Positions 1 through 64,000 of a stretch of 64,000 nucleotides of DNA are shown one piece after another. Every line of letters starts with the position of its first letter. Within the stretch, counting starts at the first letter, position 1. The position numbers were made by a program, and so were the translations under genes. The notes below the pieces were generated by a model, which was not told the origin of the DNA, searched no databases, and saw only the letters and a list, made by a program, of their open reading frames with translations. Source of the stretch: an uncultured Alphaproteobacteria bacterium (GTDB lineage: Bacteria; Pseudomonadota; Alphaproteobacteria; HIMB59; GCA-002718135); NCBI GenBank assembly GCA_902604905.1, contig CACLAN010000002.1:68020-132019 (forward strand). Direction: 5' to 3'.

Positions 1-1
1 T

Positions 2-340
2 ACCGTTGGTAATGATCTCTTAAAAATGACACCAGTGGCAGCATTTATTGTTGTTATATCACATTCTATTGTTTTATTTTTATTTGCATCCCAGGGTATA
101 AGTGCTTTTTTACAATCTATAAATCTTCCCTCTATACCTTTGGTACCAGTATCAAGTTCCCAAGCTGTTGTTGGCGGCGTAATTGGAATTGGTCTTTTAA
201 AAGGAGGAAAAGAGGTTCAATGGTCAATTGCAGGAAGAATTTCTTTGGGTTGGATGACGCTACCTATAATTGCAGCTTTAATTTCTTTAATTGTTTTATT
301 TATTCTAGAAAATATTTTTAATTTAACGGTCTCTTTTTAA
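2..340 (+). CDS. Inorganic phosphate transporter, PiT family (3' part; gene starts before the window)
   Basis: Hydrophobic helices with PVSSSQAVVGGVIGIG and 'W..A.RI..GW..LP', typical of the PiT C-terminal PHO4 repeat; frame is open to the window edge. Confidence 0.8.
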   Translation, partial: TVGNDLLKMTPVAAFIVVISHSIVLFLFASQGISAFLQSINLPSIPLVPVSSSQAVVGGVIGIGLLKGGKEVQWSIAGRISLGWMTLPIIAALISLIVLFILENIFNLTVSF

Positions 341-861
341 TTAACTGCTCGATAAGAAAAAATAAAATCTTCCTGGATTTTAGATTCAATAGCCCCTTTT
401 CTTCTTGATCGCACTAGATCGATAGCTTCTTGTTTTTGATAATTAAATTCAACAAGTAAAATAGCAGCTATGGTGCCAGCCCTTCCTTTGCCTCCACGGC
501 AATGTAAAACTATATTTTTTCCATCTATCAATTCGTTCTTTAATAAAACTTTTGTTGTTTCCCATTTATATTTAAAATCTTTATCTGGTGCTCCCATGTC
601 ATAAATGGGTAAATGGTACCAATGTAATTTATGTTCATAAATATTTTTGACAAACAAAGTTTTATCACACAATTTTTCAAATTCGCTATCTTCAACAAAA
701 GAAGTAATAGAACTACAATTATTATTTTTAAATATTTCTAATTCGTTTGCTAAAATTGTTTCTTCAAATAAACCATTAGAATTAAGACCTGGGAAAGAAG
801 TTAATATAATTTTGCCTGCAAATGACTTAGATTCAATAAAATCATAATTGCTAAATTGCAT
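337..861 (-). CDS. Cys-dependent (PTP/dual-specificity, CDKN3-like) phosphatase
   Basis: HCRGGKGRAG (HCx5R) active-site loop and HLPIYDMGAP general-acid loop. Confidence 0.85.
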   Translation of the reverse strand: MQFSNYDFIESKSFAGKIILTSFPGLNSNGLFEETILANELEIFKNNNCSSITSFVEDSEFEKLCDKTLFVKNIYEHKLHWYHLPIYDMGAPDKDFKYKWETTKVLLKNELIDGKNIVLHCRGGKGRAGTIAAILLVEFNYQKQEAIDLVRSRRKGAIESKIQEDFIFSYRAVN

Positions 862-1431
862 TTACGCTTGTTTAGCTAAAAAAGACTGTCTTGCTTCTTC
901 TAAATAGGAACGAAAATGTTCAACATCGGGAGTTTTTTTATCTAGAATTTTTGCTAAATCATCAAATCTTCTAAGTTCTACTGCTTCATCCATAAAAGGT
1001 TTGCTTATAAACGCTTCTGCTTCTTCTTTTGAGAAAGGACCACCTTGAACTTTTAACGAAAGTTTCGATGCTTCTGATAGACTATCATAATAACCCTCTT
1101 CAACACTTGATAAATATCTTTTTGAATCTACATGTGCTCTGATTGGTAAAATAACATCCTCACCAAAATATTTTTTTAAAAAATCAGCACCTAAATTTTC
1201 ATGATGACCATCTTTCCCTTCATGAATGGGATCGCCGTCCTCATAGATAAGGTGGCCAATATCATGCAGTAATGCTGCAGCAATTGTTGGTCCGGGTAAT
1301 TTATGTTTTTCAGCAAGTTCAGCGCATTGGAGTGCGTGCTCAAGCTGAGTCACATCCTCATTACCATATTGAATATCTGCACCTTTTGTTTTCAAAAGAT
1401 CTAAGAGATAATCCACGATATTTTCTTGCAT
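862..1431 (-). CDS. phnZ: HD-domain di-iron phosphonate oxygenase, PhnZ/TmpB family
   Basis: YGNEDVTQLEHALQ, LLHDIGH, HENLGA, HVDSKRYL, SLKVQGGP and RRFDDLAK motifs; phosphonate gene context. Confidence 0.85.
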   Translation of the reverse strand: MQENIVDYLLDLLKTKGADIQYGNEDVTQLEHALQCAELAEKHKLPGPTIAAALLHDIGHLIYEDGDPIHEGKDGHHENLGADFLKKYFGEDVILPIRAHVDSKRYLSSVEEGYYDSLSEASKLSLKVQGGPFSKEEAEAFISKPFMDEAVELRRFDDLAKILDKKTPDVEHFRSYLEEARQSFLAKQA

Positions 1432-1525
1432 TCTAATTTATAATTAACTTATTAGAAATTAAATTCAATTCCAACTTTAATAAGATTGATCAAATTTATA
1501 ATAATATTTATTAAGTAAACATTTA

Positions 1526-2623
1526 ATGGATAAAAAATTATTAACCCCTGGTCCTCTTACGACATCGATGTCAACAAAAGAGGCTATGCTCCATGATTGG
1601 GGTTCAAGAGATACAAAATTTATTGATCTCAATGCATCAATTAGAGATTCCCTTGTTAAATTAATAGACGGTGAAGATAAATATCAATGTGTTCCAATGC
1701 AGGGAAGTGGAACTTTTGCTGTAGAGTCGATGGTGAGCTCTCTTACTCAAAAAGATTCTAAAATTCTGATTCTGATCAATGGTGCTTACGGACAAAGAAT
1801 GAAAAAAATGTGCACTTATTTAGGGAGAGATTTTATTGAATATGAAGTTGCTGAACATGAAGTACATGACATCAATAAAATTGAAGAGTTAATTGATAGC
1901 AACAACTTAACACACGTCTTTGCTGTATATTGTGAAACAACATCGGGTATTTTAAATCCTATTGAAGAGATTGCAAAATTAGTTGAAATGAAAAACTTAT
2001 CGTTATTCATCGATGCAATGAGTGCCTTTGGTGCATTACCCTTAAGTTCTAAAACAATTACTTTTGATGCTGTAGCCGCTTCATCAAACAAATGCTTAGA
2101 AGGTGTGCCAGGTGTTGGTTTCATTCTTGTTAAAAATGAAGTTATTCAAAATGCAAAAGGCAATAGTCACTCACTAAGTCTAGACTTATATGATCAATGG
2201 CAAGCAATGGAAAAAAATAAACAATGGCGATTTACACCTCCAACACATGTATTGGCTGCATTCAATCAAGCGATTGAGGAACATAAAGAACAAGGCGGTG
2301 TAGAGGGACGAGGCAAAAGATATAAAAAAAATTGTGAAATTATTTGTAATGGAATGAAAGAGTTGGGATTTGAGCAACTACTTCCTGATAATTTGCAAGC
2401 ACCAATTATTATTACGTTTAAACAACCTAATGATCCTAAATTTAACTTTGATAAATTTTATAATGCTCTTAGTGAAAAAGATTTTTTAATTTATCCAGGA
2501 AAACTTACAGTGGCAGAAACTTTTAGAATTGGGTGTATTGGTAATTTAGATGAACAAGACATGATGGATACAATAAAAGCTGTAAAAGAAGTCGTTACTG
2601 AATTGGGATTAACATTAAACTAA
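1526..2623 (+). CDS. phnW: 2-aminoethylphosphonate-pyruvate transaminase
   Basis: LLTPGPLTTS, DWGSRD, QGSGTFAVE, CETTSG, DAMSAFG, SSNKCLEG (PLP Lys), QWRFTPPTH, IYPGKLT. Confidence 0.95.
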   Translation: MDKKLLTPGPLTTSMSTKEAMLHDWGSRDTKFIDLNASIRDSLVKLIDGEDKYQCVPMQGSGTFAVESMVSSLTQKDSKILILINGAYGQRMKKMCTYLGRDFIEYEVAEHEVHDINKIEELIDSNNLTHVFAVYCETTSGILNPIEEIAKLVEMKNLSLFIDAMSAFGALPLSSKTITFDAVAASSNKCLEGVPGVGFILVKNEVIQNAKGNSHSLSLDLYDQWQAMEKNKQWRFTPPTHVLAAFNQAIEEHKEQGGVEGRGKRYKKNCEIICNGMKELGFEQLLPDNLQAPIIITFKQPNDPKFNFDKFYNALSEKDFLIYPGKLTVAETFRIGCIGNLDEQDMMDTIKAVKEVVTELGLTLN

Positions 2624-2630
2624 CAAAATA

Positions 2631-3263
2631 ATGACAATTAAAATTGAAATACCTTTAGTTAAAGCAACAAATGAAAATCTTAAAGGATATGGGTATTTAA
2701 TCGATAGTTTTGAAAATAGTGATATTGAAATTGTTACTTGGCCAAAACAAGGATGGCGCGACATAGAAGAGGGAACAGGAAATGAAGGTGGAACTACCGA
2801 AGGTTCTTTTGATACCTGGTGGCAAGGTGATGTGCTTTATGGACAAAATAATGCTGTCCAACATAAAAGTGATTATGAAGTAGATGGAAAATATATACTG
2901 GGTTATGCCAATAATCCTGATCAAGAATTACAAAAAGATAAATATTCAGATCCAACAAAAATATTTCTATGGCATGCAAATTATCATCCTGATGGAGGTC
3001 AGCTTTTCTTTCCTGAAGAAAATAAACCATTTATTTGTCCTTTAGCCTTACCGACAGACGACATTGAACCAGAACATTTTAAAGCATTTTATTGTGATGG
3101 ATCAAAAGGTTTGTATATTCATCCAAACATTTGGCATGAAGGGGTGTTTCCAGTTACAGAAAAACAATCGTTTCAAGGAAAACAAGGTAAAGTACATGCA
3201 AGAGTTAGCATCGACTTAAAAGAGGAATTTAATAAATATATTTATTTTAAAACTGCGATCTAA
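2631..3263 (+). CDS. Ureidoglycolate lyase (AllA)-like cupin protein, function unknown
   Basis: NYHPDGGQLFFP and GLYIHPNIWH metal-binding cupin motifs; starts 7 nt after phnW. Confidence 0.65.
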   Translation: MTIKIEIPLVKATNENLKGYGYLIDSFENSDIEIVTWPKQGWRDIEEGTGNEGGTTEGSFDTWWQGDVLYGQNNAVQHKSDYEVDGKYILGYANNPDQELQKDKYSDPTKIFLWHANYHPDGGQLFFPEENKPFICPLALPTDDIEPEHFKAFYCDGSKGLYIHPNIWHEGVFPVTEKQSFQGKQGKVHARVSIDLKEEFNKYIYFKTAI

Positions 3264-3283
3264 TTATAAATTTATATTTAATA

Positions 3284-4072
3284 ATGAAAATTATTCACCT
3301 TTCAGACCCCCATATTTATATAGATAAGATTCATGGCATAGATCCTGTCAGTAAATTTAAAAAAGCATTAAGTCATTTAAAAAATAATCATGGTGATGCG
3401 GATTTATTTGCCATCACTGGTGATATTACAGACTTAGGTGATAAAGATTCTTATCAGTTATTTATAAAAATAATTGATGAAGCAAATCTGCCAAAGAATT
3501 TAAATCCTCAATTAATTATAGGTAATCATGATAACAGAGATGAGTTTAAAATAAACTTTCCTAATATTGAGACCGATCCAAATGGATTTATTCAATACTT
3601 TAAGGATATAGATAATAAACGTTTAATTTTTATAGATACTAATCTGATTAATACTCACCAAGGACATTATTGTGAAGAGAGGCAAGAATGGTTAAATAAT
3701 ATTTTAAGTAAGACTAATATGGATACGTACATCTTTATGCATCATAATCCACTAGCATTAGTAAAAGAGGAAAGTGATGGAATAGGATTACAACAAAAAA
3801 AAGAGTTTCAACAAATTTTAACTAAAAATAATAAGATAATAAAACATATTTTTTTTGGTCATCAACACATTACAAGTTCTGGTTCTTATTGTGGTATTAC
3901 TTTTTCCTCCCCAAGAAGTACTTGGTCTCCTCTAATACCTAACTTTTCGAATGAATATCGTTTAGGGACAGCAAATACAGATACAAATTATAATGTTGCA
4001 ATAATTCGATCTGACGCTTTAATTATTCATACCGAGGATTTTTTAAAAACAGAAGTTAATTGGTTTAAATAA
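3284..4072 (+). CDS. Metallophosphoesterase, GpdQ/CpdA-like phosphodiesterase
   Basis: All five calcineurin-like motifs present: SDPH, TGDITD, GNHD, MHHNP, FGHQH. Confidence 0.85.
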   Translation: MKIIHLSDPHIYIDKIHGIDPVSKFKKALSHLKNNHGDADLFAITGDITDLGDKDSYQLFIKIIDEANLPKNLNPQLIIGNHDNRDEFKINFPNIETDPNGFIQYFKDIDNKRLIFIDTNLINTHQGHYCEERQEWLNNILSKTNMDTYIFMHHNPLALVKEESDGIGLQQKKEFQQILTKNNKIIKHIFFGHQHITSSGSYCGITFSSPRSTWSPLIPNFSNEYRLGTANTDTNYNVAIIRSDALIIHTEDFLKTEVNWFK

Positions 4073-4075
4073 AAA

Positions 4076-5182
4076 TTATTTTTTTTCGATTACAAATATT
4101 TCATTGTTAAAATAAAGACCTTTATTTTTAGCAACAATTTTTTGAACTACCTTTTCGTAATTTTTTGTTTTTTCTACTTTCATAACTTTATCATCATCCA
4201 TTTGATTGACATATATGGAGGCATTCCAAGCAGAAAAAATTAAGGATGTCGCTATACCTCCACTGATTTCTGTTGGTAGAGCTCTCAGTTTGCATTTAAT
4301 AATTCTTTTTTTTCCAAAAGATAAAGTGCTTAATAAATCTTTATCTAAATTTTTCTTAAGATAAGAAATGATACTATTTCCCAGAGAAGGAAATGGGTCT
4401 TCTTTTGGCCAAATTTTACGAATTATTTCATTAGCAGGATCTTTTCCTGAAGCATGAATAGTTAATAATTTCCCTTTTGATTTTAGCGCTCTAATCATTG
4501 GTTCAATGACATATTTTGATTTCTTTTCTGATGAAATTCTTGAACGATAAGGCTGTGAAGCAATAATAAGATCAAATTTATTATCTGATTTTTTTTTGGT
4601 AGGGATTAATTCATTAACATTAAATTCTTGATCTTCGCGGTAGATAACCATTACTGAAGGCTCTTTATAAGTATGATTACCTGACTTTTTATTAATTTCT
4701 ATATTCCATTTTTTTTCTAAAAATTCATTTTGTTTTCTTAATTGTTGAGCAAATTCAAGAGAAGTGTCACCTTTTAATTTAATAATATTCCAATTAATTT
4801 TTTTCTGTTTAACTTCATTTTTTGATTTTAGGTTTGCGGCTTCCGCGTAGTGTAGATTTGAAATGACAAAAACAGTATTCTTATGCTCAACAAACCTATC
4901 GGGTAATTTTTCTAAACCTAATCTTACATCTTCTATGCTTATTTCTTTTGTGCAAACTAATAGAGGTACGTTAGGCCTAGCTTCGTGGCACTGACGCATT
5001 ACATTCATAAGTAAAGAACCATCCCCCATACCAGCATCAAATATTTTTAAACCAGGTTTTTGAGGCTTAATTTTATTTACGTGAGGACGTATCGCATCGG
5101 CAATTTGATTTTTTTCATTTGTTGTAGTTACAAATAATAAATATTTTTGTCTGTTATCATAAAACCTGAAATTTTTTTTCAT
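4076..5182 (-). CDS. Conserved hypothetical protein with class I SAM-dependent methyltransferase-like fold
   Basis: IFDAGMGDG motif-I-like and FDLIIASQPY motif-IV-like segments. Confidence 0.55.
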   Translation of the reverse strand: MKKNFRFYDNRQKYLLFVTTTNEKNQIADAIRPHVNKIKPQKPGLKIFDAGMGDGSLLMNVMRQCHEARPNVPLLVCTKEISIEDVRLGLEKLPDRFVEHKNTVFVISNLHYAEAANLKSKNEVKQKKINWNIIKLKGDTSLEFAQQLRKQNEFLEKKWNIEINKKSGNHTYKEPSVMVIYREDQEFNVNELIPTKKKSDNKFDLIIASQPYRSRISSEKKSKYVIEPMIRALKSKGKLLTIHASGKDPANEIIRKIWPKEDPFPSLGNSIISYLKKNLDKDLLSTLSFGKKRIIKCKLRALPTEISGGIATSLIFSAWNASIYVNQMDDDKVMKVEKTKNYEKVVQKIVAKNKGLYFNNEIFVIEKK

Positions 5183-5184
5183 TA

Positions 5185-6297
5185 CTAATAAAGTCCCATT
5201 GATTTAGCAGAAGAGATGAAGGCTTCTTTATTGCCAATAAAGTTTTTACCTCGTTCCCCTAAAAACGCATCATCTACTATATTATTCCATTCTTGAACAG
5301 GAACTTTTATTTCATTTAAGTTAAGAGGAACCTCTAAAGAACGCATAAATTCACTCAGATGATTTGCGGCATTCTCTAGGTTATCGTTAAAAATTAATTT
5401 TAGTCTTTCTTCAGCTACACTATCAATTCCAACCATACTTTTAGTAATCATCGGTAAAGTAAATGAACAAGCAATACCATGCTGAATACCGTAATTAAGT
5501 GTCACAGGGTATGATAGATTGTGCGCAATAGCAGTTTTCGTATTGGAAAACGCTAAGCCAGCATGAACGCACGCCAATGCAATCTTTGAGCGTAATACAA
5601 CATTTCTTAAATCTTTAGTGAGAAGTGGTAAATTTTCTAATACTAATTTTGATGCTTGTATTGCATGAGAAGCAGAAATTGGGTTCGCATTAATATTCCA
5701 AATACTTTCCATCGAATGGGAGAGAGCATCTAAACCAGTTGAAATGGTCAAGCCTAAAGGCTTATCAACCATAATAGATGGATCAATAATTGCTTTTTCA
5801 GCATAAAGAGATTTCTGAGCCAAAGATAATTTGTTGTTTTTTTCTTTATCCCAAATTGTGGCCCAACACGTAAGCTCACTTGATGTTCCTGAAGTTGTAG
5901 GTATTGCAATAATCTTAATTGGATTTTCGACTCTTGGACTTTTCTTATTGCGAACGAAATCTGTTAGGTATTCTTGTTTATCTTTAAATGCAGCAATTGC
6001 TTTAGCTGTGTCTGTAACAGAGCCACCACCTATAGCTAAAATATAATCTACCGATTCATTGATTAAAGAAAATTTTTTTTGTAGCTCTAAAATATCCTTA
6101 TAATCTGGATTAGGCTGAACATCCGTCATAATGGATAAGGGTGGATTTGAAGAAGATTTTAATTCATCGCTATATTTTTTAAAAATTTCTTCTGGATGAG
6201 TGATAATGATGTAGTTCTTATTTTTAAGAGCATCATGTACTTCTTTAAATCTATTTTCTCCAAAGATTATTTCAACTGGGTTAAAATAGTTCCACAT
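5185..6297 (-). CDS. Iron-containing alcohol dehydrogenase, phosphonate-associated (phosphonoacetaldehyde reductase/HEP dehydrogenase-like)
   Basis: AIGGGS, PTTSGTSSE, DALSHSMES, AHNLSY and HGIAC Fe-ADH motifs; TCWATIWD and AFSNTKTA segments recalled from the phosphonate-linked subfamily. Confidence 0.8.
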   Translation of the reverse strand: MWNYFNPVEIIFGENRFKEVHDALKNKNYIIITHPEEIFKKYSDELKSSSNPPLSIMTDVQPNPDYKDILELQKKFSLINESVDYILAIGGGSVTDTAKAIAAFKDKQEYLTDFVRNKKSPRVENPIKIIAIPTTSGTSSELTCWATIWDKEKNNKLSLAQKSLYAEKAIIDPSIMVDKPLGLTISTGLDALSHSMESIWNINANPISASHAIQASKLVLENLPLLTKDLRNVVLRSKIALACVHAGLAFSNTKTAIAHNLSYPVTLNYGIQHGIACSFTLPMITKSMVGIDSVAEERLKLIFNDNLENAANHLSEFMRSLEVPLNLNEIKVPVQEWNNIVDDAFLGERGKNFIGNKEAFISSAKSMGLY

Positions 6298-6301
6298 TAT
6301 A

Positions 6302-7381
6302 TTAAATTGATTTAGCAGCTTTTGTTAAAATAGACATTTTTTCAATTGCTTGTTCTCTTGTAAAAAAACCTAATCCACAATCAGGAGCTGCAATTAAACG
6401 ATCTTCATCAATATGCTCTAAAGAATCTTTCATACGAACTCTAACTTCTTCTACTGTCTCCATTCTGCTTTTAGCAATGTCAATAAATCCAAAAATAACT
6501 TTTGTTTTTGTAAATTTTTCTAAAAGATTTAAGTCATTATGTCTGTGGGAGTCTTCTAAGGATACTTCGTCAATTGTAGAGTCATCTACTAAAGTAGCAA
6601 TTCTATCATAAGCATCTAATTCTGCTTTCTTGTATCCATGAGAATCTAAGGAATTTGGATAACCACAACAGATATGACAAACTCGTTGAACTTCTTTTGG
6701 AATACCATGCATCATTCTTTCCAAGTTTTCCATACCATAAGCATTGGCCTCATCGGGTTTTCTTGCAAAAACTGGTTCATCAATTTGGATATATTGACAA
6801 CCAGCATCAGCTAGAGCTTTTACCTCTTTGTTTAGAGCCAAAGCTAAATCAAAACCAAGTTTTTTCATGTCATCATAGTAATTGTTGGCAATTGAATCTG
6901 TAATTGTCATTGGTCCAGGTAGCGTAATTTTAACTGGGTTTTTTGTAAATTGTTGTGCACTCTTCCAGTCTAGATGCATACGTATTTCTTTACTTGAAAT
7001 TGGAGCTACTATCGTTGGAAGATCAGCTTCAAAGGCTCCTTGCCGTACAGATTTATGAGTTACCTCTTTAAAACTTACACCATTTAAAAAACGACATTGA
7101 TATAAGACATAACTTTCACGTCTTACTTCTCCATCAGTTGGAACATCAATTCCCGCATTTACCTGATCAATAATAACTTCTTTAATTGCTTCTAAAAATA
7201 ATTTTTCTGCTTCTTCACCTGCTGACTCTAATGCCTTTTCATAAGCACCTGGAGACCAATTAGATAAAAGTCCTTTTGAAGCTTTTCTCTCTTCTTCTGA
7301 TTTTGTCCCTAAAAACCAATCTTGAATGGGTGTTTGTTTCGGTTTTGGATATGCACCTATAGTAGTAGTTGTAAGAGGCAT
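6302..7381 (-). CDS. Core (single-barrel) cobalamin-independent methionine synthase-like Zn enzyme
   Basis: TTTIGAYPKP, PTDGEVRRE, KITLPGPMT, IQIDEP, HICCG and APDCGLG Zn ligands; lacks the N-terminal MetE folate-binding barrel. Confidence 0.8.
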   Translation of the reverse strand: MPLTTTTIGAYPKPKQTPIQDWFLGTKSEEERKASKGLLSNWSPGAYEKALESAGEEAEKLFLEAIKEVIIDQVNAGIDVPTDGEVRRESYVLYQCRFLNGVSFKEVTHKSVRQGAFEADLPTIVAPISSKEIRMHLDWKSAQQFTKNPVKITLPGPMTITDSIANNYYDDMKKLGFDLALALNKEVKALADAGCQYIQIDEPVFARKPDEANAYGMENLERMMHGIPKEVQRVCHICCGYPNSLDSHGYKKAELDAYDRIATLVDDSTIDEVSLEDSHRHNDLNLLEKFTKTKVIFGFIDIAKSRMETVEEVRVRMKDSLEHIDEDRLIAAPDCGLGFFTREQAIEKMSILTKAAKSI

Positions 7382-7411
7382 GACTTATTCTCCCAAATAT
7401 CTTAAAATAAA

Positions 7412-7436
7412 ACAGCGGCTTTTATAAAGCCGCTGT
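7412..7436 (-). terminator. Intrinsic terminator or stabilising hairpin after the SBP gene
   Basis: ACAGCGGCTTT-tat-AAAGCCGCTGT, perfect 11-bp stem, followed by TTTATTTT on the minus strand. Confidence 0.75.
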
Positions 7437-7463
7437 AATAAAAAGTTAACAATAAAGTAATCT

Positions 7464-8717
7464 CTATAAAAGATCCTCTATTTCTTCCATCATCTCCTCT
7501 TGGAGATCAGCCATATTGTCTGCACTACCTGTAGCAATTTCTTCAGTGTAATCATAGATTACCTGAGTTATTGCTAGACCGTTTTCACCAGGATATGCAA
7601 ACCAATCAGCCAATAAAGGTAATTGATTTACTGCAGTTAGCTTGTTTGGATTTTTAGTATAAAAATCACCTAACAAATCATTGGCTGCTTTATTTGGTGG
7701 AACATATCCAGTAGTTTCAGCAACTAAAGCTGCACCTATACCAGAAGTGATAAACTTTAAGAAAGTCCATGCAGCATCTACTCTAGCTGGATCATCAGAT
7801 GTAGAAACCAACATCGCAGCATTTCCACCCGCTGGAAGTCTCGCTGGGGTTCCTCCATTTACACCTGGCATTCCTGGAAATGGTGCTGTTTTAAGTTCAA
7901 AATCTGCTTTGGCTGCGTTCACTGAACCTAAGCTTGATGTTGACCAGAAAAACATACCAATTGTGCCTGCATTAAATGCAGCTTGACCGTCAGCAATTGA
8001 ATAGTTTGGCATATTACAACCACTCATTATGTCATGCATTTGTTGTAAAGTTGCTAGACCAGCATCTCCACCCATATTAACAGCACCATCTTTTACCATT
8101 GGAACATTTTGGGTATGCATTAATGCTTGGTGAAACCAGTTACCTGTAATATTCCAACCAAAATATAAAGTTCCTTTACCTGCTGCTTCCAATTTATTAC
8201 AAGCTGCGATAACTTCGTCCCAGTTAGTTGGGATGTTATCTATACCTGCTTCAGCTAATAGATCCATGTTATAGTATCCAACTGGTGTTGATACAGAAAA
8301 TGGTAACCCATATACGTCACCACCAAAGGTGGATAGACTTAACATAGCAGAGTGATAACCATCTTTTTCAAAGTCAGCTTCTCCTGCAATAAAAGGCTCT
8401 AATGATTTTGCAATCCCTTTATCAACAAGTGGTGCTTGTCTGTTAAGACCTTGCATTGTTACATCTGGTAAATTACCTGAAGTAGACTCTCTGAAGATTG
8501 TTGCAGTTGCATCTTCATAGTTTTCATAAGTTGCCCTAAATTTAACTTGAATATCTGGATGTGCTTTTTCAAACTCTGGCATAATAGCTTGAAACGTAAC
8601 GTCAAATAATCCAGAGTAAGGATAAGCTACTTCTATTTCAATAGACTTAGCTGAATTAACAGAACCATAAAAACCAAAAGCTAGTACGGCTGCCAATCCT
8701 GTAATTAATTTTTTCAT
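7464..8717 (-). CDS. ABC transporter substrate-binding protein, CUT1/UgpB-like
   Basis: Signal peptide; GLPFSVSTPVGYYNMDLL, PTNWDEV, AAWTFLKF and TGYVP family-1 SBP motifs. Confidence 0.85.
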   Translation of the reverse strand: MKKLITGLAAVLAFGFYGSVNSAKSIEIEVAYPYSGLFDVTFQAIMPEFEKAHPDIQVKFRATYENYEDATATIFRESTSGNLPDVTMQGLNRQAPLVDKGIAKSLEPFIAGEADFEKDGYHSAMLSLSTFGGDVYGLPFSVSTPVGYYNMDLLAEAGIDNIPTNWDEVIAACNKLEAAGKGTLYFGWNITGNWFHQALMHTQNVPMVKDGAVNMGGDAGLATLQQMHDIMSGCNMPNYSIADGQAAFNAGTIGMFFWSTSSLGSVNAAKADFELKTAPFPGMPGVNGGTPARLPAGGNAAMLVSTSDDPARVDAAWTFLKFITSGIGAALVAETTGYVPPNKAANDLLGDFYTKNPNKLTAVNQLPLLADWFAYPGENGLAITQVIYDYTEEIATGSADNMADLQEEMMEEIEDLL

Positions 8718-8751
8718 TTAATCCTCCCGATTGAATATAATAATATTAATC

Positions 8752-8801
8752 TAACATGTAGCTTGAAAAAAGGTTACAATTTTATTACGAAAATATAACT
8801 A
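8752..8801 (-). promoter_or_regulatory. Pho-box-like tandem 11-bp repeats and -10 element upstream of the SBP gene
   Basis: Minus strand reads TAGTTAT-ATTT-TCGTAAT-AAAA-TTGTAAC, then 10 nt, then GCTACAT; resembles PhoB consensus CTGTCAT-N4-CTGTCAT. Confidence 0.55.
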
Positions 8802-8856
8802 AAAAATAAGCTTATTTTTCCACAGGAATACAAAAATTAGAGAAAAACTAGTTATT

Positions 8857-10299
8857 TTACCAAGGTAGTGAAAAGGTTTTTACATTAGTAAAACTTTTCA
8901 TTGCTTCAATAACACCCTCTTTGTAACCAAGACCTGAATCTTTAATTCCTCCGAAAGGAGACATTTCAATTCTGTAGCCTGGAACCTCCCAAATATTTAC
9001 CGTACCAACATTTAAACCTTGAATATATTTTTTTGCTCGCATGAAGTTGTTTGTACATACTCCAGATGATAATCCGAATGCGGTTGAATTAGATATTTTC
9101 ATTACAGCTTCATCGTCATTAGGTACTCGAATAATTGGGATAACTGGACCAAATGTTTCTTCTAAAACTAATTCACTTTTAGGATCAACATGATCTACAA
9201 CTATTGGAGGTAACAAAGCACCTTTTCTTCCAGGGTGATATAAAATTTTAGCGCCATCTTCTTCAGCCATAGAAACTCTTTTATCAAAAAGTTCTGCTGC
9301 TTCAGCATTAACAACAGTACCTAAGTCTGTTTCCAAATTCATAGGATCGCCAAATTTAATTTTTTTAGCACGCTCAAGAGCCATTTCGACAAATTGATCT
9401 GCAATAGATTCTTGCACTAATATCCTTTTAACAGCTGTACAACGTTGGCCAGAGTTTTTCGTTGCTCCAGTAACAGCTAGCTCAACAGCTTTTTTAAGAT
9501 CATCATCATCTAAGTCATTTAAAACAATTAATGGATCATTACCACCAAGCTCGAGAACTGTTCTTTTGTATCCAGCTTGTTCAGCAATTAGTTTTCCTAC
9601 ACCTACACTGCCTGTAAAAGTAATGAGATCAATATTTGGATTTTTGATCATTTCAGATCCAATATCTTGTGGCCATCCAGTTACAACTGAAAACATTTCT
9701 GGTGGCAAACCTGCTTCATATAAAACATCAGCGAGTACCATTGCTGTTAAAGGTGTTAATTCTGTCTGCTTACATACTGTACAATTATTAGTAGCAATTG
9801 AAGGCGCAATTTTATGCGCTACCATATTCAAAGGATGATTAAATGGAGTGATTGCTGAGATTGCCGTTAAAGGTTCTCTTATGGTAAATATTTTTCTGGC
9901 TTTTCCATGTGGAGTTAAATCACAAGAAAATATTTCTCCATCATCAAGAATACAAAGTTGAGCCGTTAATGAAAATACATCGAAAGCTCTTCCTACTTCG
10001 TATAGAGAATCTTGTTTTGAGATACCAAGTTCTAAAGTAATAATATCAGAAATTTCTTCTTTTCTTTTAACAAGTACTTCTGCAGCAGTTTGAAGAATTT
10101 TTTGTCTCTCATATCTTGTAAGTTTAGGTTGGTAATTTGCAGCAATATCTAAAGCCTTTCTTGCATGCTCTGCAGTACCTGCTGGAACCGTTCCGATTAC
10201 TTCACCTGTAAAAGGGTACTCAACATTTATTGTTTTATCTGAAGTAACTTTTTCTCCAGCTATACGCATTGCTTCATTAATCATTTTTTTGTGCATCAT
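8857..10299 (-). CDS. phnY: Phosphonoacetaldehyde dehydrogenase
   Basis: ALDH motifs [34 protein letters not shown]; CDLTPHGK and WEVPGYRIE PhnY signatures; overlaps phnA. Confidence 0.93.
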
Positions 10300-11537
10300 A
10301 GGGCTCCGTTAATTGCATAATAAAATGCATCATAGTTATATAATTGTCTGCTAGTATCTATATTTTGTAATTTTAAATTTGATATGAATGGCACTTCTCT
10401 TTCATGAAGTCCACCGTGTGAACGTAAAGGTTCATTTAATCCAGAAAGATTGTGTTTATCTTCAGATGAACCAATGGTCATAAATTCTGAAGACATACAT
10501 ATTATGTCTCCCATTCTATCAGGGGGTAAGTTATAAGTAGAGCATCCTTCGTCTTTTGTTAAAACAACTTCTATATCTTTTATTTCTTTGATAGCATTTA
10601 CAACTGAATCTACCTTACTTTTGTCTTCTAAATAAATTGTTGCAAAAGAACCAAGTGAACCATGATGCACGACATATGGATCTGTAATTGGTAGAATAAC
10701 TTTAGCCATGTTTGGTTTAAATTTATTATCTAAATAATCTTGTAAAAATATTGCATTAGGTGAACCGTCTTCTTTTGATTTTGGTTTCATACCGTGATCT
10801 GCTGTAATGATTATAGAAACATTCTCCTTATTTAAAAGACCAATATATTTATCAAACATTGCATAAAATTTATTTGCTGTTTCATTTCCTGGTGCATATT
10901 TATGTTGAATATAATCCGTAGTCGATAAATACATGATATTTGGTTTGAACTCTTCAAGAAGCTTTACACCTGCAGCCATTACAAATTCAGAAAGTCCTTC
11001 AGAGTATACTTCTGGCACTGGCATTCCCAACCAATCGTTTACATTATCTATACCATTGAGATCTTTTGTTGCTTGATCAGATTTTTCGGCAGAAAAACAA
11101 ATAGCTCTCTCATCATCAAAACTTAATCCGTTTCCTAAAAGTGTTCTCAGCTTATCTTTTGCAGTAACAAGAGCAATTTTAGAACCAGAATTGTAAAATT
11201 TTTCAAAAATAGTTGGTGCTCGCATATATTTTGGGTCATTCATCATTACTTCTTCACCAGTCTCGGGTGTATAAAAAAAGTTTCCGCATATACCGTGAAC
11301 AGAACTTGGCTGCCCAGTTACAATGGAAATATTATTAGGATTTGTAAAACTTGGAATAGCGCTGTGAACAAGTAGATTTTCACCACTTGCAATTAGTTTA
11401 TCAAGATTTGGTGTAAGATTTGATTTTGATGCTTCGTCGAGATACTCTTTTTGACTACCATCAAGACATATAACAATAGCAGTTTTTGAGAAAGAGCTTG
11501 GATATTCTCTTTTATTAATTTCTAAATTATCGGACAC
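10296..11537 (-). CDS. phnA: Phosphonoacetate hydrolase
   Basis: [13 protein letters not shown] (catalytic Thr), [32 protein letters not shown]; GTG start. Confidence 0.95.
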
Positions 11538-11613
11538 GACTTCAACTAATATATCATTAAAAATAAGAATTTATAGTTATCTGCTAGTTAAACTCAATCA
11601 TAATTTGAATATT

Positions 11614-11657
11614 TGTTAATAAAATTGAAATAAAACTGAAATAATTAGATTTATAAT
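11614..11657 (+). promoter_or_regulatory. Pho-box-like tandem 11-bp repeats and TATAAT upstream of the ABC ATPase/permease operon
   Basis: TGTTAAT-AAAA-TTGAAAT-AAAA-CTGAAAT, 9 nt, then TATAAT (11652-11657). Confidence 0.5.
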
Positions 11658-11714
11658 ATTCTCAAATTTAATAAAATTTTGTAGATTAGATATAATTATA
11701 AGAGGGGAGATTAG

Positions 11715-12854
11715 GTGGGCACAATATCACTTAAAAATATTTCAAAGTCATTTGGATCTACGCAAGTATTAAACAATTTAAATGTTGATATACAAAATGG
11801 CGAATTTTTAACATTAGTTGGTCCATCTGGTTGTGGTAAATCTACGTTACTTCGAATCATTGCAGGATTAGAACAGCAAACTTCAGGCGATGTATTAATT
11901 GATAATAAGAATGTAAATAAAATTAGAGCCAGCGAGCGAGATCTTGCAATGGTATTTCAATCATACGCTTTATATCCACATTTAACGGTACGAAGAAATT
12001 TAGAAACACCTCTAAGACTGAGAGATTATAATGCTTTTGAACGCCTTCCTTTAATAGGGAATTTTTCTCCAAACAAAAAAAGTAAAACTGAGTCTATCAA
12101 TAAATTAGTTAATAAAACATCTGAAACACTTCAGATTTCTGAACTACTGGATAGAAAACCAGGACAATTATCAGGAGGTCAAAGACAAAGAGTAGCTCTT
12201 GGTCGCGCAATGGTAAGAGAACCTGTTGCATTCTTAATGGATGAACCGCTGTCAAATTTAGATGCCGCTCTAAGAGTGCATATGCGATCCGAATTATCGG
12301 AACTTCACAATTCACTTAAAACAACATTTGTTTATGTAACGCATGATCAAGCAGAAGCATTGACAATGTCTTCTCGTATGGCGGTAATGATTGATGGAAA
12401 TTTATTACAACTGGATACACCTCAAGAAGTATATGATAATCCTTCATCATTAAGTGTTGCTCAATTTGTTGGTAGTCCTAAAATAAATATTTTTAATGGA
12501 TCTTCAGATTCTAGTGGAACTGTTAATTTTTTAAATGTTAACCTGAAAAGAAAAAGTTCTGAAAATAATTCAGATTTACACATTGGAATTCGACCAGAAC
12601 ATTTAGAAATTACTAATGATAAAAATGAAAACACATTTAGTGGAACTGTTGCTTACAGAGAAAATTTAGGATCAGATATATACTTCCATGTTAATATAGA
12701 AGACAACTCAAAAAAAATAATTGTAAGGGGCTTACCTCAATTTACACATCAAATTACAAATGGTTCAAGTGTGAATATCAAGAGAGATTCAAATAAAGCA
12801 TTGTTATTTAATCAAAAAGGGATGAGGATTCATTTTAATAATGCAATGGTATAA
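11715..12854 (+). CDS. ABC transporter ATP-binding protein, CUT1 (MalK/UgpC-like)
   Basis: GPSGCGKST, VFQSYALYPH, LSGGQRQR, DEPLSNLD, VTHDQ; C-terminal TOBE-like domain. Confidence 0.92.
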   Translation: MGTISLKNISKSFGSTQVLNNLNVDIQNGEFLTLVGPSGCGKSTLLRIIAGLEQQTSGDVLIDNKNVNKIRASERDLAMVFQSYALYPHLTVRRNLETPLRLRDYNAFERLPLIGNFSPNKKSKTESINKLVNKTSETLQISELLDRKPGQLSGGQRQRVALGRAMVREPVAFLMDEPLSNLDAALRVHMRSELSELHNSLKTTFVYVTHDQAEALTMSSRMAVMIDGNLLQLDTPQEVYDNPSSLSVAQFVGSPKINIFNGSSDSSGTVNFLNVNLKRKSSENNSDLHIGIRPEHLEITNDKNENTFSGTVAYRENLGSDIYFHVNIEDNSKKIIVRGLPQFTHQITNGSSVNIKRDSNKALLFNQKGMRIHFNNAMV

Positions 12855-12869
12855 GGATAACATTTACTA

Positions 12870-13826
12870 ATGCATAATTCAAAGGCTCATCTATGGTTTA
12901 TTGCCCCTGCAATAATACTCATGATAATTATTTTAATCTTTCCTCTTTTTCTTGCAGGTGGAATTTCCTTTACTGATTATAATTTAGGCAACAAAACATT
13001 TGAATGGATTGGGTTAGAGAACTATGACAAAATGTTTAACCGAAAAACTTATGTGAAGATGATTTGGGCAACAGCCACGTATGTAATTGTTGTGGTGCCT
13101 ATTTCAGTTATACTTGGTTTATGTGCAGCGATGCTCTTAAATTCTCTACGATTTGGTGCTGACATATATAAAACTATTTTCTTTCTTCCAGTTATGGCGA
13201 CGCTTCTGGCAATGGCTATTGCTTGGGAATTCACTCTTCACCCAACTCTTGGGATAGTAAATAATTTTTTAGCTAATGGTTGTGGTGGTGCAAGAGAATT
13301 TATTTTTGGTTTTCATTGGTTGCCATGGGTAGACTCTGAACAAAGTTGGTATGCAGTGGCGTGTGCAAATAACATGGACTTTCCTTATTGGTTAAAACAA
13401 AAAAATACTGCAATTTGGACTGTTTGTTTTATTGGAATATGGCAAGCCTTTGGTTTCAATATGGTTTTATATTTAGCTGGATTAACAGGTATACCAAGAG
13501 AACTATATCAAGCTGCAGAAATGGATGGAGCTAAATCAACATGGGAACAATTTAAACTTGTAACATGGCCAATGCTTGGTCCAACAACTTTATTTGTTGT
13601 AACCATAACGACTATTAGAACCTTTCAAGTTTTTGATACAATTGAAATACTCACAAAAGGTGGTCCATCTAAAACAACCTACGTTATGATGTATGCAATT
13701 TTTGAAAAAGCTATTCAACAAAATTTAACAAGTATTGGTGCAGCTATCACAGTTGTCTTCATTGGATTTATATTGATATTAACTTTCTTCCAAAGATATA
13801 TCATTGAGAAAAGGGTTCATTATTAA
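12870..13826 (+). CDS. ABC transporter permease, CUT1 (UgpA/MalF-like)
   Basis: TM helices; WIGLENY; EAA-like loop LYQAAEMDGA; TKGGP. Confidence 0.9.
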   Translation: MHNSKAHLWFIAPAIILMIIILIFPLFLAGGISFTDYNLGNKTFEWIGLENYDKMFNRKTYVKMIWATATYVIVVVPISVILGLCAAMLLNSLRFGADIYKTIFFLPVMATLLAMAIAWEFTLHPTLGIVNNFLANGCGGAREFIFGFHWLPWVDSEQSWYAVACANNMDFPYWLKQKNTAIWTVCFIGIWQAFGFNMVLYLAGLTGIPRELYQAAEMDGAKSTWEQFKLVTWPMLGPTTLFVVTITTIRTFQVFDTIEILTKGGPSKTTYVMMYAIFEKAIQQNLTSIGAAITVVFIGFILILTFFQRYIIEKRVHY

Positions 13827-14719
13827 TGGAAGCTAAACAGTATATTGGTGAAGGTTGGAAACATGCAATATTGATTATTGGTGCAATTGTTGTGTTGTTG
13901 CCTTTTTATATGATGGTTTCAATGTCATTAAAATCTCAACAAGAAATTCAATCTATTTCTGGAGGTCTCATTGGTGCACAAGAAACTCAAACATTTCCCG
14001 TATGTGTAAAAACTGGATACTCAGAAGAAGAATGCACAATGAAACCATATAAATACAACTATTGGTTTGCTTTCGAAAAGGCTCCCATTCCAAGATACTT
14101 GATGAATGGTGTTATTGTAACTTTATCAATTTTTATCATTCAGGTTCTTGTAGCCTTACCGTGTGCCTACGCTCTGGCCAAACTTAGATTTTATGGACGA
14201 GAGTTTGTTTTCTCCATGGTGTTATTTTGTTTACTCATCCCAGTGCATGGAATTGCACTTCCACTTTACGTCATGCTTGCTCAGGCAGGTTTGGTCGATA
14301 CCTATTCCGCCTTAATACTGCCCTGGACAATATCGGTGTTTGGAATTTTTCTAATGCGGCAATTCTTTATGACAGTCCCAGATGAATTAATTGACGCCGC
14401 CAGGATGGATGGAATGGGAGAGTATGCTATAGTCTGGAAAGTAATGCTTCCAACTGCGATACCAGCATTACTTGCCTTTGCTATTTTCTCAGTAGTTGCA
14501 CACTGGAATGATTATTTCTGGCCTCGAATGGTAATTACTGGAAATAGAGATCTCTTTACACCACCTCTTGGTATCAGAGAATTTAGAGGTGGAATTGATA
14601 GTGATGAGTTTGGTCCAATGATGGCTTCAATTGTTACAGTTACAGTACCTCTCATTGTTGCTTTTATAATCGCACAAAAAAGATTTATTGAAGGAATTAC
14701 TTTAACAGGAATGAAGTAA
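13826..14719 (+). CDS. ABC transporter permease, CUT1 (UgpE/MalG-like)
   Basis: CAYALAK, IFLMRQFF, ELIDAARMDG, WNDYFWP, QKRFIEG. Confidence 0.9.
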   Translation: MEAKQYIGEGWKHAILIIGAIVVLLPFYMMVSMSLKSQQEIQSISGGLIGAQETQTFPVCVKTGYSEEECTMKPYKYNYWFAFEKAPIPRYLMNGVIVTLSIFIIQVLVALPCAYALAKLRFYGREFVFSMVLFCLLIPVHGIALPLYVMLAQAGLVDTYSALILPWTISVFGIFLMRQFFMTVPDELIDAARMDGMGEYAIVWKVMLPTAIPALLAFAIFSVVAHWNDYFWPRMVITGNRDLFTPPLGIREFRGGIDSDEFGPMMASIVTVTVPLIVAFIIAQKRFIEGITLTGMK

Positions 14720-14728
14720 GATAGTCTT

Positions 14729-15571
14729 TTGTCTATCAATTTTATTTTTCTTTTAATTATTTTATCTGCACTGTGTCACGCTATTTGGAGCGCCATAATT
14801 AAATCAAGTAAGAACCCTTTATCGTTAATGGGTATAACGTCTGTCTTAGAGGTTACTATTTTTTTACCTTTAACATTTACTGTTCCATTTCCAACTTTAG
14901 AGGTTTGGTATTTTTTAATTGCAACCGTTATCATTCATGTTTTTTATAGATTGAATGTAATTTATTCTTATAGGTACGGTGACTTGTCCTACATTTATCC
15001 AATCTCTAGGGGAAGTTCATGTCTATTTGTTGCTATCATTAGTATTTTGTTTTTAAGTTCAGATATTAGTGTTGCTGGCTTTATTGGAATATTAATTGTT
15101 TGTATTGGTTTATTTTTAATATCGTATTCGAAAAATTTATCTTTTAACTTTAGAGGTTTTGCTCTTGCGATTTCAACTGCTATTTTAATTACTGCATATA
15201 CTTTAGTTGACGGAGTCGGAGTTAGGCTTTCGGAAAATGGTTTTTCATATATTTATTGGCTCTTCGCACTTAATGGAATACCTTTACTAATTATTGGTTT
15301 GATCTCGAAAAATGGTTTACGAAAAAGAGAAACATACACATTTAGATCAGGGATTGCTGCTGGTGTATTTGCAACAAGTAGTTACGCAATTGTTGTTTGG
15401 AGTATGCAATTTATAGAAATAGCGTATGTCTCTAGTATCAGAGAAATCAGTATTGTTTTTGCCGCTATTATTGGAATGGTTTTTTTATTTGAAAGAAATG
15501 CTAAATCGAGAATAATCCCATCTATTTTAATAGTAAGTGGTATTTCGGTGGTTTATTTTCAAATTCTTTAG
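14729..15571 (+). CDS. EamA/DMT transporter resembling the phosphonate-utilisation-associated DMT family
   Basis: About 10 TM helices; HAIW, YRYGDLSYIYPISRG, YTLVDG, REISIVF; TTG start. Confidence 0.75.
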   Translation: MSINFIFLLIILSALCHAIWSAIIKSSKNPLSLMGITSVLEVTIFLPLTFTVPFPTLEVWYFLIATVIIHVFYRLNVIYSYRYGDLSYIYPISRGSSCLFVAIISILFLSSDISVAGFIGILIVCIGLFLISYSKNLSFNFRGFALAISTAILITAYTLVDGVGVRLSENGFSYIYWLFALNGIPLLIIGLISKNGLRKRETYTFRSGIAAGVFATSSYAIVVWSMQFIEIAYVSSIREISIVFAAIIGMVFLFERNAKSRIIPSILIVSGISVVYFQIL

Positions 15572-15615
15572 TTAAAAAACATAGACATTTTGGGTTAAGA
15601 TTTTATATGAGTTTT

Positions 15616-15777
15616 ATGGCGGATAATATTGTTGAGGTTGATCCAAAAACCGAAACTATCTCTTGCGATGGTGGTGAAGATGGTTTAGGACATCCCGCAG
15701 TTTATTATACCTTTAATAAAGAGAATAAAATTGTCTGTGGTTATTGTGGTAAAATATTTATGAGAATAGAAGAGTAA
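15616..15777 (+). CDS. Small zf-CHCC (NDUFS6-like) zinc-finger protein, 53 aa; not in the ORF track
   Basis: Translated by hand: MADNIVEVDPKTETISCDGGEDGLGHPAVYYTFNKENKIVCGYCGKIFMRIEE (C-DGG...GHP...CxYC); in-frame upstream ATG at 15607. Confidence 0.85.
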   Translation: MADNIVEVDPKTETISCDGGEDGLGHPAVYYTFNKENKIVCGYCGKIFMRIEE

Positions 15778-15779
15778 AA

Positions 15780-16133
15780 ATGTATAAAGCATCCTGGGGT
15801 AATAAAAGAACGTGTCCTTGTAATAAGATACAGTATTATGATCTTAATTTAGATAAAATGGATTGTCCTGAGTGTGGTAAAGAAATTGAAGTATCAACTC
15901 TAGCTAGACCACGTAGAGGTAGAAAGCCTGGAAGTACAAATGCGGCGCCTCTCGCAAATCCAATCCCTCCTAAACCAAAAGAAAAAGATGATGATCTTGA
16001 CATTGATAGTTTGGATGTAGATAATAATGAAGACAATCTTGAGGATGATACTGTTTTACTAGAAGACGAAACGGAAATTGATCCAGTGGCTGAAGGAATT
16101 AAGCCTAAAGACGACGGCGAAGAAGAATACTAA
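15780..16133 (+). CDS. FYDLN-acid (TIGR02300-like) zinc-ribbon protein with acidic tail
   Basis: WGNKRTC...YYDLN...CPECG followed by a D/E-rich C-terminus. Confidence 0.8.
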   Translation: MYKASWGNKRTCPCNKIQYYDLNLDKMDCPECGKEIEVSTLARPRRGRKPGSTNAAPLANPIPPKPKEKDDDLDIDSLDVDNNEDNLEDDTVLLEDETEIDPVAEGIKPKDDGEEEY

Positions 16134-16155
16134 AATTTCAATAAAAATTTAGAAG

Positions 16156-17394
16156 ATGTTTAAGGTACTACAAAACACTTGGGCTCTTTTTTTTGGCTTT
16201 GCTTTAATTAGTCTTGGTCACGGTCTGCAAGGAACACTTATCGGTGTTCGTTCTGTTTTAGAGGGTTTTAGTTTTTTTGCATCAGGACTTATTATAGCTG
16301 GTTATTACGTTGGATACTTAACTGGTGCGTTAACAATTCCCATTTTTTTACAACGTGTTGGTCACATAAGAGTTTTTGCCGCTTTAGCATCGCTTGCTTC
16401 TATCGCTATATTATTACATTCAGTATTTGTTCATCCCTATTCATGGATGTTTATAAGAGTATTAACTGGCTTAAGTCTTGCTGGGATTTATGTAATCATG
16501 GAGAGTTGGTTAAATGAAAAATCAACTAATCAAACTCGCGGTCAATTACTTTCCGTTTACATGATTATTACTTTTGTATTTGTTGGAGCAGGACAATTTT
16601 TATTAAATTTAGGCGATCCAGCTAAAGTTGATTTATTTATTTTAGTATCAATCTTATTATCATTCGCACTTCTTCCTATTCTTTTGTCTTCAACAGAACA
16701 ACCTAATACAGAAAGTCCTAAATTTTTTTCTTTAAGAGAATTTTATGCTGTGTCACCTTTAGGTTTTGTTGGCGCATTAGCAACTGGTTTATCGCATAGT
16801 GCGGTTTTTGGGTACGGTGCAATTTACGCATCATCTATTAATTTAAGCTTATTTGAAATTTCTCTCTATATGATGATTATAACGTCAGCTGGCGCCCTAT
16901 CTCAATGGCCTATTGGATATTTGTCAGATAGAATAGATAGACGTATTATTCTTATTGGTGTTTCTTTTATGGCTTCAGGTTTGAGTTTATTTTTTGTTTT
17001 TGCAAACTTTATGCCGCTAACGTTATTCTTAATTTTTACTGGTCTTTTTTCAGTTGCTTGTTTACCAATGTATTCACTTACGGTTGCTCATACAAATGAC
17101 TTCTTACAACCTAATGAGATAGTATCAGCAAGTGCAACCTTTGGTATACTTATAGGTATTGGATCAATTATCGGACCTTTGTTTGTTTCTGGATTCATGG
17201 AAATTTTGGGGGCAGTAGGTTTTTACATCTATTTATTTTTAATACATGGACTGCTAGGACTGTTTGGTTTGTATAGAATGACGCAAAGAACTAAACCACG
17301 CGATCTTGAATCACAATACAATCCTTTACCACGAAATATTAGTCCTGCCGGTATGGAAATGAACCCCGTTACTGAGCCAACTGAGGACGAATAA
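16156..17394 (+). CDS. MFS transporter (YcaD-like)
   Basis: About 12 TM helices; RVGHIRVFA, MESWLN, RGQLLS, GYLSDRIDRR. Confidence 0.85.
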   Translation: MFKVLQNTWALFFGFALISLGHGLQGTLIGVRSVLEGFSFFASGLIIAGYYVGYLTGALTIPIFLQRVGHIRVFAALASLASIAILLHSVFVHPYSWMFIRVLTGLSLAGIYVIMESWLNEKSTNQTRGQLLSVYMIITFVFVGAGQFLLNLGDPAKVDLFILVSILLSFALLPILLSSTEQPNTESPKFFSLREFYAVSPLGFVGALATGLSHSAVFGYGAIYASSINLSLFEISLYMMIITSAGALSQWPIGYLSDRIDRRIILIGVSFMASGLSLFFVFANFMPLTLFLIFTGLFSVACLPMYSLTVAHTNDFLQPNEIVSASATFGILIGIGSIIGPLFVSGFMEILGAVGFYIYLFLIHGLLGLFGLYRMTQRTKPRDLESQYNPLPRNISPAGMEMNPVTEPTEDE

Positions 17395-17974
17395 GTTTTT
17401 TAAATATTCTATGAAGTAATAAGAGAATAATTATTCCCATATAAATGACTGGTTCAGTTTTATCCGCGCGAACTAAAACATAAAAATGCATACTAGCTAG
17501 AATGGCTACTGGGTAAATTAAATAATGAATTTTCTTCCATAATTTAAAACCTAGTCGTTTAATCATATTGTTTGTTGAAGTGCTAGCAAGCGGGATTAAA
17601 AAAAGAAAACTTATAAAACCAAATGTTATAAATGGTCTTTTTATAATATCCTGAATAATAAATTGTATATCTAAAAAATGATCTAAAACTATGTAAGTAG
17701 AGAAATGCAAACAGACATAATAGAAAGCAAACAGTCCAATCATTCTTCGTAATACAACTATCGATTTTAAAGGTTTAATATTTGATAGAGTAGTAATCAT
17801 AAGGGTTATTATTATTAATCTGAGTGCCATTAGACCTAACTCATCCATTAGTTTTTCAATTGGATTTACTCCAAGATTCCCAGTAACAAATTGATACGCC
17901 CAGAGTAGACTAGGAAATAGAATTAAAATAAATAAGACAGGTTTACTGCGATTAAAATTTCTTGTTGAAAACAT
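17369..17974 (-). CDS. msrQ: Protein-methionine-sulfoxide reductase heme-binding membrane subunit
   Basis: LGVNP, RRMIGLFAFYY..LH, KRPFIT, LASTS, WKKIHYLIY; adjacent to msrP. Confidence 0.9.
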   Translation of the reverse strand: MFSTRNFNRSKPVLFILILFPSLLWAYQFVTGNLGVNPIEKLMDELGLMALRLIIITLMITTLSNIKPLKSIVVLRRMIGLFAFYYVCLHFSTYIVLDHFLDIQFIIQDIIKRPFITFGFISFLFLIPLASTSTNNMIKRLGFKLWKKIHYLIYPVAILASMHFYVLVRADKTEPVIYMGIIILLLLHRIFKKLIRPQLAQ

Positions 17975-17977
17975 TCA

Positions 17978-18895
17978 TTAATAAAATTTAGTCAAATCTA
18001 AATCTTTATAGAGATGTGCTACTTCTTCTCCATAGCCATTAAACATAAGTGTTTCTCTTCTTTTAAACTCTCCAATTCGTCTCTCTGTTCCTTGACTCCA
18101 TCTTGGATGATTAACGTTAGGATTAACATTAGCATAAAAACCATATTCCCAAGGAGCTAAAGTTTCCCAAGATGTTTCAGGTTGAGTATCTAAGAATCTA
18201 ATTTCCACAATTGATTTAATTGATTTAAAACCATACTTCCATGGAACAACTAATCTTATGGGCGCGCCATTTTGATTAGGCATTTCATGACCATACAATC
18301 CAGTTGCTAATATTGTTAGAGGATTCATTGCTTCATCCATTCGAAGCCCTTCTCTATATGGCCAAATTATTGTTCTCTTTTGCTGACCTGGCATTTCTTC
18401 CGGTCTGAACACAGTTACAAATTGAACATACTTTGCTGAACTTAAAGGTTCAGCCATTTTTATAAGTTCAGATAGTTGAAAGCCTTGCCAAGGAATGACC
18501 ATGGACCAAGCTTCAACACATCTTAATCGATACACTCTATCTTCTATCGTTACATTTGATAAAATTTTTTCTAAATCAAATGTTTGAGGGTTTTTCACAA
18601 GACCATCTATTTTTATTGTCCATGGTCTTGGTTTAAAATTTCCAGAATTTAAATGGGGATGTTTTTTATGAGTCCCAAACTCATAAAAATTATTGTAGGT
18701 TGTGATTTCTTCGTAAGAATTGAGTTTATCATTCTCATTTAAATATGTATTATAAACTGAAGAATTATTATCATGATTAGCAAAAGCTGATGAAGATACT
18801 GTTGCCAACAAGGCGCTTGCCAATGAGCCCTTAATAAACTTGCGTCTATTTAAATAGGTTTTATATGGTGTAATCTCAGAGCTTAAAATCTTCAT
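17978..18895 (-). CDS. msrP: Protein-methionine-sulfoxide reductase catalytic molybdopterin subunit
   Basis: SEITP, Tat motif NRRKFIK, YNNFYEFG, RCVEAWSM, QNGAPIRLVVPWKYGFKSIK. Confidence 0.95.
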   Translation of the reverse strand: MKILSSEITPYKTYLNRRKFIKGSLASALLATVSSSAFANHDNNSSVYNTYLNENDKLNSYEEITTYNNFYEFGTHKKHPHLNSGNFKPRPWTIKIDGLVKNPQTFDLEKILSNVTIEDRVYRLRCVEAWSMVIPWQGFQLSELIKMAEPLSSAKYVQFVTVFRPEEMPGQQKRTIIWPYREGLRMDEAMNPLTILATGLYGHEMPNQNGAPIRLVVPWKYGFKSIKSIVEIRFLDTQPETSWETLAPWEYGFYANVNPNVNHPRWSQGTERRIGEFKRRETLMFNGYGEEVAHLYKDLDLTKFY

Positions 18896-18981
18896 ATTTT
18901 AGATATATATTAATAAATCTAAAATTGTAGTAATGTTAAGAACATCTTTATCAAATCCATTTAAATTGTTAGTGTAAATCT

Positions 18982-20772
18982 ATGAAAAATCTTTCGATCT
19001 TACTACTTATTTTTTTCATATTTTTATTACCTTTAAAGTTTGCATCTGCAGAAAAAGTTCATGGAATTGCAATGCATGGTACACCAAAATATAGCAATAA
19101 TTTTACACACTTAGATTATGTTAATCCAAATGCACCTAAAGGTGGAACAGTAAAATTTGGATCATATGGATCTTTTGATAATCTAAATAGAGTAGCTTTT
19201 AAAGGCTCTAAAGCTGCTGGCCTTGGGTATGTTAATGATACGTTAATGAGAAGAGTATGGGATGAAGCATTTTCTCTCTATGGTTTAATAGCTGAAAAAG
19301 TAGAATTGCCTGAAGATAGATCATCTATAACTTTTTATTTAAATGCAAATGCAACTTTTCATGATGGCTCACCAATAACACGCGATGATGTATTGTTTAG
19401 TCTAGAAACGTTTCAAACAAAAGGTACGCCAAACCAGAAAAAAACATATGGCAAAGTTATTAAAACTGAATTGATTAGAAATAATGGAATAAAAATGATT
19501 TTTGAAAATAATGAAGATAAAGAATTACCTCTTATTATTGCAGGTTTTCTTCCTATCATTCCAAAAAAGTTTTATGAAAATCTTGATGTTACAAAAACAT
19601 TTTTAGACATCCCTCTAGGTAGTGGCCCATACCAAGTTGATGGTCTCGATCCAGGACGTCAAATAAAATACAAACGGGTTGAAAATTATTGGGCAAAAGA
19701 TTTACCGGTAAATAAAGGTCTCTATAATTTTGATACAATTATTTATGATTATTACAAAGACTCAAATGTCTTAGTTGAAGCTTTTAAGGTTGGTGAATAC
19801 GACTTTAGAAGAGAGTACAATGTTAAACGTTGGTTATCAGAATATGATTTCAAAGCTGTTCAGAATGGAGAGGTAATACTGACAGAAATGAATAACGATA
19901 GACCCGTTGGAATGAATGGTCTTGTGTTGAATACAAGACGTGACATATTTAATAATAGAAATGTAAGACTTGCTTTAAGTTATGCCTATGATCATGAATG
20001 GATTAATAAAACAATATATCAAAATGCATATGTGAGAACAGATAGTTATTTTGATAATTCTCCATTAGCTTCTTCAGGCTTACCATCAAAAAATGAGTTA
20101 GAATTGTTGAATGTATGGAAAGATGAAATTCCAGCAGAGGTATTTACAGAAACATTTACTCCACCAATTACGGATGGCAGTGGTAATGACCGTAAAAATT
20201 TATTGAAAGCAAAAGAAATACTCGAAAAAGAGGGATGGTTTGTTGAGAATGGAAAACTGGTAAAAGATGGAAAAGAATTCAAGTTTGAGTTCTTGATTGT
20301 CAGTCCATCTGATGAGAAAATTGCTTTAGCCTATCAAAGTAATTTAAAAAAACTTGGTATTACAATGGATGTAAGGACTGTTGATTCATCACAGTATCAA
20401 GAACGTTTGTTAAGTTATGATTTTGATATGATTAAAAGATATTGGGGAGTCAGTTTAAGCCCAGGAAATGAGCAACAATTTTATTGGGGATCAGAAGTTG
20501 GTCAAAAAGATGGAAGCAGAAATTATCCTGGTATCAATAGTCCAGTAGTTGATGCATTAATTGAAAAACTAATTAGTGCAACAAATAGAGAAGAATTAAC
20601 AACGACGATCCACGCACTTGATAGAGTGTTGTTATGGGGTCACTATGTCGTTCCTCTTTATCATAGCAACAAAGACAGAATTGCTTATTGGGATTTTTTT
20701 GAGTACCCAGACGAAATTCCACTTTACGGAATTGTAATTGAGTCTTGGTGGATTAATAAAGATAAACAATAA
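18982..20772 (+). CDS. Family 5 extracellular solute-binding protein (YejA-like)
   Basis: HGIAMHGTPKY, YVNPNAPKGG, PLGSGPY, YWAKDLPVNKG, SPGNEQ, ALDRVLLWG. Confidence 0.85.
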   Translation: MKNLSILLLIFFIFLLPLKFASAEKVHGIAMHGTPKYSNNFTHLDYVNPNAPKGGTVKFGSYGSFDNLNRVAFKGSKAAGLGYVNDTLMRRVWDEAFSLYGLIAEKVELPEDRSSITFYLNANATFHDGSPITRDDVLFSLETFQTKGTPNQKKTYGKVIKTELIRNNGIKMIFENNEDKELPLIIAGFLPIIPKKFYENLDVTKTFLDIPLGSGPYQVDGLDPGRQIKYKRVENYWAKDLPVNKGLYNFDTIIYDYYKDSNVLVEAFKVGEYDFRREYNVKRWLSEYDFKAVQNGEVILTEMNNDRPVGMNGLVLNTRRDIFNNRNVRLALSYAYDHEWINKTIYQNAYVRTDSYFDNSPLASSGLPSKNELELLNVWKDEIPAEVFTETFTPPITDGSGNDRKNLLKAKEILEKEGWFVENGKLVKDGKEFKFEFLIVSPSDEKIALAYQSNLKKLGITMDVRTVDSSQYQERLLSYDFDMIKRYWGVSLSPGNEQQFYWGSEVGQKDGSRNYPGINSPVVDALIEKLISATNREELTTTIHALDRVLLWGHYVVPLYHSNKDRIAYWDFFEYPDEIPLYGIVIESWWINKDKQ

Positions 20773-20793
20773 AATAAGTAATCAAATATTTTT

Positions 20794-21678
20794 ATGAGTC
20801 ATACAAGAGCTAACATACTCATGTTAATTGCCTCACTTATATGGGGAACAGCTTTTGTAAGCCAAACTACTGGGATGGGAGCCATAGGTCCTTTTACTTT
20901 TAGCTTTGGAAGATTCTTTTTTGCATTTTTAACAGTAATTCCATTTGCAATTTATCTAGAACAACAAAATATTTTTAAAATATTAAGTGATAGAAAAAAA
21001 GTTTATCTTTGTTTGGCTACAGGTTTTTTTCTTTTTGGTGGTATGGGTCTTCAACAATATGCTTTACAAAAATCATTAATATCAAATGCTGCTTTTCTTA
21101 GCACTCTTTACGTGCCCTTTGTTGGTATAATTTCAAGATTCATAATTAAAAAACAAGTACACTGGATTATCTGGATTGCCATTTTACTTTGTTTGTATGG
21201 ATCATATCTTTTGTCCTCTAATCAATCAGTTGAAATTCAACAATCAGATTCACTATTGTTTATTGCTGCTTTGTTTTTTGCCTTACATATTATTTGTATC
21301 GATATTTTTATGAAAGAACTTAACAGTCCTTTTTTATTTGGAAGTATTCAGTATTTTATTGTTTTTATTTTATCTATGATCTTAGCTTTTATGTGGGAGG
21401 AACCAAGACTGTCAAATATGCAAATTGAATGGTTTGAAATTTTATATACGGGTATTTTTTCTGCTGGCATTGGATATACACTTCAAATTATTGCTCAACA
21501 TAAAGCTAATCCTGCTCCTGCTGCTATTATTTTATCAATGGAGTCAGTCTTTGCTGCAATAGCAGGTTGGATACTTTTAAATCAAGTTTTAGACACACAA
21601 AAAATACTTGGATGCCTTGCAATATTTATTGGAGTCATTATAGTACAATTAGTACCAATAATTATTAAACAAAAATGA
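20794..21678 (+). CDS. EamA/DMT family transporter
   Basis: IWGTAFVSQ, GYTLQIIAQ, ILSMESVFA; two EamA repeats. Confidence 0.85.
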   Translation: MSHTRANILMLIASLIWGTAFVSQTTGMGAIGPFTFSFGRFFFAFLTVIPFAIYLEQQNIFKILSDRKKVYLCLATGFFLFGGMGLQQYALQKSLISNAAFLSTLYVPFVGIISRFIIKKQVHWIIWIAILLCLYGSYLLSSNQSVEIQQSDSLLFIAALFFALHIICIDIFMKELNSPFLFGSIQYFIVFILSMILAFMWEEPRLSNMQIEWFEILYTGIFSAGIGYTLQIIAQHKANPAPAAIILSMESVFAAIAGWILLNQVLDTQKILGCLAIFIGVIIVQLVPIIIKQK

Positions 21679-22649
21679 GTGATAAATTAGACGTAATTGG
21701 AATTGGAAATGCTATGGTAGATGCCATAATTCCTTCCAATCAAAGTGAAATTGAAAAACATGAAATTAATAGAGATTCTATGAATCTTATTGATGAAAAC
21801 TTAAAAAATAATTTGCATGAAAGTTATTCTATCAGAGAAATGGCTGGTGGAGGTTCCCTTGGTAACTCCATGTTTGGAATCACCTCTTTTGGCGGTAATG
21901 GAAGTTTTATTGGAAAAATTAAAAATGATGAAATTGGAGTTTACCTTCAAAAAGATATGATCCGGGAAGGACTAAAATTTCCATTAGGATTTACATCTCC
22001 TGATATTTCAACTGGATGTTGTACAATTTTTGTTGAAGAAGATGGAACAAGAACAATGTGTACTTTTCTTGGTGCTGGAACATTAATAGGGCCTGAAGAT
22101 ATAAAAGAGGATGATATTAAAAATCATAAGATTGCATATTTGGAAGGCTACTTGTGGGACAATGATAATGCAAAAAAGGCTATGAAAAAAATGGTGGATA
22201 TTTGCAAGGCTGATAATCAAAAAATTGCATTTACTTTATCTGACCTTTTTTGTGTTGATAGACACCGTGACTCTTTTAAAGAATTAATAACTGAGAATGT
22301 TGATATTCTTTTTGCTAACGAAGATGAAATCAAAGCAATGGCAGAAACAGAAAGTTTTGAAGAAGGTCTAGAATATGCAAAATCATTAAATATAATTGCT
22401 GCTATTACTAGAGGAAGTAGCGGATCTGTTATTGTTTCTGGTAATGACATCACTGAAGTTGCTGCAAAAAAAGTAGAAAAAGTTGTAGATACAACTGGAG
22501 CTGGAGATTTATTTGCAGCTGGTTTTTTATTTGGTTATTCGAAAGGTAAAGCAATGGATGAATGTGGTAATTATGCATCAATTGCTGCTGCGGAAATTAT
22601 TTCACATTATGGTGCAAGACCTTTAGTAAAATTGTCTAGTTTAATTTAG
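21675..22649 (+). CDS. PfkB-family carbohydrate kinase, adenosine kinase-like
   Basis: GIGNAMVD, GGS, RTMCTFLGA, LEGYLWD, FANE, VDTTGAGDLFAAGF. Confidence 0.85.
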   Translation: MSDKLDVIGIGNAMVDAIIPSNQSEIEKHEINRDSMNLIDENLKNNLHESYSIREMAGGGSLGNSMFGITSFGGNGSFIGKIKNDEIGVYLQKDMIREGLKFPLGFTSPDISTGCCTIFVEEDGTRTMCTFLGAGTLIGPEDIKEDDIKNHKIAYLEGYLWDNDNAKKAMKKMVDICKADNQKIAFTLSDLFCVDRHRDSFKELITENVDILFANEDEIKAMAETESFEEGLEYAKSLNIIAAITRGSSGSVIVSGNDITEVAAKKVEKVVDTTGAGDLFAAGFLFGYSKGKAMDECGNYASIAAAEIISHYGARPLVKLSSLI

Positions 22650-23616
22650 CTAATAATTTATTTTTATTTTCGTCATCGCAAAAAGAATATTTAATTGCGT
22701 TATGGGTAAGGGAGGTTAGTTCCTTTTCATTTAAACCTAAATCTTCCATGACTTTATATTCACCGTTTATTGTAGCATTAAAAAAAGGAGGATCATCTGA
22801 ATTGACTGTTACTTTTACCCCTTGATCAAATAATGTTTTCACAGGATGGTCTACATAATCTTCATAAATCTTAGTTGCAATATTACTTGTTGGACAAGTT
22901 TCTAGAATAATATCTTTTTCAATTATTTCTTTGACTAAATCAGGATCCTCTATTGATCGAACTCCGTGACCTAATCTTGTTGGATGAAGAAGATTAATAG
23001 CATTTCTTATATTTACAGGACCATCCCATTCACCTGCATGAACAGTAATTGGAAAATTTTCTTTTTTTAACATATCAAATGTTTCAACGAATAAATTTGG
23101 TGGAAAATGAAGTTCATCCCCAGCTAAACCAAAACCAACTAAACAAGGATGAGGATTATTTAAAACTTCTTTTGCAGTTCCTTCTACTGACTCTGGTCCT
23201 AAATGTCTGATCCCATTCATTATGTAGCGTGAAACAATACCAAAATCTTCTTCAGCTTTTTTGGAAGCTTCATAGACTCCTTCAATAAAAGAATGATAGG
23301 TCATCCCTTTTTCTTTAGCATGAGTTGAGGAAATCATCGCTTCGACATAAAGAACATTGTTAGCCGCACAATCTTTTAAATATTCATACGTTAATTCAAA
23401 ATAATCTTCTGGCGTATGTATGACAGAAGTAACGATGTCATATTTTTTTATAAAATCATAAAAATCATCCCATTGGTATGCGTACTTTGAGCCAAACATT
23501 TCTTCAGGTATTTCATAATTATTACGTTTGGCAAATTTCTTACATAAATCTGGCGTAATGGTTGCCTCTAAATGAACATGAATTTCTGCTTTTTTAACTG
23601 AATTAAAAATATTCAT
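22636..23616 (-). CDS. add: Adenosine/adenine deaminase
   Basis: KAEIHVHLE, HAGE, RLGHG, CPTSN, NSDDP; start moved to ATG 23616 because the longer ORF overlaps the divergent gene. Confidence 0.88.
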   Translation of the reverse strand: MNIFNSVKKAEIHVHLEATITPDLCKKFAKRNNYEIPEEMFGSKYAYQWDDFYDFIKKYDIVTSVIHTPEDYFELTYEYLKDCAANNVLYVEAMISSTHAKEKGMTYHSFIEGVYEASKKAEEDFGIVSRYIMNGIRHLGPESVEGTAKEVLNNPHPCLVGFGLAGDELHFPPNLFVETFDMLKKENFPITVHAGEWDGPVNIRNAINLLHPTRLGHGVRSIEDPDLVKEIIEKDIILETCPTSNIATKIYEDYVDHPVKTLFDQGVKVTVNSDDPPFFNATINGEYKVMEDLGLNEKELTSLTHNAIKYSFCDDENKNKLLAKLN

Positions 23617-23645
23617 ATAAATAAAATTACCTATATAATAATAAT

Positions 23646-24557
23646 ATGGAAGCAAGAATAAACAGAAGAAGCTTTGTTTTTGGCGCAAGTTGCTCTTTAT
23701 GTGGTTCAATGATTTTACCTTCTTGTACACAAGTACCATTAACAAATCGAAGTCAGTTAAATTTATATGATAGCAACCTACCTATAATTTTAATGGGTGG
23801 TGGTGTTCTTGGCACTCCTAAAATTTATCCTAATGAAAGATCTCTAAATCAAGAAGTTGAAAAAACATATTCAAGATTTTTATCTAAAGCTAAAGAAGAT
23901 AAAATTCTTTTAGATAACACAAATGAATCAAAAAAAATTGAAGAAATAGGAAAAGAAATTTATACCTCTCTGGATACGTATTATCTTAATAAGCGTGAAA
24001 AAAATCCTGCTGGAAATTTTAATTGGCAGTTCGCTCTTATAGATTCAGAAACAAAAAATGCTTGGTGTATGCCAGGGGGCAAAATCGCTTTTTATACAGG
24101 TATACTTCCTATATGTAAAAATGATGACGGTATTGCAGCAGTCATGGGACATGAAATTGCTCATGCATTTGCAAGACATACTGTAGAAAAATTAACTCAA
24201 GCTTCTATGATACAAATGGCAACCATTGGAATATCACGAAGTAGGTATGCAGAACTTCTTAATAAGTCTTTTAGAGTAGGCAATGTAGGTGGTAATGTTT
24301 ACAACTCAGTTGTTAAATATGGAATCTTTCTTCCCTTTAGTAGAAAAATGGAAAGTGAAGCAGATTATTTAGGCATGGGATTTATGAATCTTGCAGGCTT
24401 TAATATTAAAGAACCTGCCAAACTATGGCAAAGAATGATGGCAGATCAAGAAGGAAGAATGCCCGAATTTATGGGATCTCACCCAAGTCCAGATAATAGA
24501 TCCAAAAAATTTCTAGAATGGGAAAGTGAAGTTTTAGATAAATTTCCTCGTGTTTAA
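23646..24557 (+). CDS. M48-family zinc metallopeptidase, probable Tat-exported lipoprotein
   Basis: RRSFV Tat motif and LPSC lipobox; NAWCMPGG, GHEIAH (HExxH), ESEAD, SHP. Confidence 0.85.
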   Translation: MEARINRRSFVFGASCSLCGSMILPSCTQVPLTNRSQLNLYDSNLPIILMGGGVLGTPKIYPNERSLNQEVEKTYSRFLSKAKEDKILLDNTNESKKIEEIGKEIYTSLDTYYLNKREKNPAGNFNWQFALIDSETKNAWCMPGGKIAFYTGILPICKNDDGIAAVMGHEIAHAFARHTVEKLTQASMIQMATIGISRSRYAELLNKSFRVGNVGGNVYNSVVKYGIFLPFSRKMESEADYLGMGFMNLAGFNIKEPAKLWQRMMADQEGRMPEFMGSHPSPDNRSKKFLEWESEVLDKFPRV

Positions 24558-24579
24558 TTTTTAGTGTATTAGGAAAGTT

Positions 24580-25626
24580 GTGTTAGCTGTTGAAGTAAAA
24601 AATCTGACTCATGAGATTAATAATAAAAAAATCTTAAATAATATTGAGTTCAATCTAACCAAGGATAGCATTTCTTGTATTCTTGGTCCTTCAGGAAGTG
24701 GAAAAACTACATTATTAAAACTTATTGCAGGTTTAGAAAAAGTACAATCTGGTGAAATCTTAATAAATGGCGAAGAGGTGAGTAGTACAAAAAAACATCT
24801 ACCAACTGAAAAGAGAAAAATTGGATTTTTATTTCAAGACTATGCTTTATTTCCACATTTAACAGTCAAGCAAAACTTAGAGTATCCCATAAATTATAAG
24901 AATTCAAATTATAGAATTGAGGATATTATTGATTTAATAAAACTTCCAAACTCTCTAAATAAATTTCCCCATGAGTTAAGTGGTGGCGAACAACAAAGAG
25001 TAGCATTAGCAAGATCAATTATTTCTCAACCTGATTTACTTTTATTAGATGAGCCATTTTCGAGTCTTGATTTGAATTTAAGAGAAGAGGTCAGGGATGA
25101 TACTTTGCATTTATTACAAAAATCTAACATATCAGTGATTATTGTTACTCACGATCCATTTGAAGCTATGTTCATTTCTAATCAAATAAATATTATGGAT
25201 ACCTCAGGATATATTATTCAATCTGGAAGCCCGGCAGAATTATATAAAAATCCTAAAAATTCATATGTGACTGAATTTTTTGGTGAAACAAATAGGTTTC
25301 ATGGAGTAGTTAATAACTCTTTTGTAGATACGCCAGTAGGAAAAATTAAAGCTCCAAATGAGCTTGAAAATACAAATGTAGAAATACATGTAAGACCACA
25401 AGGAGTAAAATTAAAGCAACAACCAACACCTGTTAATGGAATAAAAGGTACTGTTATGGCCTCAAAATTAATGGGGTCTTTTAGTTTTGTTCATCTTTCA
25501 GTGCTTGATGACAATAATGAGGTTATTCATGTTCATAGTCACATGCCTCCAGAATTTAATCCTCAACAATCATCTGCTGTCGAAATTGAGATAGATCAAT
25601 CTCAAGCTTTTATTTTTAAAAATTAG
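24580..25626 (+). CDS. fbpC: Fe3+ ABC transporter ATP-binding protein
   Basis: GPSGSGKT, LFQDYALFPH, LSGGEQQR; converges on the Fe3+ permease gene. Confidence 0.75.
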   Translation: MLAVEVKNLTHEINNKKILNNIEFNLTKDSISCILGPSGSGKTTLLKLIAGLEKVQSGEILINGEEVSSTKKHLPTEKRKIGFLFQDYALFPHLTVKQNLEYPINYKNSNYRIEDIIDLIKLPNSLNKFPHELSGGEQQRVALARSIISQPDLLLLDEPFSSLDLNLREEVRDDTLHLLQKSNISVIIVTHDPFEAMFISNQINIMDTSGYIIQSGSPAELYKNPKNSYVTEFFGETNRFHGVVNNSFVDTPVGKIKAPNELENTNVEIHVRPQGVKLKQQPTPVNGIKGTVMASKLMGSFSFVHLSVLDDNNEVIHVHSHMPPEFNPQQSSAVEIEIDQSQAFIFKN

Positions 25627-27236
25627 TTGCTTTCTTTTTTTTGTGAAACTCTTTGAAGAGTTGTGTTTAAAAATATTACTGGACCAAGACCAACCACAAT
25701 AATTATTAGAGCAGCAAATGATGATTCTTGTAAAAGTTCATCTGATGCATATTGGTAGACATAAGTAGCTAAAGTTTCAAAATTAAAAGGTCTTAGCAGT
25801 AGGGTGATTGGAAGTTCTTTTAAAATATCAACAAAAACTAGAATACCTCCAATTAGGATATTGGTATAAATTAAGGGTAATACGATTACTCGAATTGTAT
25901 TTAGAAAACCTTTTCCCATTGTTTGGGAAGCATCAACCGCATTTGGATGAACTTTAAGTATTCCTGATCGCAGGGCAGCATTACCAACTGCTAAAAATCT
26001 AGTTGTGTAAGCAAAAATTAATACTAAGAAACCACCTGCAGCATAACCCATTTCAATATTAGTTATTGAGTTTAACCATCCAAAAAAGATAACAATGCCA
26101 ACTGCAAGTATAGTACCTGGTAAAGCATAACCACATGAAGCTACAAAAATTAATCCTTTTTGAAAAGTATTTGATTTATAATTTGATACAATAATTAGAA
26201 TTATAGAAACTAGCATGACAGTAGCAGCTCCTGCAAGTGCAAGCGATATACTTGTTGTTGCAGCAAATATAACTTCACTAAAATTAATTATAGAAAAACC
26301 ACTTAAAACGAAATTTAAAAGAATGAGTACAGGAATTACAAATCCAAGAGTAATTGGGGTCAAACAAATTAAAAAACAAAGTAACTTTCCAGAAAATGAA
26401 ATTGTTTCTGACTGAAGCATATTTTGACCACTACTTTTTTCAAAATACCTTTGTCTACGTCTTGCTAAATATTCAACAGTTAAAAGGACAACAACAAAAA
26501 TAAATAAAACTGAAGATATTTGTGCTGCACCTGATAGACTGTTCATTCCCAACCAAACATTAAATACACCAAGGGTTAGAGTTTCTAGAGCAAAGTATTC
26601 AACTGTTCCAAAATCAGAAATTGTTTCCATTAATACAAGTGCTAGGCCAGCAAATATTCCTGGTCTTGCAAGTGGCAGAGCAACAGAAAAAAAACTGCTT
26701 CGTCCATAAATTAAACTTGTTTGATAAAAAGATAAGGGCACGGTTAAAAAAGATGCTCTAGTCATCATGTAAATATATGGATAAAGAACACAAGACATAA
26801 CTAAAATAGCCCCACCCATTGATCGTATTTCTGGGAACCAATAATCTTTAACACTATTCCAGTTAAAAATTTCCCTTAGTAGTTTTTGTAATGGACCAGC
26901 GTATTCTAAAAAATCAGTATATGTATAAGCAATGATATATGCAGGTACTGCAGCGGGTAATAATAGTGCCCACTCAAAAAAATTTTTACCAATAAAGTTA
27001 TATCTTGTAACTACCCATGCTGAAGAAACACCAAAGATCATACTTAGAATTCCTACCCCGATCATGAGCACAATTGTGTTGTAAACATATCTTGGCAGAA
27101 CGGTTGAGAATAAATGTGGCCATAGACTGGTATCTCCTAAAAATGCGGAGTAAAAAATAGCAACTATTGGACAAATTATAAAAAGAGCAAGAAAAGTTGC
27201 TAACGTAGATGAGCTATTCCAATTATACAAATTCAC
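25623..27236 (-). CDS. fbpB: Fe3+ ABC transporter permease
   Basis: Duplicated permease domains; AYTYTDFLEYAGP, LYPYIY, DFGTV, KELPITLLLRPFNFETLA. Confidence 0.9.
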   Translation of the reverse strand: MNLYNWNSSSTLATFLALFIICPIVAIFYSAFLGDTSLWPHLFSTVLPRYVYNTIVLMIGVGILSMIFGVSSAWVVTRYNFIGKNFFEWALLLPAAVPAYIIAYTYTDFLEYAGPLQKLLREIFNWNSVKDYWFPEIRSMGGAILVMSCVLYPYIYMMTRASFLTVPLSFYQTSLIYGRSSFFSVALPLARPGIFAGLALVLMETISDFGTVEYFALETLTLGVFNVWLGMNSLSGAAQISSVLFIFVVVLLTVEYLARRRQRYFEKSSGQNMLQSETISFSGKLLCFLICLTPITLGFVIPVLILLNFVLSGFSIINFSEVIFAATTSISLALAGAATVMLVSIILIIVSNYKSNTFQKGLIFVASCGYALPGTILAVGIVIFFGWLNSITNIEMGYAAGGFLVLIFAYTTRFLAVGNAALRSGILKVHPNAVDASQTMGKGFLNTIRVIVLPLIYTNILIGGILVFVDILKELPITLLLRPFNFETLATYVYQYASDELLQESSFAALIIIVVGLGPVIFLNTTLQRVSQKKESN

Positions 27237-27247
27237 TTGGTTATAAA

Positions 27248-28267
27248 CTACCAGCCAACCCGATCAATTATCATTTGGGCATTAGGAGCAAGTTCTGCTA
27301 TTTTTATTATTGGAAGTGTATCCTCTCTAAAGCTACCCCAGCTTTGTAGTTCTTCTCCAGGCTCAATTTTTTGATTTGCTGGATACTCAAAATTTATTTC
27401 TCCGTAGAGTTTTTGTGCTTTTTCACTTGTTAAAAACTCAAGTAACTTCTGAGCTTCTTCTTTGTTACTAGAATACTTAGCTACCCCTCCACCTGAAATA
27501 TTTACATGAGCTCCTCTGTCACCCTCAGCTTGATTAGGAAAAACTAATCTCACACTTTCAGCCCATTTTCTTTGTTCAGGGTCTTCTGAGAATTTCAGTT
27601 TTCCATAATAATAATTATTTATAAGAGCAAGTTCACACTCCCCTTCATGAATAGCTTTAACCTGCGCTCTATCATTGCCTTGTGGTCTTTTGGCAAAATT
27701 AGCCACCATAGCCTTAGCCCATTTTTCAGCTTCATCTTCTCCAAGCGCTGCTAAAACTGATGCCATTATTCCACGGTTATAAACGTGACTTCCAGGTCTT
27801 GAGCAAATTTTTCCCTTCCACTTGGGGTCCGCCAAATCTTCAATTCTAGTTATTTCACCTTCTGCAATCTTCTCTTTGTGAACTACAATAACTCTAGCTC
27901 TTTTGGAAAGACCAAACCATGTATTTTCAGGACTCCTCAGGTAATTAGGAATATTATTTTGTAACTGTTTTGAATCTAATGAAGAAAGTAAATCAAGATC
28001 ATCATAAATATACAGTCTTCCTATATCTACCGTAAGAATAACATCTGCTGGACTATTTTCTCCCTCAGCCTTCAGTCTCTGGGCTAAGCCTTTTTTAGAA
28101 TAAACAACATTTGTTTTAATGCCAGTTTCCTCAGTAAATAGTTCTAGAAAAGGGTTAATTAAGAATGGCTGTCTATGTGAATAAATATTTATCTCTTTTG
28201 CATTTAAATACGGAGTAAAAATAAATATAAAAAATAAAAATACAAAATGTAATAAATTAGTTTTCAT
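27248..28267 (-). CDS. fbpA: Fe3+ ABC transporter periplasmic binding protein (FbpA/FutA type)
   Basis: IYSHRQ, EGENSPADV, RPGSHVYN, GNDRAQ, NNYYYG (Tyr ligands), HVNISG. Confidence 0.9.
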   Translation of the reverse strand: MKTNLLHFVFLFFIFIFTPYLNAKEINIYSHRQPFLINPFLELFTEETGIKTNVVYSKKGLAQRLKAEGENSPADVILTVDIGRLYIYDDLDLLSSLDSKQLQNNIPNYLRSPENTWFGLSKRARVIVVHKEKIAEGEITRIEDLADPKWKGKICSRPGSHVYNRGIMASVLAALGEDEAEKWAKAMVANFAKRPQGNDRAQVKAIHEGECELALINNYYYGKLKFSEDPEQRKWAESVRLVFPNQAEGDRGAHVNISGGGVAKYSSNKEEAQKLLEFLTSEKAQKLYGEINFEYPANQKIEPGEELQSWGSFREDTLPIIKIAELAPNAQMIIDRVGW

Positions 28268-29267
28268 TTAACGATCTCCTTTTCAGATTAATTGAGCTAA
28301 ATTTAAGTTTTATTTTTAAAAACTTTCTTAAAAAATAATTTTTAATTTCAATAAATGGATTTATGTATAAATCTTTTAAATTATGACTTTCATCTTTTTG
28401 GTTCTTTTCAATTCCAAGTTCTAAAGTTTCAAATTCAACTGAATGATGAAGTGATCTAAATAGATAATCCCAAATAGCTAAAGCTGCTCCAAAGTTCTTA
28501 TCATGGTGTTCTCTTGCTATAGAGTGATGTAATTGATGTTGGGCTGGAGAAATGAATATATACTCTACCCATCTCCAATATCTAATTCCTACATGCGAGT
28601 GTCGTAAATTTGATCCTAGAATATTAAAAATAAATACAAAAATGTTTACTCCAAGAACTGTATATAAGCTTACTGAATCACCAAATAAAAAAATAAAAGA
28701 AGAAATACTTATTGCTTGTGTGATTGAACTTCTAAGAGAGAAAATTATTCCCTCTAAAGGATGAGTTCTAAAAACAGTCATTGGTGTTAAAACGGTAGCA
28801 GAATGGTGCACTTTATGAAGTGACCATAAAATTGGCCATTTGTGCATAAACCTATGAACTATATATTTGCTAAAATCATCAATAGTAAATTGAAAAGTAG
28901 TGAAAGCAATTATCACAAGAATTGGAAGGGCTTCTTTAAACATTCCAACGCTTAACCAATCAATGGTGTGAAAATAAAAGTAAAGTGCTGTAGCAATTGT
29001 TAATTGAGTAATTAAAAATGGTGAAATAGTCATCATGATTAATTGGTTGATAAGAAAAACTTTGTAGTCGGATTTTGCTGACTTAGAAAAAAATATTTTT
29101 TTATCAAAAATTTTCTTAAATGCTGCAAAAAGAGAATATTTTCTTAATAAGATAAACCATAGAAATGCAATTAATATTGAGATTCCAATGTATGCTACAA
29201 AGACTCTTTTTTTTGGATCAATAAATTGATTACCAATATTAGATAAATATTCTGTTAAAATTTCCAT
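28257..29267 (-). CDS. Sterol desaturase/fatty-acid hydroxylase-family membrane di-iron protein
   Basis: His boxes HRFMH, HKVHH, RTHP, RHSH and HQLHH...KNFG..LAIWD; overlaps the start of fbpA. Confidence 0.85.
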   Translation of the reverse strand: MEILTEYLSNIGNQFIDPKKRVFVAYIGISILIAFLWFILLRKYSLFAAFKKIFDKKIFFSKSAKSDYKVFLINQLIMMTISPFLITQLTIATALYFYFHTIDWLSVGMFKEALPILVIIAFTTFQFTIDDFSKYIVHRFMHKWPILWSLHKVHHSATVLTPMTVFRTHPLEGIIFSLRSSITQAISISSFIFLFGDSVSLYTVLGVNIFVFIFNILGSNLRHSHVGIRYWRWVEYIFISPAQHQLHHSIAREHHDKNFGAALAIWDYLFRSLHHSVEFETLELGIEKNQKDESHNLKDLYINPFIEIKNYFLRKFLKIKLKFSSINLKRRSLNEN

Positions 29268-29279
29268 TCCAGTTTAGCA

Positions 29280-29303
29280 GTGTGGCTTTATACAAAGCCA
29301 CAC
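29280..29303 (-). terminator. Intergenic hairpin after the DUF4856-like gene (partial terminator or stabiliser)
   Basis: GTGTGGCTTT-atac-AAAGCCACAC, 10-bp perfect stem without a strong U tract. Confidence 0.55.
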
Positions 29304-29315
29304 CATAATATTCAA

Positions 29316-30695
29316 TTAATCGTTTTCAGCTGAGTCAGAGCTTCCCATAGAACCAGCAAGCTCCTCCATTGCAGCTAATTGATCATTGTTTCTTGCAGTA
29401 ATACCAAACTCATCAACCATCATTTTTTGAATTTTAAGCATATGAAGTTTAAACTCACTCCACTCCTGTGCTTGGTCTTTTATGAAATTACCACTAGAGT
29501 CAACACCTACAACCTGTGATGCATTTAAGAGAACCGGGCCAAAACCCATCATTCGGTTCATCTTAACAGCAGTTTCTCCAAGATCTCCAGGACCACACTG
29601 TAGAGCTAATGCAAAACCTTTAAGTTCACCCCAATGTTTAGCATATTTTCTAAAAGCTTCTTCAGTATCACCATTGGCATCCATGATTGTTTCAAGTGCA
29701 ACAATATCTTTGTAGGTAGATCCAGCATATTTAAAGACGGACTCAGCAATAACTTTTTGCCAGTTATCTCTAATCACATCTCTTGCAGCTAACATGTCAG
29801 TTCTTTCAGAAAAATTTAAGTTTCTTCCATCAGCATCTCTAATAACTTTTCGTCCATCAATAAATGCTTGATTAATAGTTGCAAGATAATCAGTCTTACC
29901 ACCTTTATCATAACTTGAAGCATAGTAAGCGTGTGCAAAAGTCATCTCAGAATATAGATCAACAACACCATCCCCGTTAAAGTCTGCAGATGCTAAATCT
30001 TTTTTCTTAGCAACATTATAGTTGTCCTCAGCTGAGAGAGTTAGTGCGTGAGCAGCAGATCCCCAATAACCAAATGCCTCATCCCAACTATGCTCCTTAC
30101 CAGTGTAGTAAGCCCCTTCTTTATAAGGTGCATTATTTGGTTTTTGACCAATTTCCATTTTACTACCAAGATAACTGTTTACAGCTTGATTATAAAAAAC
30201 AGCTCCCATAGCAAACTTTGATATTAATTGAGTGTAATCAAAACCAGTAGATGGATCAAAACCACCTTCAACTTGACTTGCCTTAAGCATCATATGTTCA
30301 ATAGCTTCTGGACCTGTTAGATTACCCCAACCAGGAATATATCCTTTGTACATTTTACCCGAAAGGTTTCCACTACCTATTTCTGAAACCATGGTTTGTT
30401 TAACTGGAAAACCATCAGCAGATTTAGGAGCTATTATTTCTAAACCATCTTCTCCATTGTAATAGGACATCATTTTATCTAGATCACCTGTTTTCACTAA
30501 AGCTTTTAAACTGTCATGTAAAACTTGTCTGGCCATCTGACCTGTATATTTCACTGAGTTTGTTTTATCGCCGTCATAACCTTTTAAAGTAATAGGGTAA
30601 GGTCCATAAACTTCTGGACCATGACCATCTGCAAAAGATTTAGAAAAGCTGAAAGAAAAAACTAAAGCAGTAGCAATGAGTAATATTTTTTTCAT
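29316..30695 (-). CDS. Secreted DUF4856-like protein, putative metal (iron) binding
   Basis: Signal peptide followed by DGHG; YTGQMARQ, GAVFYNQA, EHSWDEAFGYWG, DFNGDGVVD, HWGELKGF. Confidence 0.7.
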   Translation of the reverse strand: MKKILLIATALVFSFSFSKSFADGHGPEVYGPYPITLKGYDGDKTNSVKYTGQMARQVLHDSLKALVKTGDLDKMMSYYNGEDGLEIIAPKSADGFPVKQTMVSEIGSGNLSGKMYKGYIPGWGNLTGPEAIEHMMLKASQVEGGFDPSTGFDYTQLISKFAMGAVFYNQAVNSYLGSKMEIGQKPNNAPYKEGAYYTGKEHSWDEAFGYWGSAAHALTLSAEDNYNVAKKKDLASADFNGDGVVDLYSEMTFAHAYYASSYDKGGKTDYLATINQAFIDGRKVIRDADGRNLNFSERTDMLAARDVIRDNWQKVIAESVFKYAGSTYKDIVALETIMDANGDTEEAFRKYAKHWGELKGFALALQCGPGDLGETAVKMNRMMGFGPVLLNASQVVGVDSSGNFIKDQAQEWSEFKLHMLKIQKMMVDEFGITARNNDQLAAMEELAGSMGSSDSAEND

Positions 30696-30901
30696 GTATA
30701 TTTTCCTTAATTGTAAATTTTTTCTTAGTTTAAGGGTGTGGAGATGAGTTGAAACTCGTTTGGTTAAGATGCGCCCTTACCTTTAAAAAGATTAATCATC
30801 TCCACGTCCTATTACTAAGGATCTATGATGCTTTTATAATAATTTAAAAAACAGATTTTTTTATTTTATTTACCAAGTGTTTATAGGCTATATCGGATGT
30901 A

Positions 30902-30918
30902 TTTAGATTTATTCTAAT
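30902..30918. promoter_or_regulatory. Irr iron-control element (ICE)-like box 2
   Basis: TTTAGAT-TTA-TTCTAAT against consensus TTTAGAA-N3-TTCTAAA (2 mismatches), upstream of the iron-uptake genes. Confidence 0.5.
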
Positions 30919-31014
30919 TTAAAGGTTTTTAAAAATAGGTGGTTAGAAATCGTAATATTAAATGTGAGTTATAATGTTATAAAAACTAACCACCATGGAA
31001 CGGAAGTAGATTTG

Positions 31015-31044
31015 TTTATAGGTAAAAATTAATTTTTATGTCAA
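31015..31044 (-). promoter_or_regulatory. sigma70-type promoter directed toward the iron operon
   Basis: Minus strand TTGACA (31044-31039), 18 nt, TATAAA (31020-31015). Confidence 0.55.
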
Positions 31045-31084
31045 AAAAAATTATTTTGATATTATAAAATAGATATTTGAGAAT

Positions 31085-31101
31085 TTTAGAACTATTCTAA
31101 T
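31085..31101. promoter_or_regulatory. Irr iron-control element (ICE)-like box 1
   Basis: TTTAGAA-CTA-TTCTAAT, one mismatch from TTTAGAA-N3-TTCTAAA. Confidence 0.65.
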
Positions 31102-31127
31102 TAAAAGTAATAGACTTTAATTCTAGG

Positions 31128-31146
31128 TGGGGCCTCAGAGGGCCCC
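31128..31146 (-). terminator. GC-rich hairpin downstream of hsp20
   Basis: GGGGCC...GGCCCC stem about 10 nt after the stop codon. Confidence 0.55.
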
Positions 31147-31155
31147 TATCCAAGA

Positions 31156-31593
31156 CTATTTTATAGAAATAAGTCTAGCTTTCTTTTCTTCTGGTATAAT
31201 TCTCTCAAGATCAATTGTTAAAAGTCCATTAATTAATTCAGCATCCTTAACTTTGATGTCTTCTGAAATAGTGAACGATCTTTCAAACTGTCTGGTTGAG
31301 ATTCCTTTATGAATTACTCCATTACCATTATCATTAACCACTTTTTCTTTTGGTTTATTTCTAACAGTAAGATTATTTTCTTTTAATTCAATCTCAATGT
31401 CTTCTTTACTATATCCAGCAAGAGCAACTTCAATTTTATAATTGTGATCATCAACTCTATGAATATTGTAAGGTGGATAGTTTGTATTGTAACGTTCAGT
31501 GGATTCTAACATTCTATCAAATTCATCGAAAATCGAATCAAATCCAACAGAAAATGGTCTTAGAGAATTCCAAACGGATAGGTTTCTAGTCAT
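31156..31593 (-). CDS. ibpA: Small heat-shock protein, Hsp20/IbpA family
   Basis: VGFD, NYPPYNI, EVALAG, HKGISTRQFERSF, NGLLTIDL..IIPE; start reset to ATG 31593 with AAGGAG RBS. Confidence 0.9.
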   Translation of the reverse strand: MTRNLSVWNSLRPFSVGFDSIFDEFDRMLESTERYNTNYPPYNIHRVDDHNYKIEVALAGYSKEDIEIELKENNLTVRNKPKEKVVNDNGNGVIHKGISTRQFERSFTISEDIKVKDAELINGLLTIDLERIIPEEKKARLISIK

Positions 31594-31649
31594 AATAACT
31601 CCTTTATAAGCAAGTATTAATGTCGGCACCCACAATGGCATACTGACAA
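31591..31649 (-). ncRNA. ROSE-like RNA thermometer in the hsp20 5' UTR
   Basis: Leader reads ...UACUUGCU-UAUA-AAGGAGUUAUUAUG, with the UYGCU motif facing the SD, preceded by a UGUC...GACA hairpin. Confidence 0.6.
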
Positions 31650-31654
31650 TAATA

Positions 31655-31682
31655 ATGTGGGGATGATTATGATTAATTCAAG
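31655..31682 (-). promoter_or_regulatory. RpoH (sigma32) promoter of hsp20
   Basis: CTTGAA, 14 nt, CCCCACAT on the minus strand. Confidence 0.75.
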
Positions 31683-31689
31683 TATGTAA

Positions 31690-32346
31690 TTATTTTTTTC
31701 TTATAAAGGATAAGCCATCTGATAACGGTAAAAGAGAAAAGTCTACACGAGTATCATTTTGGATTTTTGTATTTAACTCTCTTATGGTATTTGTTTGAGA
31801 ATCGTTTTTTTTCTCATCAGCAACATCACCATGCCAAAGCATGTTATCTATAATTATAATGCCGTTTGATGGAACAAGGCTTAAAGATAATTCATAATAA
31901 TTAGGATAATTATTTTTGTCAGCATCTATGAAGATGAAATCATAAGAATGTTGACGGTCTATCATACTTTGCATTATTTCAACCCCATCACCGATAATAG
32001 ATTCGATTTTTGAACTCATATTATCTAGATCCCAATATTTTTTAGCTAATGATAGAAATTCGTCTGAATTATCAATTGTTGTGATTTTTCCTTCTGCTGA
32101 CAAACCTCTTGCAATAAATAAAGTGCTCATGCCAGTAAATCTTCCAACTTCTAGACAAGATTTTGCTTTCGATAATTTTGTGATTATTTCTAAAAACTGA
32201 CCTTGTTCTTTTGCAATTTGCATTTGAGATACACCCCCAAGCTTAGATGTTTCATCTGCCAGATCGTCAATTATTTTATCTTTTCTATAACCTACGTTTT
32301 GTAGATATTTTACTAAGCTTTCATCTATTTTAGTTTGTGTACTCAT
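31690..32346 (-). CDS. SAM-dependent O-methyltransferase (caffeoyl-CoA OMT/COMT-like)
   Basis: MQIAKEQGQFL, LEVGRFTG, FIDADK, DNMLWHG. Confidence 0.88.
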   Translation of the reverse strand: MSTQTKIDESLVKYLQNVGYRKDKIIDDLADETSKLGGVSQMQIAKEQGQFLEIITKLSKAKSCLEVGRFTGMSTLFIARGLSAEGKITTIDNSDEFLSLAKKYWDLDNMSSKIESIIGDGVEIMQSMIDRQHSYDFIFIDADKNNYPNYYELSLSLVPSNGIIIIDNMLWHGDVADEKKNDSQTNTIRELNTKIQNDTRVDFSLLPLSDGLSFIRKK

Positions 32347-33659
32347 TAATTAATGTACTCATAAACTTGTGGTAATTTTTTTATTTCTTTATCTGAAATT
32401 GTAAAACAATCTTTTATTCTTTCTTCCAATTCTTTTGAATCATCTTCTAGGTTTGAGTGTAATTGCAATAATGGTTTCGTGCTATCAATTTTTTCACCAA
32501 CAGAAATAACACTATCATATCCTACACCATAATTTATTTTATCAGAAACTTGTTTACGTCCTCCGCCAAGCTCTATTAAAATTAAACCTAATTCTCTTGT
32601 ATGAATTTTTTCGATCCAACCTTCTTTATCAGAAAAAATATCTCTAACTGTTGACTCATTATGTAAATCTGTTTCGTAAGTTGATAAAATATTTTTTGGT
32701 CCTCCCAAAGCTGAAGTCATCTTTTCAAATTTTTCTGCTGCTTCTCCATTTGAAAGAACCTCTTCAATTTTTTTAAGAGCATCTTCTTTAGAGATTTTAT
32801 GGACCATCATTAAAAGTGAAGAGATTAATTCATTCGTGATTTTTTCTAAGCGATTATCTTTAATTTCATTTTTTAAATATTTTATACACTCTAACATTTC
32901 TAAAGTATGACCTGCGCTTTTTCCTAAGACTTGATTCATATCTGTAATTATAGCTTCGCATTTAAGCCCGGCTCCCTTTGCAACACTAACTAAAGATTGT
33001 GATAATTCTCTTGATATCTCTATAGTGCTATTAAAAGATCCGTTCCCAACTTTTACATCGAGAATAAGTGACTTAAGCCCAGAGGCAATTTTCTTAGATA
33101 AAATGGAGGAGGTAATTAATGGTAATGATTCCACTGTTCCAACTATATCTCTTATGGAATAAAGTTTTTTATCAGCAGGTGCTAAGTTTGATGTTTGACC
33201 AATTATGGCACAACCAACTTCTTTAACTACTTTCTTAAACATATCTAAATTAGGTTGTGTGTTATATCCTGGGATTGAATCGAATTTATCTAATGTTCCG
33301 CCTGTATGACCTAGTCCTCTTCCAGAAATCATAGGAACATATAAACCGCATGCAGCTAATATTGGTGCTAATACAATGCTAGTTTTGTCACCAACTCCAC
33401 CAGTTGAATGTTTATCACAAACAAGTTCACTATCAACCGTGTCTGACCAATTTATTGTATCACCTGAGTTTGTCATTGCTTCGGTTAAATAAACTGTCTC
33501 TTCTGGAATCATGCCATTAGAAAATATGGCCATACTCATTGCAGCAATTTGAGGGTCAGAAAAAGATCCGTCTGTTAAACCTTTTACAAATTCATTAATT
33601 TCTTCTTTTGATAGAGATTTTTTATCTCTTTTTTTTCTAATTATTTCTTGAGGAATCAT
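32346..33659 (-). CDS. deoA: Thymidine/pyrimidine-nucleoside phosphorylase
   Basis: IRKKRD, DKHSTGGVGDK, SGRGLGHTGGTLDK, SILSKK, LDVKVG, LGGGR. Confidence 0.92.
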   Translation of the reverse strand: MIPQEIIRKKRDKKSLSKEEINEFVKGLTDGSFSDPQIAAMSMAIFSNGMIPEETVYLTEAMTNSGDTINWSDTVDSELVCDKHSTGGVGDKTSIVLAPILAACGLYVPMISGRGLGHTGGTLDKFDSIPGYNTQPNLDMFKKVVKEVGCAIIGQTSNLAPADKKLYSIRDIVGTVESLPLITSSILSKKIASGLKSLILDVKVGNGSFNSTIEISRELSQSLVSVAKGAGLKCEAIITDMNQVLGKSAGHTLEMLECIKYLKNEIKDNRLEKITNELISSLLMMVHKISKEDALKKIEEVLSNGEAAEKFEKMTSALGGPKNILSTYETDLHNESTVRDIFSDKEGWIEKIHTRELGLILIELGGGRKQVSDKINYGVGYDSVISVGEKIDSTKPLLQLHSNLEDDSKELEERIKDCFTISDKEIKKLPQVYEYIN

Positions 33660-34467
33660 CGAATTGAACTTCGCGTATAAACTGTTTAATTAAATTTAAC
33701 ACATTGTTCTCTGCTAAGCTTGCGTTTTCTAAAGTTTCTTGATGGCTTAGTTTTGTTTTATTCATTCCTGCAGCTAAGTTTGTAATTACACTTATTCCAA
33801 TCACAGGTAAGCTACAATGATTTGCAACTAATACTTCTGGCACTGTTGACATTCCAACCGCATTTCCACCAATTACTTTTAAGGCATTGATTTCAGCTGG
33901 TGTTTCAAAGTTAGGGCCTGAATACATGCAATAAATTCCTTCATATAATTTTTGATTCGTTTTTTTAGCTATATCAATTAATTGTTCTCTATAAAATTTA
34001 TGGTATCCATCACTCATATCATGAAAGCGTGGGCCGTAACTTTCTGCATTGGCACCAATAAGTGGATTAAAGCCACTCCAATTGATATGATCCTTAATTG
34101 CCATTAAACTGCCTGCTGGCATATTCTCATCAAGACTTCCAGCAGCATTAGTTACAATTAAAAGTTTAGATCCAATATCTTTTAAAACACGTATTGGGGC
34201 TGCTAAACTTTGTGGATTATGTCCTTCATAAATATGTGATCTACCATACATGCAAACGACATTTAAATTATTAATTTTTCCTAAGACTAACTTTCCAGCG
34301 TGTCCTTTTACAGTTGGTTGAGGAAAATCTTCTAATTCCTCATATGATACTGATTCTATAATATCTTGATCATCAAAAAAATTTGTTAACCCACTTCCTA
34401 AAATTACAGCTACGTCGGGCGAATTATTATTTGTTATTTCTAAAAATTTTTTAGATGATGGGAGCAT
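33637..34467 (-). CDS. punA: Purine-nucleoside phosphorylase, trimeric PunA/XapA type
   Basis: ILGSGL, GHAGKL, GRSHIYEG, TNAAG, GPNFETPAE, VGMSTVPE, TNLAAG. Confidence 0.9.
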   Translation of the reverse strand: MLPSSKKFLEITNNNSPDVAVILGSGLTNFFDDQDIIESVSYEELEDFPQPTVKGHAGKLVLGKINNLNVVCMYGRSHIYEGHNPQSLAAPIRVLKDIGSKLLIVTNAAGSLDENMPAGSLMAIKDHINWSGFNPLIGANAESYGPRFHDMSDGYHKFYREQLIDIAKKTNQKLYEGIYCMYSGPNFETPAEINALKVIGGNAVGMSTVPEVLVANHCSLPVIGISVITNLAAGMNKTKLSHQETLENASLAENNVLNLIKQFIREVQFDDSSRNN

Positions 34468-34883
34468 TAAAGATTTTCTGGACCAAAAGAATCTGGAAGT
34501 AATTCTTCAAGAGTTGAAGTTTTCATATGCCCTTTTTCATTACACATATGGATTTTAGTATCTAATGACGCAAATTCTCTTAATCGCTGTCTACATCCTC
34601 CACAAGGTGAACATAATAAATCTCCGGAACCAATAACCACGACTTCTAAAATTTTTTTACTTCCATGTGAAATCATATTGCCAATTGCAGTTGCTTCGGC
34701 GCACTGTGATTGAGGGTATGCCGCATTTTCTACATTACACCCTGAAATAATTTGGTTATCTTCAGTAAGAAAAGCTGCGCCTACTTTAAAATGTGAATAA
34801 GGAACATGAGCTTGTTCTCTAACTTTTTTTGCAGCCTCAAATAAGCTATCAAAATTTTCTGAAACCATATTCTTTTTTAACAT
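34467..34883 (-). CDS. cdd: Cytidine deaminase, homotetrameric type
   Basis: PYSHFKVGAA, GCNVENAAY, CAE, PCGGCRQ. Confidence 0.93.
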   Translation of the reverse strand: MLKKNMVSENFDSLFEAAKKVREQAHVPYSHFKVGAAFLTEDNQIISGCNVENAAYPQSQCAEATAIGNMISHGSKKILEVVVIGSGDLLCSPCGGCRQRLREFASLDTKIHMCNEKGHMKTSTLEELLPDSFGPENL

Positions 34884-34909
34884 GAAATTACTAAAAAAAT
34901 TATTTATTT

Positions 34910-36061
34910 CTAAATCTTAAACAATTCTTGAGACAAATCAGGAAGTTCATCTCCCCAAAAAACTTCTTTGCGCAAAAATTCTGGATCTTGGTTAAAACAA
35001 ACAGACATTGCTGAATTATAAACGGCTCTTGAGTCAATTGTGGAGTTTAGATCTCTTCCTTCAAATAATTCTTTCTTTTTCAATCCAGGCCAATCTGTAT
35101 AAACTTGGGATTTTTTTAGTAAGCCGCCAGCCATTAGTATTGCGCTTCCGTATCCATGTTCAGTACCATAGCCTCCATTTTGTTTTATAGTTCGGCCAAA
35201 TTCTGTCAAAGTTAAAATTAGAGTATTATCAAACGCTTGGCCAAGATTTTCATGCAAAATTGTAACAATTTTATTTACCTCTTCAAGTTCATCGGCATGA
35301 GCTCCATCAACACCTCCTTGAGCAGCATGGGTATCAAAACCATCTAAATCAAACACAGCAACTCGAGGACCACTTTGATCTTTTAATTGTTTAGCAGCTT
35401 CAAGAGCAAGTTTTCTTCTATCGTCAGAGTCAGTAGCTATTTGCATGGACAATGGTCTTTGTCTAATTGTATCAAGTGTCGATTTAATTAGCTCATTATG
35501 CTCACCTTTAAATTCATTATAAATTTGATCTATTAAATTCGTTTCAACAAAATCTGGTGATGGAAAAAAATTATTATTTTGTGGCACACCTCTTAATAAA
35601 AGTGGCATTGGTAATGATATAGCCAAACCTTTTCCTATAATATTCGAAGCTAATAATCCCCTTCCAAGCCATCCTGTTTTTTCTTTGTATGGAATGTGAG
35701 CTCCGGTTTCCATTAAATTTTGACCATCAAAATGAGATCTACCTGTGTAAGGAATATTTGTTGCATGAACAAATGCCGCTTGATTAGTTTGCCAGAGCTT
35801 ATGAAAAATTTCTAATTTAGGATGAAGACCAAAATCACTATTTAAATTAAGAACGTCTTCCAAAATAAGTTTTCTTCTTAATTTTTTTAGACGTTTATCT
35901 CCAATTACAGGAACAGCTGTTAAACCGTCCATCCCTCCGCGAAGTGATATAATAATTAAATTTTTTTTCTGCATTGAAGCAAAACTAATTTTTGGAAAAT
36001 ATCCTGAAAGAAATAGTGTTGTTGATCCTCCAATTAAAAAATTTCTTCTTGTGCAGTTCAT
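34910..36061 (-). CDS. DUF1501-family Tat-exported protein
   Basis: TRRNFL Tat motif; LRGGMDGL, RSHFDGQ, GWLGR, GFDTH, TEFGRT..NG..GTEHG. Confidence 0.85.
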   Translation of the reverse strand: MNCTRRNFLIGGSTTLFLSGYFPKISFASMQKKNLIIISLRGGMDGLTAVPVIGDKRLKKLRRKLILEDVLNLNSDFGLHPKLEIFHKLWQTNQAAFVHATNIPYTGRSHFDGQNLMETGAHIPYKEKTGWLGRGLLASNIIGKGLAISLPMPLLLRGVPQNNNFFPSPDFVETNLIDQIYNEFKGEHNELIKSTLDTIRQRPLSMQIATDSDDRRKLALEAAKQLKDQSGPRVAVFDLDGFDTHAAQGGVDGAHADELEEVNKIVTILHENLGQAFDNTLILTLTEFGRTIKQNGGYGTEHGYGSAILMAGGLLKKSQVYTDWPGLKKKELFEGRDLNSTIDSRAVYNSAMSVCFNQDPEFLRKEVFWGDELPDLSQELFKI

Positions 36062-37494
36062 GCTTTCAATACTCCAGGTAAATTACAAATGACTCCATAC
36101 TTTTGACCTAAATCATAATCCAAAGTGCCAAACCTAAAATTTTCAATAAGTGATGCCATATTTTCATGATCTTCAAAATTATTTTTAAGACAAGCTAAAA
36201 TAAAATCATGGGATCTGTTTCCAGATTTAACATGTATTGGAAGCTCAACGGAAGAGAACCAAAAGCGACGTAATAATAATTCTGGTGATACCCAATCTGC
36301 CTCAAAATCACTCCAACCATTTGGTTGTTTTGCACGATAAGGTGAATGACCAATTTCTCTAAGTATCCATGATAGTTGTCTTTGTCTTCTATTTGGCTTT
36401 GAACTGAAAGAATAATTCATTTTTTCAGAAGAAAGAGGAATATTTAAATCAAACATTCTAGATAATTGCATCAACCATATTTCTGGTGGATGAAATTTAT
36501 GTGTATTCTCATTATGTTTGTAAGCTTGCGTAATAACTGCTTTGTGAATTTCAATTAGACTTCCATTGGATTTGTTCCATGCTTCTATTACTGGGTTAAT
36601 CATATCTTCAGTTGGTTCATCTGTAATAAAATGCCTACATAATTTTGTTGAAACAAATTTGATACAGATTGGGTGTGTTGCCAAATCATGAATTACTTTT
36701 GCAAGTTCTCTTTTTGCATCATTTTTATATTTAACTCCTAAAACTATTTTGTCTCCTTTTTGATGCATTTCTTGATCAAACCATATGTCTCCTGTCTCTA
36801 AATTTTTTCTATCCCATTTGTGTGCCCAACCTGTCATAATATAGGCTAACTGAATAACATCATCCTGAGTGTATCCAGCATTTGGTGAAACAGTATGTAA
36901 TTCTAGTAGTTCTCTTGCATGATTTTCGTTTATAGTTTCTCGCCACTCCATTCCTTTTTTAGAATTGGGACCAAAAGATTCTGAGTTATCGAGATGGTGA
37001 ATCATGCACCATGAAGTAGTAACCGACTGCACCATCTCTTCAAAAGTTTTAACCATAGTAGGTCTAATAATTTCGCGTTGATAAGGCCCAGTGCTAAACT
37101 CTGCCAAAAAATCTTTTTCACTTATTGCAAAGTGATTTCCCCAAAAAAGCCAAAAACGCTCAAAAACAGGCTGTTTGGAATACTTAGTTTGATAATGACG
37201 AATAGCATGTTCATTTAATTCAAAATACCTTTCACCAGTTTTTATTCTTAATTCATCTTTTGCTTTTCTATAGGCATGTTTGTCATTTTTAAATTTTTTT
37301 CTTAAGACTTCTCTGTCTCCGTATACCCACTCTCCATATTTTTTTCTTAATTCTTTTTCTGTTGGAATTATTCCAGGCCATAAGAGATTAGGTATAGTAT
37401 TTAGTTGATTTAATGCCCAATTAAGAGGATCTTTATCTGGTTTATCATTTGGTGATAAACCAAACGCTACTCGTCTATAAAATTTTAATGACAT
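36058..37494 (-). CDS. DUF1800-family protein
   Basis: FWGNHFAIS, HLDN, NENHARELLELHT, YTQDDV..LA..MTGW, KLCRHF, PNGW; overlaps the DUF1501 gene. Confidence 0.85.
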   Translation of the reverse strand: MSLKFYRRVAFGLSPNDKPDKDPLNWALNQLNTIPNLLWPGIIPTEKELRKKYGEWVYGDREVLRKKFKNDKHAYRKAKDELRIKTGERYFELNEHAIRHYQTKYSKQPVFERFWLFWGNHFAISEKDFLAEFSTGPYQREIIRPTMVKTFEEMVQSVTTSWCMIHHLDNSESFGPNSKKGMEWRETINENHARELLELHTVSPNAGYTQDDVIQLAYIMTGWAHKWDRKNLETGDIWFDQEMHQKGDKIVLGVKYKNDAKRELAKVIHDLATHPICIKFVSTKLCRHFITDEPTEDMINPVIEAWNKSNGSLIEIHKAVITQAYKHNENTHKFHPPEIWLMQLSRMFDLNIPLSSEKMNYSFSSKPNRRQRQLSWILREIGHSPYRAKQPNGWSDFEADWVSPELLLRRFWFSSVELPIHVKSGNRSHDFILACLKNNFEDHENMASLIENFRFGTLDYDLGQKYGVICNLPGVLKA

Positions 37495-37546
37495 ATTTAA
37501 AAAAAAATAGTTTACATATATTTATAATATTTAAAAATAGAATTTA

Positions 37547-38197
37547 ATGAAAAAAATACCCCTAAAGATTTGTGGCATAACAAATGTAAAATCAGTTGAA
37601 GTTGCATATAAAAATAAAATAAAATCATTAGGTTTTGCAAGCAAAAGTTTAAATGGACCAAACACAGCTAGTGATAAAAAAATTCAATCATTAATTAAAG
37701 AGTGTAAAAATTATAAAATAGAATCAGTTCTTTTGACCCGATATGTATCATTAGATAAAATAATTGAACAAATAGATTTCACAAAACCAAAGACAATTTC
37801 ATGTTCGTATCATTTTTCAAAAAAGGATTTATTAAGAATAAAAAATATATTTAAAAGATTAAAAATTGGGGTTGCTATTAATCCTGAAAATTTTAATAAA
37901 AATTATATTGAGTCAATTAAAAAAATTGTTGATGTGGTTTATTTTGATATGAATGTATATAGAAAAAAAAGCATTAAAAAATACTCATTGAAGAAAAGTA
38001 TTAAACAAATAGAATTTATTAAAAATAAAAATATTCCTGTTTATATTGGTGGCGGTATAGATAAGAAAAATGTTTCGAATATTCTTAAACAAACTTCACC
38101 TTTTGGTTTAGATATTTCAAGAGGTTTAAAAAATAACCGTAATTTAATATCTCAAGAAAAGCTTAAAGATTTGTTAAATCAAATTTCTATAGGATAA
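37547..38197 (+). CDS. Phosphoribosylanthranilate isomerase (TrpF)-like TIM-barrel protein, divergent
   Basis: LKICGIT, IGGGID..NV, PFGLDISRGL. Confidence 0.65.
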   Translation: MKKIPLKICGITNVKSVEVAYKNKIKSLGFASKSLNGPNTASDKKIQSLIKECKNYKIESVLLTRYVSLDKIIEQIDFTKPKTISCSYHFSKKDLLRIKNIFKRLKIGVAINPENFNKNYIESIKKIVDVVYFDMNVYRKKSIKKYSLKKSIKQIEFIKNKNIPVYIGGGIDKKNVSNILKQTSPFGLDISRGLKNNRNLISQEKLKDLLNQISIG

Positions 38198-38674
38198 TTT
38201 TTTAATAATATATTTATTTGTTAATTCTTTAGATAATTGATTGATAGATTTTTTTTCAACTGGATGGAGAAGAAAGGGTTTAATATCTAATATAGGATAT
38301 AGAACAAAATCTCTTTCTTTGGCTCTTGGATGCGGAATAATTAGATTGTTGTAATGATACTTACTAATTCCAAAAAAAATTATATCAATATCGATACTTC
38401 TTGGTCCGTTAACTATTCTTTTATTTTTTTTTAATTTTCTTTCAATTTTTTGAATAGAATTGATTAATTGAAGAGGCTGTTGATTCGTTTTTAAGATAAT
38501 TGCACTGTTGTAAAAGTTTGACTGATATTTATATCCATATGGCGCTGAAATATAAATATTAGCAAACTTACTTATGTGCCCAATTTTACTTAACTCTCTT
38601 ACTGCACTACGTAAATTAAGTATTGAATTACCTACATTTGACCCAAGGGCAATGATAGTTTCAGTTTGAAACAC
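38174..38674 (-). CDS. folK: 2-amino-4-hydroxy-6-hydroxymethyldihydropteridine diphosphokinase
   Basis: IALGSNVG, FYNS, GPRSIDIDII, PHPRAKERDFVLYP. Confidence 0.92.
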   Translation of the reverse strand: MFQTETIIALGSNVGNSILNLRSAVRELSKIGHISKFANIYISAPYGYKYQSNFYNSAIILKTNQQPLQLINSIQKIERKLKKNKRIVNGPRSIDIDIIFFGISKYHYNNLIIPHPRAKERDFVLYPILDIKPFLLHPVEKKSINQLSKELTNKYIIKKLSYRNLI

Positions 38675-39005
38675 TTACTGATTCTGCTCCATATTTTTTG
38701 GCAACAGCTGTTTTATTTATCTTTATTTTTATATTTTTGATTTTAAATTTTTTTTCAAGCGCCTTCGATGTTTTAGAAATTAAATGTTCAAGGGTGTGTG
38801 ACTTTGATTCTTTTATATAAGTCTTAAGAAATTTTGTAATGGCAGAATAATCTTTAACATTATTAATATTATTTAAATTTAAAGAGTCTTTTACTTTATA
38901 GTCGAAGGATAGAGTAACTTTGAGAAGTTGCTTTTTCTTTCTTTCAAGTTCTGTGATACCTAAATTTGCACTAATGGATAAATTTTTTATTTCTACTTTA
39001 AACAT
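38661..39005 (-). CDS. folB: Dihydroneopterin aldolase
   Basis: LGITELERKKKQ, DYS, TLEHL; located between folP and folK. Confidence 0.8.
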   Translation of the reverse strand: MFKVEIKNLSISANLGITELERKKKQLLKVTLSFDYKVKDSLNLNNINNVKDYSAITKFLKTYIKESKSHTLEHLISKTSKALEKKFKIKNIKIKINKTAVAKKYGAESVSVSN

Positions 39006-39811
39006 AACTTTTTAAAAATTTTTAATGACTGTGAAGTTTCTTTAACATCATGCACCCTAAATATATCAACACCCTTTTGATAACAATATAAAGCCGAAGC
39101 AATAGATCCTCCTAATCTTTCGTCAGCATTGCTTTGATCAATTAGATTTATCCAGCTTTTTCTTGAAGAGCCCAGCAGCAATCCGTAACCTTTAAACTTA
39201 AACTGCTCAATTTTTTGCATGATCTCGATATTTTGATTTAAATTTTTGCCGAAACCTATTCCAGGATCAAACCATACTTTAGTTGAAGGTATTCTTAATT
39301 TTTCTAATTGTTTAATTTTTTTTAAAAAAATTTTCTTAATATCCTGTACTACATTTTTATAAGAATTAATTTTAGATTGCATTGTCTTAGGTGGAGCAGG
39401 TGTGTGCATTAAGATTAAACCTGTTTTGAATTTTTTAGATAAATAAAATAAATCCTCAGAACCACCGAACACATCATTAATTATATGAGCACCCATGCTT
39501 AATGCATATTCTTGTGTCTCAATTTTATTAGTATCAACAGAGATAACAAATTTGTTTTTTGGTAATTTTTTCAATATAGGATCTAGTCTTTTAACTTCTT
39601 CATTGTAGGTAAGAGGTTCAGAGCCAGGCCTCGTACTTTCAGCTCCAATATCAATAATATCTGCTCCATTTTCTATCATTTTCTTAATATTATTTAGAGC
39701 ATCCTTTGTCTTAAAACTCTTTCCACCATCACTAAAAGAGTCGGGCGTAACATTACATATGCCCATAACTGTTGGTTTATTAAATTTAAAATTATGTTTA
39801 CCCAATTTCAT
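38993..39811 (-). CDS. folP: Dihydropteroate synthase
   Basis: MGICNVTPDSFSDGG, DIGAESTRPG, DPGIGFGK, SRKS, RVHDV. Confidence 0.95.
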   Translation of the reverse strand: MKLGKHNFKFNKPTVMGICNVTPDSFSDGGKSFKTKDALNNIKKMIENGADIIDIGAESTRPGSEPLTYNEEVKRLDPILKKLPKNKFVISVDTNKIETQEYALSMGAHIINDVFGGSEDLFYLSKKFKTGLILMHTPAPPKTMQSKINSYKNVVQDIKKIFLKKIKQLEKLRIPSTKVWFDPGIGFGKNLNQNIEIMQKIEQFKFKGYGLLLGSSRKSWINLIDQSNADERLGGSIASALYCYQKGVDIFRVHDVKETSQSLKIFKKLCLK

Positions 39812-39812
39812 T

Positions 39813-40562
39813 TTATAAAATTTTTGAATATTCTTTTAATATAGACTTGTACATCTTAAGAGAGGATCTATACCAATTTAATTGATCAATAGAAGAAATA
39901 CTTACAACTCCCTTGCCAGATCCAACCAGAAGTATTTCACTGTATTCATAAAAGTTAGATATCAGAATATCTATTTTTTTAATCTTGTATGGAATTGTTT
40001 TAGTTAAATATGATAAAGTTATTCCAAAGTAATATGAATTCTTCGGAATAAATAATTGATTATTTTTTACAAAAATTAAGTTTGTGGTCGACCCCTCTAA
40101 AATCTTACTTTTATTATAAAAAAGAATTTCTTCTTTTTGTAAATTAATTTTTTTTTGTAAAGAAAGTATTTTTTTATATTGTAAGTTTTTAAAAGAAGGT
40201 AAGGTTCTTTGATATCTATAGATATGGGCAGTAAAATTTTTTTCTTCTTTATTTCTTTTTCGCAAAGATAAAGAAATTAATTTTTTTGTAACTGCCACTC
40301 TTAATAAGTGATCATAGTTTTTAATTTTAGAATTAGTATTTATAAAATTAATTAGAAATTGTTTTGAAATTTTAAAACTAATACCAAAGAAATTTGAATC
40401 TTTGTTAAGTTTTTTTAAATGTTGATCTATTAAAACTAAGTTTGGTTTTTTTCCTGAAATCCTTATGGTTGTAAAAACACCATTATGTCCCCATAGAGAA
40501 TTAAACTTTACATTTTTTAAATCTTTAACGTGATATGATTTTTTTAATAAGATATTTTCCAT
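39813..40562 (-). CDS. pabC: Aminotransferase class IV, probable aminodeoxychorismate lyase
   Basis: GVFTT, FKNLQY (PLP Lys), ILEGSTTNL, GIT; located in the pab/fol operon. Confidence 0.7.
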   Translation of the reverse strand: MENILLKKSYHVKDLKNVKFNSLWGHNGVFTTIRISGKKPNLVLIDQHLKKLNKDSNFFGISFKISKQFLINFINTNSKIKNYDHLLRVAVTKKLISLSLRKRNKEEKNFTAHIYRYQRTLPSFKNLQYKKILSLQKKINLQKEEILFYNKSKILEGSTTNLIFVKNNQLFIPKNSYYFGITLSYLTKTIPYKIKKIDILISNFYEYSEILLVGSGKGVVSISSIDQLNWYRSSLKMYKSILKEYSKIL

Positions 40563-41082
40563 TTGGAGTTAAAAAAGAGTCTGGGTGAAACTGAAATCCA
40601 TATACTTGATTAATATCATCTTCAATTGCCATTGCCACGTTTGTTTTTGCACAACGCATTGTGATTGTCATTGATTTTGAAACAAATGGCTCTTCTAATT
40701 TAAGTGAATGATATCTACCACCAAGGAGATCTGTATTTTTTTTAAAAATTGATTTGTCACTTATAATTTTTATACGACTTTGATAACCATGTAAGATATT
40801 TTTTTGTTGAACTATTTTACCTCCTTCAGAGTGCACTATGTGTTGGAAACCTAAGCAGATTCCGAGAATTTTTTTCCTTCCCTTATATTTTTTATAAATC
40901 TCTGAAGTTAAGGGGTAATCTTTTGGTTCACCGGGCCCAGGTGAAAGAACTATTGTTGTAGCTTTACGAAGTTTTTTATAATTAATTTCATAGTAATTAG
41001 ATACAACAGTTGGCTCGATACTATCTAATAAATGTGCAAGATTGTAAGTAAATGAGTCTTCGTGATCGATTAAATAAATCAT
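40525..41082 (-). CDS. pabA: Aminodeoxychorismate synthase glutamine amidotransferase subunit
   Basis: IDHEDSFTYNL, LSPGPG, GICLG, RYHSL, QFHPDS. Confidence 0.85.
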   Translation of the reverse strand: MIYLIDHEDSFTYNLAHLLDSIEPTVVSNYYEINYKKLRKATTIVLSPGPGEPKDYPLTSEIYKKYKGRKKILGICLGFQHIVHSEGGKIVQQKNILHGYQSRIKIISDKSIFKKNTDLLGGRYHSLKLEEPFVSKSMTITMRCAKTNVAMAIEDDINQVYGFQFHPDSFLTPNGKYLIKKIISR

Positions 41083-42287
41083 TAATTAAACAAATCTAAT
41101 AGAGATTTAGCCTTTATATAATTTTCATTATATTCTTTTTTTGCAGTGCTTCCCAATATTACTCCACTAGCAACAGATAATTCAATAGCATTTTTAAAAT
41201 TAAGTAGTGTCCTTATCATTATATTAAAACGCATATCTCCATTCGAATGTATGATACCAAAACTGCCAGTATAAATATTTCTATCAGATTTTTCTTTTTT
41301 ATTTAAAAGTTGAATGGTGCTTATTTTTGGACAACCAATTACTGATCCACCAGGCATTAGCGATGAGATTATGTCATGGTTAGTTATTTTGTTTTTCAAA
41401 ACACCTTTGATTGTTGTAACGTAATGGAAGAGATCTCTATATTCTTCCACAGTTTTTAATTTATCTATTTTTACAGAACCAGTTTTACAAATTTTTGAAA
41501 GATCGTTTCTTTCCATGTCCACTATCATATTGTGTTCTTTAGTTTCTTTTTCGTTTCTTCTAAAAAAAGCCAGTGCTTTATTGTGATTTATTTTTTTCGT
41601 TTTTCTTAAAGTACCTGCAATAGGTTTAGTTTTTATCAGATCTCCTTTTTTTAATAACAGTGTTTCAGGTGAGCAACTAATGATACTATAACCTTTATCT
41701 CTAATTAGAAAACTTTCAGGAGACTCATTTATTTGCATTAATTTCCAGAAAAGATCTATCGCGTTTATATTGCCTTTTTTTGAGTAAGTCTGAGCAATTT
41801 TTATTTGATAAGTTTTCCCTTGCTTAATATTTTTTGAGAAATCGTCAAACAGTTTAGAGTACTGTTGTAGAGTTAAATTTAAATTAAAATTCTTATTTAA
41901 TTTCGAGTATTTTTTTGTATTAGTTTTAATATTTCTAAAATTGGTTTTGGTACTTTTAATTATAATTTTTTTACCAATACTAATTTTTGTTTTAGGTTTA
42001 TAAAAAAGTCCACTATAAAAATTTGTAGTTTTTTGTTTTGGAAGTTTTATTCCAATATTATCACAAAGTAGTTGGTATCCAAAAAAACCTATGTAACAAT
42101 TTAAACCCTCAATACTTGAGCTCTTTTCTTTGGATTGTATATTTAAAAATTTTTTTATATTTTTTTTATCTACGATTATTTTTTTAGAAAAATCAGTATA
42201 TACGTCAAAGCCATTATCATTTTTATAAATAATGATAGACTTATCAGATTGATATAATTTATCTAAATATTCGTTATTGTTCAGCAC
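41082..42287 (-). CDS. pabB: Aminodeoxychorismate synthase component I
   Basis: G.TYQ, SCSPE, TKPIAGT, EHNMIVDMERNDL, PGGSVIGCPK, YTGS, NIMIRT; GTG start; folate context. Confidence 0.8.
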   Translation of the reverse strand: MLNNNEYLDKLYQSDKSIIIYKNDNGFDVYTDFSKKIIVDKKNIKKFLNIQSKEKSSSIEGLNCYIGFFGYQLLCDNIGIKLPKQKTTNFYSGLFYKPKTKISIGKKIIIKSTKTNFRNIKTNTKKYSKLNKNFNLNLTLQQYSKLFDDFSKNIKQGKTYQIKIAQTYSKKGNINAIDLFWKLMQINESPESFLIRDKGYSIISCSPETLLLKKGDLIKTKPIAGTLRKTKKINHNKALAFFRRNEKETKEHNMIVDMERNDLSKICKTGSVKIDKLKTVEEYRDLFHYVTTIKGVLKNKITNHDIISSLMPGGSVIGCPKISTIQLLNKKEKSDRNIYTGSFGIIHSNGDMRFNIMIRTLLNFKNAIELSVASGVILGSTAKKEYNENYIKAKSLLDLFN

Positions 42288-42315
42288 TGGATTCTATTAT
42301 AATTAGGATACTTAT

Positions 42316-42738
42316 ATGAAAACTATTTTAACTAAAATATTCTTTTTTTGCTTATCCGTCACATGGTCATCTTATCTTTATGGCCATGGAACAATAATTT
42401 TTCCCAATGTTGAACATGGCGAGGGATATATAGATGTTAAAATATATGACTCCAAAGAGAGTTTTTTAGATGAGGAATTAGCTATTGAGATTGTGAGAAA
42501 AAGAGTTCAAAAAGGGAGGGTTGTGGTCCCTTTAAGTAAAATTCATGAAGGAAAAATTGCAATAGTTGCCTATCATGATGAAGATTCTAATGGAGAATTA
42601 AAGACAGGTTTGTTCTGGCGGCCAAAAGAAGGTTTTGCTTTTAGCAATAATTATCAGCCTAAAGGCCCTCCATCTTTTGAAAAAGCGGCAATTATTTTAG
42701 TTCACGGCGAACCCGTGGTAATAGAACTTAATTATTAA
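42316..42738 (+). CDS. DUF2141-family secreted protein
   Basis: Signal peptide; AIVAYHDEDSNG.L...PKEGFAFSNN...GPPSF. Confidence 0.85.
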   Translation: MKTILTKIFFFCLSVTWSSYLYGHGTIIFPNVEHGEGYIDVKIYDSKESFLDEELAIEIVRKRVQKGRVVVPLSKIHEGKIAIVAYHDEDSNGELKTGLFWRPKEGFAFSNNYQPKGPPSFEKAAIILVHGEPVVIELNY

Positions 42739-42747
42739 AAAATATTG

Positions 42748-44130
42748 ATGTCATTACAATTACAGAACACACTAAGTGGTAAAAAAGAATTTTTTAAACC
42801 AGTTAATCCTGATCATGTAAGAATTTATGCATGTGGCCCAACTGTTTATAATTTTGCACATATTGGAAATGCAAGAATGGCAGTGGTAAACGATCTATTA
42901 GTCCGTGTTTTAAAAACCCAATATAAGAAAGTAACATATGTATCTAACATTACTGATATTGATGATAAAATTATAGATGCATCTAAAGAAACTGGTGAGG
43001 ACATCAGTGTTATTACATCAAAATATACTGAGATATACAATAATGATATGAGTGCCCTTGGTGTAAACCTTCCTGATATTCAACCAAGAGCAACAGATCA
43101 TATAAAAGAAATGATTGAGTTAATTAAAAAATTAATTGAGGAAGAGAAAGCTTATGAAAAAGAAGGGCATGTTTTATTTCATGTGCCAGCTTTTGAGAAT
43201 TATGGAATTCTTTCAAAAAGAAATAGAGATGAACAAATAGCTGGAAGTCGTGTTGAGGTTGCTCCTTTTAAAAAAGATCCAGCTGATTTTATTTTGTGGA
43301 AACCTTCCCCTTCTCCACTGCCAGGTTGGGATTCACCTTGGGGATTTGGAAGGCCAGGATGGCATTTAGAATGCTCCGTTATGTCAGAAAAATCATTAGG
43401 TCTTCCTTTTGATATCCATAGCGGTGGTATTGACTTGGTGTTTCCACATCATGAAAATGAAATAGCACAAACTTGTTCTATATCAAAAAATAAAGATCCT
43501 AAAGATTTTGCAGCCTATTGGTTTCATAATGGATTTGTAAATGTTGAAGGTGAAAAAATGTCAAAATCGATTGGTAATATAAGATTAGTTCACGAACTCA
43601 ATAAAAAATATAAAGGAGAAGTTTTACGACTAACATTATTATCAGCTCACTACAAACAGCCATTAAACTGGACTGAAGACATCATTGAACAAAATAATAA
43701 AATGATTGATAGACTTTATAGAGTACTATTAGAGCTATCAGAAGTTGAAGTAGATTCTAAGTTACCTTGTGAGTCAATAATGGAATCAATTTTAGATGAT
43801 TTAAACACGCCGAAAGTAATTGCAAAACTTAATGAGGAAGCAAATGATGTCTCATCTTCATCTGATGAAAGAAAAAAAGAAATCAAAAATAATCTCCTTT
43901 CAGCTGGAAAAATATTAGGTATTCTTGAGAAAGATCCAAGAAATTGGTTAGGTTATAATCAAAAAAATGATGAAAATGCTGAAGAAATTGAAAGGTTGAT
44001 AAATGAACGCAATGAAGCTAGACGCAGTAAAAATTTTAATTTGGCAGATAGTATAAGAGATATATTAAAAGATAAAGGTATAGAAATAGAAGATACTGAT
44101 AAAGGAACGATTTGGCGGAAATCTAAATGA
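42748..44130 (+). CDS. cysS: Cysteine-tRNA ligase
   Basis: [33 protein letters not shown]. Confidence 0.97.
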
Positions 44131-46052
44131 GTGAAAAGATAATAATTACATTCCCAGATGGAAATAAAAAAGAAGTTGATAAAGGTATAAATGGTCTAGA
44201 TTTAGCTTCACAAATTTCTAAATCTCTTGCCAAAGAGTCAGTCGCTATAAAAATTAATAATGAAATAAAAGATATTAGTTTGCCTATTAATAGTGATGCG
44301 TCAGTAGCAATTTTAAAAAGAGATAGTAATGAAGCCCTTGAATTAATTCGACATGACTGTGCTCATGTAATGGCAGAAGCTGTACAAGAATTATTCCCAG
44401 GAACACAAGTTACGATTGGTCCAGCTATTGAAAATGGTTTTTATTATGATTTTGCAAGAGATGAGCCTTTTACTGTTGCTGATCTTCCAAAAATTGAAAA
44501 GAGAATGCATGATATCATACAAAGAAATAAAAATTTTATAAGAGAAGTATGGTCTAAAGAAGAATCAATAAAACATTTTAAAGGTAAGGGTGAGGACTAC
44601 AAAGTTGAATTAATAAATGATTTACCTAATAATGAGGAAATCAGTATTTACAAACAGGGTGACTGGTTAGACTTGTGCCGGGGCCCTCACATGGTTTCAA
44701 CTAAACAAATTGGTAAAGCATTTAAATTAATGAAGGTTGCTGGTGCTTACTGGCGAGGTGATTCATCCAATGCAATGTTAACAAGAATTTATGGAACGGC
44801 ATGGGCAACAGAAAAAGATCTTGAACAGCACCTTTTACAAATTGAAGAAGCAGAGAAAAGAGATCACCGAAAACTAGGACGAGAAATGGATTTATTTCAT
44901 TTTCAGGAAGAGGCTCCTGGAGCGGTGTTTTGGCATCCTAAAGGTTGGACATTATTCCAATCCTTAATAAATTATATGCGAAAGAGACAAGACAATGCAG
45001 GTTACGTAGAAACGAATACACCAGACATGATGGATAAGTCTTTATGGGAGACCTCTGGCCACTGGGATAAATTTAGTGACATGATGTTTAGAACTGAAGC
45101 AAAAGACGATAAAATTTATGCAATCAAACCCATGAATTGTCCTGGCGCTGTAGAAATTTTTAAACAAGGATTAAAAAGTTATAGAGATCTACCATTTCTA
45201 TTATCTGAGTTTGGAAAAGTACATCGTTATGAACCATCAGGTGCCCTTCATGGATTAATGCGAGTAAGAGCATTTACACAAGATGATGCACATATATTTT
45301 GTACAGAGGATCAAATTACACAAGAGAGTAAGACGGTATGTGATCTGATACTTAGTATCTATAAAGATTTCGGTTTTGATAATGTTAGAATTAAATTTTC
45401 TGATCGTCCTGAAAAACGCGTTGGAGATGATGCTGTTTGGGATAAAGCTGAGGCTGCGCTAATGCAAGCTATGGAAGCAACAGGCCTTGAGTACTCGCTA
45501 AATCCAGGAGAGGGAGCATTTTATGGTCCAAAATTAGAGTTTGTTTTACGTGATGCAATTGGCAGAGACTGGCAATGCGGCACACTGCAAGTAGATTTAA
45601 ATTTACCTGGAAGATTGGGAGCTACTTATGTGGGAGAAGATGGTAATAAAAAAATACCAGTCATGTTACATAGAGCACTATTCGGTTCCTTAGAGAGATT
45701 CACCGGCATTCTAATTGAACATTATGCGGGCCATCTTCCGTTTTGGCTTTCACCATTGCAAGCTGTAGTTGCTACAATTACATCAGATACTGATGAGTAT
45801 GCTTATGAGGTACAAAAAGTATTAATATCTAAAGGAATTAGAGCCGAAATAGATACACGTAATGAAAAAATTGGTTATAAAATACGTGAACACAGTAATA
45901 GTAAGGTGCCAGCAATTATCGCTGTTGGAAAAAAAGAAGCTCAAGATAAAACAGTATCTGTTAGAAGAATTGGATCGTCTGAAACAAAAACCTTTAAATT
46001 AGAAGATATTGTTACTAGCTTATCTAAAGAAGCAAAATCGCCAATAGAGTAA
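44127..46052 (+). CDS. thrS: Threonine-tRNA ligase
   Basis: TGS domain, RHDCAH, DLCRGPH, KPMNCP, FTQDDAH, FYGPK, HRA. Confidence 0.97.
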
Positions 46053-46055
46053 AAA

Positions 46056-47057
46056 ATGAATAACATACAAGGTAAGTTTCCAAGTACAAGACTTAGACGT
46101 AACAGAATGAAAGAATTCTCTCGCCGTTTAGTTGCTGAAAATACACTTAGTGTTAATGATTTAATCTTGCCTCTATTTGTATGCGAAGGAAACAAGGTTG
46201 ATGATCCTATTAATTCGATGCCTGGTGTAAGCAGATACTCTATTGATAAACTTTTAAGCAAAGTAGAAAAAGCTGTTAAATTTAATATTCCTGCTATTGC
46301 AATTTTTCCGCAAATTGAAAGTGGTCTTAAAAATTCTGAGGGAAGTTTAGCTGTAGATGAAAACAACTTGGTTTGCAGATCTATTAAAAGTATCAAAAAA
46401 GATTTTCCAAATATTGGTATCTTATGTGATGTTGCGTTAGATCCTTTTACGGACCATGGGCATGATGGTTTAGTTATAAATAATAAAATAGATAATGATA
46501 AAACTTTGGAGGTTTTGGAACAACAAGCTCTAATCCAAGCGAATGCTGGTTGTGATGTAATCGCCCCTTCGGATATGATGGATGGAAGAGTTGGAAGAAT
46601 AAGAACTGCATTAGATTCAAACAATTTAACAGATACCCTTATTCTCTCTTATGCTGCAAAATATGCTTCAGGTTTTTATGGACCTTTTAGAGATGCTATA
46701 AGTTCTGGTTCTAATTTAGGGAAAGATGGTAAATTAACTTATCAAATGGATCCATCAAACAGTGATGAAGCTATTAGAGAAGTTGGATTAGATATAAGTG
46801 AAGGTGCAGATATGGTAATGGTTAAGCCTGGTATGCCTTATCTTGATATTATTTCTAGAATAAAATCAGAATTTAAAGTTCCAACTTTTGCCTACCAAGT
46901 ATCTGGTGAATATTCGATGATAAAAGAGTCAATTAATAAGGGTTGGCTAAATGAAAAAGTTGTAATGGAATCTCTTTTGTCTTTTAAAAGAGCTGGAGCA
47001 AATGGTATACTGACTTACTTTGCATTAGAAGTTGCTGAAAAATTAAAAAATGAATAA
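46056..47057 (+). CDS. hemB: Porphobilinogen synthase, Mg-type (no Zn cysteines)
   Basis: [48 protein letters not shown]. Confidence 0.97.
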
Positions 47058-47523
47058 CATTCAATTTGAAAAAAGAAAGTCTATAGAACAAGTTGAGGAG
47101 TCAAACGAGCTTGCTCCAAAATTTGATTCAAATGGTCTAATACCAGTTGTAACAACAGATTTTTCATCTGGCGAACTACTTATGCAGGGTTATATGAATG
47201 AAGAAGCTTTTAAAAAAACTATAAGTTTGGGCGAAGCAGTTTATTTTTCTAGAAGTAGAAATACCCTTTGGCATAAGGGTAAAACAAGTGGATTAACTCA
47301 GAAGATAAAAGAAATAAGAATTGATGATGATCAAGATTGTGTTTGGTTAAGGGTTGATGTCAAAGGTGGTGCTAGCTGTCATGTAGGATATAGATCATGT
47401 TTTTATAGAAGTATACCTTTGGATAATTCTAGCTCTAAAGTTGTTCTTAAATTTGAAGAAAAAGAAAAAGTTTTTGATCCTGAAGAAGTATACAAAGGTG
47501 CCGCAAATCCCACTAAACTATAA
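47050..47523 (+). CDS. hisI: Phosphoribosyl-AMP cyclohydrolase
   Basis: [31 protein letters not shown]. Confidence 0.93.
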
Positions 47524-48113
47524 TGTCAGATAAATTAAAGTTTATTGAAACTAGTAAACTTCCAACAGATATTGGAGAGTTCACTGTACATGCCTTTACA
47601 GATGAAAATGAATCTAAAGATCATTTAGCAATATGTATGGGTGACTTGCTTACTAATGAGCCAGTTTTATCAAGAATTCATTCGCAATGTATTACAGGAG
47701 AATCTTTTTTTAGTATGAGATGTGATTGTAGATTCCAACTAACTGAATCATTAAAACAAATTGCTCAGATTGGAAGAGGTGTCATTTTTTATCTTCAACA
47801 AGAAGGAAGGGGTATTGGTCTCTCAAATAAAATTAAAGCATATAGTTTACAAGACAAAGGACTAGATACTGTTGAAGCTAATCATCAATTAGGGTTCAAA
47901 GATGATGAAAGAACATATGAAAATATTGCTGGGATGGTAAAATATCTAGCAATCAAAGAATTAGATTTGATGACCAATAATCCAAAAAAAATAAAAGCGC
48001 TTGAAGATATGGGTATCAAAGTAAATCAAAGAGTTCCTATTTTCTCAAACACCAATAAGTATAATGAAAAATATATCTCAACTAAGAAAAGTAAACTTGG
48101 TCATTTAATTTAA
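47523..48113 (+). CDS. ribA: GTP cyclohydrolase II
   Basis: RIHSQCITGE..S.RCDC, QEGRGIGL, DTVEAN, LMTNNP. Confidence 0.93.
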   Translation: MSDKLKFIETSKLPTDIGEFTVHAFTDENESKDHLAICMGDLLTNEPVLSRIHSQCITGESFFSMRCDCRFQLTESLKQIAQIGRGVIFYLQQEGRGIGLSNKIKAYSLQDKGLDTVEANHQLGFKDDERTYENIAGMVKYLAIKELDLMTNNPKKIKALEDMGIKVNQRVPIFSNTNKYNEKYISTKKSKLGHLI

Positions 48114-48518
48114 GTGGAAGCAGATAATTTAATAAAAAAACTCCATATGATTAGTCACCCTGAAGGGGGGCATTATGTTGAAAATTTTAAGAACGAAAAT
48201 GTTAGTCAAATTTATTACTTATTAAAGAAGAATGAAAAATCGCATTGGCATCGATTAACAAAAAATGAAATATTACATTTTTATTCTGGAGATCCTCTAG
48301 AAGTTTTCACATCGAGTGACGGAGTTAATTATGAAGTTTTTTCTCTAGGGTCAGATCATAATTATATTTATACCGTAACAGCAAACACATGGTTTGCTAT
48401 GAGATCTTCTGGTTCATTTAGTTTAATTGGATGCACTGTCGCACCTGCTTTCGAATTTAATGATTTTGAGCTTGCCCCTGCGACGTGGCGACCTGAAAAA
48501 TTCAGAATTGACTTATAA
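48114..48518 (+). CDS. Cupin_5 (DUF985) family protein
   Basis: HPEGGHY, IYYLL, SHWHRL, GCTVAPAFEF.DFEL. Confidence 0.85.
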   Translation: MEADNLIKKLHMISHPEGGHYVENFKNENVSQIYYLLKKNEKSHWHRLTKNEILHFYSGDPLEVFTSSDGVNYEVFSLGSDHNYIYTVTANTWFAMRSSGSFSLIGCTVAPAFEFNDFELAPATWRPEKFRIDL

Positions 48519-48578
48519 TTTTCACTTTTCTTTAATTTAAATTCTTTATATATTAGTAATATAAAACGGAGGTTCTAA

Positions 48579-50714
<2,136 letters not shown>

Positions 50715-50733
50715 AATTAGTTTTAATTAGTTT

Positions 50734-50760
50734 AAAAGTGGAACTTTAAGTTCCACTTTT
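50734..50760. terminator. Bidirectional intrinsic terminator between katG and the convergent gene
   Basis: AAAAGTGGAACT-tta-AGTTCCACTTTT with a T tract. Confidence 0.85.
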
Positions 50761-50762
50761 TT

Positions 50763-51083
50763 TTATTTTGGCATATTCGTTGCACCTGTTTCTAAAGAAA
50801 CAATTTTACCATTTTCAATTTTAAAAACAGACATTACTGCCTGAGTGTTGCCGTCATTAAACGTAACAAAAGCATGAAGAACGGCTATTTCGTCATTCTC
50901 ATATACAATTCTATCTTTATCAGAATTAATATCGTCTGACATAGCCCAACTAACTACATCAGATTTTGATAGAACATTTCCAGACGCATGCATTGTGAAT
51001 TTAAAATCATCATGCAAGATATCGTTCATTTCATCTTCATTTTTATCATTCATGGCTTTTTGGTATCTTTCCATTAAACTCAT
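50763..51083 (-). CDS. SnoaL/NTF2-like small protein
   Basis: ILHDDF, R.VYENDE, ENGKIVSLETGAT pattern typical of NTF2-like folds. Confidence 0.65.
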   Translation of the reverse strand: MSLMERYQKAMNDKNEDEMNDILHDDFKFTMHASGNVLSKSDVVSWAMSDDINSDKDRIVYENDEIAVLHAFVTFNDGNTQAVMSVFKIENGKIVSLETGATNMPK

Positions 51084-51101
51084 ATCTTTTTCCTTTCTTA
51101 A

Positions 51102-51395
51102 CTAACCTGAAAAATTCGTGACTGCTTCAGAAGTCATCGGCGTCATTACTGTAGTTTCCACCATAGCACCAGCTTCAATTCTTCTTTGTGTTAATTCTTC
51201 ATCATTTTTAAAACCCATCATACCCTCGGGTGTAGCAAAATCTAAAATAACAGTTAACTTGTTATCATTATCTTTTTCTGTAGCTGCAAATATACAAGTC
51301 ATTCCATGTTCTTTAAGTTTATGACCATTTGCAAGAAGCATTTCTTTCCATGGTCCAAAACCATTTTTTAAATCTTGTGTTAATTTAACCAACAT
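51102..51395 (-). CDS. Small hypothetical protein, DUF3764-like
   Basis: F..W...L...G and R..AGA.VETT pattern; AGGAG RBS. Confidence 0.5.
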   Translation of the reverse strand: MLVKLTQDLKNGFGPWKEMLLANGHKLKEHGMTCIFAATEKDNDNKLTVILDFATPEGMMGFKNDEELTQRRIEAGAMVETTVMTPMTSEAVTNFSG

Positions 51396-51461
51396 ATTAA
51401 CTCCTTTTTTATTAACTATATAGGTTTCAAAAGACTAAAAATTATTAAAATGAAATAATAA

Positions 51462-52433
51462 TTATCTTTCTTTAATATAGGGTTGGCCGATTGCGTTTGG
51501 CGCAATAGCTTTACCAACAAAACCTGCAAGTAATACAACTGTCAATATGTATGGTATCGCTTGTATTAACTGAACAGGTATCTCTCCTATAGCTGGTAGC
51601 TCAACACCTTGTAATCTAATTTGAAGTGCATCTGTGAAACCAAATAATAAACATGCGATCAAAGCTGTTTTGGGATGCCACTTTCCAAAAATCATTGCAG
51701 CTAATGCTAAGTAACCTCTGCCAGCAGACATCTCTCTAAAAAAATTGGCATTAACTGCAGTTGATAAATGAGCACCGGCAAAAGCAATTACTACACCATT
51801 AACCGCAAGGGCCTTATACCTCATAGCAAAAACATTAATGCCAGCAGTATCTACAGCGCTTGGGTTTTCACCTACAGCTCGTAGACGTAAACCAAAGCTA
51901 GTTTTAAATACAATCCAGAAAACAATTGGGACTGATAAATAAGCTAAATAAACAAATACATAATGGCCGCTTAAAATATCACTATAAAGTGTTCCAATAA
52001 TTGGGATATCTCTTACAGAATCTGCAAAAGGTAAATTGATTTCTAGAAAACGTTGCTCTTCATTTAATGTTGGTGTCAGACCTGCTTGCCCAAACCACGC
52101 AGCTGCTAAAGCTGTTGTTAAACCAATAATTAAAATATTTATAGCAACGCATGAAACTACTTGATCACCTTTATGTGTTACTGATGCAAAACCATGTAAC
52201 ATTGATAAACAAACACATACTATAATAGCTAATAATAACCCAAGCCACGGATTGCCTAAATAATAAGAACCTACAGCTGCAACAAAAGCTGCCATAAGCA
52301 TTTTGCCTTCTAAACTAAAATCAATTACACCTGAACGTTCAGCAAAAATACCCGCCATAGCAGCAAAAACTAAAGGGGTTGATATTCTTAATGTAGAATT
52401 AATTAAAGAAGCAATGTCAGACAAAAATTCCAT
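51462..52433 (-). CDS. Nucleoside ABC transporter permease (NupC-like, CUT2)
   Basis: ERSGVID..LEG.ML, FGLRLRAVGENP, AGRGYLALAAMIFGKW, PYILT. Confidence 0.88.
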   Translation of the reverse strand: MEFLSDIASLINSTLRISTPLVFAAMAGIFAERSGVIDFSLEGKMLMAAFVAAVGSYYLGNPWLGLLLAIIVCVCLSMLHGFASVTHKGDQVVSCVAINILIIGLTTALAAAWFGQAGLTPTLNEEQRFLEINLPFADSVRDIPIIGTLYSDILSGHYVFVYLAYLSVPIVFWIVFKTSFGLRLRAVGENPSAVDTAGINVFAMRYKALAVNGVVIAFAGAHLSTAVNANFFREMSAGRGYLALAAMIFGKWHPKTALIACLLFGFTDALQIRLQGVELPAIGEIPVQLIQAIPYILTVVLLAGFVGKAIAPNAIGQPYIKER

Positions 52434-53554
52434 TATGCATTTACCTCTTTATAAAGTCTTCTTACAAAAAAACTTTCAATTTGTGGTCTGAATAAGTTTT
52501 CTAACGCTCCGCTAAATAAAATTATCAAGCCTTGAACAGCAACAAACATGTATCTAGTGATATTAGGCATCTCAAATGTTACTTCTGAACCACCTTGGTA
52601 CAAAATTCCAAATAAAAATGCAGCGGGTAAAATTCCAATTGGATGATTTCTACCCATCAAAGCTACAGCGATTCCAGTAAAACCATATCCAGCTGGAAAG
52701 CCGGCTTGTATTTTGTGACTTACTCCAAGAATTTCATTAACACCAAGCAACCCTGCTAGACCTCCTGAAATGCACATAGCTATAATTATATTTTTGTGTG
52801 GAGATATACCTGCATAGATCGCTGCCTGAGTATTGTGACCAACAGCTCGCATCTCATAACCCCATTTTGTTTTCCATACTAAAAACCAAACAAAGAATAA
52901 AGAAGCAATAGCTAATAAAAAAGTAAGATTAAGAGGAGAATACCTTATCTTTATGCCAAGGATACCAGAAAATGCTTCAAAACTGGGAAGCCAGATTGCT
53001 TCAGGTAGTTTAACAGTATGTGGGGCCATCTGATTGGTATCTCTAATTACATCTACTAGTAAAAAAATCATTAATGAAGAGGCTATAAAATTGAACATGA
53101 TTGTTGTGATTACAACATGGCTTCCTCTTTTTGATTGAAGATAAGCTGGTATATAAGCCCAAGCCGCTCCAAATAAGAAAGCTCCACAAATTGATAAAAG
53201 CCAGACAATTGGAATTGGAAGAAAACTTAAATTTATAGCTACTAAAAAAACACCTAAGCCCCCTATATATGCCTGACCTTCTCCTCCAATGTTGAAAAGT
53301 CTACAATGAAAAGCTACAGCAAATGCAAGTCCAGTGAAAATAAAATTTGTAGTATAATAAAGTGTATATGCAAAACCTTGGATATAACCGAACGAACCAA
53401 AAATAATTAACTTAACTGCTTCAATTGGATTTTCACCTGCTATAAAAATAAACAGACCTGATACTAGTAATGCTAATGTTAAGTTTACCAAAGGTACGAT
53501 AACGTTAGACACCCACCATGGTACCTTGGATTTATCAACTACTATGTTACTCAT
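52433..53554 (-). CDS. Nucleoside ABC transporter permease (NupB-like, CUT2)
   Basis: LFNIGGEGQ, VITTIMFN, GYEMRAVG, GFTGIAVALMGRNHP. Confidence 0.88.
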   Translation of the reverse strand: MSNIVVDKSKVPWWVSNVIVPLVNLTLALLVSGLFIFIAGENPIEAVKLIIFGSFGYIQGFAYTLYYTTNFIFTGLAFAVAFHCRLFNIGGEGQAYIGGLGVFLVAINLSFLPIPIVWLLSICGAFLFGAAWAYIPAYLQSKRGSHVVITTIMFNFIASSLMIFLLVDVIRDTNQMAPHTVKLPEAIWLPSFEAFSGILGIKIRYSPLNLTFLLAIASLFFVWFLVWKTKWGYEMRAVGHNTQAAIYAGISPHKNIIIAMCISGGLAGLLGVNEILGVSHKIQAGFPAGYGFTGIAVALMGRNHPIGILPAAFLFGILYQGGSEVTFEMPNITRYMFVAVQGLIILFSGALENLFRPQIESFFVRRLYKEVNA

Positions 53555-55074
53555 TACGCAACACCGGCCATAAGTAATCCTAGTTCACGGTCAGTAACAT
53601 TTTTATTTTCTTTTTCTCCAACAATTTTACCATCAAACATAACAATAATCCTATCAGATAAGGACAGTATTTCATCTAACTCAACAGACGCTAATAATAT
53701 TGCTGCTCCTCTGTCTCGCATATCAATAAGTCTTTGGTGAATAAATTCAATTGCACCAATATCTACACCTCTTGTTGGTTGACCTACTAAAAGAACTTTT
53801 GGATTTTCATTAAGTTCTCTACTCAAAATAATTTTTTGTTGATTACCTCCAGAAAAATTTGATGTTATTAAGTTTGGAGAGTTTGGTCTAACGTCATATT
53901 CTTGCATTATCTTACTTGAATATTCTTTAATTTCTTGACTATTTAAAACTGCAGATTTTGAAAAAGGTTCTTGATCATGATATCCAAAAATTAAATTTTC
54001 GTGAGCTTTAAAATCACTTATTAGACCCATTCTTTGTCTGTCCTCTGGGACATGCGCAAGGCCTTTCTCTTTTAGCATTCTTGGGTTAAGAAAATTGTCT
54101 TGGTCAGATATTTTTTCACCGAATAATTGAATATTTCCTGATTCCACTTTTCTAATTCCTGAAAGTGCTTCTAATAATTCAGTTTGTCCATTTCCAGTTA
54201 CACCTGCAATACCTAAAATTTCTCCAGAACGGATTTCTAAATTAATATTTTTAACGCGTGCAACATCTAGATCATCTTTGACTGAAAGATTGTTAACTTT
54301 AAAAATAACTTCTCCTTTTTTTATTTCTTTTTTGTCGACTCTCAGCAAGACACTTCTTCCAACCATCATTTCGGCTAGTTGCTCTTTGTTTGTATCTTTA
54401 GTTTTTGTATGTCCAACCATTTCACCTTGACGCATAACTGAAACTTCACTGGTTAGATCCATGATTTCAATTAATTTATGTGTAATTAATACAATTGTTT
54501 TTCCTTCATCTTTTAATGATCTAAGAATTTTGAATAATTCATCAACTTCCTGTGGTGTAAGCACGCCAGTAGGCTCATCTAAGATTAGAATTTCTGCCCC
54601 TCTGTATAAAGATTTTAATATTTCTACTCTTTGTCGGAACCCAACTGATAGATCTGCTATTGTTGCATCAAGATCAATATTGAAATTATAAGTTTTACAA
54701 AGTTTTTCTAAATCTTTTTTTGCAGTAGCAAGTTTTTCTCCAAAAACTGTTTCACCTTCAAAACCAAGTATAATATTTTCTAATACTGTAAAATTTTCGA
54801 CCAACATAAAATGTTGATGAACCATTCCAATACCATTTACTATAGAGTCTCTTGGTGATCTTAGGTTTATTTCTTTACCATTAATTTTAATAGATCCTGA
54901 ATTCGCCTGATAAAGGCCAAAAACTATACTCATTAAGGTAGATTTACCAGCACCGTTTTCCCCAATTATACCGTGAATTGTTCCTTTATTAATTTTAAGA
55001 TTAATATTTTTATTGGCCTGAACGTGGCCAAAAGATTTATTTATATTTGTAAGCTCTAAGATAGGCGAGACCAT
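53554..55074 (-). CDS. Nucleoside ABC transporter ATP-binding protein (NupA-like, double NBD)
   Basis: GENGAGKST, GMVHQHFML, ILDEPT, HVPEDR, SGGNQQK, QPTRGVD. Confidence 0.9.
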   Translation of the reverse strand: MVSPILELTNINKSFGHVQANKNINLKINKGTIHGIIGENGAGKSTLMSIVFGLYQANSGSIKINGKEINLRSPRDSIVNGIGMVHQHFMLVENFTVLENIILGFEGETVFGEKLATAKKDLEKLCKTYNFNIDLDATIADLSVGFRQRVEILKSLYRGAEILILDEPTGVLTPQEVDELFKILRSLKDEGKTIVLITHKLIEIMDLTSEVSVMRQGEMVGHTKTKDTNKEQLAEMMVGRSVLLRVDKKEIKKGEVIFKVNNLSVKDDLDVARVKNINLEIRSGEILGIAGVTGNGQTELLEALSGIRKVESGNIQLFGEKISDQDNFLNPRMLKEKGLAHVPEDRQRMGLISDFKAHENLIFGYHDQEPFSKSAVLNSQEIKEYSSKIMQEYDVRPNSPNLITSNFSGGNQQKIILSRELNENPKVLLVGQPTRGVDIGAIEFIHQRLIDMRDRGAAILLASVELDEILSLSDRIIVMFDGKIVGEKENKNVTDRELGLLMAGVA

Positions 55075-55119
55075 AAATTATTTATCAATCTTTGGTCTCG
55101 CCAATTGTTTATATTTTAA

Positions 55120-56097
55120 TTATTCTTGTGACCAATCAGCAACAACTAATGCACCACTTGCAATATCTGCAGCAGCTGCATCAGCAGCAGCAGCCATATC
55201 AGCAGTTACCATTCCATCTTCTGTTGCGTAACCAAGCATTCCTTCTGAAAGCCCTAGGATGTTAATTCCTGACTCAAAAGAACCTTTGCCTACATTTTGT
55301 GCCTGTTCAAAGATCGTTAAGTCTAATCTCTTCAGCATTGAAGTAAGCATTGTGCCTGGATGCATCCAGTTTTGGTTTGAATCAACGCCAATTGCCATTA
55401 TGCCAGCATCAGCAGCAGCCTGTAAAACACCAATTCCCGTTCCACCTGCAGCTTGATAAACAACATCTGCGCCACCATCAATTTGTGCTTTAGTTAATTC
55501 AGCTCCTTTTGTTGGGTTGTTCCATGCTTCGTTTGTAGTTCCTGTCATATTAGCAATAACTTCTATGTCTGGATTTACATATTGTGCACCTTGCTCATAA
55601 CCACCTTGGAATTTTCTAATTAGTGGAATATCCATTCCACCAACGAAACCAATTGTTCCACTTTTAGAAGCCATAGCAGCCATCATTCCAACTAGGAAAG
55701 ATCCTTCATGTTCTTTATAACAAGCTTGATAAATATTGTTGTTTGGATCATCCAACCAACAAACATCAACTGCAACAAATTTTATATCTGGGTAGTCAGC
55801 TGAAACTGCTGCAATTGCATCAGCTTGAGCAAATCCCATTCCTACGATCATTGTTGCTCCTCTATCAGCAATCTTACGCATACCCTGCTCGATCTGATTG
55901 TCGTTTGCAGATTCAAACTCAATCATACCCCAGCCAAGTTCATTTACAACTCTCTCAGCTGTATTGAATGCTAACTCGTTAAATGATTTGTCAAATTTTC
56001 CACCTGAGTCGTAAACAACCCCAATTGTGTTTGCAAACGCACTTGATGAGAAGATAAGTGCGAAAGAAACTGAAAAAATACTTAAAATTTTCTTCAT
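55120..56097 (-). CDS. BMP-family nucleoside-binding periplasmic protein
   Basis: GGKFDKSFN, EHEGSFLVG, FVGGMDIP, AAGGTG, IGVDSNQ, TSMLKR. Confidence 0.9.
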   Translation of the reverse strand: MKKILSIFSVSFALIFSSSAFANTIGVVYDSGGKFDKSFNELAFNTAERVVNELGWGMIEFESANDNQIEQGMRKIADRGATMIVGMGFAQADAIAAVSADYPDIKFVAVDVCWLDDPNNNIYQACYKEHEGSFLVGMMAAMASKSGTIGFVGGMDIPLIRKFQGGYEQGAQYVNPDIEVIANMTGTTNEAWNNPTKGAELTKAQIDGGADVVYQAAGGTGIGVLQAAADAGIMAIGVDSNQNWMHPGTMLTSMLKRLDLTIFEQAQNVGKGSFESGINILGLSEGMLGYATEDGMVTADMAAAADAAAADIASGALVVADWSQE

Positions 56098-56215
56098 ACT
56101 AAATTTCCCCCTTAAATATGAATTATAGATATCTCATTGATAACATTTTATTGTAAAAAAAAATGCATAAAAAACTGAGATTATGTTTAAATAATAGGAT
56201 TTTTTATGGATAACT

Positions 56216-56836
56216 TCAAGTACCCATATACCTATCGCCTGCGTCACCTAAGCCCGGTACAATGAACTTATTTTTATTCAATTTAGCATCAATGTTACAA
56301 GTAAATATATGAATGCCTTTTTGCTTTTTTTGAATATTTTTAATACCCTCAGGAGCAGCTAGCAAAGACACCAAAAATATATCTTTAATATTAACACCTT
56401 TGTTTTTTATTAAATTGATTGCAGCAATTGAAGAATTACCTGTGGCCAACATTGGATCTAGAATTAACACTTTTTTATTTTTAACTCTTGGAAGTTTAAA
56501 AAGGTATTCTACAGGTTCATAAGTTTGTTCGTCGCGATATAAACCTATATGACCTTTTTCTGCTTCTGGTAAAAATTTTGCAAACCCCTCAAGTAACCCT
56601 AAACCGGCACGTAAAATTGGGACCAAAATTATGGGTTGACCTAAGGCTGTACCACTCATTTTTTTTAGAGGTGTTTCAATTGTTTGTTTTTTAAAGGGAA
56701 CGTATTGAAGAACATCAGAAGCGATGAGGTAGCTTATTTCATTCATAGTTTGTCTAAAAACAGTATTCGAAGTTTTTTTATTTCGCAAAATTGTTAATTT
56801 GTATTGAACGAATGGTGATTTAATTACTGTAATCAT
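56216..56836 (-). CDS. upp: Uracil phosphoribosyltransferase
   Basis: VPILRAG, GHIGLYRD, LDPMLATGNS, IVPGLGDAGDR. Confidence 0.95.
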   Translation of the reverse strand: MITVIKSPFVQYKLTILRNKKTSNTVFRQTMNEISYLIASDVLQYVPFKKQTIETPLKKMSGTALGQPIILVPILRAGLGLLEGFAKFLPEAEKGHIGLYRDEQTYEPVEYLFKLPRVKNKKVLILDPMLATGNSSIAAINLIKNKGVNIKDIFLVSLLAAPEGIKNIQKKQKGIHIFTCNIDAKLNKNKFIVPGLGDAGDRYMGT

Positions 56837-56871
56837 ATGCGATTACATATATAGAAATCCAACTAAGAGCA

Positions 56872-57357
56872 ATGCGGTTATCAATTTATTTTTTAACATT
56901 AGTGTTTTTATCTAGCTGTACGACTATTGAAGTTGGAAGAGAAGTTGTTAAAGTTGGGGCGGTTGTAAAAGATAAAGTTGAAGAAACTATTATAAAAAAA
57001 GAGCCAGAAATTGTTGAAGATAAAACTATTGTTGAAGAACAACAAATTATCACTGAAGAAAAAGAAGAGGAAAAAACTATAGTTAAAGAGCAGCAAAAAA
57101 TCGCAGAAATAAATTTCATGGGAAAACAACTTGCTGAGATTAAACAAAAACTGGGACAGCCTAATTTAGTACGATCTGATGGCTCGGTGCATATGATGCG
57201 ATATGATAGTAGTTCATGTAGGTTGTTTATCTTCTTTAATATAAACTCAAATATTAAAAGAGTAGAATATTTTGAATTTCGAGACTCTTTAGGAGAGCTT
57301 ATAAATACAAAGAACTCGATAGAAGAATGTTATAAAGAATACGACTTTACTAGCTAA
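56872..57357 (+). CDS. Hypothetical lipoprotein
   Basis: LSSC lipobox, E/K-rich linker, C-terminal LG.P..VR.DG...Y....C.L..FF domain. Confidence 0.7.
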   Translation: MRLSIYFLTLVFLSSCTTIEVGREVVKVGAVVKDKVEETIIKKEPEIVEDKTIVEEQQIITEEKEEEKTIVKEQQKIAEINFMGKQLAEIKQKLGQPNLVRSDGSVHMMRYDSSSCRLFIFFNINSNIKRVEYFEFRDSLGELINTKNSIEECYKEYDFTS

Positions 57358-60300
57358 TTTCAACAAGCAAATCTTTGGTTTCCACATTATCACCGGATGC
57401 AACATTAATTGATTTGATTGTTCCACTTTTATCAGCGTTTATTGTAGTTTCCATTTTCATAGCCTCGATCACTAGTAACTTATCACCTTTAATCACCTTA
57501 CTACCTGATTGAACAAATATTTTAGCAACTTGGCCTGGCAAAGGAGATCCAACATGATCCAAATTATTATCATCTGCTTTAGCTCTTTGAGTAATATTTT
57601 TTGAAAATTCTTTATTTTCTATATCTATTGTTCTTGGTTGTCCGTTAATTTCAAAAAACACGGAGCACTTTCCATTACTATTAACTTCGCTTTTCGCTAA
57701 ATATCTTAAGATAAGGTTTTTTCCTTTATCGATTTCTATCGTGTATTCTTTATCTTGTTGAGGACCATAAAAAAATAATTCTGTTGAAAGAATCGATGTA
57801 TCACTAAACTCCTTAAAGTGATCAACATAATCTTTAAAAACTTTTGGATACATTAAGTAAGACGCTAGATGTGTTTGATTAACTTTTATCCCTATTTCAA
57901 CTTCTAAGTTTTTGAATTCTTTATCTAAATCTACTGGTTCTAAAACTTCCCCTGGTCTTTTTGTGAGGGGTTTTGTATCTCCGAGAACTTTCTTTTGTAA
58001 TTCTTTTGGAAAACCTCCATGTGGTATACCAATTTCCCCTTTAAAGAACTCAATAACAGAAGCAGGAAAAGAAATTTCTTTTTTTGGGTCTAATACATCT
58101 TCTTTGGATAAATCATTGGCGATCATATAGAGCGCCATATCACCTACAATTTTAGAAGAAGGTGTAACTTTAACAATATCACCAAAAAGTTGGTTTACCT
58201 CTGCATATTTATTAGCAACCATTCCCCACTTATCAGTTGTAATTCCCAATGATCTCGCTTGTTCTTTTAAATTTGTAAACTGACCACCAGGCATTTGGTG
58301 AAGATACACATCAGAACTACCACCTTTGAAATCGGTTTCAAATGCATGATAATTTTGACGAACTTGTTCCCAATATAAAGATAGTGTTCTTATAGCCTCT
58401 TCATCAAGTTTTGGGTCTTGATGATTTTGTTTCATTATAGATACGATTGATCCAAGTGCAGGTTGTGATGTTAATCCGCTCATCGAATCAATTGCAAGAT
58501 CCACGATATCTACCTTTTCTTCTATAGCAGCCAGAACTGAAGCTGATGAAGTACCAGATGTATCATGAGTATGAAAATGAATTGGAAGATCAGTTGTTTG
58601 TTTGATTTCATTAACTAATTTTTTTATAGCATTAGGTTTTGCTAATCCCGCCATATCTTTAATAGCAATAATATGTGCTCCTGCTTTCTCTAAATCTTTT
58701 ACAAGATCAATATAATATTTTAATGTATATTTTTTCTCATTTGGATCAGTTACATCATTTGTATAACAGATAGTTCCTTCACAAATTTTATTTTGATTGC
58801 GTACTTCATCAATTGCAACACGCATATTATCAATTAGATTTAATGAGTCAAAAACTCGGAATACATCAATTCCAGCTTCTGCTGATTGTTGAATGAAATG
58901 TTTAACAACGTTATCTGGATAATTTTTATATCCAACAGCATTAGATCCTCTAAAGAGCATTTGTTTAAGAAGGTTAGGCGCCCTTTTGTTTAATCTTGCT
59001 AATCTATCCCAAGGATCCTCTTTTAAAAAACGCATCGATGTATCGAAGGTTGCACCGCCCCAACATTCTAGTGAGAACAAGTTGCTTAGATTTTCACTAT
59101 AATATTCAGCAATATTAATAAGATCATCTGTTCTCATTCTTGTAGCAAGAAGCGATTGGTGTGCATCACGCATCGTTGTGTCAGTAATTAGGGTGTAGGG
59201 TGTTTCTTTTATTTTTTTTGCAAATTTTTCTGGACCTAAAGTTTGTAAATCCTTTACATAATTATTTTTTACACTTTTAGTGTTTGAAATAGGAATTTGA
59301 ACTTCTACAGTCGAATTATTACTGACTCTTCCAGATACATCATTGTGTCCATTTACAATTATATTTCCAAGATAAGATACAATTTTTGATGCTCGATCTT
59401 TTTGAGGATTATAAGCATAGAGCTCTCTTTTAGTATCCACAAAATTGGTATTGTAATTTCCTTCAAGGAAATCTTTATTGTTTATAAGAGACTCAAGAAA
59501 TACTAAATTTGTTTTAACACCTCTAATTCTAAATTCTCGTAAAGCCCTATCCATTCTTTTAATACAGTCGTCTTGATGCTTTGCCCAAGTTGTTACTTTT
59601 ACAAGTAAAGAATCATAATACGGTGTGATGATCGAACCTGAAGAAGCATTTGCTGCATCTAGCCTGACTCCAAAACCAGCGGCTGATCGGTAAGTCATTA
59701 TCTTCCCATAATCTGGCATAAAATTATTAAGCGGATCTTCGGTAGTAACTCTACATTGAATAGCAAATCCATTTAGATGAATGTCTTCTTGTTTAGGAAG
59801 AGCTGGATGATTGCCAATTTTTTCACCTTCTGCAATTTTAATTTGAGCTTTTACAATATCAATACCAGTTACTTCTTCTGTTACTGTATGTTCAACTTGA
59901 ATTCTTGGATTAACTTCAATGAAATAAAATTCGCCTGATTTTTTATCAAACAAAAATTCAACAGTTCCTGCACCAAAGTATTTAACTTGTTTTGCAATTT
60001 TAATAGCAGCTTTACAAATTTCTTCTCGAGTTTTATTTTCAAGAAAATGCGCAGGTGCTCTTTCAATAATCTTTTGATGCCTTCTTTGAAGAGAACAATC
60101 TCTTTCAAAAAGATGTATGATATTTCCATGTTTGTCACCTAAAATTTGAACTTCAATGTGCGCAGCATCTTCTAAAAATTTTTCTATAAATACTTCATCT
60201 TTTCCAAAAGCTTTAAGTGACTCACTTTGAGCAATTGTAATTTGATCTATTAATTCATTGCTTGATCTAACAACACGCATTCCTCGACCGCCACCACCCC

Positions 60301-60790
60301 AACTAGCTTTAACAATTACTGGGTAGCCAATTTTCGAAACTTCTTTTTCAACACTTTTTAAATTTTCTTTTGTTACAAGAACAGATGGAACGGTGTCTAC
60401 ATTTGCTTCTTCCGCAACTTTTTTAGCTTCAGTTTTATTTCCAAATCTTTTTAGTATTTCTTTACTAGGTCCAATAAATGTTATGTCATTTTTTTCACAC
60501 TGCTCAGCCAGTTCAGGACTCTCAGATAAAAATCCATAACCTGGATGGATAGCATCAACCTTTGCATCTTTAGCAATTTTAATAATCGAGTCTATGTCCA
60601 AATATGCTTGAATTGGACCTTTGCCTTCACCAACTAAATAACTTTCATCCGTTTTAAATCGGTGAATAGCAAAACGATCTTCTTTAGAATAAATAGCAGC
60701 TGTTTTAATACCAGACTCTTCAGCAGCTCTAAAAATTCGAATAGCAATTTCACTTCTATTTGCTGCTAAAATTTTACCAATCTTTTTCAT
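57350..60790 (-). CDS. pyc: Pyruvate carboxylase
   Basis: Biotin carboxylase (ANRSEIA, HPGYGFLSE, ERDCSLQRRHQK), carboxyltransferase (RDAHQSL, KDMAG, HTHDT) and biotinyl (EAMKME) domains. Confidence 0.96.
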   Translation of the reverse strand: MKKIGKILAANRSEIAIRIFRAAEESGIKTAAIYSKEDRFAIHRFKTDESYLVGEGKGPIQAYLDIDSIIKIAKDAKVDAIHPGYGFLSESPELAEQCEKNDITFIGPSKEILKRFGNKTEAKKVAEEANVDTVPSVLVTKENLKSVEKEVSKIGYPVIVKASWGGGGRGMRVVRSSNELIDQITIAQSESLKAFGKDEVFIEKFLEDAAHIEVQILGDKHGNIIHLFERDCSLQRRHQKIIERAPAHFLENKTREEICKAAIKIAKQVKYFGAGTVEFLFDKKSGEFYFIEVNPRIQVEHTVTEEVTGIDIVKAQIKIAEGEKIGNHPALPKQEDIHLNGFAIQCRVTTEDPLNNFMPDYGKIMTYRSAAGFGVRLDAANASSGSIITPYYDSLLVKVTTWAKHQDDCIKRMDRALREFRIRGVKTNLVFLESLINNKDFLEGNYNTNFVDTKRELYAYNPQKDRASKIVSYLGNIIVNGHNDVSGRVSNNSTVEVQIPISNTKSVKNNYVKDLQTLGPEKFAKKIKETPYTLITDTTMRDAHQSLLATRMRTDDLINIAEYYSENLSNLFSLECWGGATFDTSMRFLKEDPWDRLARLNKRAPNLLKQMLFRGSNAVGYKNYPDNVVKHFIQQSAEAGIDVFRVFDSLNLIDNMRVAIDEVRNQNKICEGTICYTNDVTDPNEKKYTLKYYIDLVKDLEKAGAHIIAIKDMAGLAKPNAIKKLVNEIKQTTDLPIHFHTHDTSGTSSASVLAAIEEKVDIVDLAIDSMSGLTSQPALGSIVSIMKQNHQDPKLDEEAIRTLSLYWEQVRQNYHAFETDFKGGSSDVYLHQMPGGQFTNLKEQARSLGITTDKWGMVANKYAEVNQLFGDIVKVTPSSKIVGDMALYMIANDLSKEDVLDPKKEISFPASVIEFFKGEIGIPHGGFPKELQKKVLGDTKPLTKRPGEVLEPVDLDKEFKNLEVEIGIKVNQTHLASYLMYPKVFKDYVDHFKEFSDTSILSTELFFYGPQQDKEYTIEIDKGKNLILRYLAKSEVNSNGKCSVFFEINGQPRTIDIENKEFSKNITQRAKADDNNLDHVGSPLPGQVAKIFVQSGSKVIKGDKLLVIEAMKMETTINADKSGTIKSINVASGDNVETKDLLVEIS

Positions 60791-61002
60791 CAAGCCACCA
60801 TTAAATAAGGATTATTACTTAATATTTTTACGGGGATGCATCTATATGTTCCTTACTAAATTAGCAAGAGATCAAAGGAATTTAGCCATTTTTTAGGATT
60901 TGGAAGCAATTATAAATTGATAATAAAAAGCAAATTATCGATTTAATATCTGTGCACATATGTCCCTTTATCAGAAAGGTTATTTTATATTAATGTCAAA
61001 TT

Positions 61003-61449
61003 ATGAATTCATTAAATGAAAATATAAGACCTTATCAAAGCTGTTCTAAATCAGTCTTTTTAGTTTTAGGAATTATTTTTATAAGCTGGATTTCATTATT
61101 CTCTATTTTTCTTATTGTACAAGGTGCATGGCCTGTATCTATATTTCTTGGACTTGAATATCTGATAATTTTTTATTTAATCCGTTTATATTTCAAAGAA
61201 AAAAATATTAAGGATGAAATTAACATTAATCAAAAAGAAATATCTATTAGAAAATATAAAGGTGATAAACTTTTACATTCATCTAAATTCAGCACTTATT
61301 GGTCCAAAGTTTTTTTTACAAAATTTAAAAACACTTCCAAGTTATCAATAAGAGAATCAGATAAAGAAACTGAAGTTGCAACTTTCTTGCATGCTGATTT
61401 AAAGGAAAGTTTGTACTTAAGAATTAAAAGACAATTAAGCTATTATTAA
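61003..61449 (+). CDS. DUF2244-family membrane protein
   Basis: RP..S, two TM helices with GAWPV..F.GLE, EVATFL. Confidence 0.75.
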   Translation: MNSLNENIRPYQSCSKSVFLVLGIIFISWISLFSIFLIVQGAWPVSIFLGLEYLIIFYLIRLYFKEKNIKDEININQKEISIRKYKGDKLLHSSKFSTYWSKVFFTKFKNTSKLSIRESDKETEVATFLHADLKESLYLRIKRQLSYY

Positions 61450-62249
61450 AATAACAAATCATTCATATTGAAAAGACCTGTTTTCTTTTTAGAAATAAAG
61501 ATTGCTGCTTCGATGGCCCCACCTACAAAAATTGATCGATTATTAGCTTTATGAACTAGATCAACTCTATCATTAGTACCAATAAAACTTACTATATGTT
61601 CACCTGCAATTTCACCACCTCTTGTAACAGAAAAGCCAATGTCACCTTTTTTTCTAGATGATAGTTTTTTTGTACGATCTAAAACTTTTGATTTATTTAA
61701 TTTAGTTTTTCTTCCCTCAGCTGCATATTCACCCAGAGATAATGCAGTCCCAGAAGGAGCATCTTTTTTATGTTTATGATGAGTCTCAGCAATCTCAATA
61801 TCATAATCAGTATCTTTTAAAGCTGATGCTGTTTGTTTTACTAAGTTAAATAATAAGTTAACACCCAAACTCATGTTAGAAGACATCAGTATAGGTATTT
61901 TTTTTGAATAACTTTTCACTTTCTTTTTTTGATTATCCGTCATTCCGGTTGTGCCAATAACAACTGCTGTTTTATTTGCAGAGGCGATCTTAAGATTATC
62001 TAAGGTAGACTCAGGTGTTGTGAAATCAATGATGACATTTGCTTCTTTGATTAACTGAGCTGCATTAGCGGTAACTAATTTTGCAGAGTGTATACTTGAA
62101 ACTTTGTTTAAAGGTTTGTTTATATCTTTATGTTTTTTGTATTCAAAACCACCAACAAATTCTAAATTTTTATTTTGTAAAATTTGTTTAGATATTTCCT
62201 GACCCATTCGGCCAAGACAACCTGCAACTGCTATTTTAATTTTTGCCAT
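61446..62249 (-). CDS. dapB: 4-hydroxy-tetrahydrodipicolinate reductase
   Basis: GCLGRMG, IDFT, VIGTTG, NMSLGVN, ETHHKHKKDAPSGTA. Confidence 0.96.
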   Translation of the reverse strand: MAKIKIAVAGCLGRMGQEISKQILQNKNLEFVGGFEYKKHKDINKPLNKVSSIHSAKLVTANAAQLIKEANVIIDFTTPESTLDNLKIASANKTAVVIGTTGMTDNQKKKVKSYSKKIPILMSSNMSLGVNLLFNLVKQTASALKDTDYDIEIAETHHKHKKDAPSGTALSLGEYAAEGRKTKLNKSKVLDRTKKLSSRKKGDIGFSVTRGGEIAGEHIVSFIGTNDRVDLVHKANNRSIFVGGAIEAAIFISKKKTGLFNMNDLLF

Positions 62250-62290
62250 AAAAACTTCTTATACTTTGGTGATTGTAAGTTGAAAAGAAA

Positions 62291-63424
62291 TTAAGTTAAA
62301 TCTTCCCAGACTTCTTTTAATTTTGAGAAAAAACCTTGCGATTTTGGGCTATGTTTTTTTGATGTCCCACCTTCATTTTCAAACTCTCTCAAAATATCTT
62401 TTTGTTTGCTATTTAGGTTGACTGGTATTTCAACGTTTGCTTGCACATACATATCACCCCTTCTACTTTGTCGAAGTATACTCATTCCTTTGCCGCGAAG
62501 TCTAAATTGTGTCTCAGATTGAGTTCCCGCTGGAATATTAAGTCTAGCTTTTTTTCCCTCTATTGTTGGTACTTCTATTTCGCCACCTAAAATAGCCGTA
62601 GTTATGGAGATTGGTATTTCACAAAATAAATTTTCTTCTTCTCTTTCAAAGAGTTTGTCCTTTTGAACTTCAACAAAAATATATAGATCCCCATTTCCAG
62701 CGCCTCTTTCACCAGGTTCACCTTCACCGGTTATTCGAATTCTTGTACCTGTATCAACACCAGCGGGAATAGTAACAGAAATTGTTTTTTGCTTTTTTAT
62801 ATTCCCTGTTCCTGAACATTTAAGACATGGATTTTTTATACTTGAACCTTCTCCACCACATGTAGGGCATGGTCTTTCAATTGAAAAGAATCCTTGTTGC
62901 GATCGAACCTTACCTGCACCACCACAAGTAGAACAGGTACTTGGTCCAGATTTATCTGCACTTCCAGTTGCTGCACAAGCATCACAGCCAACATATGTAG
63001 GTATTCTTATTTGTGGTTTCTTTCCAGTGAAAGCTTCGAATAGTGAAACGGACATATTATAACGAAGATCACTTCCTCTTTGAGGTCCTCGTCTTCTTGA
63101 TGATTGTCCTCCAAAACCGCCACCAAAGAACTCTTCAAAAATATCAGAAAAGCCGCCTGCAAAATCTCCAAAGCCTTGAGCTCCACCCATTCCACCTTGT
63201 TTGAAAGCGTCATGTCCATATTGATCATAAGCTGATCTTTTTTCTGAATCTTTTAGAACTTCGTAAGCAGCAGCTGCTTCTTTGAATTTTCTTTCAGCTG
63301 TTTTGTCATCCTTGTTACGATCAGGATGGTATTTCATGGCCTGTTTTCTATAAGCTTTTTTTATTTCATCTTCACTGGCATTTCGTTGAACACCTAATAT
63401 ATCATAGAAGTCTTTATCAGCCAC
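62291..63424 (-). CDS. dnaJ: Chaperone DnaJ
   Basis: J domain with HPD, G/F-rich region, four CxxCxGxG repeats; GTG start with AGGAGG RBS. Confidence 0.97.
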
Positions 63425-63452
63425 ATCTCCTCCTTATAAAAATTATGGAGCG

Positions 63453-64000
63453 TTAATCTTTTTTATCTTCGTCTACTTCTTCAAATTCAGCATCTACAAC
63501 CTTTTCATCTTTTGTATTATCAGCTGATGGTTCAGCACCGGATGGATCAGGTTGAGGTCCAGCACCTTGAGGGTTTTGTTTATAAATTGCTTCACCCATT
63601 TTAAGAGATGACTGAACAAGTGCTTCAGTTTTAGATTTTATAGCTTCTAAATCCTCGCCGTCTTTTACTTTCTTAAGCTCTTCAATATCCTCTGTGATTT
63701 TATTTCTATCAGCTTCAGGAATTTTATCTCCGTGCTCTTTTAGATTCTTTTCAGTTTCATTAATTAAACTATCAGCATGGTTTCTAGTATCAACAGCTTC
63801 TCTTTTCTTTTTGTCAGCTTCAGCATTTTCTTCTGCCTCTTTGACCATTTTTTCAATCTCATCATCTGATAATCCCCCAGAAGCCTGGATCTTGATTTGT
63901 TGTTCTTTACCAGTTGATTTGTCTTTAGCCGAAACGTTTACAATACCATTTGCATCAATATCAAAAGTTACTTCAATTTGAGGCATTCCTCTTGCGGCAG
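63453..64000 (-). CDS. dnaK: Chaperone DnaK (3' part; continues beyond the window)
   Basis: [35 protein letters not shown]. Confidence 0.96.

Follow-up and report, generated by a model that had tools for sequence, protein, structure and literature searches.

A probably modular phosphonate-utilisation island in a streamlined marine alphaproteobacterial order

PhnZ-type enzymes cleave the carbon-phosphorus bond directly, giving glycine or betaine and phosphate, not phosphonoacetaldehyde. Iron-containing alcohol dehydrogenases (Fe-ADHs) of the PhpC type were shown in 2026 to oxidise 2-hydroxyethylphosphonate (HEP); section 2.1 of that paper describes phpC clusters without phnW, and its discussion reports HEP esters as major components of marine DOM (PMC13576164).

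Here, we have analysed a window (the whole 64,000-nucleotide stretch of DNA) from a member of a streamlined marine alphaproteobacterial order, probably HIMB59/AEGEAN-169 to judge by its named relatives and published work. We suggest that positions 337-15571 are probably one version of a hypervariable, modular phosphonate-utilisation island, of which a textbook part and a part explained in 2026 were known already, and that the island is better read as a multi-substrate phosphorus-scavenging toolkit, or feeder set, than as a single new linear pathway. All twelve gene types that a sequence-only reading had named there were found by ORF, Pfam and NCBIfam analyses, with the spacing it had claimed (Table 1).

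Table 1. Features of the island and its left border, with positions in the window.
Feature	Position	Strand	Evidence
PHO4-family phosphate transporter gene, 3' end	26..340	+	PF01384 40.5 bits
PTP/DSP-type Cys-phosphatase	337..861	-	Pfam PTP-SAK 49.5 bits; CX5R motif HCRGGKGRAGT
PhnZ/TmpB-like HD-domain di-iron oxygenase	862..1431	-	TIGR03276 201.4 bits, cut-off 214.6
PhnW, 2-aminoethylphosphonate:pyruvate transaminase	1526..2623	+	NF010006 512, TIGR03301 467, TIGR02326 460 bits
AllA-like cupin	2631..3263	+	PF04115 40 bits, residues 119-182 only
Calcineurin-like metallophosphoesterase (SpdA/GpdQ/Rv0805-like)	3284..4072	+	Metallophos 60.7 bits
Class-I SAM-methyltransferase-fold protein	4076..5182	-	Motif FDAGMGDG; AlphaFold pLDDT 91.2
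PhpC-type iron-containing alcohol dehydrogenase	5185..6297	-	Fe-ADH 122.7 and ADH_Fe_C 112.6 bits
MesD-like core MetE	6302..7381	-	PF01717 123.9 bits; 3RPD (MesD) 161.5 bits
Terminator-like hairpin, 11 pairs (6 G-C) then T run	7412..7436	-	Just after binding-protein gene
Family-1 (CUT1/UgpB-type) periplasmic solute-binding protein	7464..8717	-	SBP_bac_1 124 bits; UgpB model 66.9 bits
PhnY, phosphonoacetaldehyde dehydrogenase	8857..10299	-	TIGR03250 796.9 bits, cut-off 635.65
PhnA, phosphonoacetate hydrolase	10296..11537	-	TIGR02335 466.6 bits, cut-off 407.55
Three 7-base direct repeats, 11-base period, TGTTAAT-AAAA-TTGAAAT-AAAA-CTGAAAT	11614..11642	.	Divergent phnA/ABC promoter region
UgpC/MalK-type ABC ATPase	11715..12854	+	UgpC model 390 bits, cut-off 432
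UgpA-like ABC permease	12870..13826	+	BPD_transp_1; UgpA model 101 bits
UgpE-like ABC permease	13826..14719	+	BPD_transp_1; UgpE model 129 bits
DMT/EamA permease	14729..15571	+	EamA 62.5 bits; TIGR03340 143.4 bits, cut-off 288

The site of the island is fixed, with a PhoU_div/PHO4 phosphate-transporter pair on one side and FYDLN-MFS-MsrQP on the other. The PHO4-family gene (full ORF at C2:67307-68359 of the genome) is the conserved left border and was found beside it in 18 of the 40 loci taken from relatives. These 40 loci around phnA, one per genome, were hand-picked among the 133 of 187 genomes of the order that hold phnA; 20 are from the same genus, 7 from other genera of the same family and 13 from a second family. 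Modules were counted by tblastn (identity at least 45%, coverage at least 50%), and all counts come from chosen, related genomes and are hence non-independent. The arrangement is seen again in several other genomes with protein identities of 92-100%, and the seawater metatranscriptomes of four studies yield contigs over 28-30 of the 30 bins of the region; the arrangement is more than chance. Such contigs bridge the junctions phnA/phnY, phnY/binding protein, binding protein/MetE-like and Fe-ADH/methyltransferase, and one (6848-7508) spans the hairpin that stands between the binding-protein and MetE-like genes; as contigs from RNA libraries may include DNA, they cannot prove single transcripts.

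The constant core consists of phnY and phnA, found in 40/40 loci, and this phnY is the sole copy in the genome above the TIGR03250 cut-off. The two enzymes, assigned by models above curated cut-offs, are predicted to convert phosphonoacetaldehyde to acetate and phosphate. The direct repeats upstream of phnA have a layout like a Pho box. An exact or near copy stands in the same intergenic region of the relatives' loci L130, L137-L139 and L141-L143, and L112 has a comparable layout ahead of a PstS-like gene.

Around this core, feeder and helper modules are gained and lost independently, and swapped in and out. PhnW is above the cut-off of all three models (296 bits for NF010006), and the cupin gene starts 8 bases downstream of phnW. 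In each of the 24 loci having phnW the cupin follows it, and phnW never stands alone; the one cupin found alone among the 40 loci is cut by the locus edge. The AlphaFold model of the cupin (pLDDT 88.4) has the AllA structures 2BDR and 1XSQ as its best Foldseek matches (E 5e-9 to 2e-8). PhnW and the cupin would form one module, with PhnW turning AEP into phosphonoacetaldehyde.

The Fe-ADH, PhnZ-like, DMT and metallophosphoesterase proteins are all below curated family cut-offs. The Fe-ADH (361.3 bits against TIGR03405, cut-off 423.7) is of the PhpC type, the class whose HEP oxidation was shown in 2026, so that this accessory gene is already explained; by analogy with its homologues, it is likely a HEP dehydrogenase giving phosphonoacetaldehyde. 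It occurs with the MetE-like gene in 19 loci and alone in 4. Nine loci of the second family hold Fe-ADH, MetE-like, binding-protein, phnY, phnA and ABC genes without phnW, which fits the phnW-less phpC clusters described in section 2.1 of PMC13576164. The sequence-only reading had found no funnelling enzymes recognisable here. This stands for PbfA-like, FAD (DAO), TauD and PhyH genes, none of which a Pfam search found within 337-15571, but not for the Fe-ADH. Sister islands hold TIGR03329 and TIGR03364 FAD oxidoreductases, and a TmpA-like dioxygenase is encoded on another contig of the genome.

The PhnZ-like protein scores 157 bits against the TmpB model and 154.6 bits against the PhnZ1 model, and keeps the H, HD, H, H and D motifs in alignments to both solved TmpB (6NPA, 113.8 bits) and PhnZ (4MLM, 106.4 bits). 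It would break the C-P bond of a 1-hydroxy-phosphonate by oxidation, and with the Cys-phosphatase encoded directly downstream would form a module for direct cleavage. The two genes are together in all 15 loci having the phosphatase, and the PhnZ-like gene is alone in 3. No hydroxylase partner is in the island; a TmpA-like gene (312-319 bits) is present in 5/5 same-genus genomes searched.

The metallophosphoesterase, found in 22/40 loci, scores 173 bits against the SpdA model (cut-off 400), and among solved structures it is closest to the 'Phosphohydrolase' entries 2ZO9/2DXL/3D03 (55.7 bits) and to Rv0805. It is a candidate phosphodiester or phosphonate-monoester hydrolase that may unmask phosphonate esters or diesters. 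The methyltransferase-fold protein found no match in Pfam or NCBIfam searches, but its model places it in a histamine-N-methyltransferase-like SAM methyltransferase fold (best Foldseek match 1JQD, E 1.5e-10). It would be a separate module, as would the DMT permease, which is kin to a 'phosphonate-utilisation-associated' membrane protein family (TIGR03340).

Aligned to MesD (3RPD), the MetE-like protein keeps HxC, E and C (zinc) and DGE, DEP and GY (homocysteine), and is predicted to be a zinc- and homocysteine-dependent methyltransferase. In 19/19 loci it is accompanied by the binding protein of Ugp type, the ABC permease and the Fe-ADH; MetE-like or binding protein/permease without the other is seen in 0/40. 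The importer, whose binding protein has sugar-binding and UgpB proteins as best solved relatives (about 57-68 bits), would form a module always coupled to the methyltransferase. Two relatives' islands hold other homocysteine methyltransferases: L132 has a PF02574 homocysteine S-methyltransferase with a second CUT1 ABC, a metallophosphoesterase, a methyltransferase-fold gene, an Fe-ADH and phnY/phnA, and in L105 two PF02574-like genes adjoin the PhnZ-like and phosphatase genes. These are a non-orthologous replacement, of a fold unrelated to that of the MetE-like protein, and point to methylated onium substrates. Our likeliest reading of the methyl-transfer genes, itself rather doubtful, is that they may act on N-methylated onium compounds and pass the methyl groups to homocysteine. 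The candidates would be trimethyl-AEP itself or glycine betaine released by TmpB-type cleavage; the latter fits poorly, since the MetE-like/ABC coupling is strict in the second family, which lacks the island PhnZ-like gene. No FAD oxidase able to complete trimethyl-AEP demethylation was found in the window.

As the sequence-only reading would require, the accessory genes are found with phn genes in further members of the order. Outside it, cupin, MetE-like and methyltransferase-fold genes are mostly unlinked to phnW, phnY or phnA. The closest relatives of the MetE-like protein (47-55% identity) occur in 14 other alphaproteobacterial genomes, 11 of which were followed in 12 loci. TmpA-like dioxygenases adjoin in L147, L148, L150, L151 and L155; L147, L151 and L155 also have an adjacent TmpB-like HD gene, and L150 has one at 4.7 kb (TmpA 578 and 528 bits, TmpB 313 bits, above cut-offs). 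These loci further contain DMGDH-like, choline-sulfatase, BKACE and GMC genes. Neither the closest MetE-like relatives nor those of the cupin stand by phnW; their surroundings are clusters of the TmpA/TmpB (trimethyl-AEP) and betaine types, with a TmpB-like neighbour in only 4 of the 12 MetE-like loci and 2 of 17 cupin loci.

The sequence-only reading took the extras as one new front end that imports and unmasks esterified or modified aminoethylphosphonates (glyceryl-AEP of phosphonolipids, glycan-bound HEP, hydroxy- or N-methyl-AEP) and feeds everything to phosphonoacetaldehyde. HEP esters are major marine DOM components according to the discussion of PMC13576164, and the published PhpC-type biochemistry in that paper backs HEP as a substrate. 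A Ugp-type importer and a GpdQ/SpdA-like phosphoesterase are present, the island variant L144 pairs a GDPD-type glycerophosphodiesterase and the metallophosphoesterase with a second Ugp-like ABC, and a GlpA-like FAD protein adjoins phnY/phnA in L107 and L108. We nevertheless consider a single front end unlikely. The independent occurrence of the modules speaks against its coherence, the second family having ABC, MetE-like and Fe-ADH genes without esterase or phnW; PhnZ-type cleavage bypasses phosphonoacetaldehyde; and the model leaves the need for a homocysteine methyltransferase unexplained. Ester and N-methyl substrates are plausible, given the Ugp-type ABC and metallophosphoesterase, the GDPD of L144 and the occurrence in the island of homocysteine methyltransferases of two different folds, and the earlier interpretation as a whole is partly supported.

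It is similarly improbable that the MetE-like protein and importer, the methyltransferase-fold protein, the cupin and the phosphatase are flexible-island cargo of one-carbon, methionine or quaternary-amine metabolism, chemically unrelated to phosphonates. The MesD-like protein, with its conserved methionine and homocysteine site, could for instance be a folate-independent methionine synthase whose imported methyl donor is glycine betaine, a choline derivative or S-methylmethionine, among others. The paralogue encoded on contig C29 adjoins a sulfatase, and the second-family module abuts metK and ahcY. The methyltransferase-fold family (4535 relatives in the protein database) is widespread and for the most part unlinked to phosphonate genes: it adjoins formate-THF ligase, TauD, Rieske and DMGDH-like genes, occurs in aromatic-catabolism clusters, and has homologues of 64-71% identity in 22 loci labelled Pelagibacteraceae or related to these, none of which has a phn gene within 10 kb. 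The cupin contexts outside the order are also highly varied. However, the MetE-like gene keeps its place within the phnA-phnY-...-Fe-ADH string in two families (19/19), unrelated homocysteine methyltransferases were recruited by two other island versions, the cupin is constant after phnW, and relatives of both proteins occur in true TmpA/TmpB clusters.

That the cupin supplies the partner activity missing for the PhnZ-like protein, as a new, non-2OG hydroxylase that makes the 1-hydroxy-phosphonate in place of PhnY*/TmpA or in processing a TmpB/PhnZ product, appears quite unlikely. The cupin is in 17 of the 18 order loci with a PhnZ-like gene, a homologue lies in a TmpA-TmpB-cupin operon in L159 and another after a TmpB equivalog in L165, and H119, D121, H164, H169, H189 and R191 are invariant in alignment A4. 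Yet its fold matches AllA lyases, with no 2OG oxygenase among the Foldseek matches listed (ranks 1-50); the gene is tied to phnW rather than to the PhnZ-like gene, which is absent from 8 loci having the cupin (some of them truncated), and L159 has a TmpA of its own.

Least probable is a demethylation of phosphonate methyl esters, such as those of HEP or AEP, by the homocysteine methyltransferases through zinc-thiolate attack on the methyl group, giving free phosphonate and methionine: such esters resemble phosphodiesters, suiting the Ugp-type importer to which the MetE-like protein is strictly coupled, with the Fe-ADH, even without an esterase, and Ada demethylates methyl phosphotriesters by a zinc-thiolate, as glutathione-dependent reactions do methyl organophosphates, but we know of no natural seawater pool of phosphonate methyl esters, and the closest MetE-like relatives are in quaternary-amine clusters.

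As a toolkit of exchangeable modules around phnY and phnA, the island would let a tiny marine bacterium obtain phosphorus from several carbon-phosphorus compounds.

The genes at 337-15571 form one version of a modular phosphonate-utilisation island that has phnY and phnA as its hub. All gene types named in the sequence-only reading are present at the positions tabulated here, as judged by ORF listing, Pfam and NCBIfam. The window is C2:68020-132019 of an assembly that is 1.0 Mb in size and 59% complete. GC content is about 31-35%.

Genes of the phosphonate island at 337-15571 (window positions)
Feature	Position	Strand	Basis
PTP/DSP phosphatase	337-861	-	loop HCRGGKGRAGT
PhnZ-like HD protein	862-1431	-	Pfam/NCBIfam
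PhnW	1526-2623	+	Pfam/NCBIfam
AllA-like cupin	2631-3263	+	Pfam
Metallophosphoesterase	3284-4072	+	Pfam
Protein without family match (P0001, 368 aa)	4076-5182	-	
Fe-ADH	5185-6297	-	Pfam/NCBIfam
Core MetE-like	6302-7381	-	Pfam
Family-1 binding protein	7464-8717	-	Pfam/NCBIfam
PhnY	8857-10299	-	NCBIfam
PhnA	10296-11537	-	NCBIfam
UgpC/A/E-like ABC parts	11715-14719	+	Pfam/NCBIfam
DMT permease	14729-15571	+	Pfam/NCBIfam

The three enzymes of the hydrolytic pathway for 2-aminoethylphosphonate (2-AEP) all score above equivalog cut-offs: PhnW with NF010006 (512.1 against 296 bits), TIGR03301 (467.2 against 360.8) and TIGR02326 (459.6 against 400.8), PhnY with TIGR03250 (796.9 against 635.65 bits) and PhnA with TIGR02335 (466.6 against 407.55 bits). 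The phnY and phnA genes overlap by 4 bases, and the minus-strand genes from phnA to that of P0001 make one tight string. The PhnZ-like, Fe-ADH, DMT and Ugp-like proteins lie below their curated NCBIfam cut-offs, and Pfam found no PbfA-like, FAD, TauD or PhyH gene inside 337-15571. The island shares its three core enzymes with the PhnW-PhnY-PhnA clusters but differs from them in having neither a dedicated PhnS/T/U-type AEP transporter nor a regulator in the window version, and in having at least seven additional genes interleaved; in sister islands, PhnS2/U2 transporters are used, or FAD oxidoreductases in place of PhnW.

Of the 187 genomes of the order, 133 have a member of the PhnA family, 127 of them above the cut-off (by family, 100/115 and 32/71). 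From 40 of these 133 genomes, hand-picked to include 20 of the same genus, seven of other genera of the same family and 13 of the second family, we took about 19 kb around phnA and scored the modules by tblastn with the proteins of the window (at least 45% identity and at least 50% coverage); the 40 loci come from related genomes and are not independent samples. In the sampled loci the flanks are constant, PHO4 bordering the island at one end and FYDLN-MFS-MsrQ-MsrP at the opposite end, and the content between them varies. Throughout the order, the right flank (15780-20772 in the window) keeps its genes: one for a FYDLN_acid protein, one for an MFS transporter, those for MsrQ/MsrP and one for a family-5 binding protein.

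All 40 loci have phnY with phnA. The accessory genes recur with the phn genes in the order, as would be expected if they belonged to phosphonate use: phnW is accompanied by the cupin gene in 24 loci and stands alone in none, and the only cupin gene found alone (1/40) is clipped by the edge of the fetched locus. The MetE-like gene occurs with the binding-protein and permease genes in 19/40 loci, either being alone in none, and the Fe-ADH gene is present in 23, four of which are without the MetE-like gene. The PTP gene is found with the PhnZ-like gene in 15/40, while three loci have the PhnZ-like gene without it. The metallophosphoesterase and methyltransferase-fold genes are present in 22/40 and 20/40 loci. 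The island is thus modular, and the couplings of phnW to the cupin gene, of the MetE-like gene to importer and Fe-ADH, and of the PTP to the PhnZ-like gene are strict within the sample. The proposal that the extra genes are a new front end that imports and unmasks modified AEPs holds in part: the genes are real and recurring, but what they compose is a modular island and not a demonstrated new pathway.

Several versions of the island can be told apart. A simple one, PTP-PhnZ / PhnW-cupin-(phosphoesterase) / methyltransferase-PhnY-PhnA / DMT, is present in five loci (L127, L128, L133, L140 and L022). The version of the second family (nine loci) has Fe-ADH, MetE-like, binding-protein, PhnY, PhnA and ABC genes without those for PhnW, the cupin, the esterase and PhnZ, and its module adjoins thioredoxin, metK and ahcY genes. 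Other versions have the TIGR03329 'aminophosphonate oxidoreductase' (six loci), or the TIGR03364 FAD oxidoreductase together with PhnS2-type AEP transporter genes (four loci). Locus L144 has a second Ugp-like ABC system with a GDPD-type glycerophosphodiesterase. In L132 a PF02574 homocysteine S-methyltransferase occupies the place of the MetE-like protein, and L105 has two PF02574 homocysteine S-methyltransferases, one of them within a PhnZ-like-PTP-methyltransferase string. In two island versions (L107:12880-14031 and L108:1769-2908) a GlpA-like FAD protein adjoins phnY/phnA; it scores 369 bits with the model of anaerobic glycerol-3-phosphate dehydrogenase A, under the cut-off of that model, and may act on a glycerol-phosphonate analogue.

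Flexible islands for phosphate (fGIp, pst) and C-P lyase (fGIphn) were described in the HIMB59 order by Molina-Pardines et al. 2023 (PMC10734472). The idea of alternative phosphorus-acquisition versions at one genomic position of a streamlined lineage is shared with the island studied here, but fGIp and fGIphn are pst and C-P-lyase islands, whereas the phnY/phnA island is a different locus; 'phnW' and 'phnZ' have 0 occurrences in the text of that paper. For one AEGEAN-169 clade the text of PMC11366302 gives the 2-AEP hydrolytic pathway in more than 85%, with transcripts, and for another clade a 'partial' phnY/phnA pathway in 30%, also with transcripts.

Among the accessory genes, that of the Fe-ADH now has a published explanation, since Piazza et al. 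2026 (PMC13576164) showed for degradative clusters that PhpC-type Fe-ADHs and PbfG oxidise 2-hydroxyethylphosphonate (HEP), with phosphonoacetaldehyde as the product. A catabolic role of phpC was suspected already by Lockwood et al. 2022. Both domains are found in the Fe-ADH of the island, and its TIGR03405 score of 361.3 bits is under the cut-off of 423.7 but far over the next model (160 bits). Synteny with phosphonate genes, the criterion used in Lockwood et al. 2022, is observed in that the gene lies within the phnA-phnY string in 23/40 loci. Like the degradative phpC clusters, the island has an Fe-ADH gene, probably of the TIGR03405 type, adjoining phnY-phnA. Such clusters are often without phnW (PMC13576164), and the second-family version resembles most published ones in this. 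The island differs from them in that the Fe-ADH is accompanied by a MesD-like methyltransferase and a Ugp-type ABC importer in 19/23 loci; neither is mentioned in the main text of PMC13576164, whose Tables S1 and S2 may include this clade. By its similarity to the PhpC type, the Fe-ADH would feed HEP into the phnY/phnA hub.

The PhnZ-like protein falls under all family cut-offs, with 201.4 against 214.6 bits for TIGR03276, 157 against 300 for the TmpB model and 154.6 against 300 for the PhnZ1 model, and it aligns near-equally with TmpB 6NPA (113.8 bits) and PhnZ 4MLM (106.4 bits). Its motifs lEH, lHD, HE, aHV and fDD match residues of both structures, so that the H, HD, H, H and D are kept, which we take to be the six iron ligands of the PhnZ/TmpB HD di-iron oxygenases. 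The Tyr/Glu pair was tried for telling PhnZ from TmpB specificity and was uninformative, the residues being common to the query and both references. The TmpA/TmpB route for trimethyl-AEP and the PhnY*/PhnZ route for AEP, both of oxidative C-P cleavage (PMC10590968), share with the island an HD di-iron oxygenase with conserved metal-ligand motifs. The island differs from both in that its HD protein is under the cut-offs and paired with a Cys-phosphatase, and in that no TauD or PhyH gene, as an adjacent Fe/2OG hydroxylase partner (PhnY* or TmpA), lies in 337-15571. In the Cys-phosphatase (PTP-SAK, 49.5 against 27 bits) the HCX5R(S/T) loop is present in the form tabulated.

Candidate hydroxylases are encoded elsewhere in the genomes. 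On contig C8 of the window's own genome there is one TauD-family gene (312 bits with the TmpA model, below its cut-off of 400) in sugar-gene surroundings, and five PhyH-family genes are on other contigs. TmpA-like genes of 312-319 bits are present in 5/5 searched genomes of the genus, and in the second family likewise in 5/5, with 334-339 bits in four and 275 bits in the fifth (G177). In the four second-family genomes with the higher-scoring gene a divergent HD-like ORF adjoins it; these pairs (G133:C5:56856-58225, likewise in G168, G027 and G151; the ORF of 204 aa with 36.8 bits for Phn-HD) lie outside the phnA island. The PhnZ-like protein could cleave a 1-hydroxy-phosphonate that is made by a hydroxylase encoded elsewhere or imported ready-made.

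As an AllA ureidoglycolate lyase the cupin finds little in family models (best NCBIfam 33 against 230 bits, no full-length match), its sequence match to AllA being restricted to about residues 113-181 (117-181 with NCBIfam). In its AlphaFold model (pLDDT 88.4) the AllA ureidoglycolate lyases are the closest structures by Foldseek. An HxD...H...RxS-like alignment pattern had raised a hidden Fe/2OG oxygenase as a candidate, and we rejected this as a claim of fold because AllA lyases come first and no 2OG oxygenase is among the Foldseek matches listed (ranks 1-50). The cupin is present in 20/401 genomes of an even sample of the class, 18 of the 20 being outside the genus (one of the 18 a fragment only). 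In the 17 loci fetched PhnW is beside the cupin in none; immediately upstream of the cupin gene, two carry a TmpB equivalog (366 and 353 bits), and the remaining contexts are varied, with aminotransferases nearby in three. One unrelated alphaproteobacterium has a TmpA-TmpB-cupin operon (L159:9149-11523, minus strand), and another has a TmpB-cupin pair (L165:992-2238). Possibly the AllA-like cupin assists the trimethyl-AEP pathway as an accessory that has not been described before. The literature searched reports neither the cupin nor homocysteine methyltransferases as parts of phn clusters: PMC10590968 and PMC8154272 (on Pbf) are without mention of cupin, ureidoglycolate, methionine synthase, methyltransferase or phosphodiesterase, and in the text of Lockwood et al. 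2022, the supplements of which may list clusters of this clade, 'phosphodiesterase', 'methyltransferase' and 'cupin' are absent.

The closest solved relative of the MetE-like protein is PDB 3RPD (161.5 bits), called a MesD by Price et al. 2021 (PMC7857596), whose text names His, Cys, Glu and Cys as zinc ligands of MesD and Glu, Asp and Tyr as contacts of homocysteine. HICCGY, SLE and DCGL, together with DGE, DEP and GY, align to 3RPD, Ser22 being outside the aligned part, and both the zinc ligands and these three homocysteine contacts are kept. The protein thus shares the core MetE fold and the zinc and homocysteine residues with the MesD/MesX folate-independent methionine synthase, whereas its gene differs in being embedded in a phosphonate island, adjoining that of an ABC binding protein. 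MesX (DUF1852, PF08908) was found in 0/5 genomes of the genus, with a model that likewise matched 0/14 control genomes.

A MetE-like match at E ≤1e-40 is present in 60 of the same 401 evenly sampled genomes of the class, and 14 genomes outside the order have a homologue at 47-55% identity; the window's genome and G100 have one paralogue each (49% identity). Among the 12 loci fetched from outside the order, three (L147, L151 and L155) have a PhnZ/TmpB-like HD gene directly upstream of the MetE-like gene, and in L150 it is 4.7 kb off. TmpA-like dioxygenases are present in 5/12 (L147, L148, L150, L151 and L155), and the equivalog cut-offs are exceeded by two TmpA genes, at 578 and 528 bits, and by a single TmpB gene, at 313 bits. 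Neighbours in these loci include DAO-GCV_T (dimethylglycine-dehydrogenase-like), choline sulfatase, GMC oxidoreductase, BKACE and family-5 ABC genes. In L147, L151 and L155 the genes are in a row (at about 8400-10100) in the order TmpA-like, TmpB-like HD and MetE-like, adjoining dimethylglycine-dehydrogenase-like, choline-sulfatase or GMC oxidoreductase genes and a family-5 ABC importer. The paralogue in the window's own genome (C29:3703-4746, locus L156) adjoins sulfatase and alanine dehydrogenase genes, a setting that points to choline-sulfate- or betaine-type compounds as substrates of the clade.

As three unrelated homocysteine methyltransferase genes have entered versions of the island and relatives of the MetE-like gene lie downstream of TmpA/TmpB, the best available reading is that the methyl-transfer genes are linked to methylated onium compounds, namely trimethyl-AEP or its product glycine betaine. 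We hold this link as possible but doubtful, because the module also occurs without any PhnZ-like gene. A further-reaching reading, which we consider unlikely, makes methyl transfer to homocysteine a built-in and so far undescribed part of phosphonate catabolism in the sea, and the AllA-like cupin a new third component of the PhnW and TmpA/TmpB pathways. On this reading the MesD-like enzymes (in sister islands those of the PF02574 type) would draw methyl groups from an onium or ester compound derived from phosphonate, candidate donors being trimethyl-AEP, glycine betaine from TmpB-type cleavage and a phosphonate methyl ester that the Ugp-type importer takes up. Phosphorus scavenging would then be coupled to the regeneration of methionine in streamlined bacteria starved of methyl groups and sulfur.

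The product of 4076-5182, P0001, is assigned by predicted fold and by a glycine-rich motif I (FDAGMGDG) to the class I SAM-dependent methyltransferases. Its AlphaFold model (pLDDT 91.2) most resembles small-molecule SAM methyltransferases, human histamine N-methyltransferase among them, and Foldseek gave 236 matches at E ≤0.001, all matches listed being SAM methyltransferases. The large protein database holds 4535 relatives, all unnamed or 'hypothetical' (779 cluster representatives at 50% identity). A genome-wide scan with a 9-row alignment found at least 592 loci; among the best 80, which were kept, only ten have phn genes nearby, all of the window's clade. A further 22 of the best 80 (64-71% identity, Pelagibacteraceae-labelled or related) have no phn gene within 10 kb, and 48 are distant (41-48% identity, in Gamma-, Beta- and Alphaproteobacteria, Acidimicrobiia and others). 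A core-MetE-like gene is within the locus in 21 of these 48, and within 250 bases in four. Contexts of the family include formate-THF ligase with GNAT, TauD with Rieske and DMGDH-like genes, and aromatic ring-cleavage clusters. In Steroidobacteraceae-type genomes (among L057-L104) the family directly follows core-MetE-like paralogues in aromatic-catabolism clusters that also hold IclR, TonB-receptor and catechol dioxygenase genes. Some members (P0123, P0145 and P0157) have an N-terminal extension of about 100 aa.

Judged by sequence models, the importer is Ugp/CUT1-like and not a UgpBAEC orthologue, all scores being under the equivalog cut-offs (UgpC 390 against 432, UgpA 101 against 335, UgpE 129 against 297 and UgpB 67 against 411). 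With solved structures the binding protein has only weak sugar-binding and UgpB matches, which do not indicate its ligand. The metallophosphoesterase has a Metallophos domain and scores 55.7 bits to 2ZO9/2DXL/3D03, which we take to be GpdQ, and 173 against 400 bits with the SpdA model. The DMT permease is likewise under its cut-off (TIGR03340, 143.4 against 288.15 bits). With UgpBAEC and GpdQ/UgpQ the island shares an ATPase, two permeases and a family-1 binding protein of the Ugp/CUT1 type, and a calcineurin-like phosphoesterase; it differs in scoring under the Ugp cut-offs and in that its genes stand between those of C-P-cleaving enzymes. Ester forms are the probable substrates of the phosphoesterase and of the Ugp-type importers.

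The island is represented in metatranscriptomes: 14 runs hold 33-49% of the sampled words of 4076-11537, and the contigs of four runs, each from a different study, cover 28-30 of the 30 bins into which 1-16200 was divided, although RNA libraries can hold DNA. Single contigs, which are no proof of single transcripts, bridge the junctions phnA/phnY, phnY/binding-protein, binding-protein/MetE-like and Fe-ADH/methyltransferase. The summed contig depth of the binding-protein gene is 10-100x that of its neighbours in 3/4 runs, a weak hint, since genes cannot be ranked by contig depth. A strong terminator-like hairpin lies at 7412-7436 (minus strand), just after the end of the binding-protein gene and before the MetE-like gene. 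Between the divergent phnA and ABC genes, 11614-11642 has three 7-base direct repeats with an 11-base period and 4-base A-rich spacers (TGTTAAT AAAA TTGAAAT AAAA CTGAAAT), versions of which are conserved in relatives; an 18-base core occurs exactly once in the genome. As no PstS-like gene was found in the 59%-complete assembly, we compared the repeats with the region upstream of such a gene in a relative (L112), and found a similar triple repeat there (TTGTCAT AAAT CTTTCAT ATTT CTTTAAT). The likeness is no more than a hint of a Pho box and of Pho control.

A large part of the dissolved organic phosphorus of the sea consists of phosphonates, and the lineage that carries the island is abundant in the most phosphorus-poor gyres. 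The outcome of this study is three well-linked targets, not a demonstrated new pathway: the phnW-coupled cupin, the importer-coupled homocysteine methyltransferase and the PhnZ-coupled Cys-phosphatase. They make it testable which phosphonate derivatives (N-methylated, esterified or hydroxylated) ocean life consumes. The AEP pathway of the lineage is a swap-in, swap-out toolkit that probably also covers HEP, and this would explain the 'partial phnY/phnA pathway' of field genomes.

Follow-up and report, generated by a model that had tools for sequence, protein, structure and literature searches.

Several described systems bear on the methionine synthase-like protein discussed here. Canonical MetE is a two-barrel enzyme that uses 5-methyl-THF-triglutamate. 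MesA, MesB and MesC are core synthases of anaerobes with methanogenesis or the Wood-Ljungdahl pathway, and take the methyl group from a corrinoid protein. The single Meth_synt_2 barrel of MesD, an enzyme of about 350 amino acids from aerobic bacteria, is represented by PDB entry 3RPD, which is described as MesD with zinc and selenomethionine; MesD is reported to need both a second protein, MesX, and oxygen, and its family was delimited at about 55% identity (Price et al., 2021, PMC7857596). SAR11 bacteria, by the account given in PMC12478193, lack MetE, MetH and MtgC (no MtgC corrinoid protein is encoded by Pelagibacteraceae) and depend on BHMT or external methionine; the same account treats as questionable what core-MetE homologues do in aerobic marine bacteria.

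On the phosphonate side, N-methylated 2-aminoethylphosphonates (AEPs) are handled by TmpA/TmpB, which act on the trimethyl compound, and by the oxidases PbfC/PbfD, which act on the mono- and dimethyl compounds; both routes work by oxidative reactions in which the methyl group is not conserved. Trimethyl-AEP is described as not being a substrate of PbfC/D, with TmpAB as its sole described route (PMC10590968). Clusters for the use of 2-hydroxyethylphosphonate (HEP) combine an iron alcohol dehydrogenase of the PhpC type with PhnY-PhnA and a transporter, and the main text of their description mentions no methionine synthase-like, methyltransferase or cobalamin gene (Piazza et al., 2026, PMC13576164). 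A literature search outside subscription journals and supplements found no published link between phosphonate clusters and Meth_synt_2 or a cobalamin-independent methionine synthase. The locus described below resembles the PhpC-type clusters in its dehydrogenase, PhnY-PhnA and transporter, and differs from them in that a core-MetE-like gene precedes the dehydrogenase gene.

The window, a 64,000-nucleotide stretch of DNA, carries this gene on the minus strand, from an ATG start at 7381 to 6302; the plus-strand reading of the same interval is riddled with stops. The 359-residue product matches PF01717 (Meth_synt_2; E = 1.1e-35, 123.9 bits against a cut-off of 21) over residues 52-357, corresponding to profile positions 26-323 of 324 and hence to one barrel. 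In Pfam searches of the protein the folate barrel (Meth_synt_1, PF08267) was not found and a URO-D match stayed below threshold. A separately encoded folate half was not found in five island-bearing genomes either, in which PF08267 gave weak cross-matches (21-31 bits) on core paralogues. The protein is thus a single-barrel member of the zinc-type "core MetE" family without a folate domain, as the original prediction had held; its placement between the genes for a periplasmic solute-binding protein (SBP) and an iron alcohol dehydrogenase (Fe-ADH), with four nucleotides separating it from the latter, also agrees with the coordinates, although the minus strand had gone unstated.

The active site is recognisable from the motifs H236-I-C238-C239-G-Y241-P, E276 and P333-D334-C335-G336, which align with the zinc motifs of 3RPD and 1T7L. 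The zinc ligands H236, C238, E276 and C335 are invariant across 31 aligned family rows. So are E85, D201 and Y241 (31/31), equivalents of homocysteine contacts that align with Glu73, Asp188 and Tyr226 of 3RPD. Since none of these three contacts varies, the protein is most naturally read as an enzyme that alkylates homocysteine to form methionine. One position counts against this reading: where the E. coli enzyme has Ser433 as its third homocysteine contact, 27 of the 31 rows have Ala, and the other four, MesD included, have Ser. That the reaction is a methyl transfer, in which direction it runs and what the donor is are points that we infer.

MesD is the nearest described relative. It provides the closest PDB entry (3RPD, 161 bits) and the best NCBIfam model, and shares the identical zinc ligands, the Glu and Asp contacts and the MesD-type Tyr (Tyr226 of 3RPD, at the substrate carboxylate, corresponding to Y241). 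The protein nevertheless scores below every NCBIfam cut-off: it reaches 200 bits against 392 for the MesD model NF006589, on which a MesX-adjacent MesD scores 687.5, and 115-192 bits, all under the cut-offs, for the other "methionine synthase" models. Its identity to the MesX-adjacent MesD is 31%, and R87, C239, D277, H279, R280 and D334, flanking the zinc ligands, consistently differ. The partners differ too, being here a GpdQ-like esterase, a ureidoglycolate-lyase-like (UGL-like) protein and a SAM methyltransferase. MesX (DUF1852, PF08908) was not found in the protein's own genome (59% complete), in five further island-bearing genomes, in 22 homologue-bearing genomes of another order, or among the annotated neighbours of the gene or of the further contexts; the same search did find MesX in one of 251 genomes. 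By score, percentage identity and the MesX searches, the protein is not MesD. Sequence comparison places the protein in a small, unnamed clade, related to MesD yet distinct from it. The phylogeny proposed earlier as a check was run against MesD alone; since the MesD reference lies on a very long branch, its exact position in the tree is unsure.

Other described enzymes are further removed. Canonical MetE has a homologous catalytic barrel with the same zinc and homocysteine residues, but the present protein is half its length, lacks Meth_synt_1 and matches TIGR01371 over the C-terminal half only (90.3 bits against 929.95). The resemblance to BHMT (PF02574) lies in the proposed chemistry alone, in which a quaternary ammonium zwitterion would methylate a zinc-activated homocysteine thiolate, with neither folate nor cobalamin involved; BHMT is an unrelated family, and PF02574 has no match in the protein. 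Neither the conserved amino acid contacts nor the gene contexts give any support to a likeness with the epoxyalkane:CoM transferase XecA, which works on CoM instead of an amino acid thiol and belongs to epoxide-carboxylation operons.

The core-MetE-like gene is the first of three closely spaced minus-strand genes. The second, starting four nucleotides (6298-6301) past its stop, encodes an Fe-ADH (5185..6297) that is probably a HEP dehydrogenase of the PhpC type (TIGR03405, 361 bits, just below the cut-off of 424); the family function is that given in PMC13576164. The third, two nucleotides further downstream (4076..5182), encodes a protein of 368 amino acids without a match in Pfam or NCBIfam searches. 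An AF2 model of this protein (pLDDT 85) is predicted to have a SAM-methyltransferase fold: the best Foldseek match is histamine N-methyltransferase (E = 2e-11), the top matches are all class I methyltransferases, and rank 9 is 9e72, a phosphonate-binding methyltransferase. Upstream, a strong terminator-like hairpin on the minus strand (7412..7436; an 11-bp stem with six GC pairs, then a T run) lies between the core-MetE-like gene and the SBP gene (7464..8717, minus), which are 82 nucleotides apart. A promoter scan of the region gave no excess of sites (32 against 34.2 in shuffles).

The SBP is UgpB-like and of the CUT1 type (SBP_bac_1/8; UgpB model 67 bits against 411), and its nearest PDB entries are binders of sugars and G3P. 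Beyond it on the same strand lie the genes for the phosphonoacetaldehyde dehydrogenase PhnY (8857..10299; TIGR03250, 797 bits, cut-off 636) and the phosphonoacetate hydrolase PhnA (10296..11537; TIGR02335, 467 bits, cut-off 408). Divergent from phnA, on the plus strand, are genes for an ABC ATPase and two permeases resembling UgpC, UgpA and UgpE (11715..14719) and for an EamA-type membrane protein of a "phosphonate utilization associated" family (14729..15571; TIGR03340, 143 bits, below the cut-off of 288). On the other side of the three-gene unit, three plus-strand genes encode a metallophosphodiesterase resembling GpdQ and SpdA (3284..4072; Metallophos, SpdA model 173 against 400), the UGL-like protein (2631..3263; PF04115, 4e-10) and the 2-AEP:pyruvate transaminase PhnW (1526..2623; NF010006, 512 bits, cut-off 296). 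The closest PDB entries to the esterase are 2zo9/2dxl, which we take to be GpdQ. Two minus-strand genes complete the island: one for an HD-domain protein resembling the phosphonate oxygenases PhnZ and TmpB (862..1431; TIGR03276, 201 bits, cut-off 215; 157 bits on the TmpB model and 155 on an HMP dioxygenase model) and, at the edge, one for a dual-specificity-phosphatase-like protein (337..861; PTP-SAK/DSPc matches). With PhnW, PhnY and PhnA all above their cut-offs, the phosphonate-operon setting claimed earlier holds. The hairpin (7436-7412, minus), the methyltransferase-fold gene and the UGL-like gene had been missed. Protein-atlas cluster labels offer "ureidoglycolate hydrolase" and "methyltransferase family protein", and nothing more. 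The SAM methyltransferase, the UGL-like protein and the GpdQ-like esterase are recurrent partners for which a mechanism has to account, and as such they too had been overlooked.

This arrangement is widely conserved in SAR11-type genomes. Among the 80 best genome loci of the core-MetE-like protein, 75 (61 of group A and 14 of group B) share an island with an SBP-MetE-like-Fe-ADH core together with PhnY and PhnA, and Fe-ADH lies at most 40 nucleotides downstream of the MetE-like gene in all 74 SAR11-type loci that have it. Of the 61 group-A loci, 58 carry the methyltransferase-fold gene, 58 the UGL-like gene and 50 the dual-specificity-phosphatase-like gene. Thirteen islands within group B, here called type B, have neither PhnW nor the esterase and keep the core-MetE-like gene; an M24 protein encoded in these islands comes closest to the DMSP lyase DddP (374 bits against a cut-off of 600). 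A relative of the methyltransferase-fold protein, 34-39% identical, occurs in 12 type-B loci, and further copies in one group-B locus (L065, 72%) and in L075. The island-type gene is accessory, being present in 26 of 46 family genomes, and a second core-MetE relative, a paralogue of about 50% identity, is found in 38 of the 46. The paralogue is accompanied by genes for alanine dehydrogenase and an aminotransferase in 8/8 further loci; a PehA-like hydrolase, considered as another fixed neighbour, was dropped on being present in three of the eight. A canonical BHMT-family gene occurs in four of five island-bearing genomes.

Seawater metatranscriptome contigs from four studies cover the core-MetE-like gene, and one of them, spanning 5016-6397, bridges both junctions of the three-gene unit; these RNA-library contigs speak for presence and bridging and are no proof of a transcript, its strand or its level. 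Over the three-gene unit their depth is far below that of the SBP gene, and depths cannot rank genes. Parts of the window left uncovered in run X6 carry no meaning.

The tie of the clade to phosphonate and phosphoester genes recurs outside SAR11. In two loci (L074 and L075) the order is LysR, a Ugp-like ABC system (SBP 61-63% identical), a GpdQ-like esterase and the MetE-like gene. In a Hyphomicrobiales-type genome, LysR and a 51% homologue are divergent from PhnW (515 bits), PhnX (339 bits) and an esterase, and the homologue adjoins PhnW-PhnX. Eighteen further contexts contain a nearby esterase of the GpdQ/SpdA-like subfamily in eight cases, PotABCD-like importers in seven, a choline dehydrogenase of the BetA subfamily in four, and in two a methyltransferase of the BHMT family accompanied by Fe-ADH and ALDH; in L124 and L125 a BHMT-family gene directly adjoins a 51% homologue. 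The phosphodiesterases paired with the MetE-like family belong to four folds: GpdQ-like, NPP-type (L074), EEP (L069) and PehA-like (beside the paralogue). In a sample of 251 genomes from one other order (homologue threshold 1e-60 or better), 22 had a homologue and 49 had PhnA; PhnA occurred in 15 of the 22 and in 34 of the other 229, counts that are uncorrected for relatedness, and in 13 of 20 once two genomes known beforehand are set aside. A phylum-wide sample held one homologue-bearing genome among 400 others, so the gene is rare there; the sole extra context from that sample (L137) is uninformative. Linkage of homologues to phn genes, whose absence had been named earlier as grounds for giving up the prediction, is thus present in 75 of the 80 loci, beside PhnW-PhnX and in the co-occurrence with PhnA.

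Our leading explanation, held tentatively and at somewhat below an even chance, is that the core-MetE-like protein is a zinc homocysteine S-methyltransferase whose methyl donor is delivered by the phosph(on)ate-import pathway. The enzyme would bind L-homocysteine, its His-Cys-Glu-Cys zinc site would activate the thiol, and the methyl group would be taken from a small donor to give methionine with no folate, no MesX and probably no corrinoid. The gene would act as the head of a tight three-gene unit with the PhpC-type HEP dehydrogenase and the SAM-methyltransferase-fold protein. The Ugp-like ABC system may import a phosph(on)ate ester, which the GpdQ-like diesterase could split, and the phosphonate would be mineralised via PhnW, Fe-ADH, PhnY and PhnA, the donor being presumably a methylated onium compound arising from this pathway. 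Phosphorus scavenging would in this way become a source of methionine methyl groups for a lineage that reportedly has neither MetE nor MetH. Roughly divided, the larger named share of our confidence falls on N,N,N-trimethyl-2-AEP or another N-methyl-AEP, itself an unlikely candidate taken singly; a somewhat smaller share falls on a betaine- or choline-type head group or its product, and the remainder on other donors. The methionine-synthesis reading put forward earlier thus gains from the invariant homocysteine residues, while the donors suggested with it, N-methylated AEPs and methyl-phosphonate esters, stay chemically reasonable guesses. Methylphosphonate as a direct donor, through C-P cleavage by the thiolate, was rejected on chemical reasoning, given how poor a leaving group phosphite is. 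Methyl-sugar O-demethylation, suggested by the paralogue C19 in a rhamnonate cluster, was set aside as chemically unprecedented without a corrinoid.

The contexts of the MetE-like family are rich in amine and quaternary-amine catabolism, which counts in favour of this leading explanation. Several observations count against it. What invariably adjoins the gene is no amine enzyme but an alcohol dehydrogenase acting on HEP, a methyl-free compound. The island, which has an HD protein with some likeness to TmpB, contains no gene of the TmpA type, no FAD oxidase and no further enzyme to carry out the second and third N-demethylations by which trimethyl-AEP would become a PhnW substrate. Type-B islands retain the core-MetE-like gene without PhnW or the esterase; two of five non-SAR11 orthologue loci (L070 and L071) show nothing related to phosphonates or esters within 10 kb; and PhnA is absent from 7 of the 22 homologue-bearing genomes. 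Finally, the BHMT genes in four of five island-bearing genomes would make a betaine donor redundant.

An unlikely alternative is that the genes serve the upkeep of the SAM cycle. The step that counts would then be one in which the co-operonic methyltransferase-fold protein methylates a substrate with SAM, after which the core-MetE-like enzyme would re-methylate the resulting homocysteine from a donor unrelated to phosphonates, such as glycine betaine, DMSP or S-methylmethionine. The two genes flank the Fe-ADH gene in one unit, their co-conservation extends across group A, type B, L065 and L075, and a MetE-like relative (P0248) is fused to a class I SAM methyltransferase domain; the report that SAR11 lack MetE and MetH (PMC12478193) also fits. 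A profile search found no relative of the methyltransferase-fold protein in the 18 Hyphomicrobiales-type contexts, so it is not a general partner of the wider MetE-like family, and where it is absent this alternative leaves the pairing with the GpdQ-like esterase and the UGL-like protein unexplained. Such housekeeping would, moreover, already fall to the paralogue, which 38 of 46 family genomes carry, and four of five island-bearing genomes have BHMT.

The UGL-like protein lies at the centre of a further alternative, which we regard as rather improbable: it would take the role of MesX, making or presenting the donor, possibly by O2-dependent action on a phosphonate together with the PhnZ-like HD oxygenase, and the core-MetE-like protein would pass the methyl group to homocysteine. 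The precedent is MesD, with its reported need for MesX and oxygen (PMC7857596). Two UGL-like::MetE-like fusions, 56% identical, share one architecture, an intact ORF of 650 amino acids (P0243/L146) and a second sequence (L147) with a frame break; both come from short contigs of organisms not known, which weakens them as evidence. Both fusion types among MetE-like relatives, with the UGL-like protein and with the methyltransferase, mirror genes of the island. The UGL-like gene is nearly constant in group-A islands, and in the 251-genome sample it occurs in eight genomes; six of these also have the MetE-like gene, which is present in only 16 of the remaining 243. It also adjoins a PLP enzyme of Cys/Met metabolism in G405, and four metagenome loci have stand-alone copies together with PhnCDE, a PhpC-type ADH and a PhnZ-like HD gene. 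Against this, the gene is absent from 16 of the 22 homologue-bearing genomes and from all 13 type-B SAR11 islands, and the AlphaFold model of the protein (pLDDT 46.5) is too poor for use in assigning its chemistry. In a specific version, the clade and the UGL-like protein would form another two-component methionine synthase on the pattern of MesD/MesX, and its methyl group would come from a compound derived from phosphonates, such as trimethyl-AEP or something made from HEP by the UGL-like protein and HD oxygenase; this version we consider more doubtful still.

We think it quite improbable that the enzyme is a demethylase of methyl phosph(on)ate esters, in which the zinc-bound homocysteine thiolate would attack the O-methyl carbon and free the acid for the esterase, ADH, PhnY and PhnA. 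The chemistry has a parallel in Ada, whose zinc-bound thiolate attacks methyl phosphotriesters. Such a role would suit the pairing of the family with phosphodiesterases of four folds, a HEP-centred island without an amine step, and the resemblance of the methyltransferase-fold protein to 9e72. It sits less well with the esterase, which could remove an O-methyl group hydrolytically, and with the PotABCD-type importers and choline dehydrogenase neighbours, which favour N-methyl compounds; no natural O-methyl phosphonate substrate is known to us from seawater.

A non-methyl thiol alkylation like that of epoxyalkane:CoM transferase, adding a thiol to or removing it from a two-carbon phosphonate (an epoxide, vinyl or 2-substituted ethylphosphonate) en route to HEP, would suit a superfamily that includes a thiol-epoxide transferase, a gene that invariably adjoins a HEP-type dehydrogenase and the hint of onium elimination chemistry from the type-B M24 protein near DddP, but it is very improbable, as the invariant Glu, Asp and Tyr argue for homocysteine and a methionine-like product and we know of no phosphonate thioether of this kind.

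SAR11 have been described as lacking MetE and MetH, yet two core-MetE relatives are found here, a common paralogue and an accessory one in a phosphonate island. If methylated phosphonates or phospholipid head groups are where the accessory enzyme gets its methyl groups, methionine synthesis would have a new methyl donor. Trimethyl-AEP would gain a non-oxidative entry, beside TmpAB as the sole route described so far, and the redox cycle of marine phosphorus would be tied to the metabolism of sulfur and one-carbon units. The core-MetE-like enzyme is, in addition, a tractable relative of MesD, and gene fusions set its candidate partners. Should the UGL-like protein act as its partner in a two-component synthase, phosphonate scavenging would directly supply the methyl groups of methionine in the ocean's most abundant heterotroph, and the co-operonic SAM methyltransferase would close the methyl cycle.

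The MetE-like gene is an open reading frame of 359 amino acids with an ATG start on the minus strand (6302-7381); the plus strand across this interval is closed by many stop codons. Pfam assigns residues 52-357 of its product to Meth_synt_2 (E = 1.1e-35), the catalytic barrel of cobalamin-independent methionine synthase, and gives no match to the folate-binding barrel Meth_synt_1. The motifs HICCGYP (236-242), E276 and PDCG (333-336) are present, so that the single-barrel protein with zinc motifs and no folate half described in the original prediction stands. The closest solved structure is 3RPD (161 bits), described by Price et al. (PMC7857596) as MesD with zinc and selenomethionine, with contacts from Ser22, Glu73, Asp188 and the MesD-specific Tyr226. 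In a 31-row family alignment, the zinc ligands H236, C238, E276 and C335 are invariant, as are E85, D201 and Y241; at the Ser position, 27 rows have Ala. Judged by its residues, the protein is a core-MetE barrel that should be competent for zinc and homocysteine. Beside the zinc ligands, R87, C239, D277, H279, R280 and D334 are consistently unlike MesD in the same alignment, and this flanking set, with two acidic and three basic or histidine residues, would suit a zwitterionic donor.

The protein falls below the cut-off of every NCBIfam methionine-synthase model, the best being NF006589 (200 bits against 392). MesX (PF08908) was found once in a sample of 251 genomes of one alphaproteobacterial order, and since the gene adjoining it in that genome (G625) scores 687.5 on NF006589, this is the MesD model; the G625 MesD is 31% identical to the MetE-like protein. 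The same search found MesX in none of the 22 homologue-bearing genomes of the sample, and it was not found in the window's genome (59% complete) or in five further island-bearing genomes. A maximum-likelihood tree of 30 rows places the protein in a well-supported orthologue group (100/99) comprising the two SAR11-type island forms, a Rhodospirillales MAG and four Hyphomicrobiales-type sequences. A SAR11 paralogue is sister to this group (90/92), and the two are nested among ~50% relatives that make up a wider family. The branches of MesD and of two distant SAR11 paralogues are very long, which leaves their exact positions unsure. The family is small: a 50%-clustered library of 1.84 billion proteins has only 144 representatives that reach E 1e-30 or better. 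The MetE-like protein is a real feature and belongs to a distinct clade inside a known superfamily. Core-MetE homologues with the four conserved residues have been reported from cosmopolitan marine bacteria in an article that calls their function questionable (PMC12478193).

The surrounding phosphonate-scavenging island is even in base composition (GC 0.31-0.35), and its PhnW (512 bits, cut-off 296), PhnY (797, cut-off 636) and PhnA (467, cut-off 408) are all recognised by NCBIfam models. The proposed order of solute-binding protein, MetE-like and Fe-alcohol dehydrogenase genes was borne out and can now be assigned to the minus strand: the UgpB-like SBP gene (7464-8717) lies 82 nt upstream, and the Fe-ADH gene (5185-6297) begins 4 nt downstream, followed after 2 nt by a 368-residue class I SAM-methyltransferase-fold protein (4076-5182). 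The transporter is Ugp-like, with an SBP distant from UgpB (67 bits against a cut-off of 411). The island metallophosphoesterase scores 173 on the SpdA model (cut-off 400) and is closest to the solved structures 2zo9 and 2dxl, which we take to be the glycerophosphodiesterase GpdQ. For a PhnZ-like HD oxygenase (862-1431), the PhnZ model gives 201 bits (cut-off 215), the TmpB model 157 and that for hydroxymethylphosphonate dioxygenase 155. At the island edge, a dual-specificity-phosphatase-like protein (337-861) is co-conserved with this HD oxygenase in 50 of 61 group-A loci, the class to which the window's island belongs. The Fe-ADH scores 361 on a phosphonate-associated Fe-ADH model, below its cut-off of 424. 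According to PMC13576164, in whose main text a term search finds no methionine-synthase-like gene, PhpC-type Fe-ADHs act in catabolic clusters that hold PhnX or PhnY-PhnA, where they convert 2-hydroxyethylphosphonate to phosphonoacetaldehyde. Elsewhere in the window, a second transporter cluster (24580-30695) contains an ABC ATPase that reaches 292 bits on the PhnT2 model (cut-off 458), a fused double permease and an SBP with weak resemblance to the AEP-binding protein (59 bits); after it come genes for a fatty-acid-hydroxylase-family protein and a DUF4856 protein.

A terminator-like hairpin (7436-7412, minus strand; 11-bp stem, six GC pairs, T run) separates the SBP and MetE-like genes, so that the genes for the MetE-like protein, the hydroxyethylphosphonate (HEP)-type dehydrogenase and the SAM methyltransferase look like a tight three-gene sub-unit. 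Its placement would also suit a far higher output of SBP than of enzymes. Fourteen metatranscriptome runs from seawater contain 37-54% of the words sampled from 4076-8717. Contigs were mapped from four of these runs, from four studies, and cover the three-gene unit: one spans both gene junctions (5016-6397) and others cover 4476-5538 and 5777-6618. As assembled RNA-library contigs they indicate presence, rather than strand, level or a single transcript.

The methyltransferase-fold protein matches no Pfam or NCBIfam family, although 4535 relatives reach E 0.001 or better. Its predicted model is confident (pLDDT 85), and the top Foldseek matches are all class I SAM methyltransferases, led by histamine N-methyltransferase (E 2e-11). 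It carries the invariant motifs FDAGxGDG and IASQ, the latter followed by a near-invariant proline, which resembles the (D/N/S)PP(Y/F) motif of amino-group methyltransferases. A rival explanation starts from this co-operonic enzyme, which the MetE-like protein would serve by upkeep of the SAM cycle.

Among the best 80 of 540 confirmed relatives, surveyed in a species-representative genome collection, 61 SAR11-type loci with identity of 80% or more (group A) have the window's island. Another 14 (group B) comprise L065 and 13 type-B loci (~71%), and carry PhnA-PhnY-SBP-MetE-like-FeADH. The type-B loci, a second SAR11-type island form, are without the PhnW, esterase, ureidoglycolate-lyase-like (UGL-like) and HD genes. 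Instead they hold a distant methyltransferase relative (34-39%) together with, in L068:62-2775 for example, an M24 protein that comes closest to the DMSP lyase DddP (374 bits, cut-off 600) and an SMR-type quaternary-ammonium exporter. In all 74 SAR11-type loci that hold FeADH, it lies at most 40 nt downstream of the MetE-like gene. Among the five remaining loci, in L074 and L075 the MetE-like gene follows LysR, a Ugp-like ABC transporter (SBP 61-63% identical) and a GpdQ/SpdA-like esterase, with a methyltransferase relative (43%) in L075; L069 has a GlpR-Ugp cluster and an EEP-family phosphoesterase, and in L070 and L071 no relevant gene lies within 10 kb. PhnA is encoded elsewhere in four of the five genomes, as part of PhnA-PhnY clusters that in two cases include PhnW. 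One genome (G405) has two identical orthologue copies (L138 and L070; G405:C3 and G405:C2) beside an IS630-type transposase fragment, and a third, ~49% paralogue adjoining an esterase and PhoX (L132).

Three fusions emerged from a search of longer proteins. In P0243 (643 aa), an N-terminal part 46% identical to the island UGL-like protein (2631-3263) is joined to a C-terminal part 43% identical to the MetE-like protein. In a separate representative, P0248 (625 aa, 46% identical), the MetE-like barrel is followed by a C-terminal domain of the class I SAM methyltransferase kind; past motif I this domain has no sequence similarity to the island methyltransferase, and the protein's N-terminus is signal-peptide-like. 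Two island genes are thus mirrored in two independent fusions. P0242 (715 aa) fuses a polysaccharide pyruvyl transferase to a MetE-like part, and P0313 (495 aa) combines a partial MetE-like barrel with a TENA/THI-4/PQQC domain. A metagenome scan with P0243 gave 21 loci. L146:96-2048 encodes the UGL-like::MetE-like fusion as an intact 650-residue ORF, and L147:36-1994 has the same architecture (56% identity; frame break at 719/747); we suspect these ~2-kb contigs (GC 0.55-0.61) to be of eukaryotic origin, possibly transcripts of eukaryotic plankton. The other 19 hold stand-alone UGL-like genes. In four of them (L148, L149, L153, L154) the neighbours are an ABC ATPase, a PhpC-type ADH and an HD gene of PhnZ-like type, which reaches 124-130 bits on the PhnZ model in L148 and L153. 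Complete annotation of L148 (4922-11451) adds PhnC, PhnD, two PhnE and a phn-type LysR, with an ADH above its cut-off (429.5 against 423.7 bits); no PhnY*-type dioxygenase, PhnX or PhnA was seen on these four marine contigs. The UGL-like protein, whose invariant residues include H119, D121, H164, W168 and H169, may be a partner, so far unrecognised, with which HD oxygenases work in an oxidative pathway for hydroxyethylphosphonate. Its fusion to the MetE-like barrel also invites a second rival explanation, in which it plays a MesX-like role.

The order sample provides a wider view. MetE-like homologues (1e-60 or better) occur in 22 of the 251 genomes and PhnA in 49; PhnA is present in 15 of the 22 against 34 of the other 229, counts uncorrected for relatedness, and in 13 of 20 when the already known positives G401 and G405 are left out. 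The UGL-like gene occurs in eight genomes, six of them MetE-like-positive, against 16 of the other 243. In one it lies between an FAD oxidoreductase with a class V aminotransferase and a LysR gene, and in another it adjoins a Cys/Met-metabolism PLP enzyme.

We compared 18 wider contexts, namely 17 of the 25 order-sample places and one phylum-sample match; two duplicates of known loci and six places on short contigs make up the remainder. Eight of them have a GpdQ/SpdA-like esterase close by (220-260 bits on the SpdA model), which is adjacent in L126, L128, L132, L133, L135, L136 and L139. In L127, LysR and the MetE-like gene are divergent from an operon of PhnW (515 bits), PhnX (339 bits, cut-off 220) and, as third gene, the esterase. 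PotABCD-like amine importers occur in seven contexts, BetA-subfamily choline dehydrogenases (617-626 bits, cut-off 605) in four, a BHMT-family methyltransferase with Fe-ADH and ALDH in two, and PhoX in one. The two BHMT contexts (L124:3303-13453 and L125) combine the importer, the MetE-like gene and these enzymes, the Fe-ADH being nearest to 4-hydroxybutyrate/choline dehydrogenase models; the cluster has the look of a catabolic pathway for an N-methylated amino alcohol, in which two different homocysteine methyltransferases stand next to each other. Linkage to phn genes, whose absence from homologues was to count against the original prediction, thus recurs in SAR11-type loci, the order sample and these contexts, with two different C-P hydrolase systems. 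MetE-like genes are recurrently coupled to phosphonate mineralisation, GpdQ-like esterases and the UGL-like protein.

In a set of 46 further genomes from the same family, at least 80% complete, the orthologue (at least 89% identity) occurs in 26, all of one genus, and the ~50% paralogue in 38. This wide presence of the paralogue is hard to square with statements that SAR11 lack MetE-type enzymes. The window genome's copy (G000:C29:3652-4752, L086; 48% identical) adjoins a PehA-like hydrolase. In eight further genomes (L167-L174) the paralogue always neighbours alanine dehydrogenase and omega-aminotransferase genes, and in three a PehA-like gene (phosphonate-monoester/sulfate-ester hydrolase). 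Two distant paralogues, 26% and 22% identical (G000:C19:3663-4691, L087; G000:C12:505-1632, L088), differ in setting: one lies in a cluster with L-rhamnonate dehydratase, a mutarotase and a sugar ABC transporter, and the other has a histidinol-dehydrogenase-like gene and two proteins without a family as neighbours. A BHMT-family gene is present in four of five island-bearing genomes and was not found in the window's genome (59% complete). Demethylation of methyl phosph(on)ate esters is a third rival explanation, and non-methyl thiol alkylation by the zinc barrel a fourth.

We propose that the MetE-like enzyme would methylate homocysteine, with a small methylated compound, linked to the phosph(on)ate that is imported, as putative donor. 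A quaternary N-methyl donor would have the best precedent in chemistry, because BHMT does exactly that. Such a donor is in keeping with the amine importers, choline dehydrogenases and BHMT genes that neighbour members of the wider family, and agrees with the N-methylated AEPs of the original prediction. PMC10590968 states that trimethyl-AEP is not handled by the known FAD enzymes, TmpAB being the sole route described. Against such a donor, the island is without enzymes for the later demethylations, its fixed neighbour handles hydroxyethylphosphonate, which has no methyl group, and the 13 type-B islands are without any amine enzyme.

In the main texts of the literature surveyed, we found no paper joining phosphonate clusters with Meth_synt_2 or cobalamin-independent methionine synthase; supplementary tables of the phosphonate-context papers may list the gene. 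The tie of this MetE-like clade to phosphonate and phosphoester scavenging is reproducible, and the clade's partners are defined by gene fusion.
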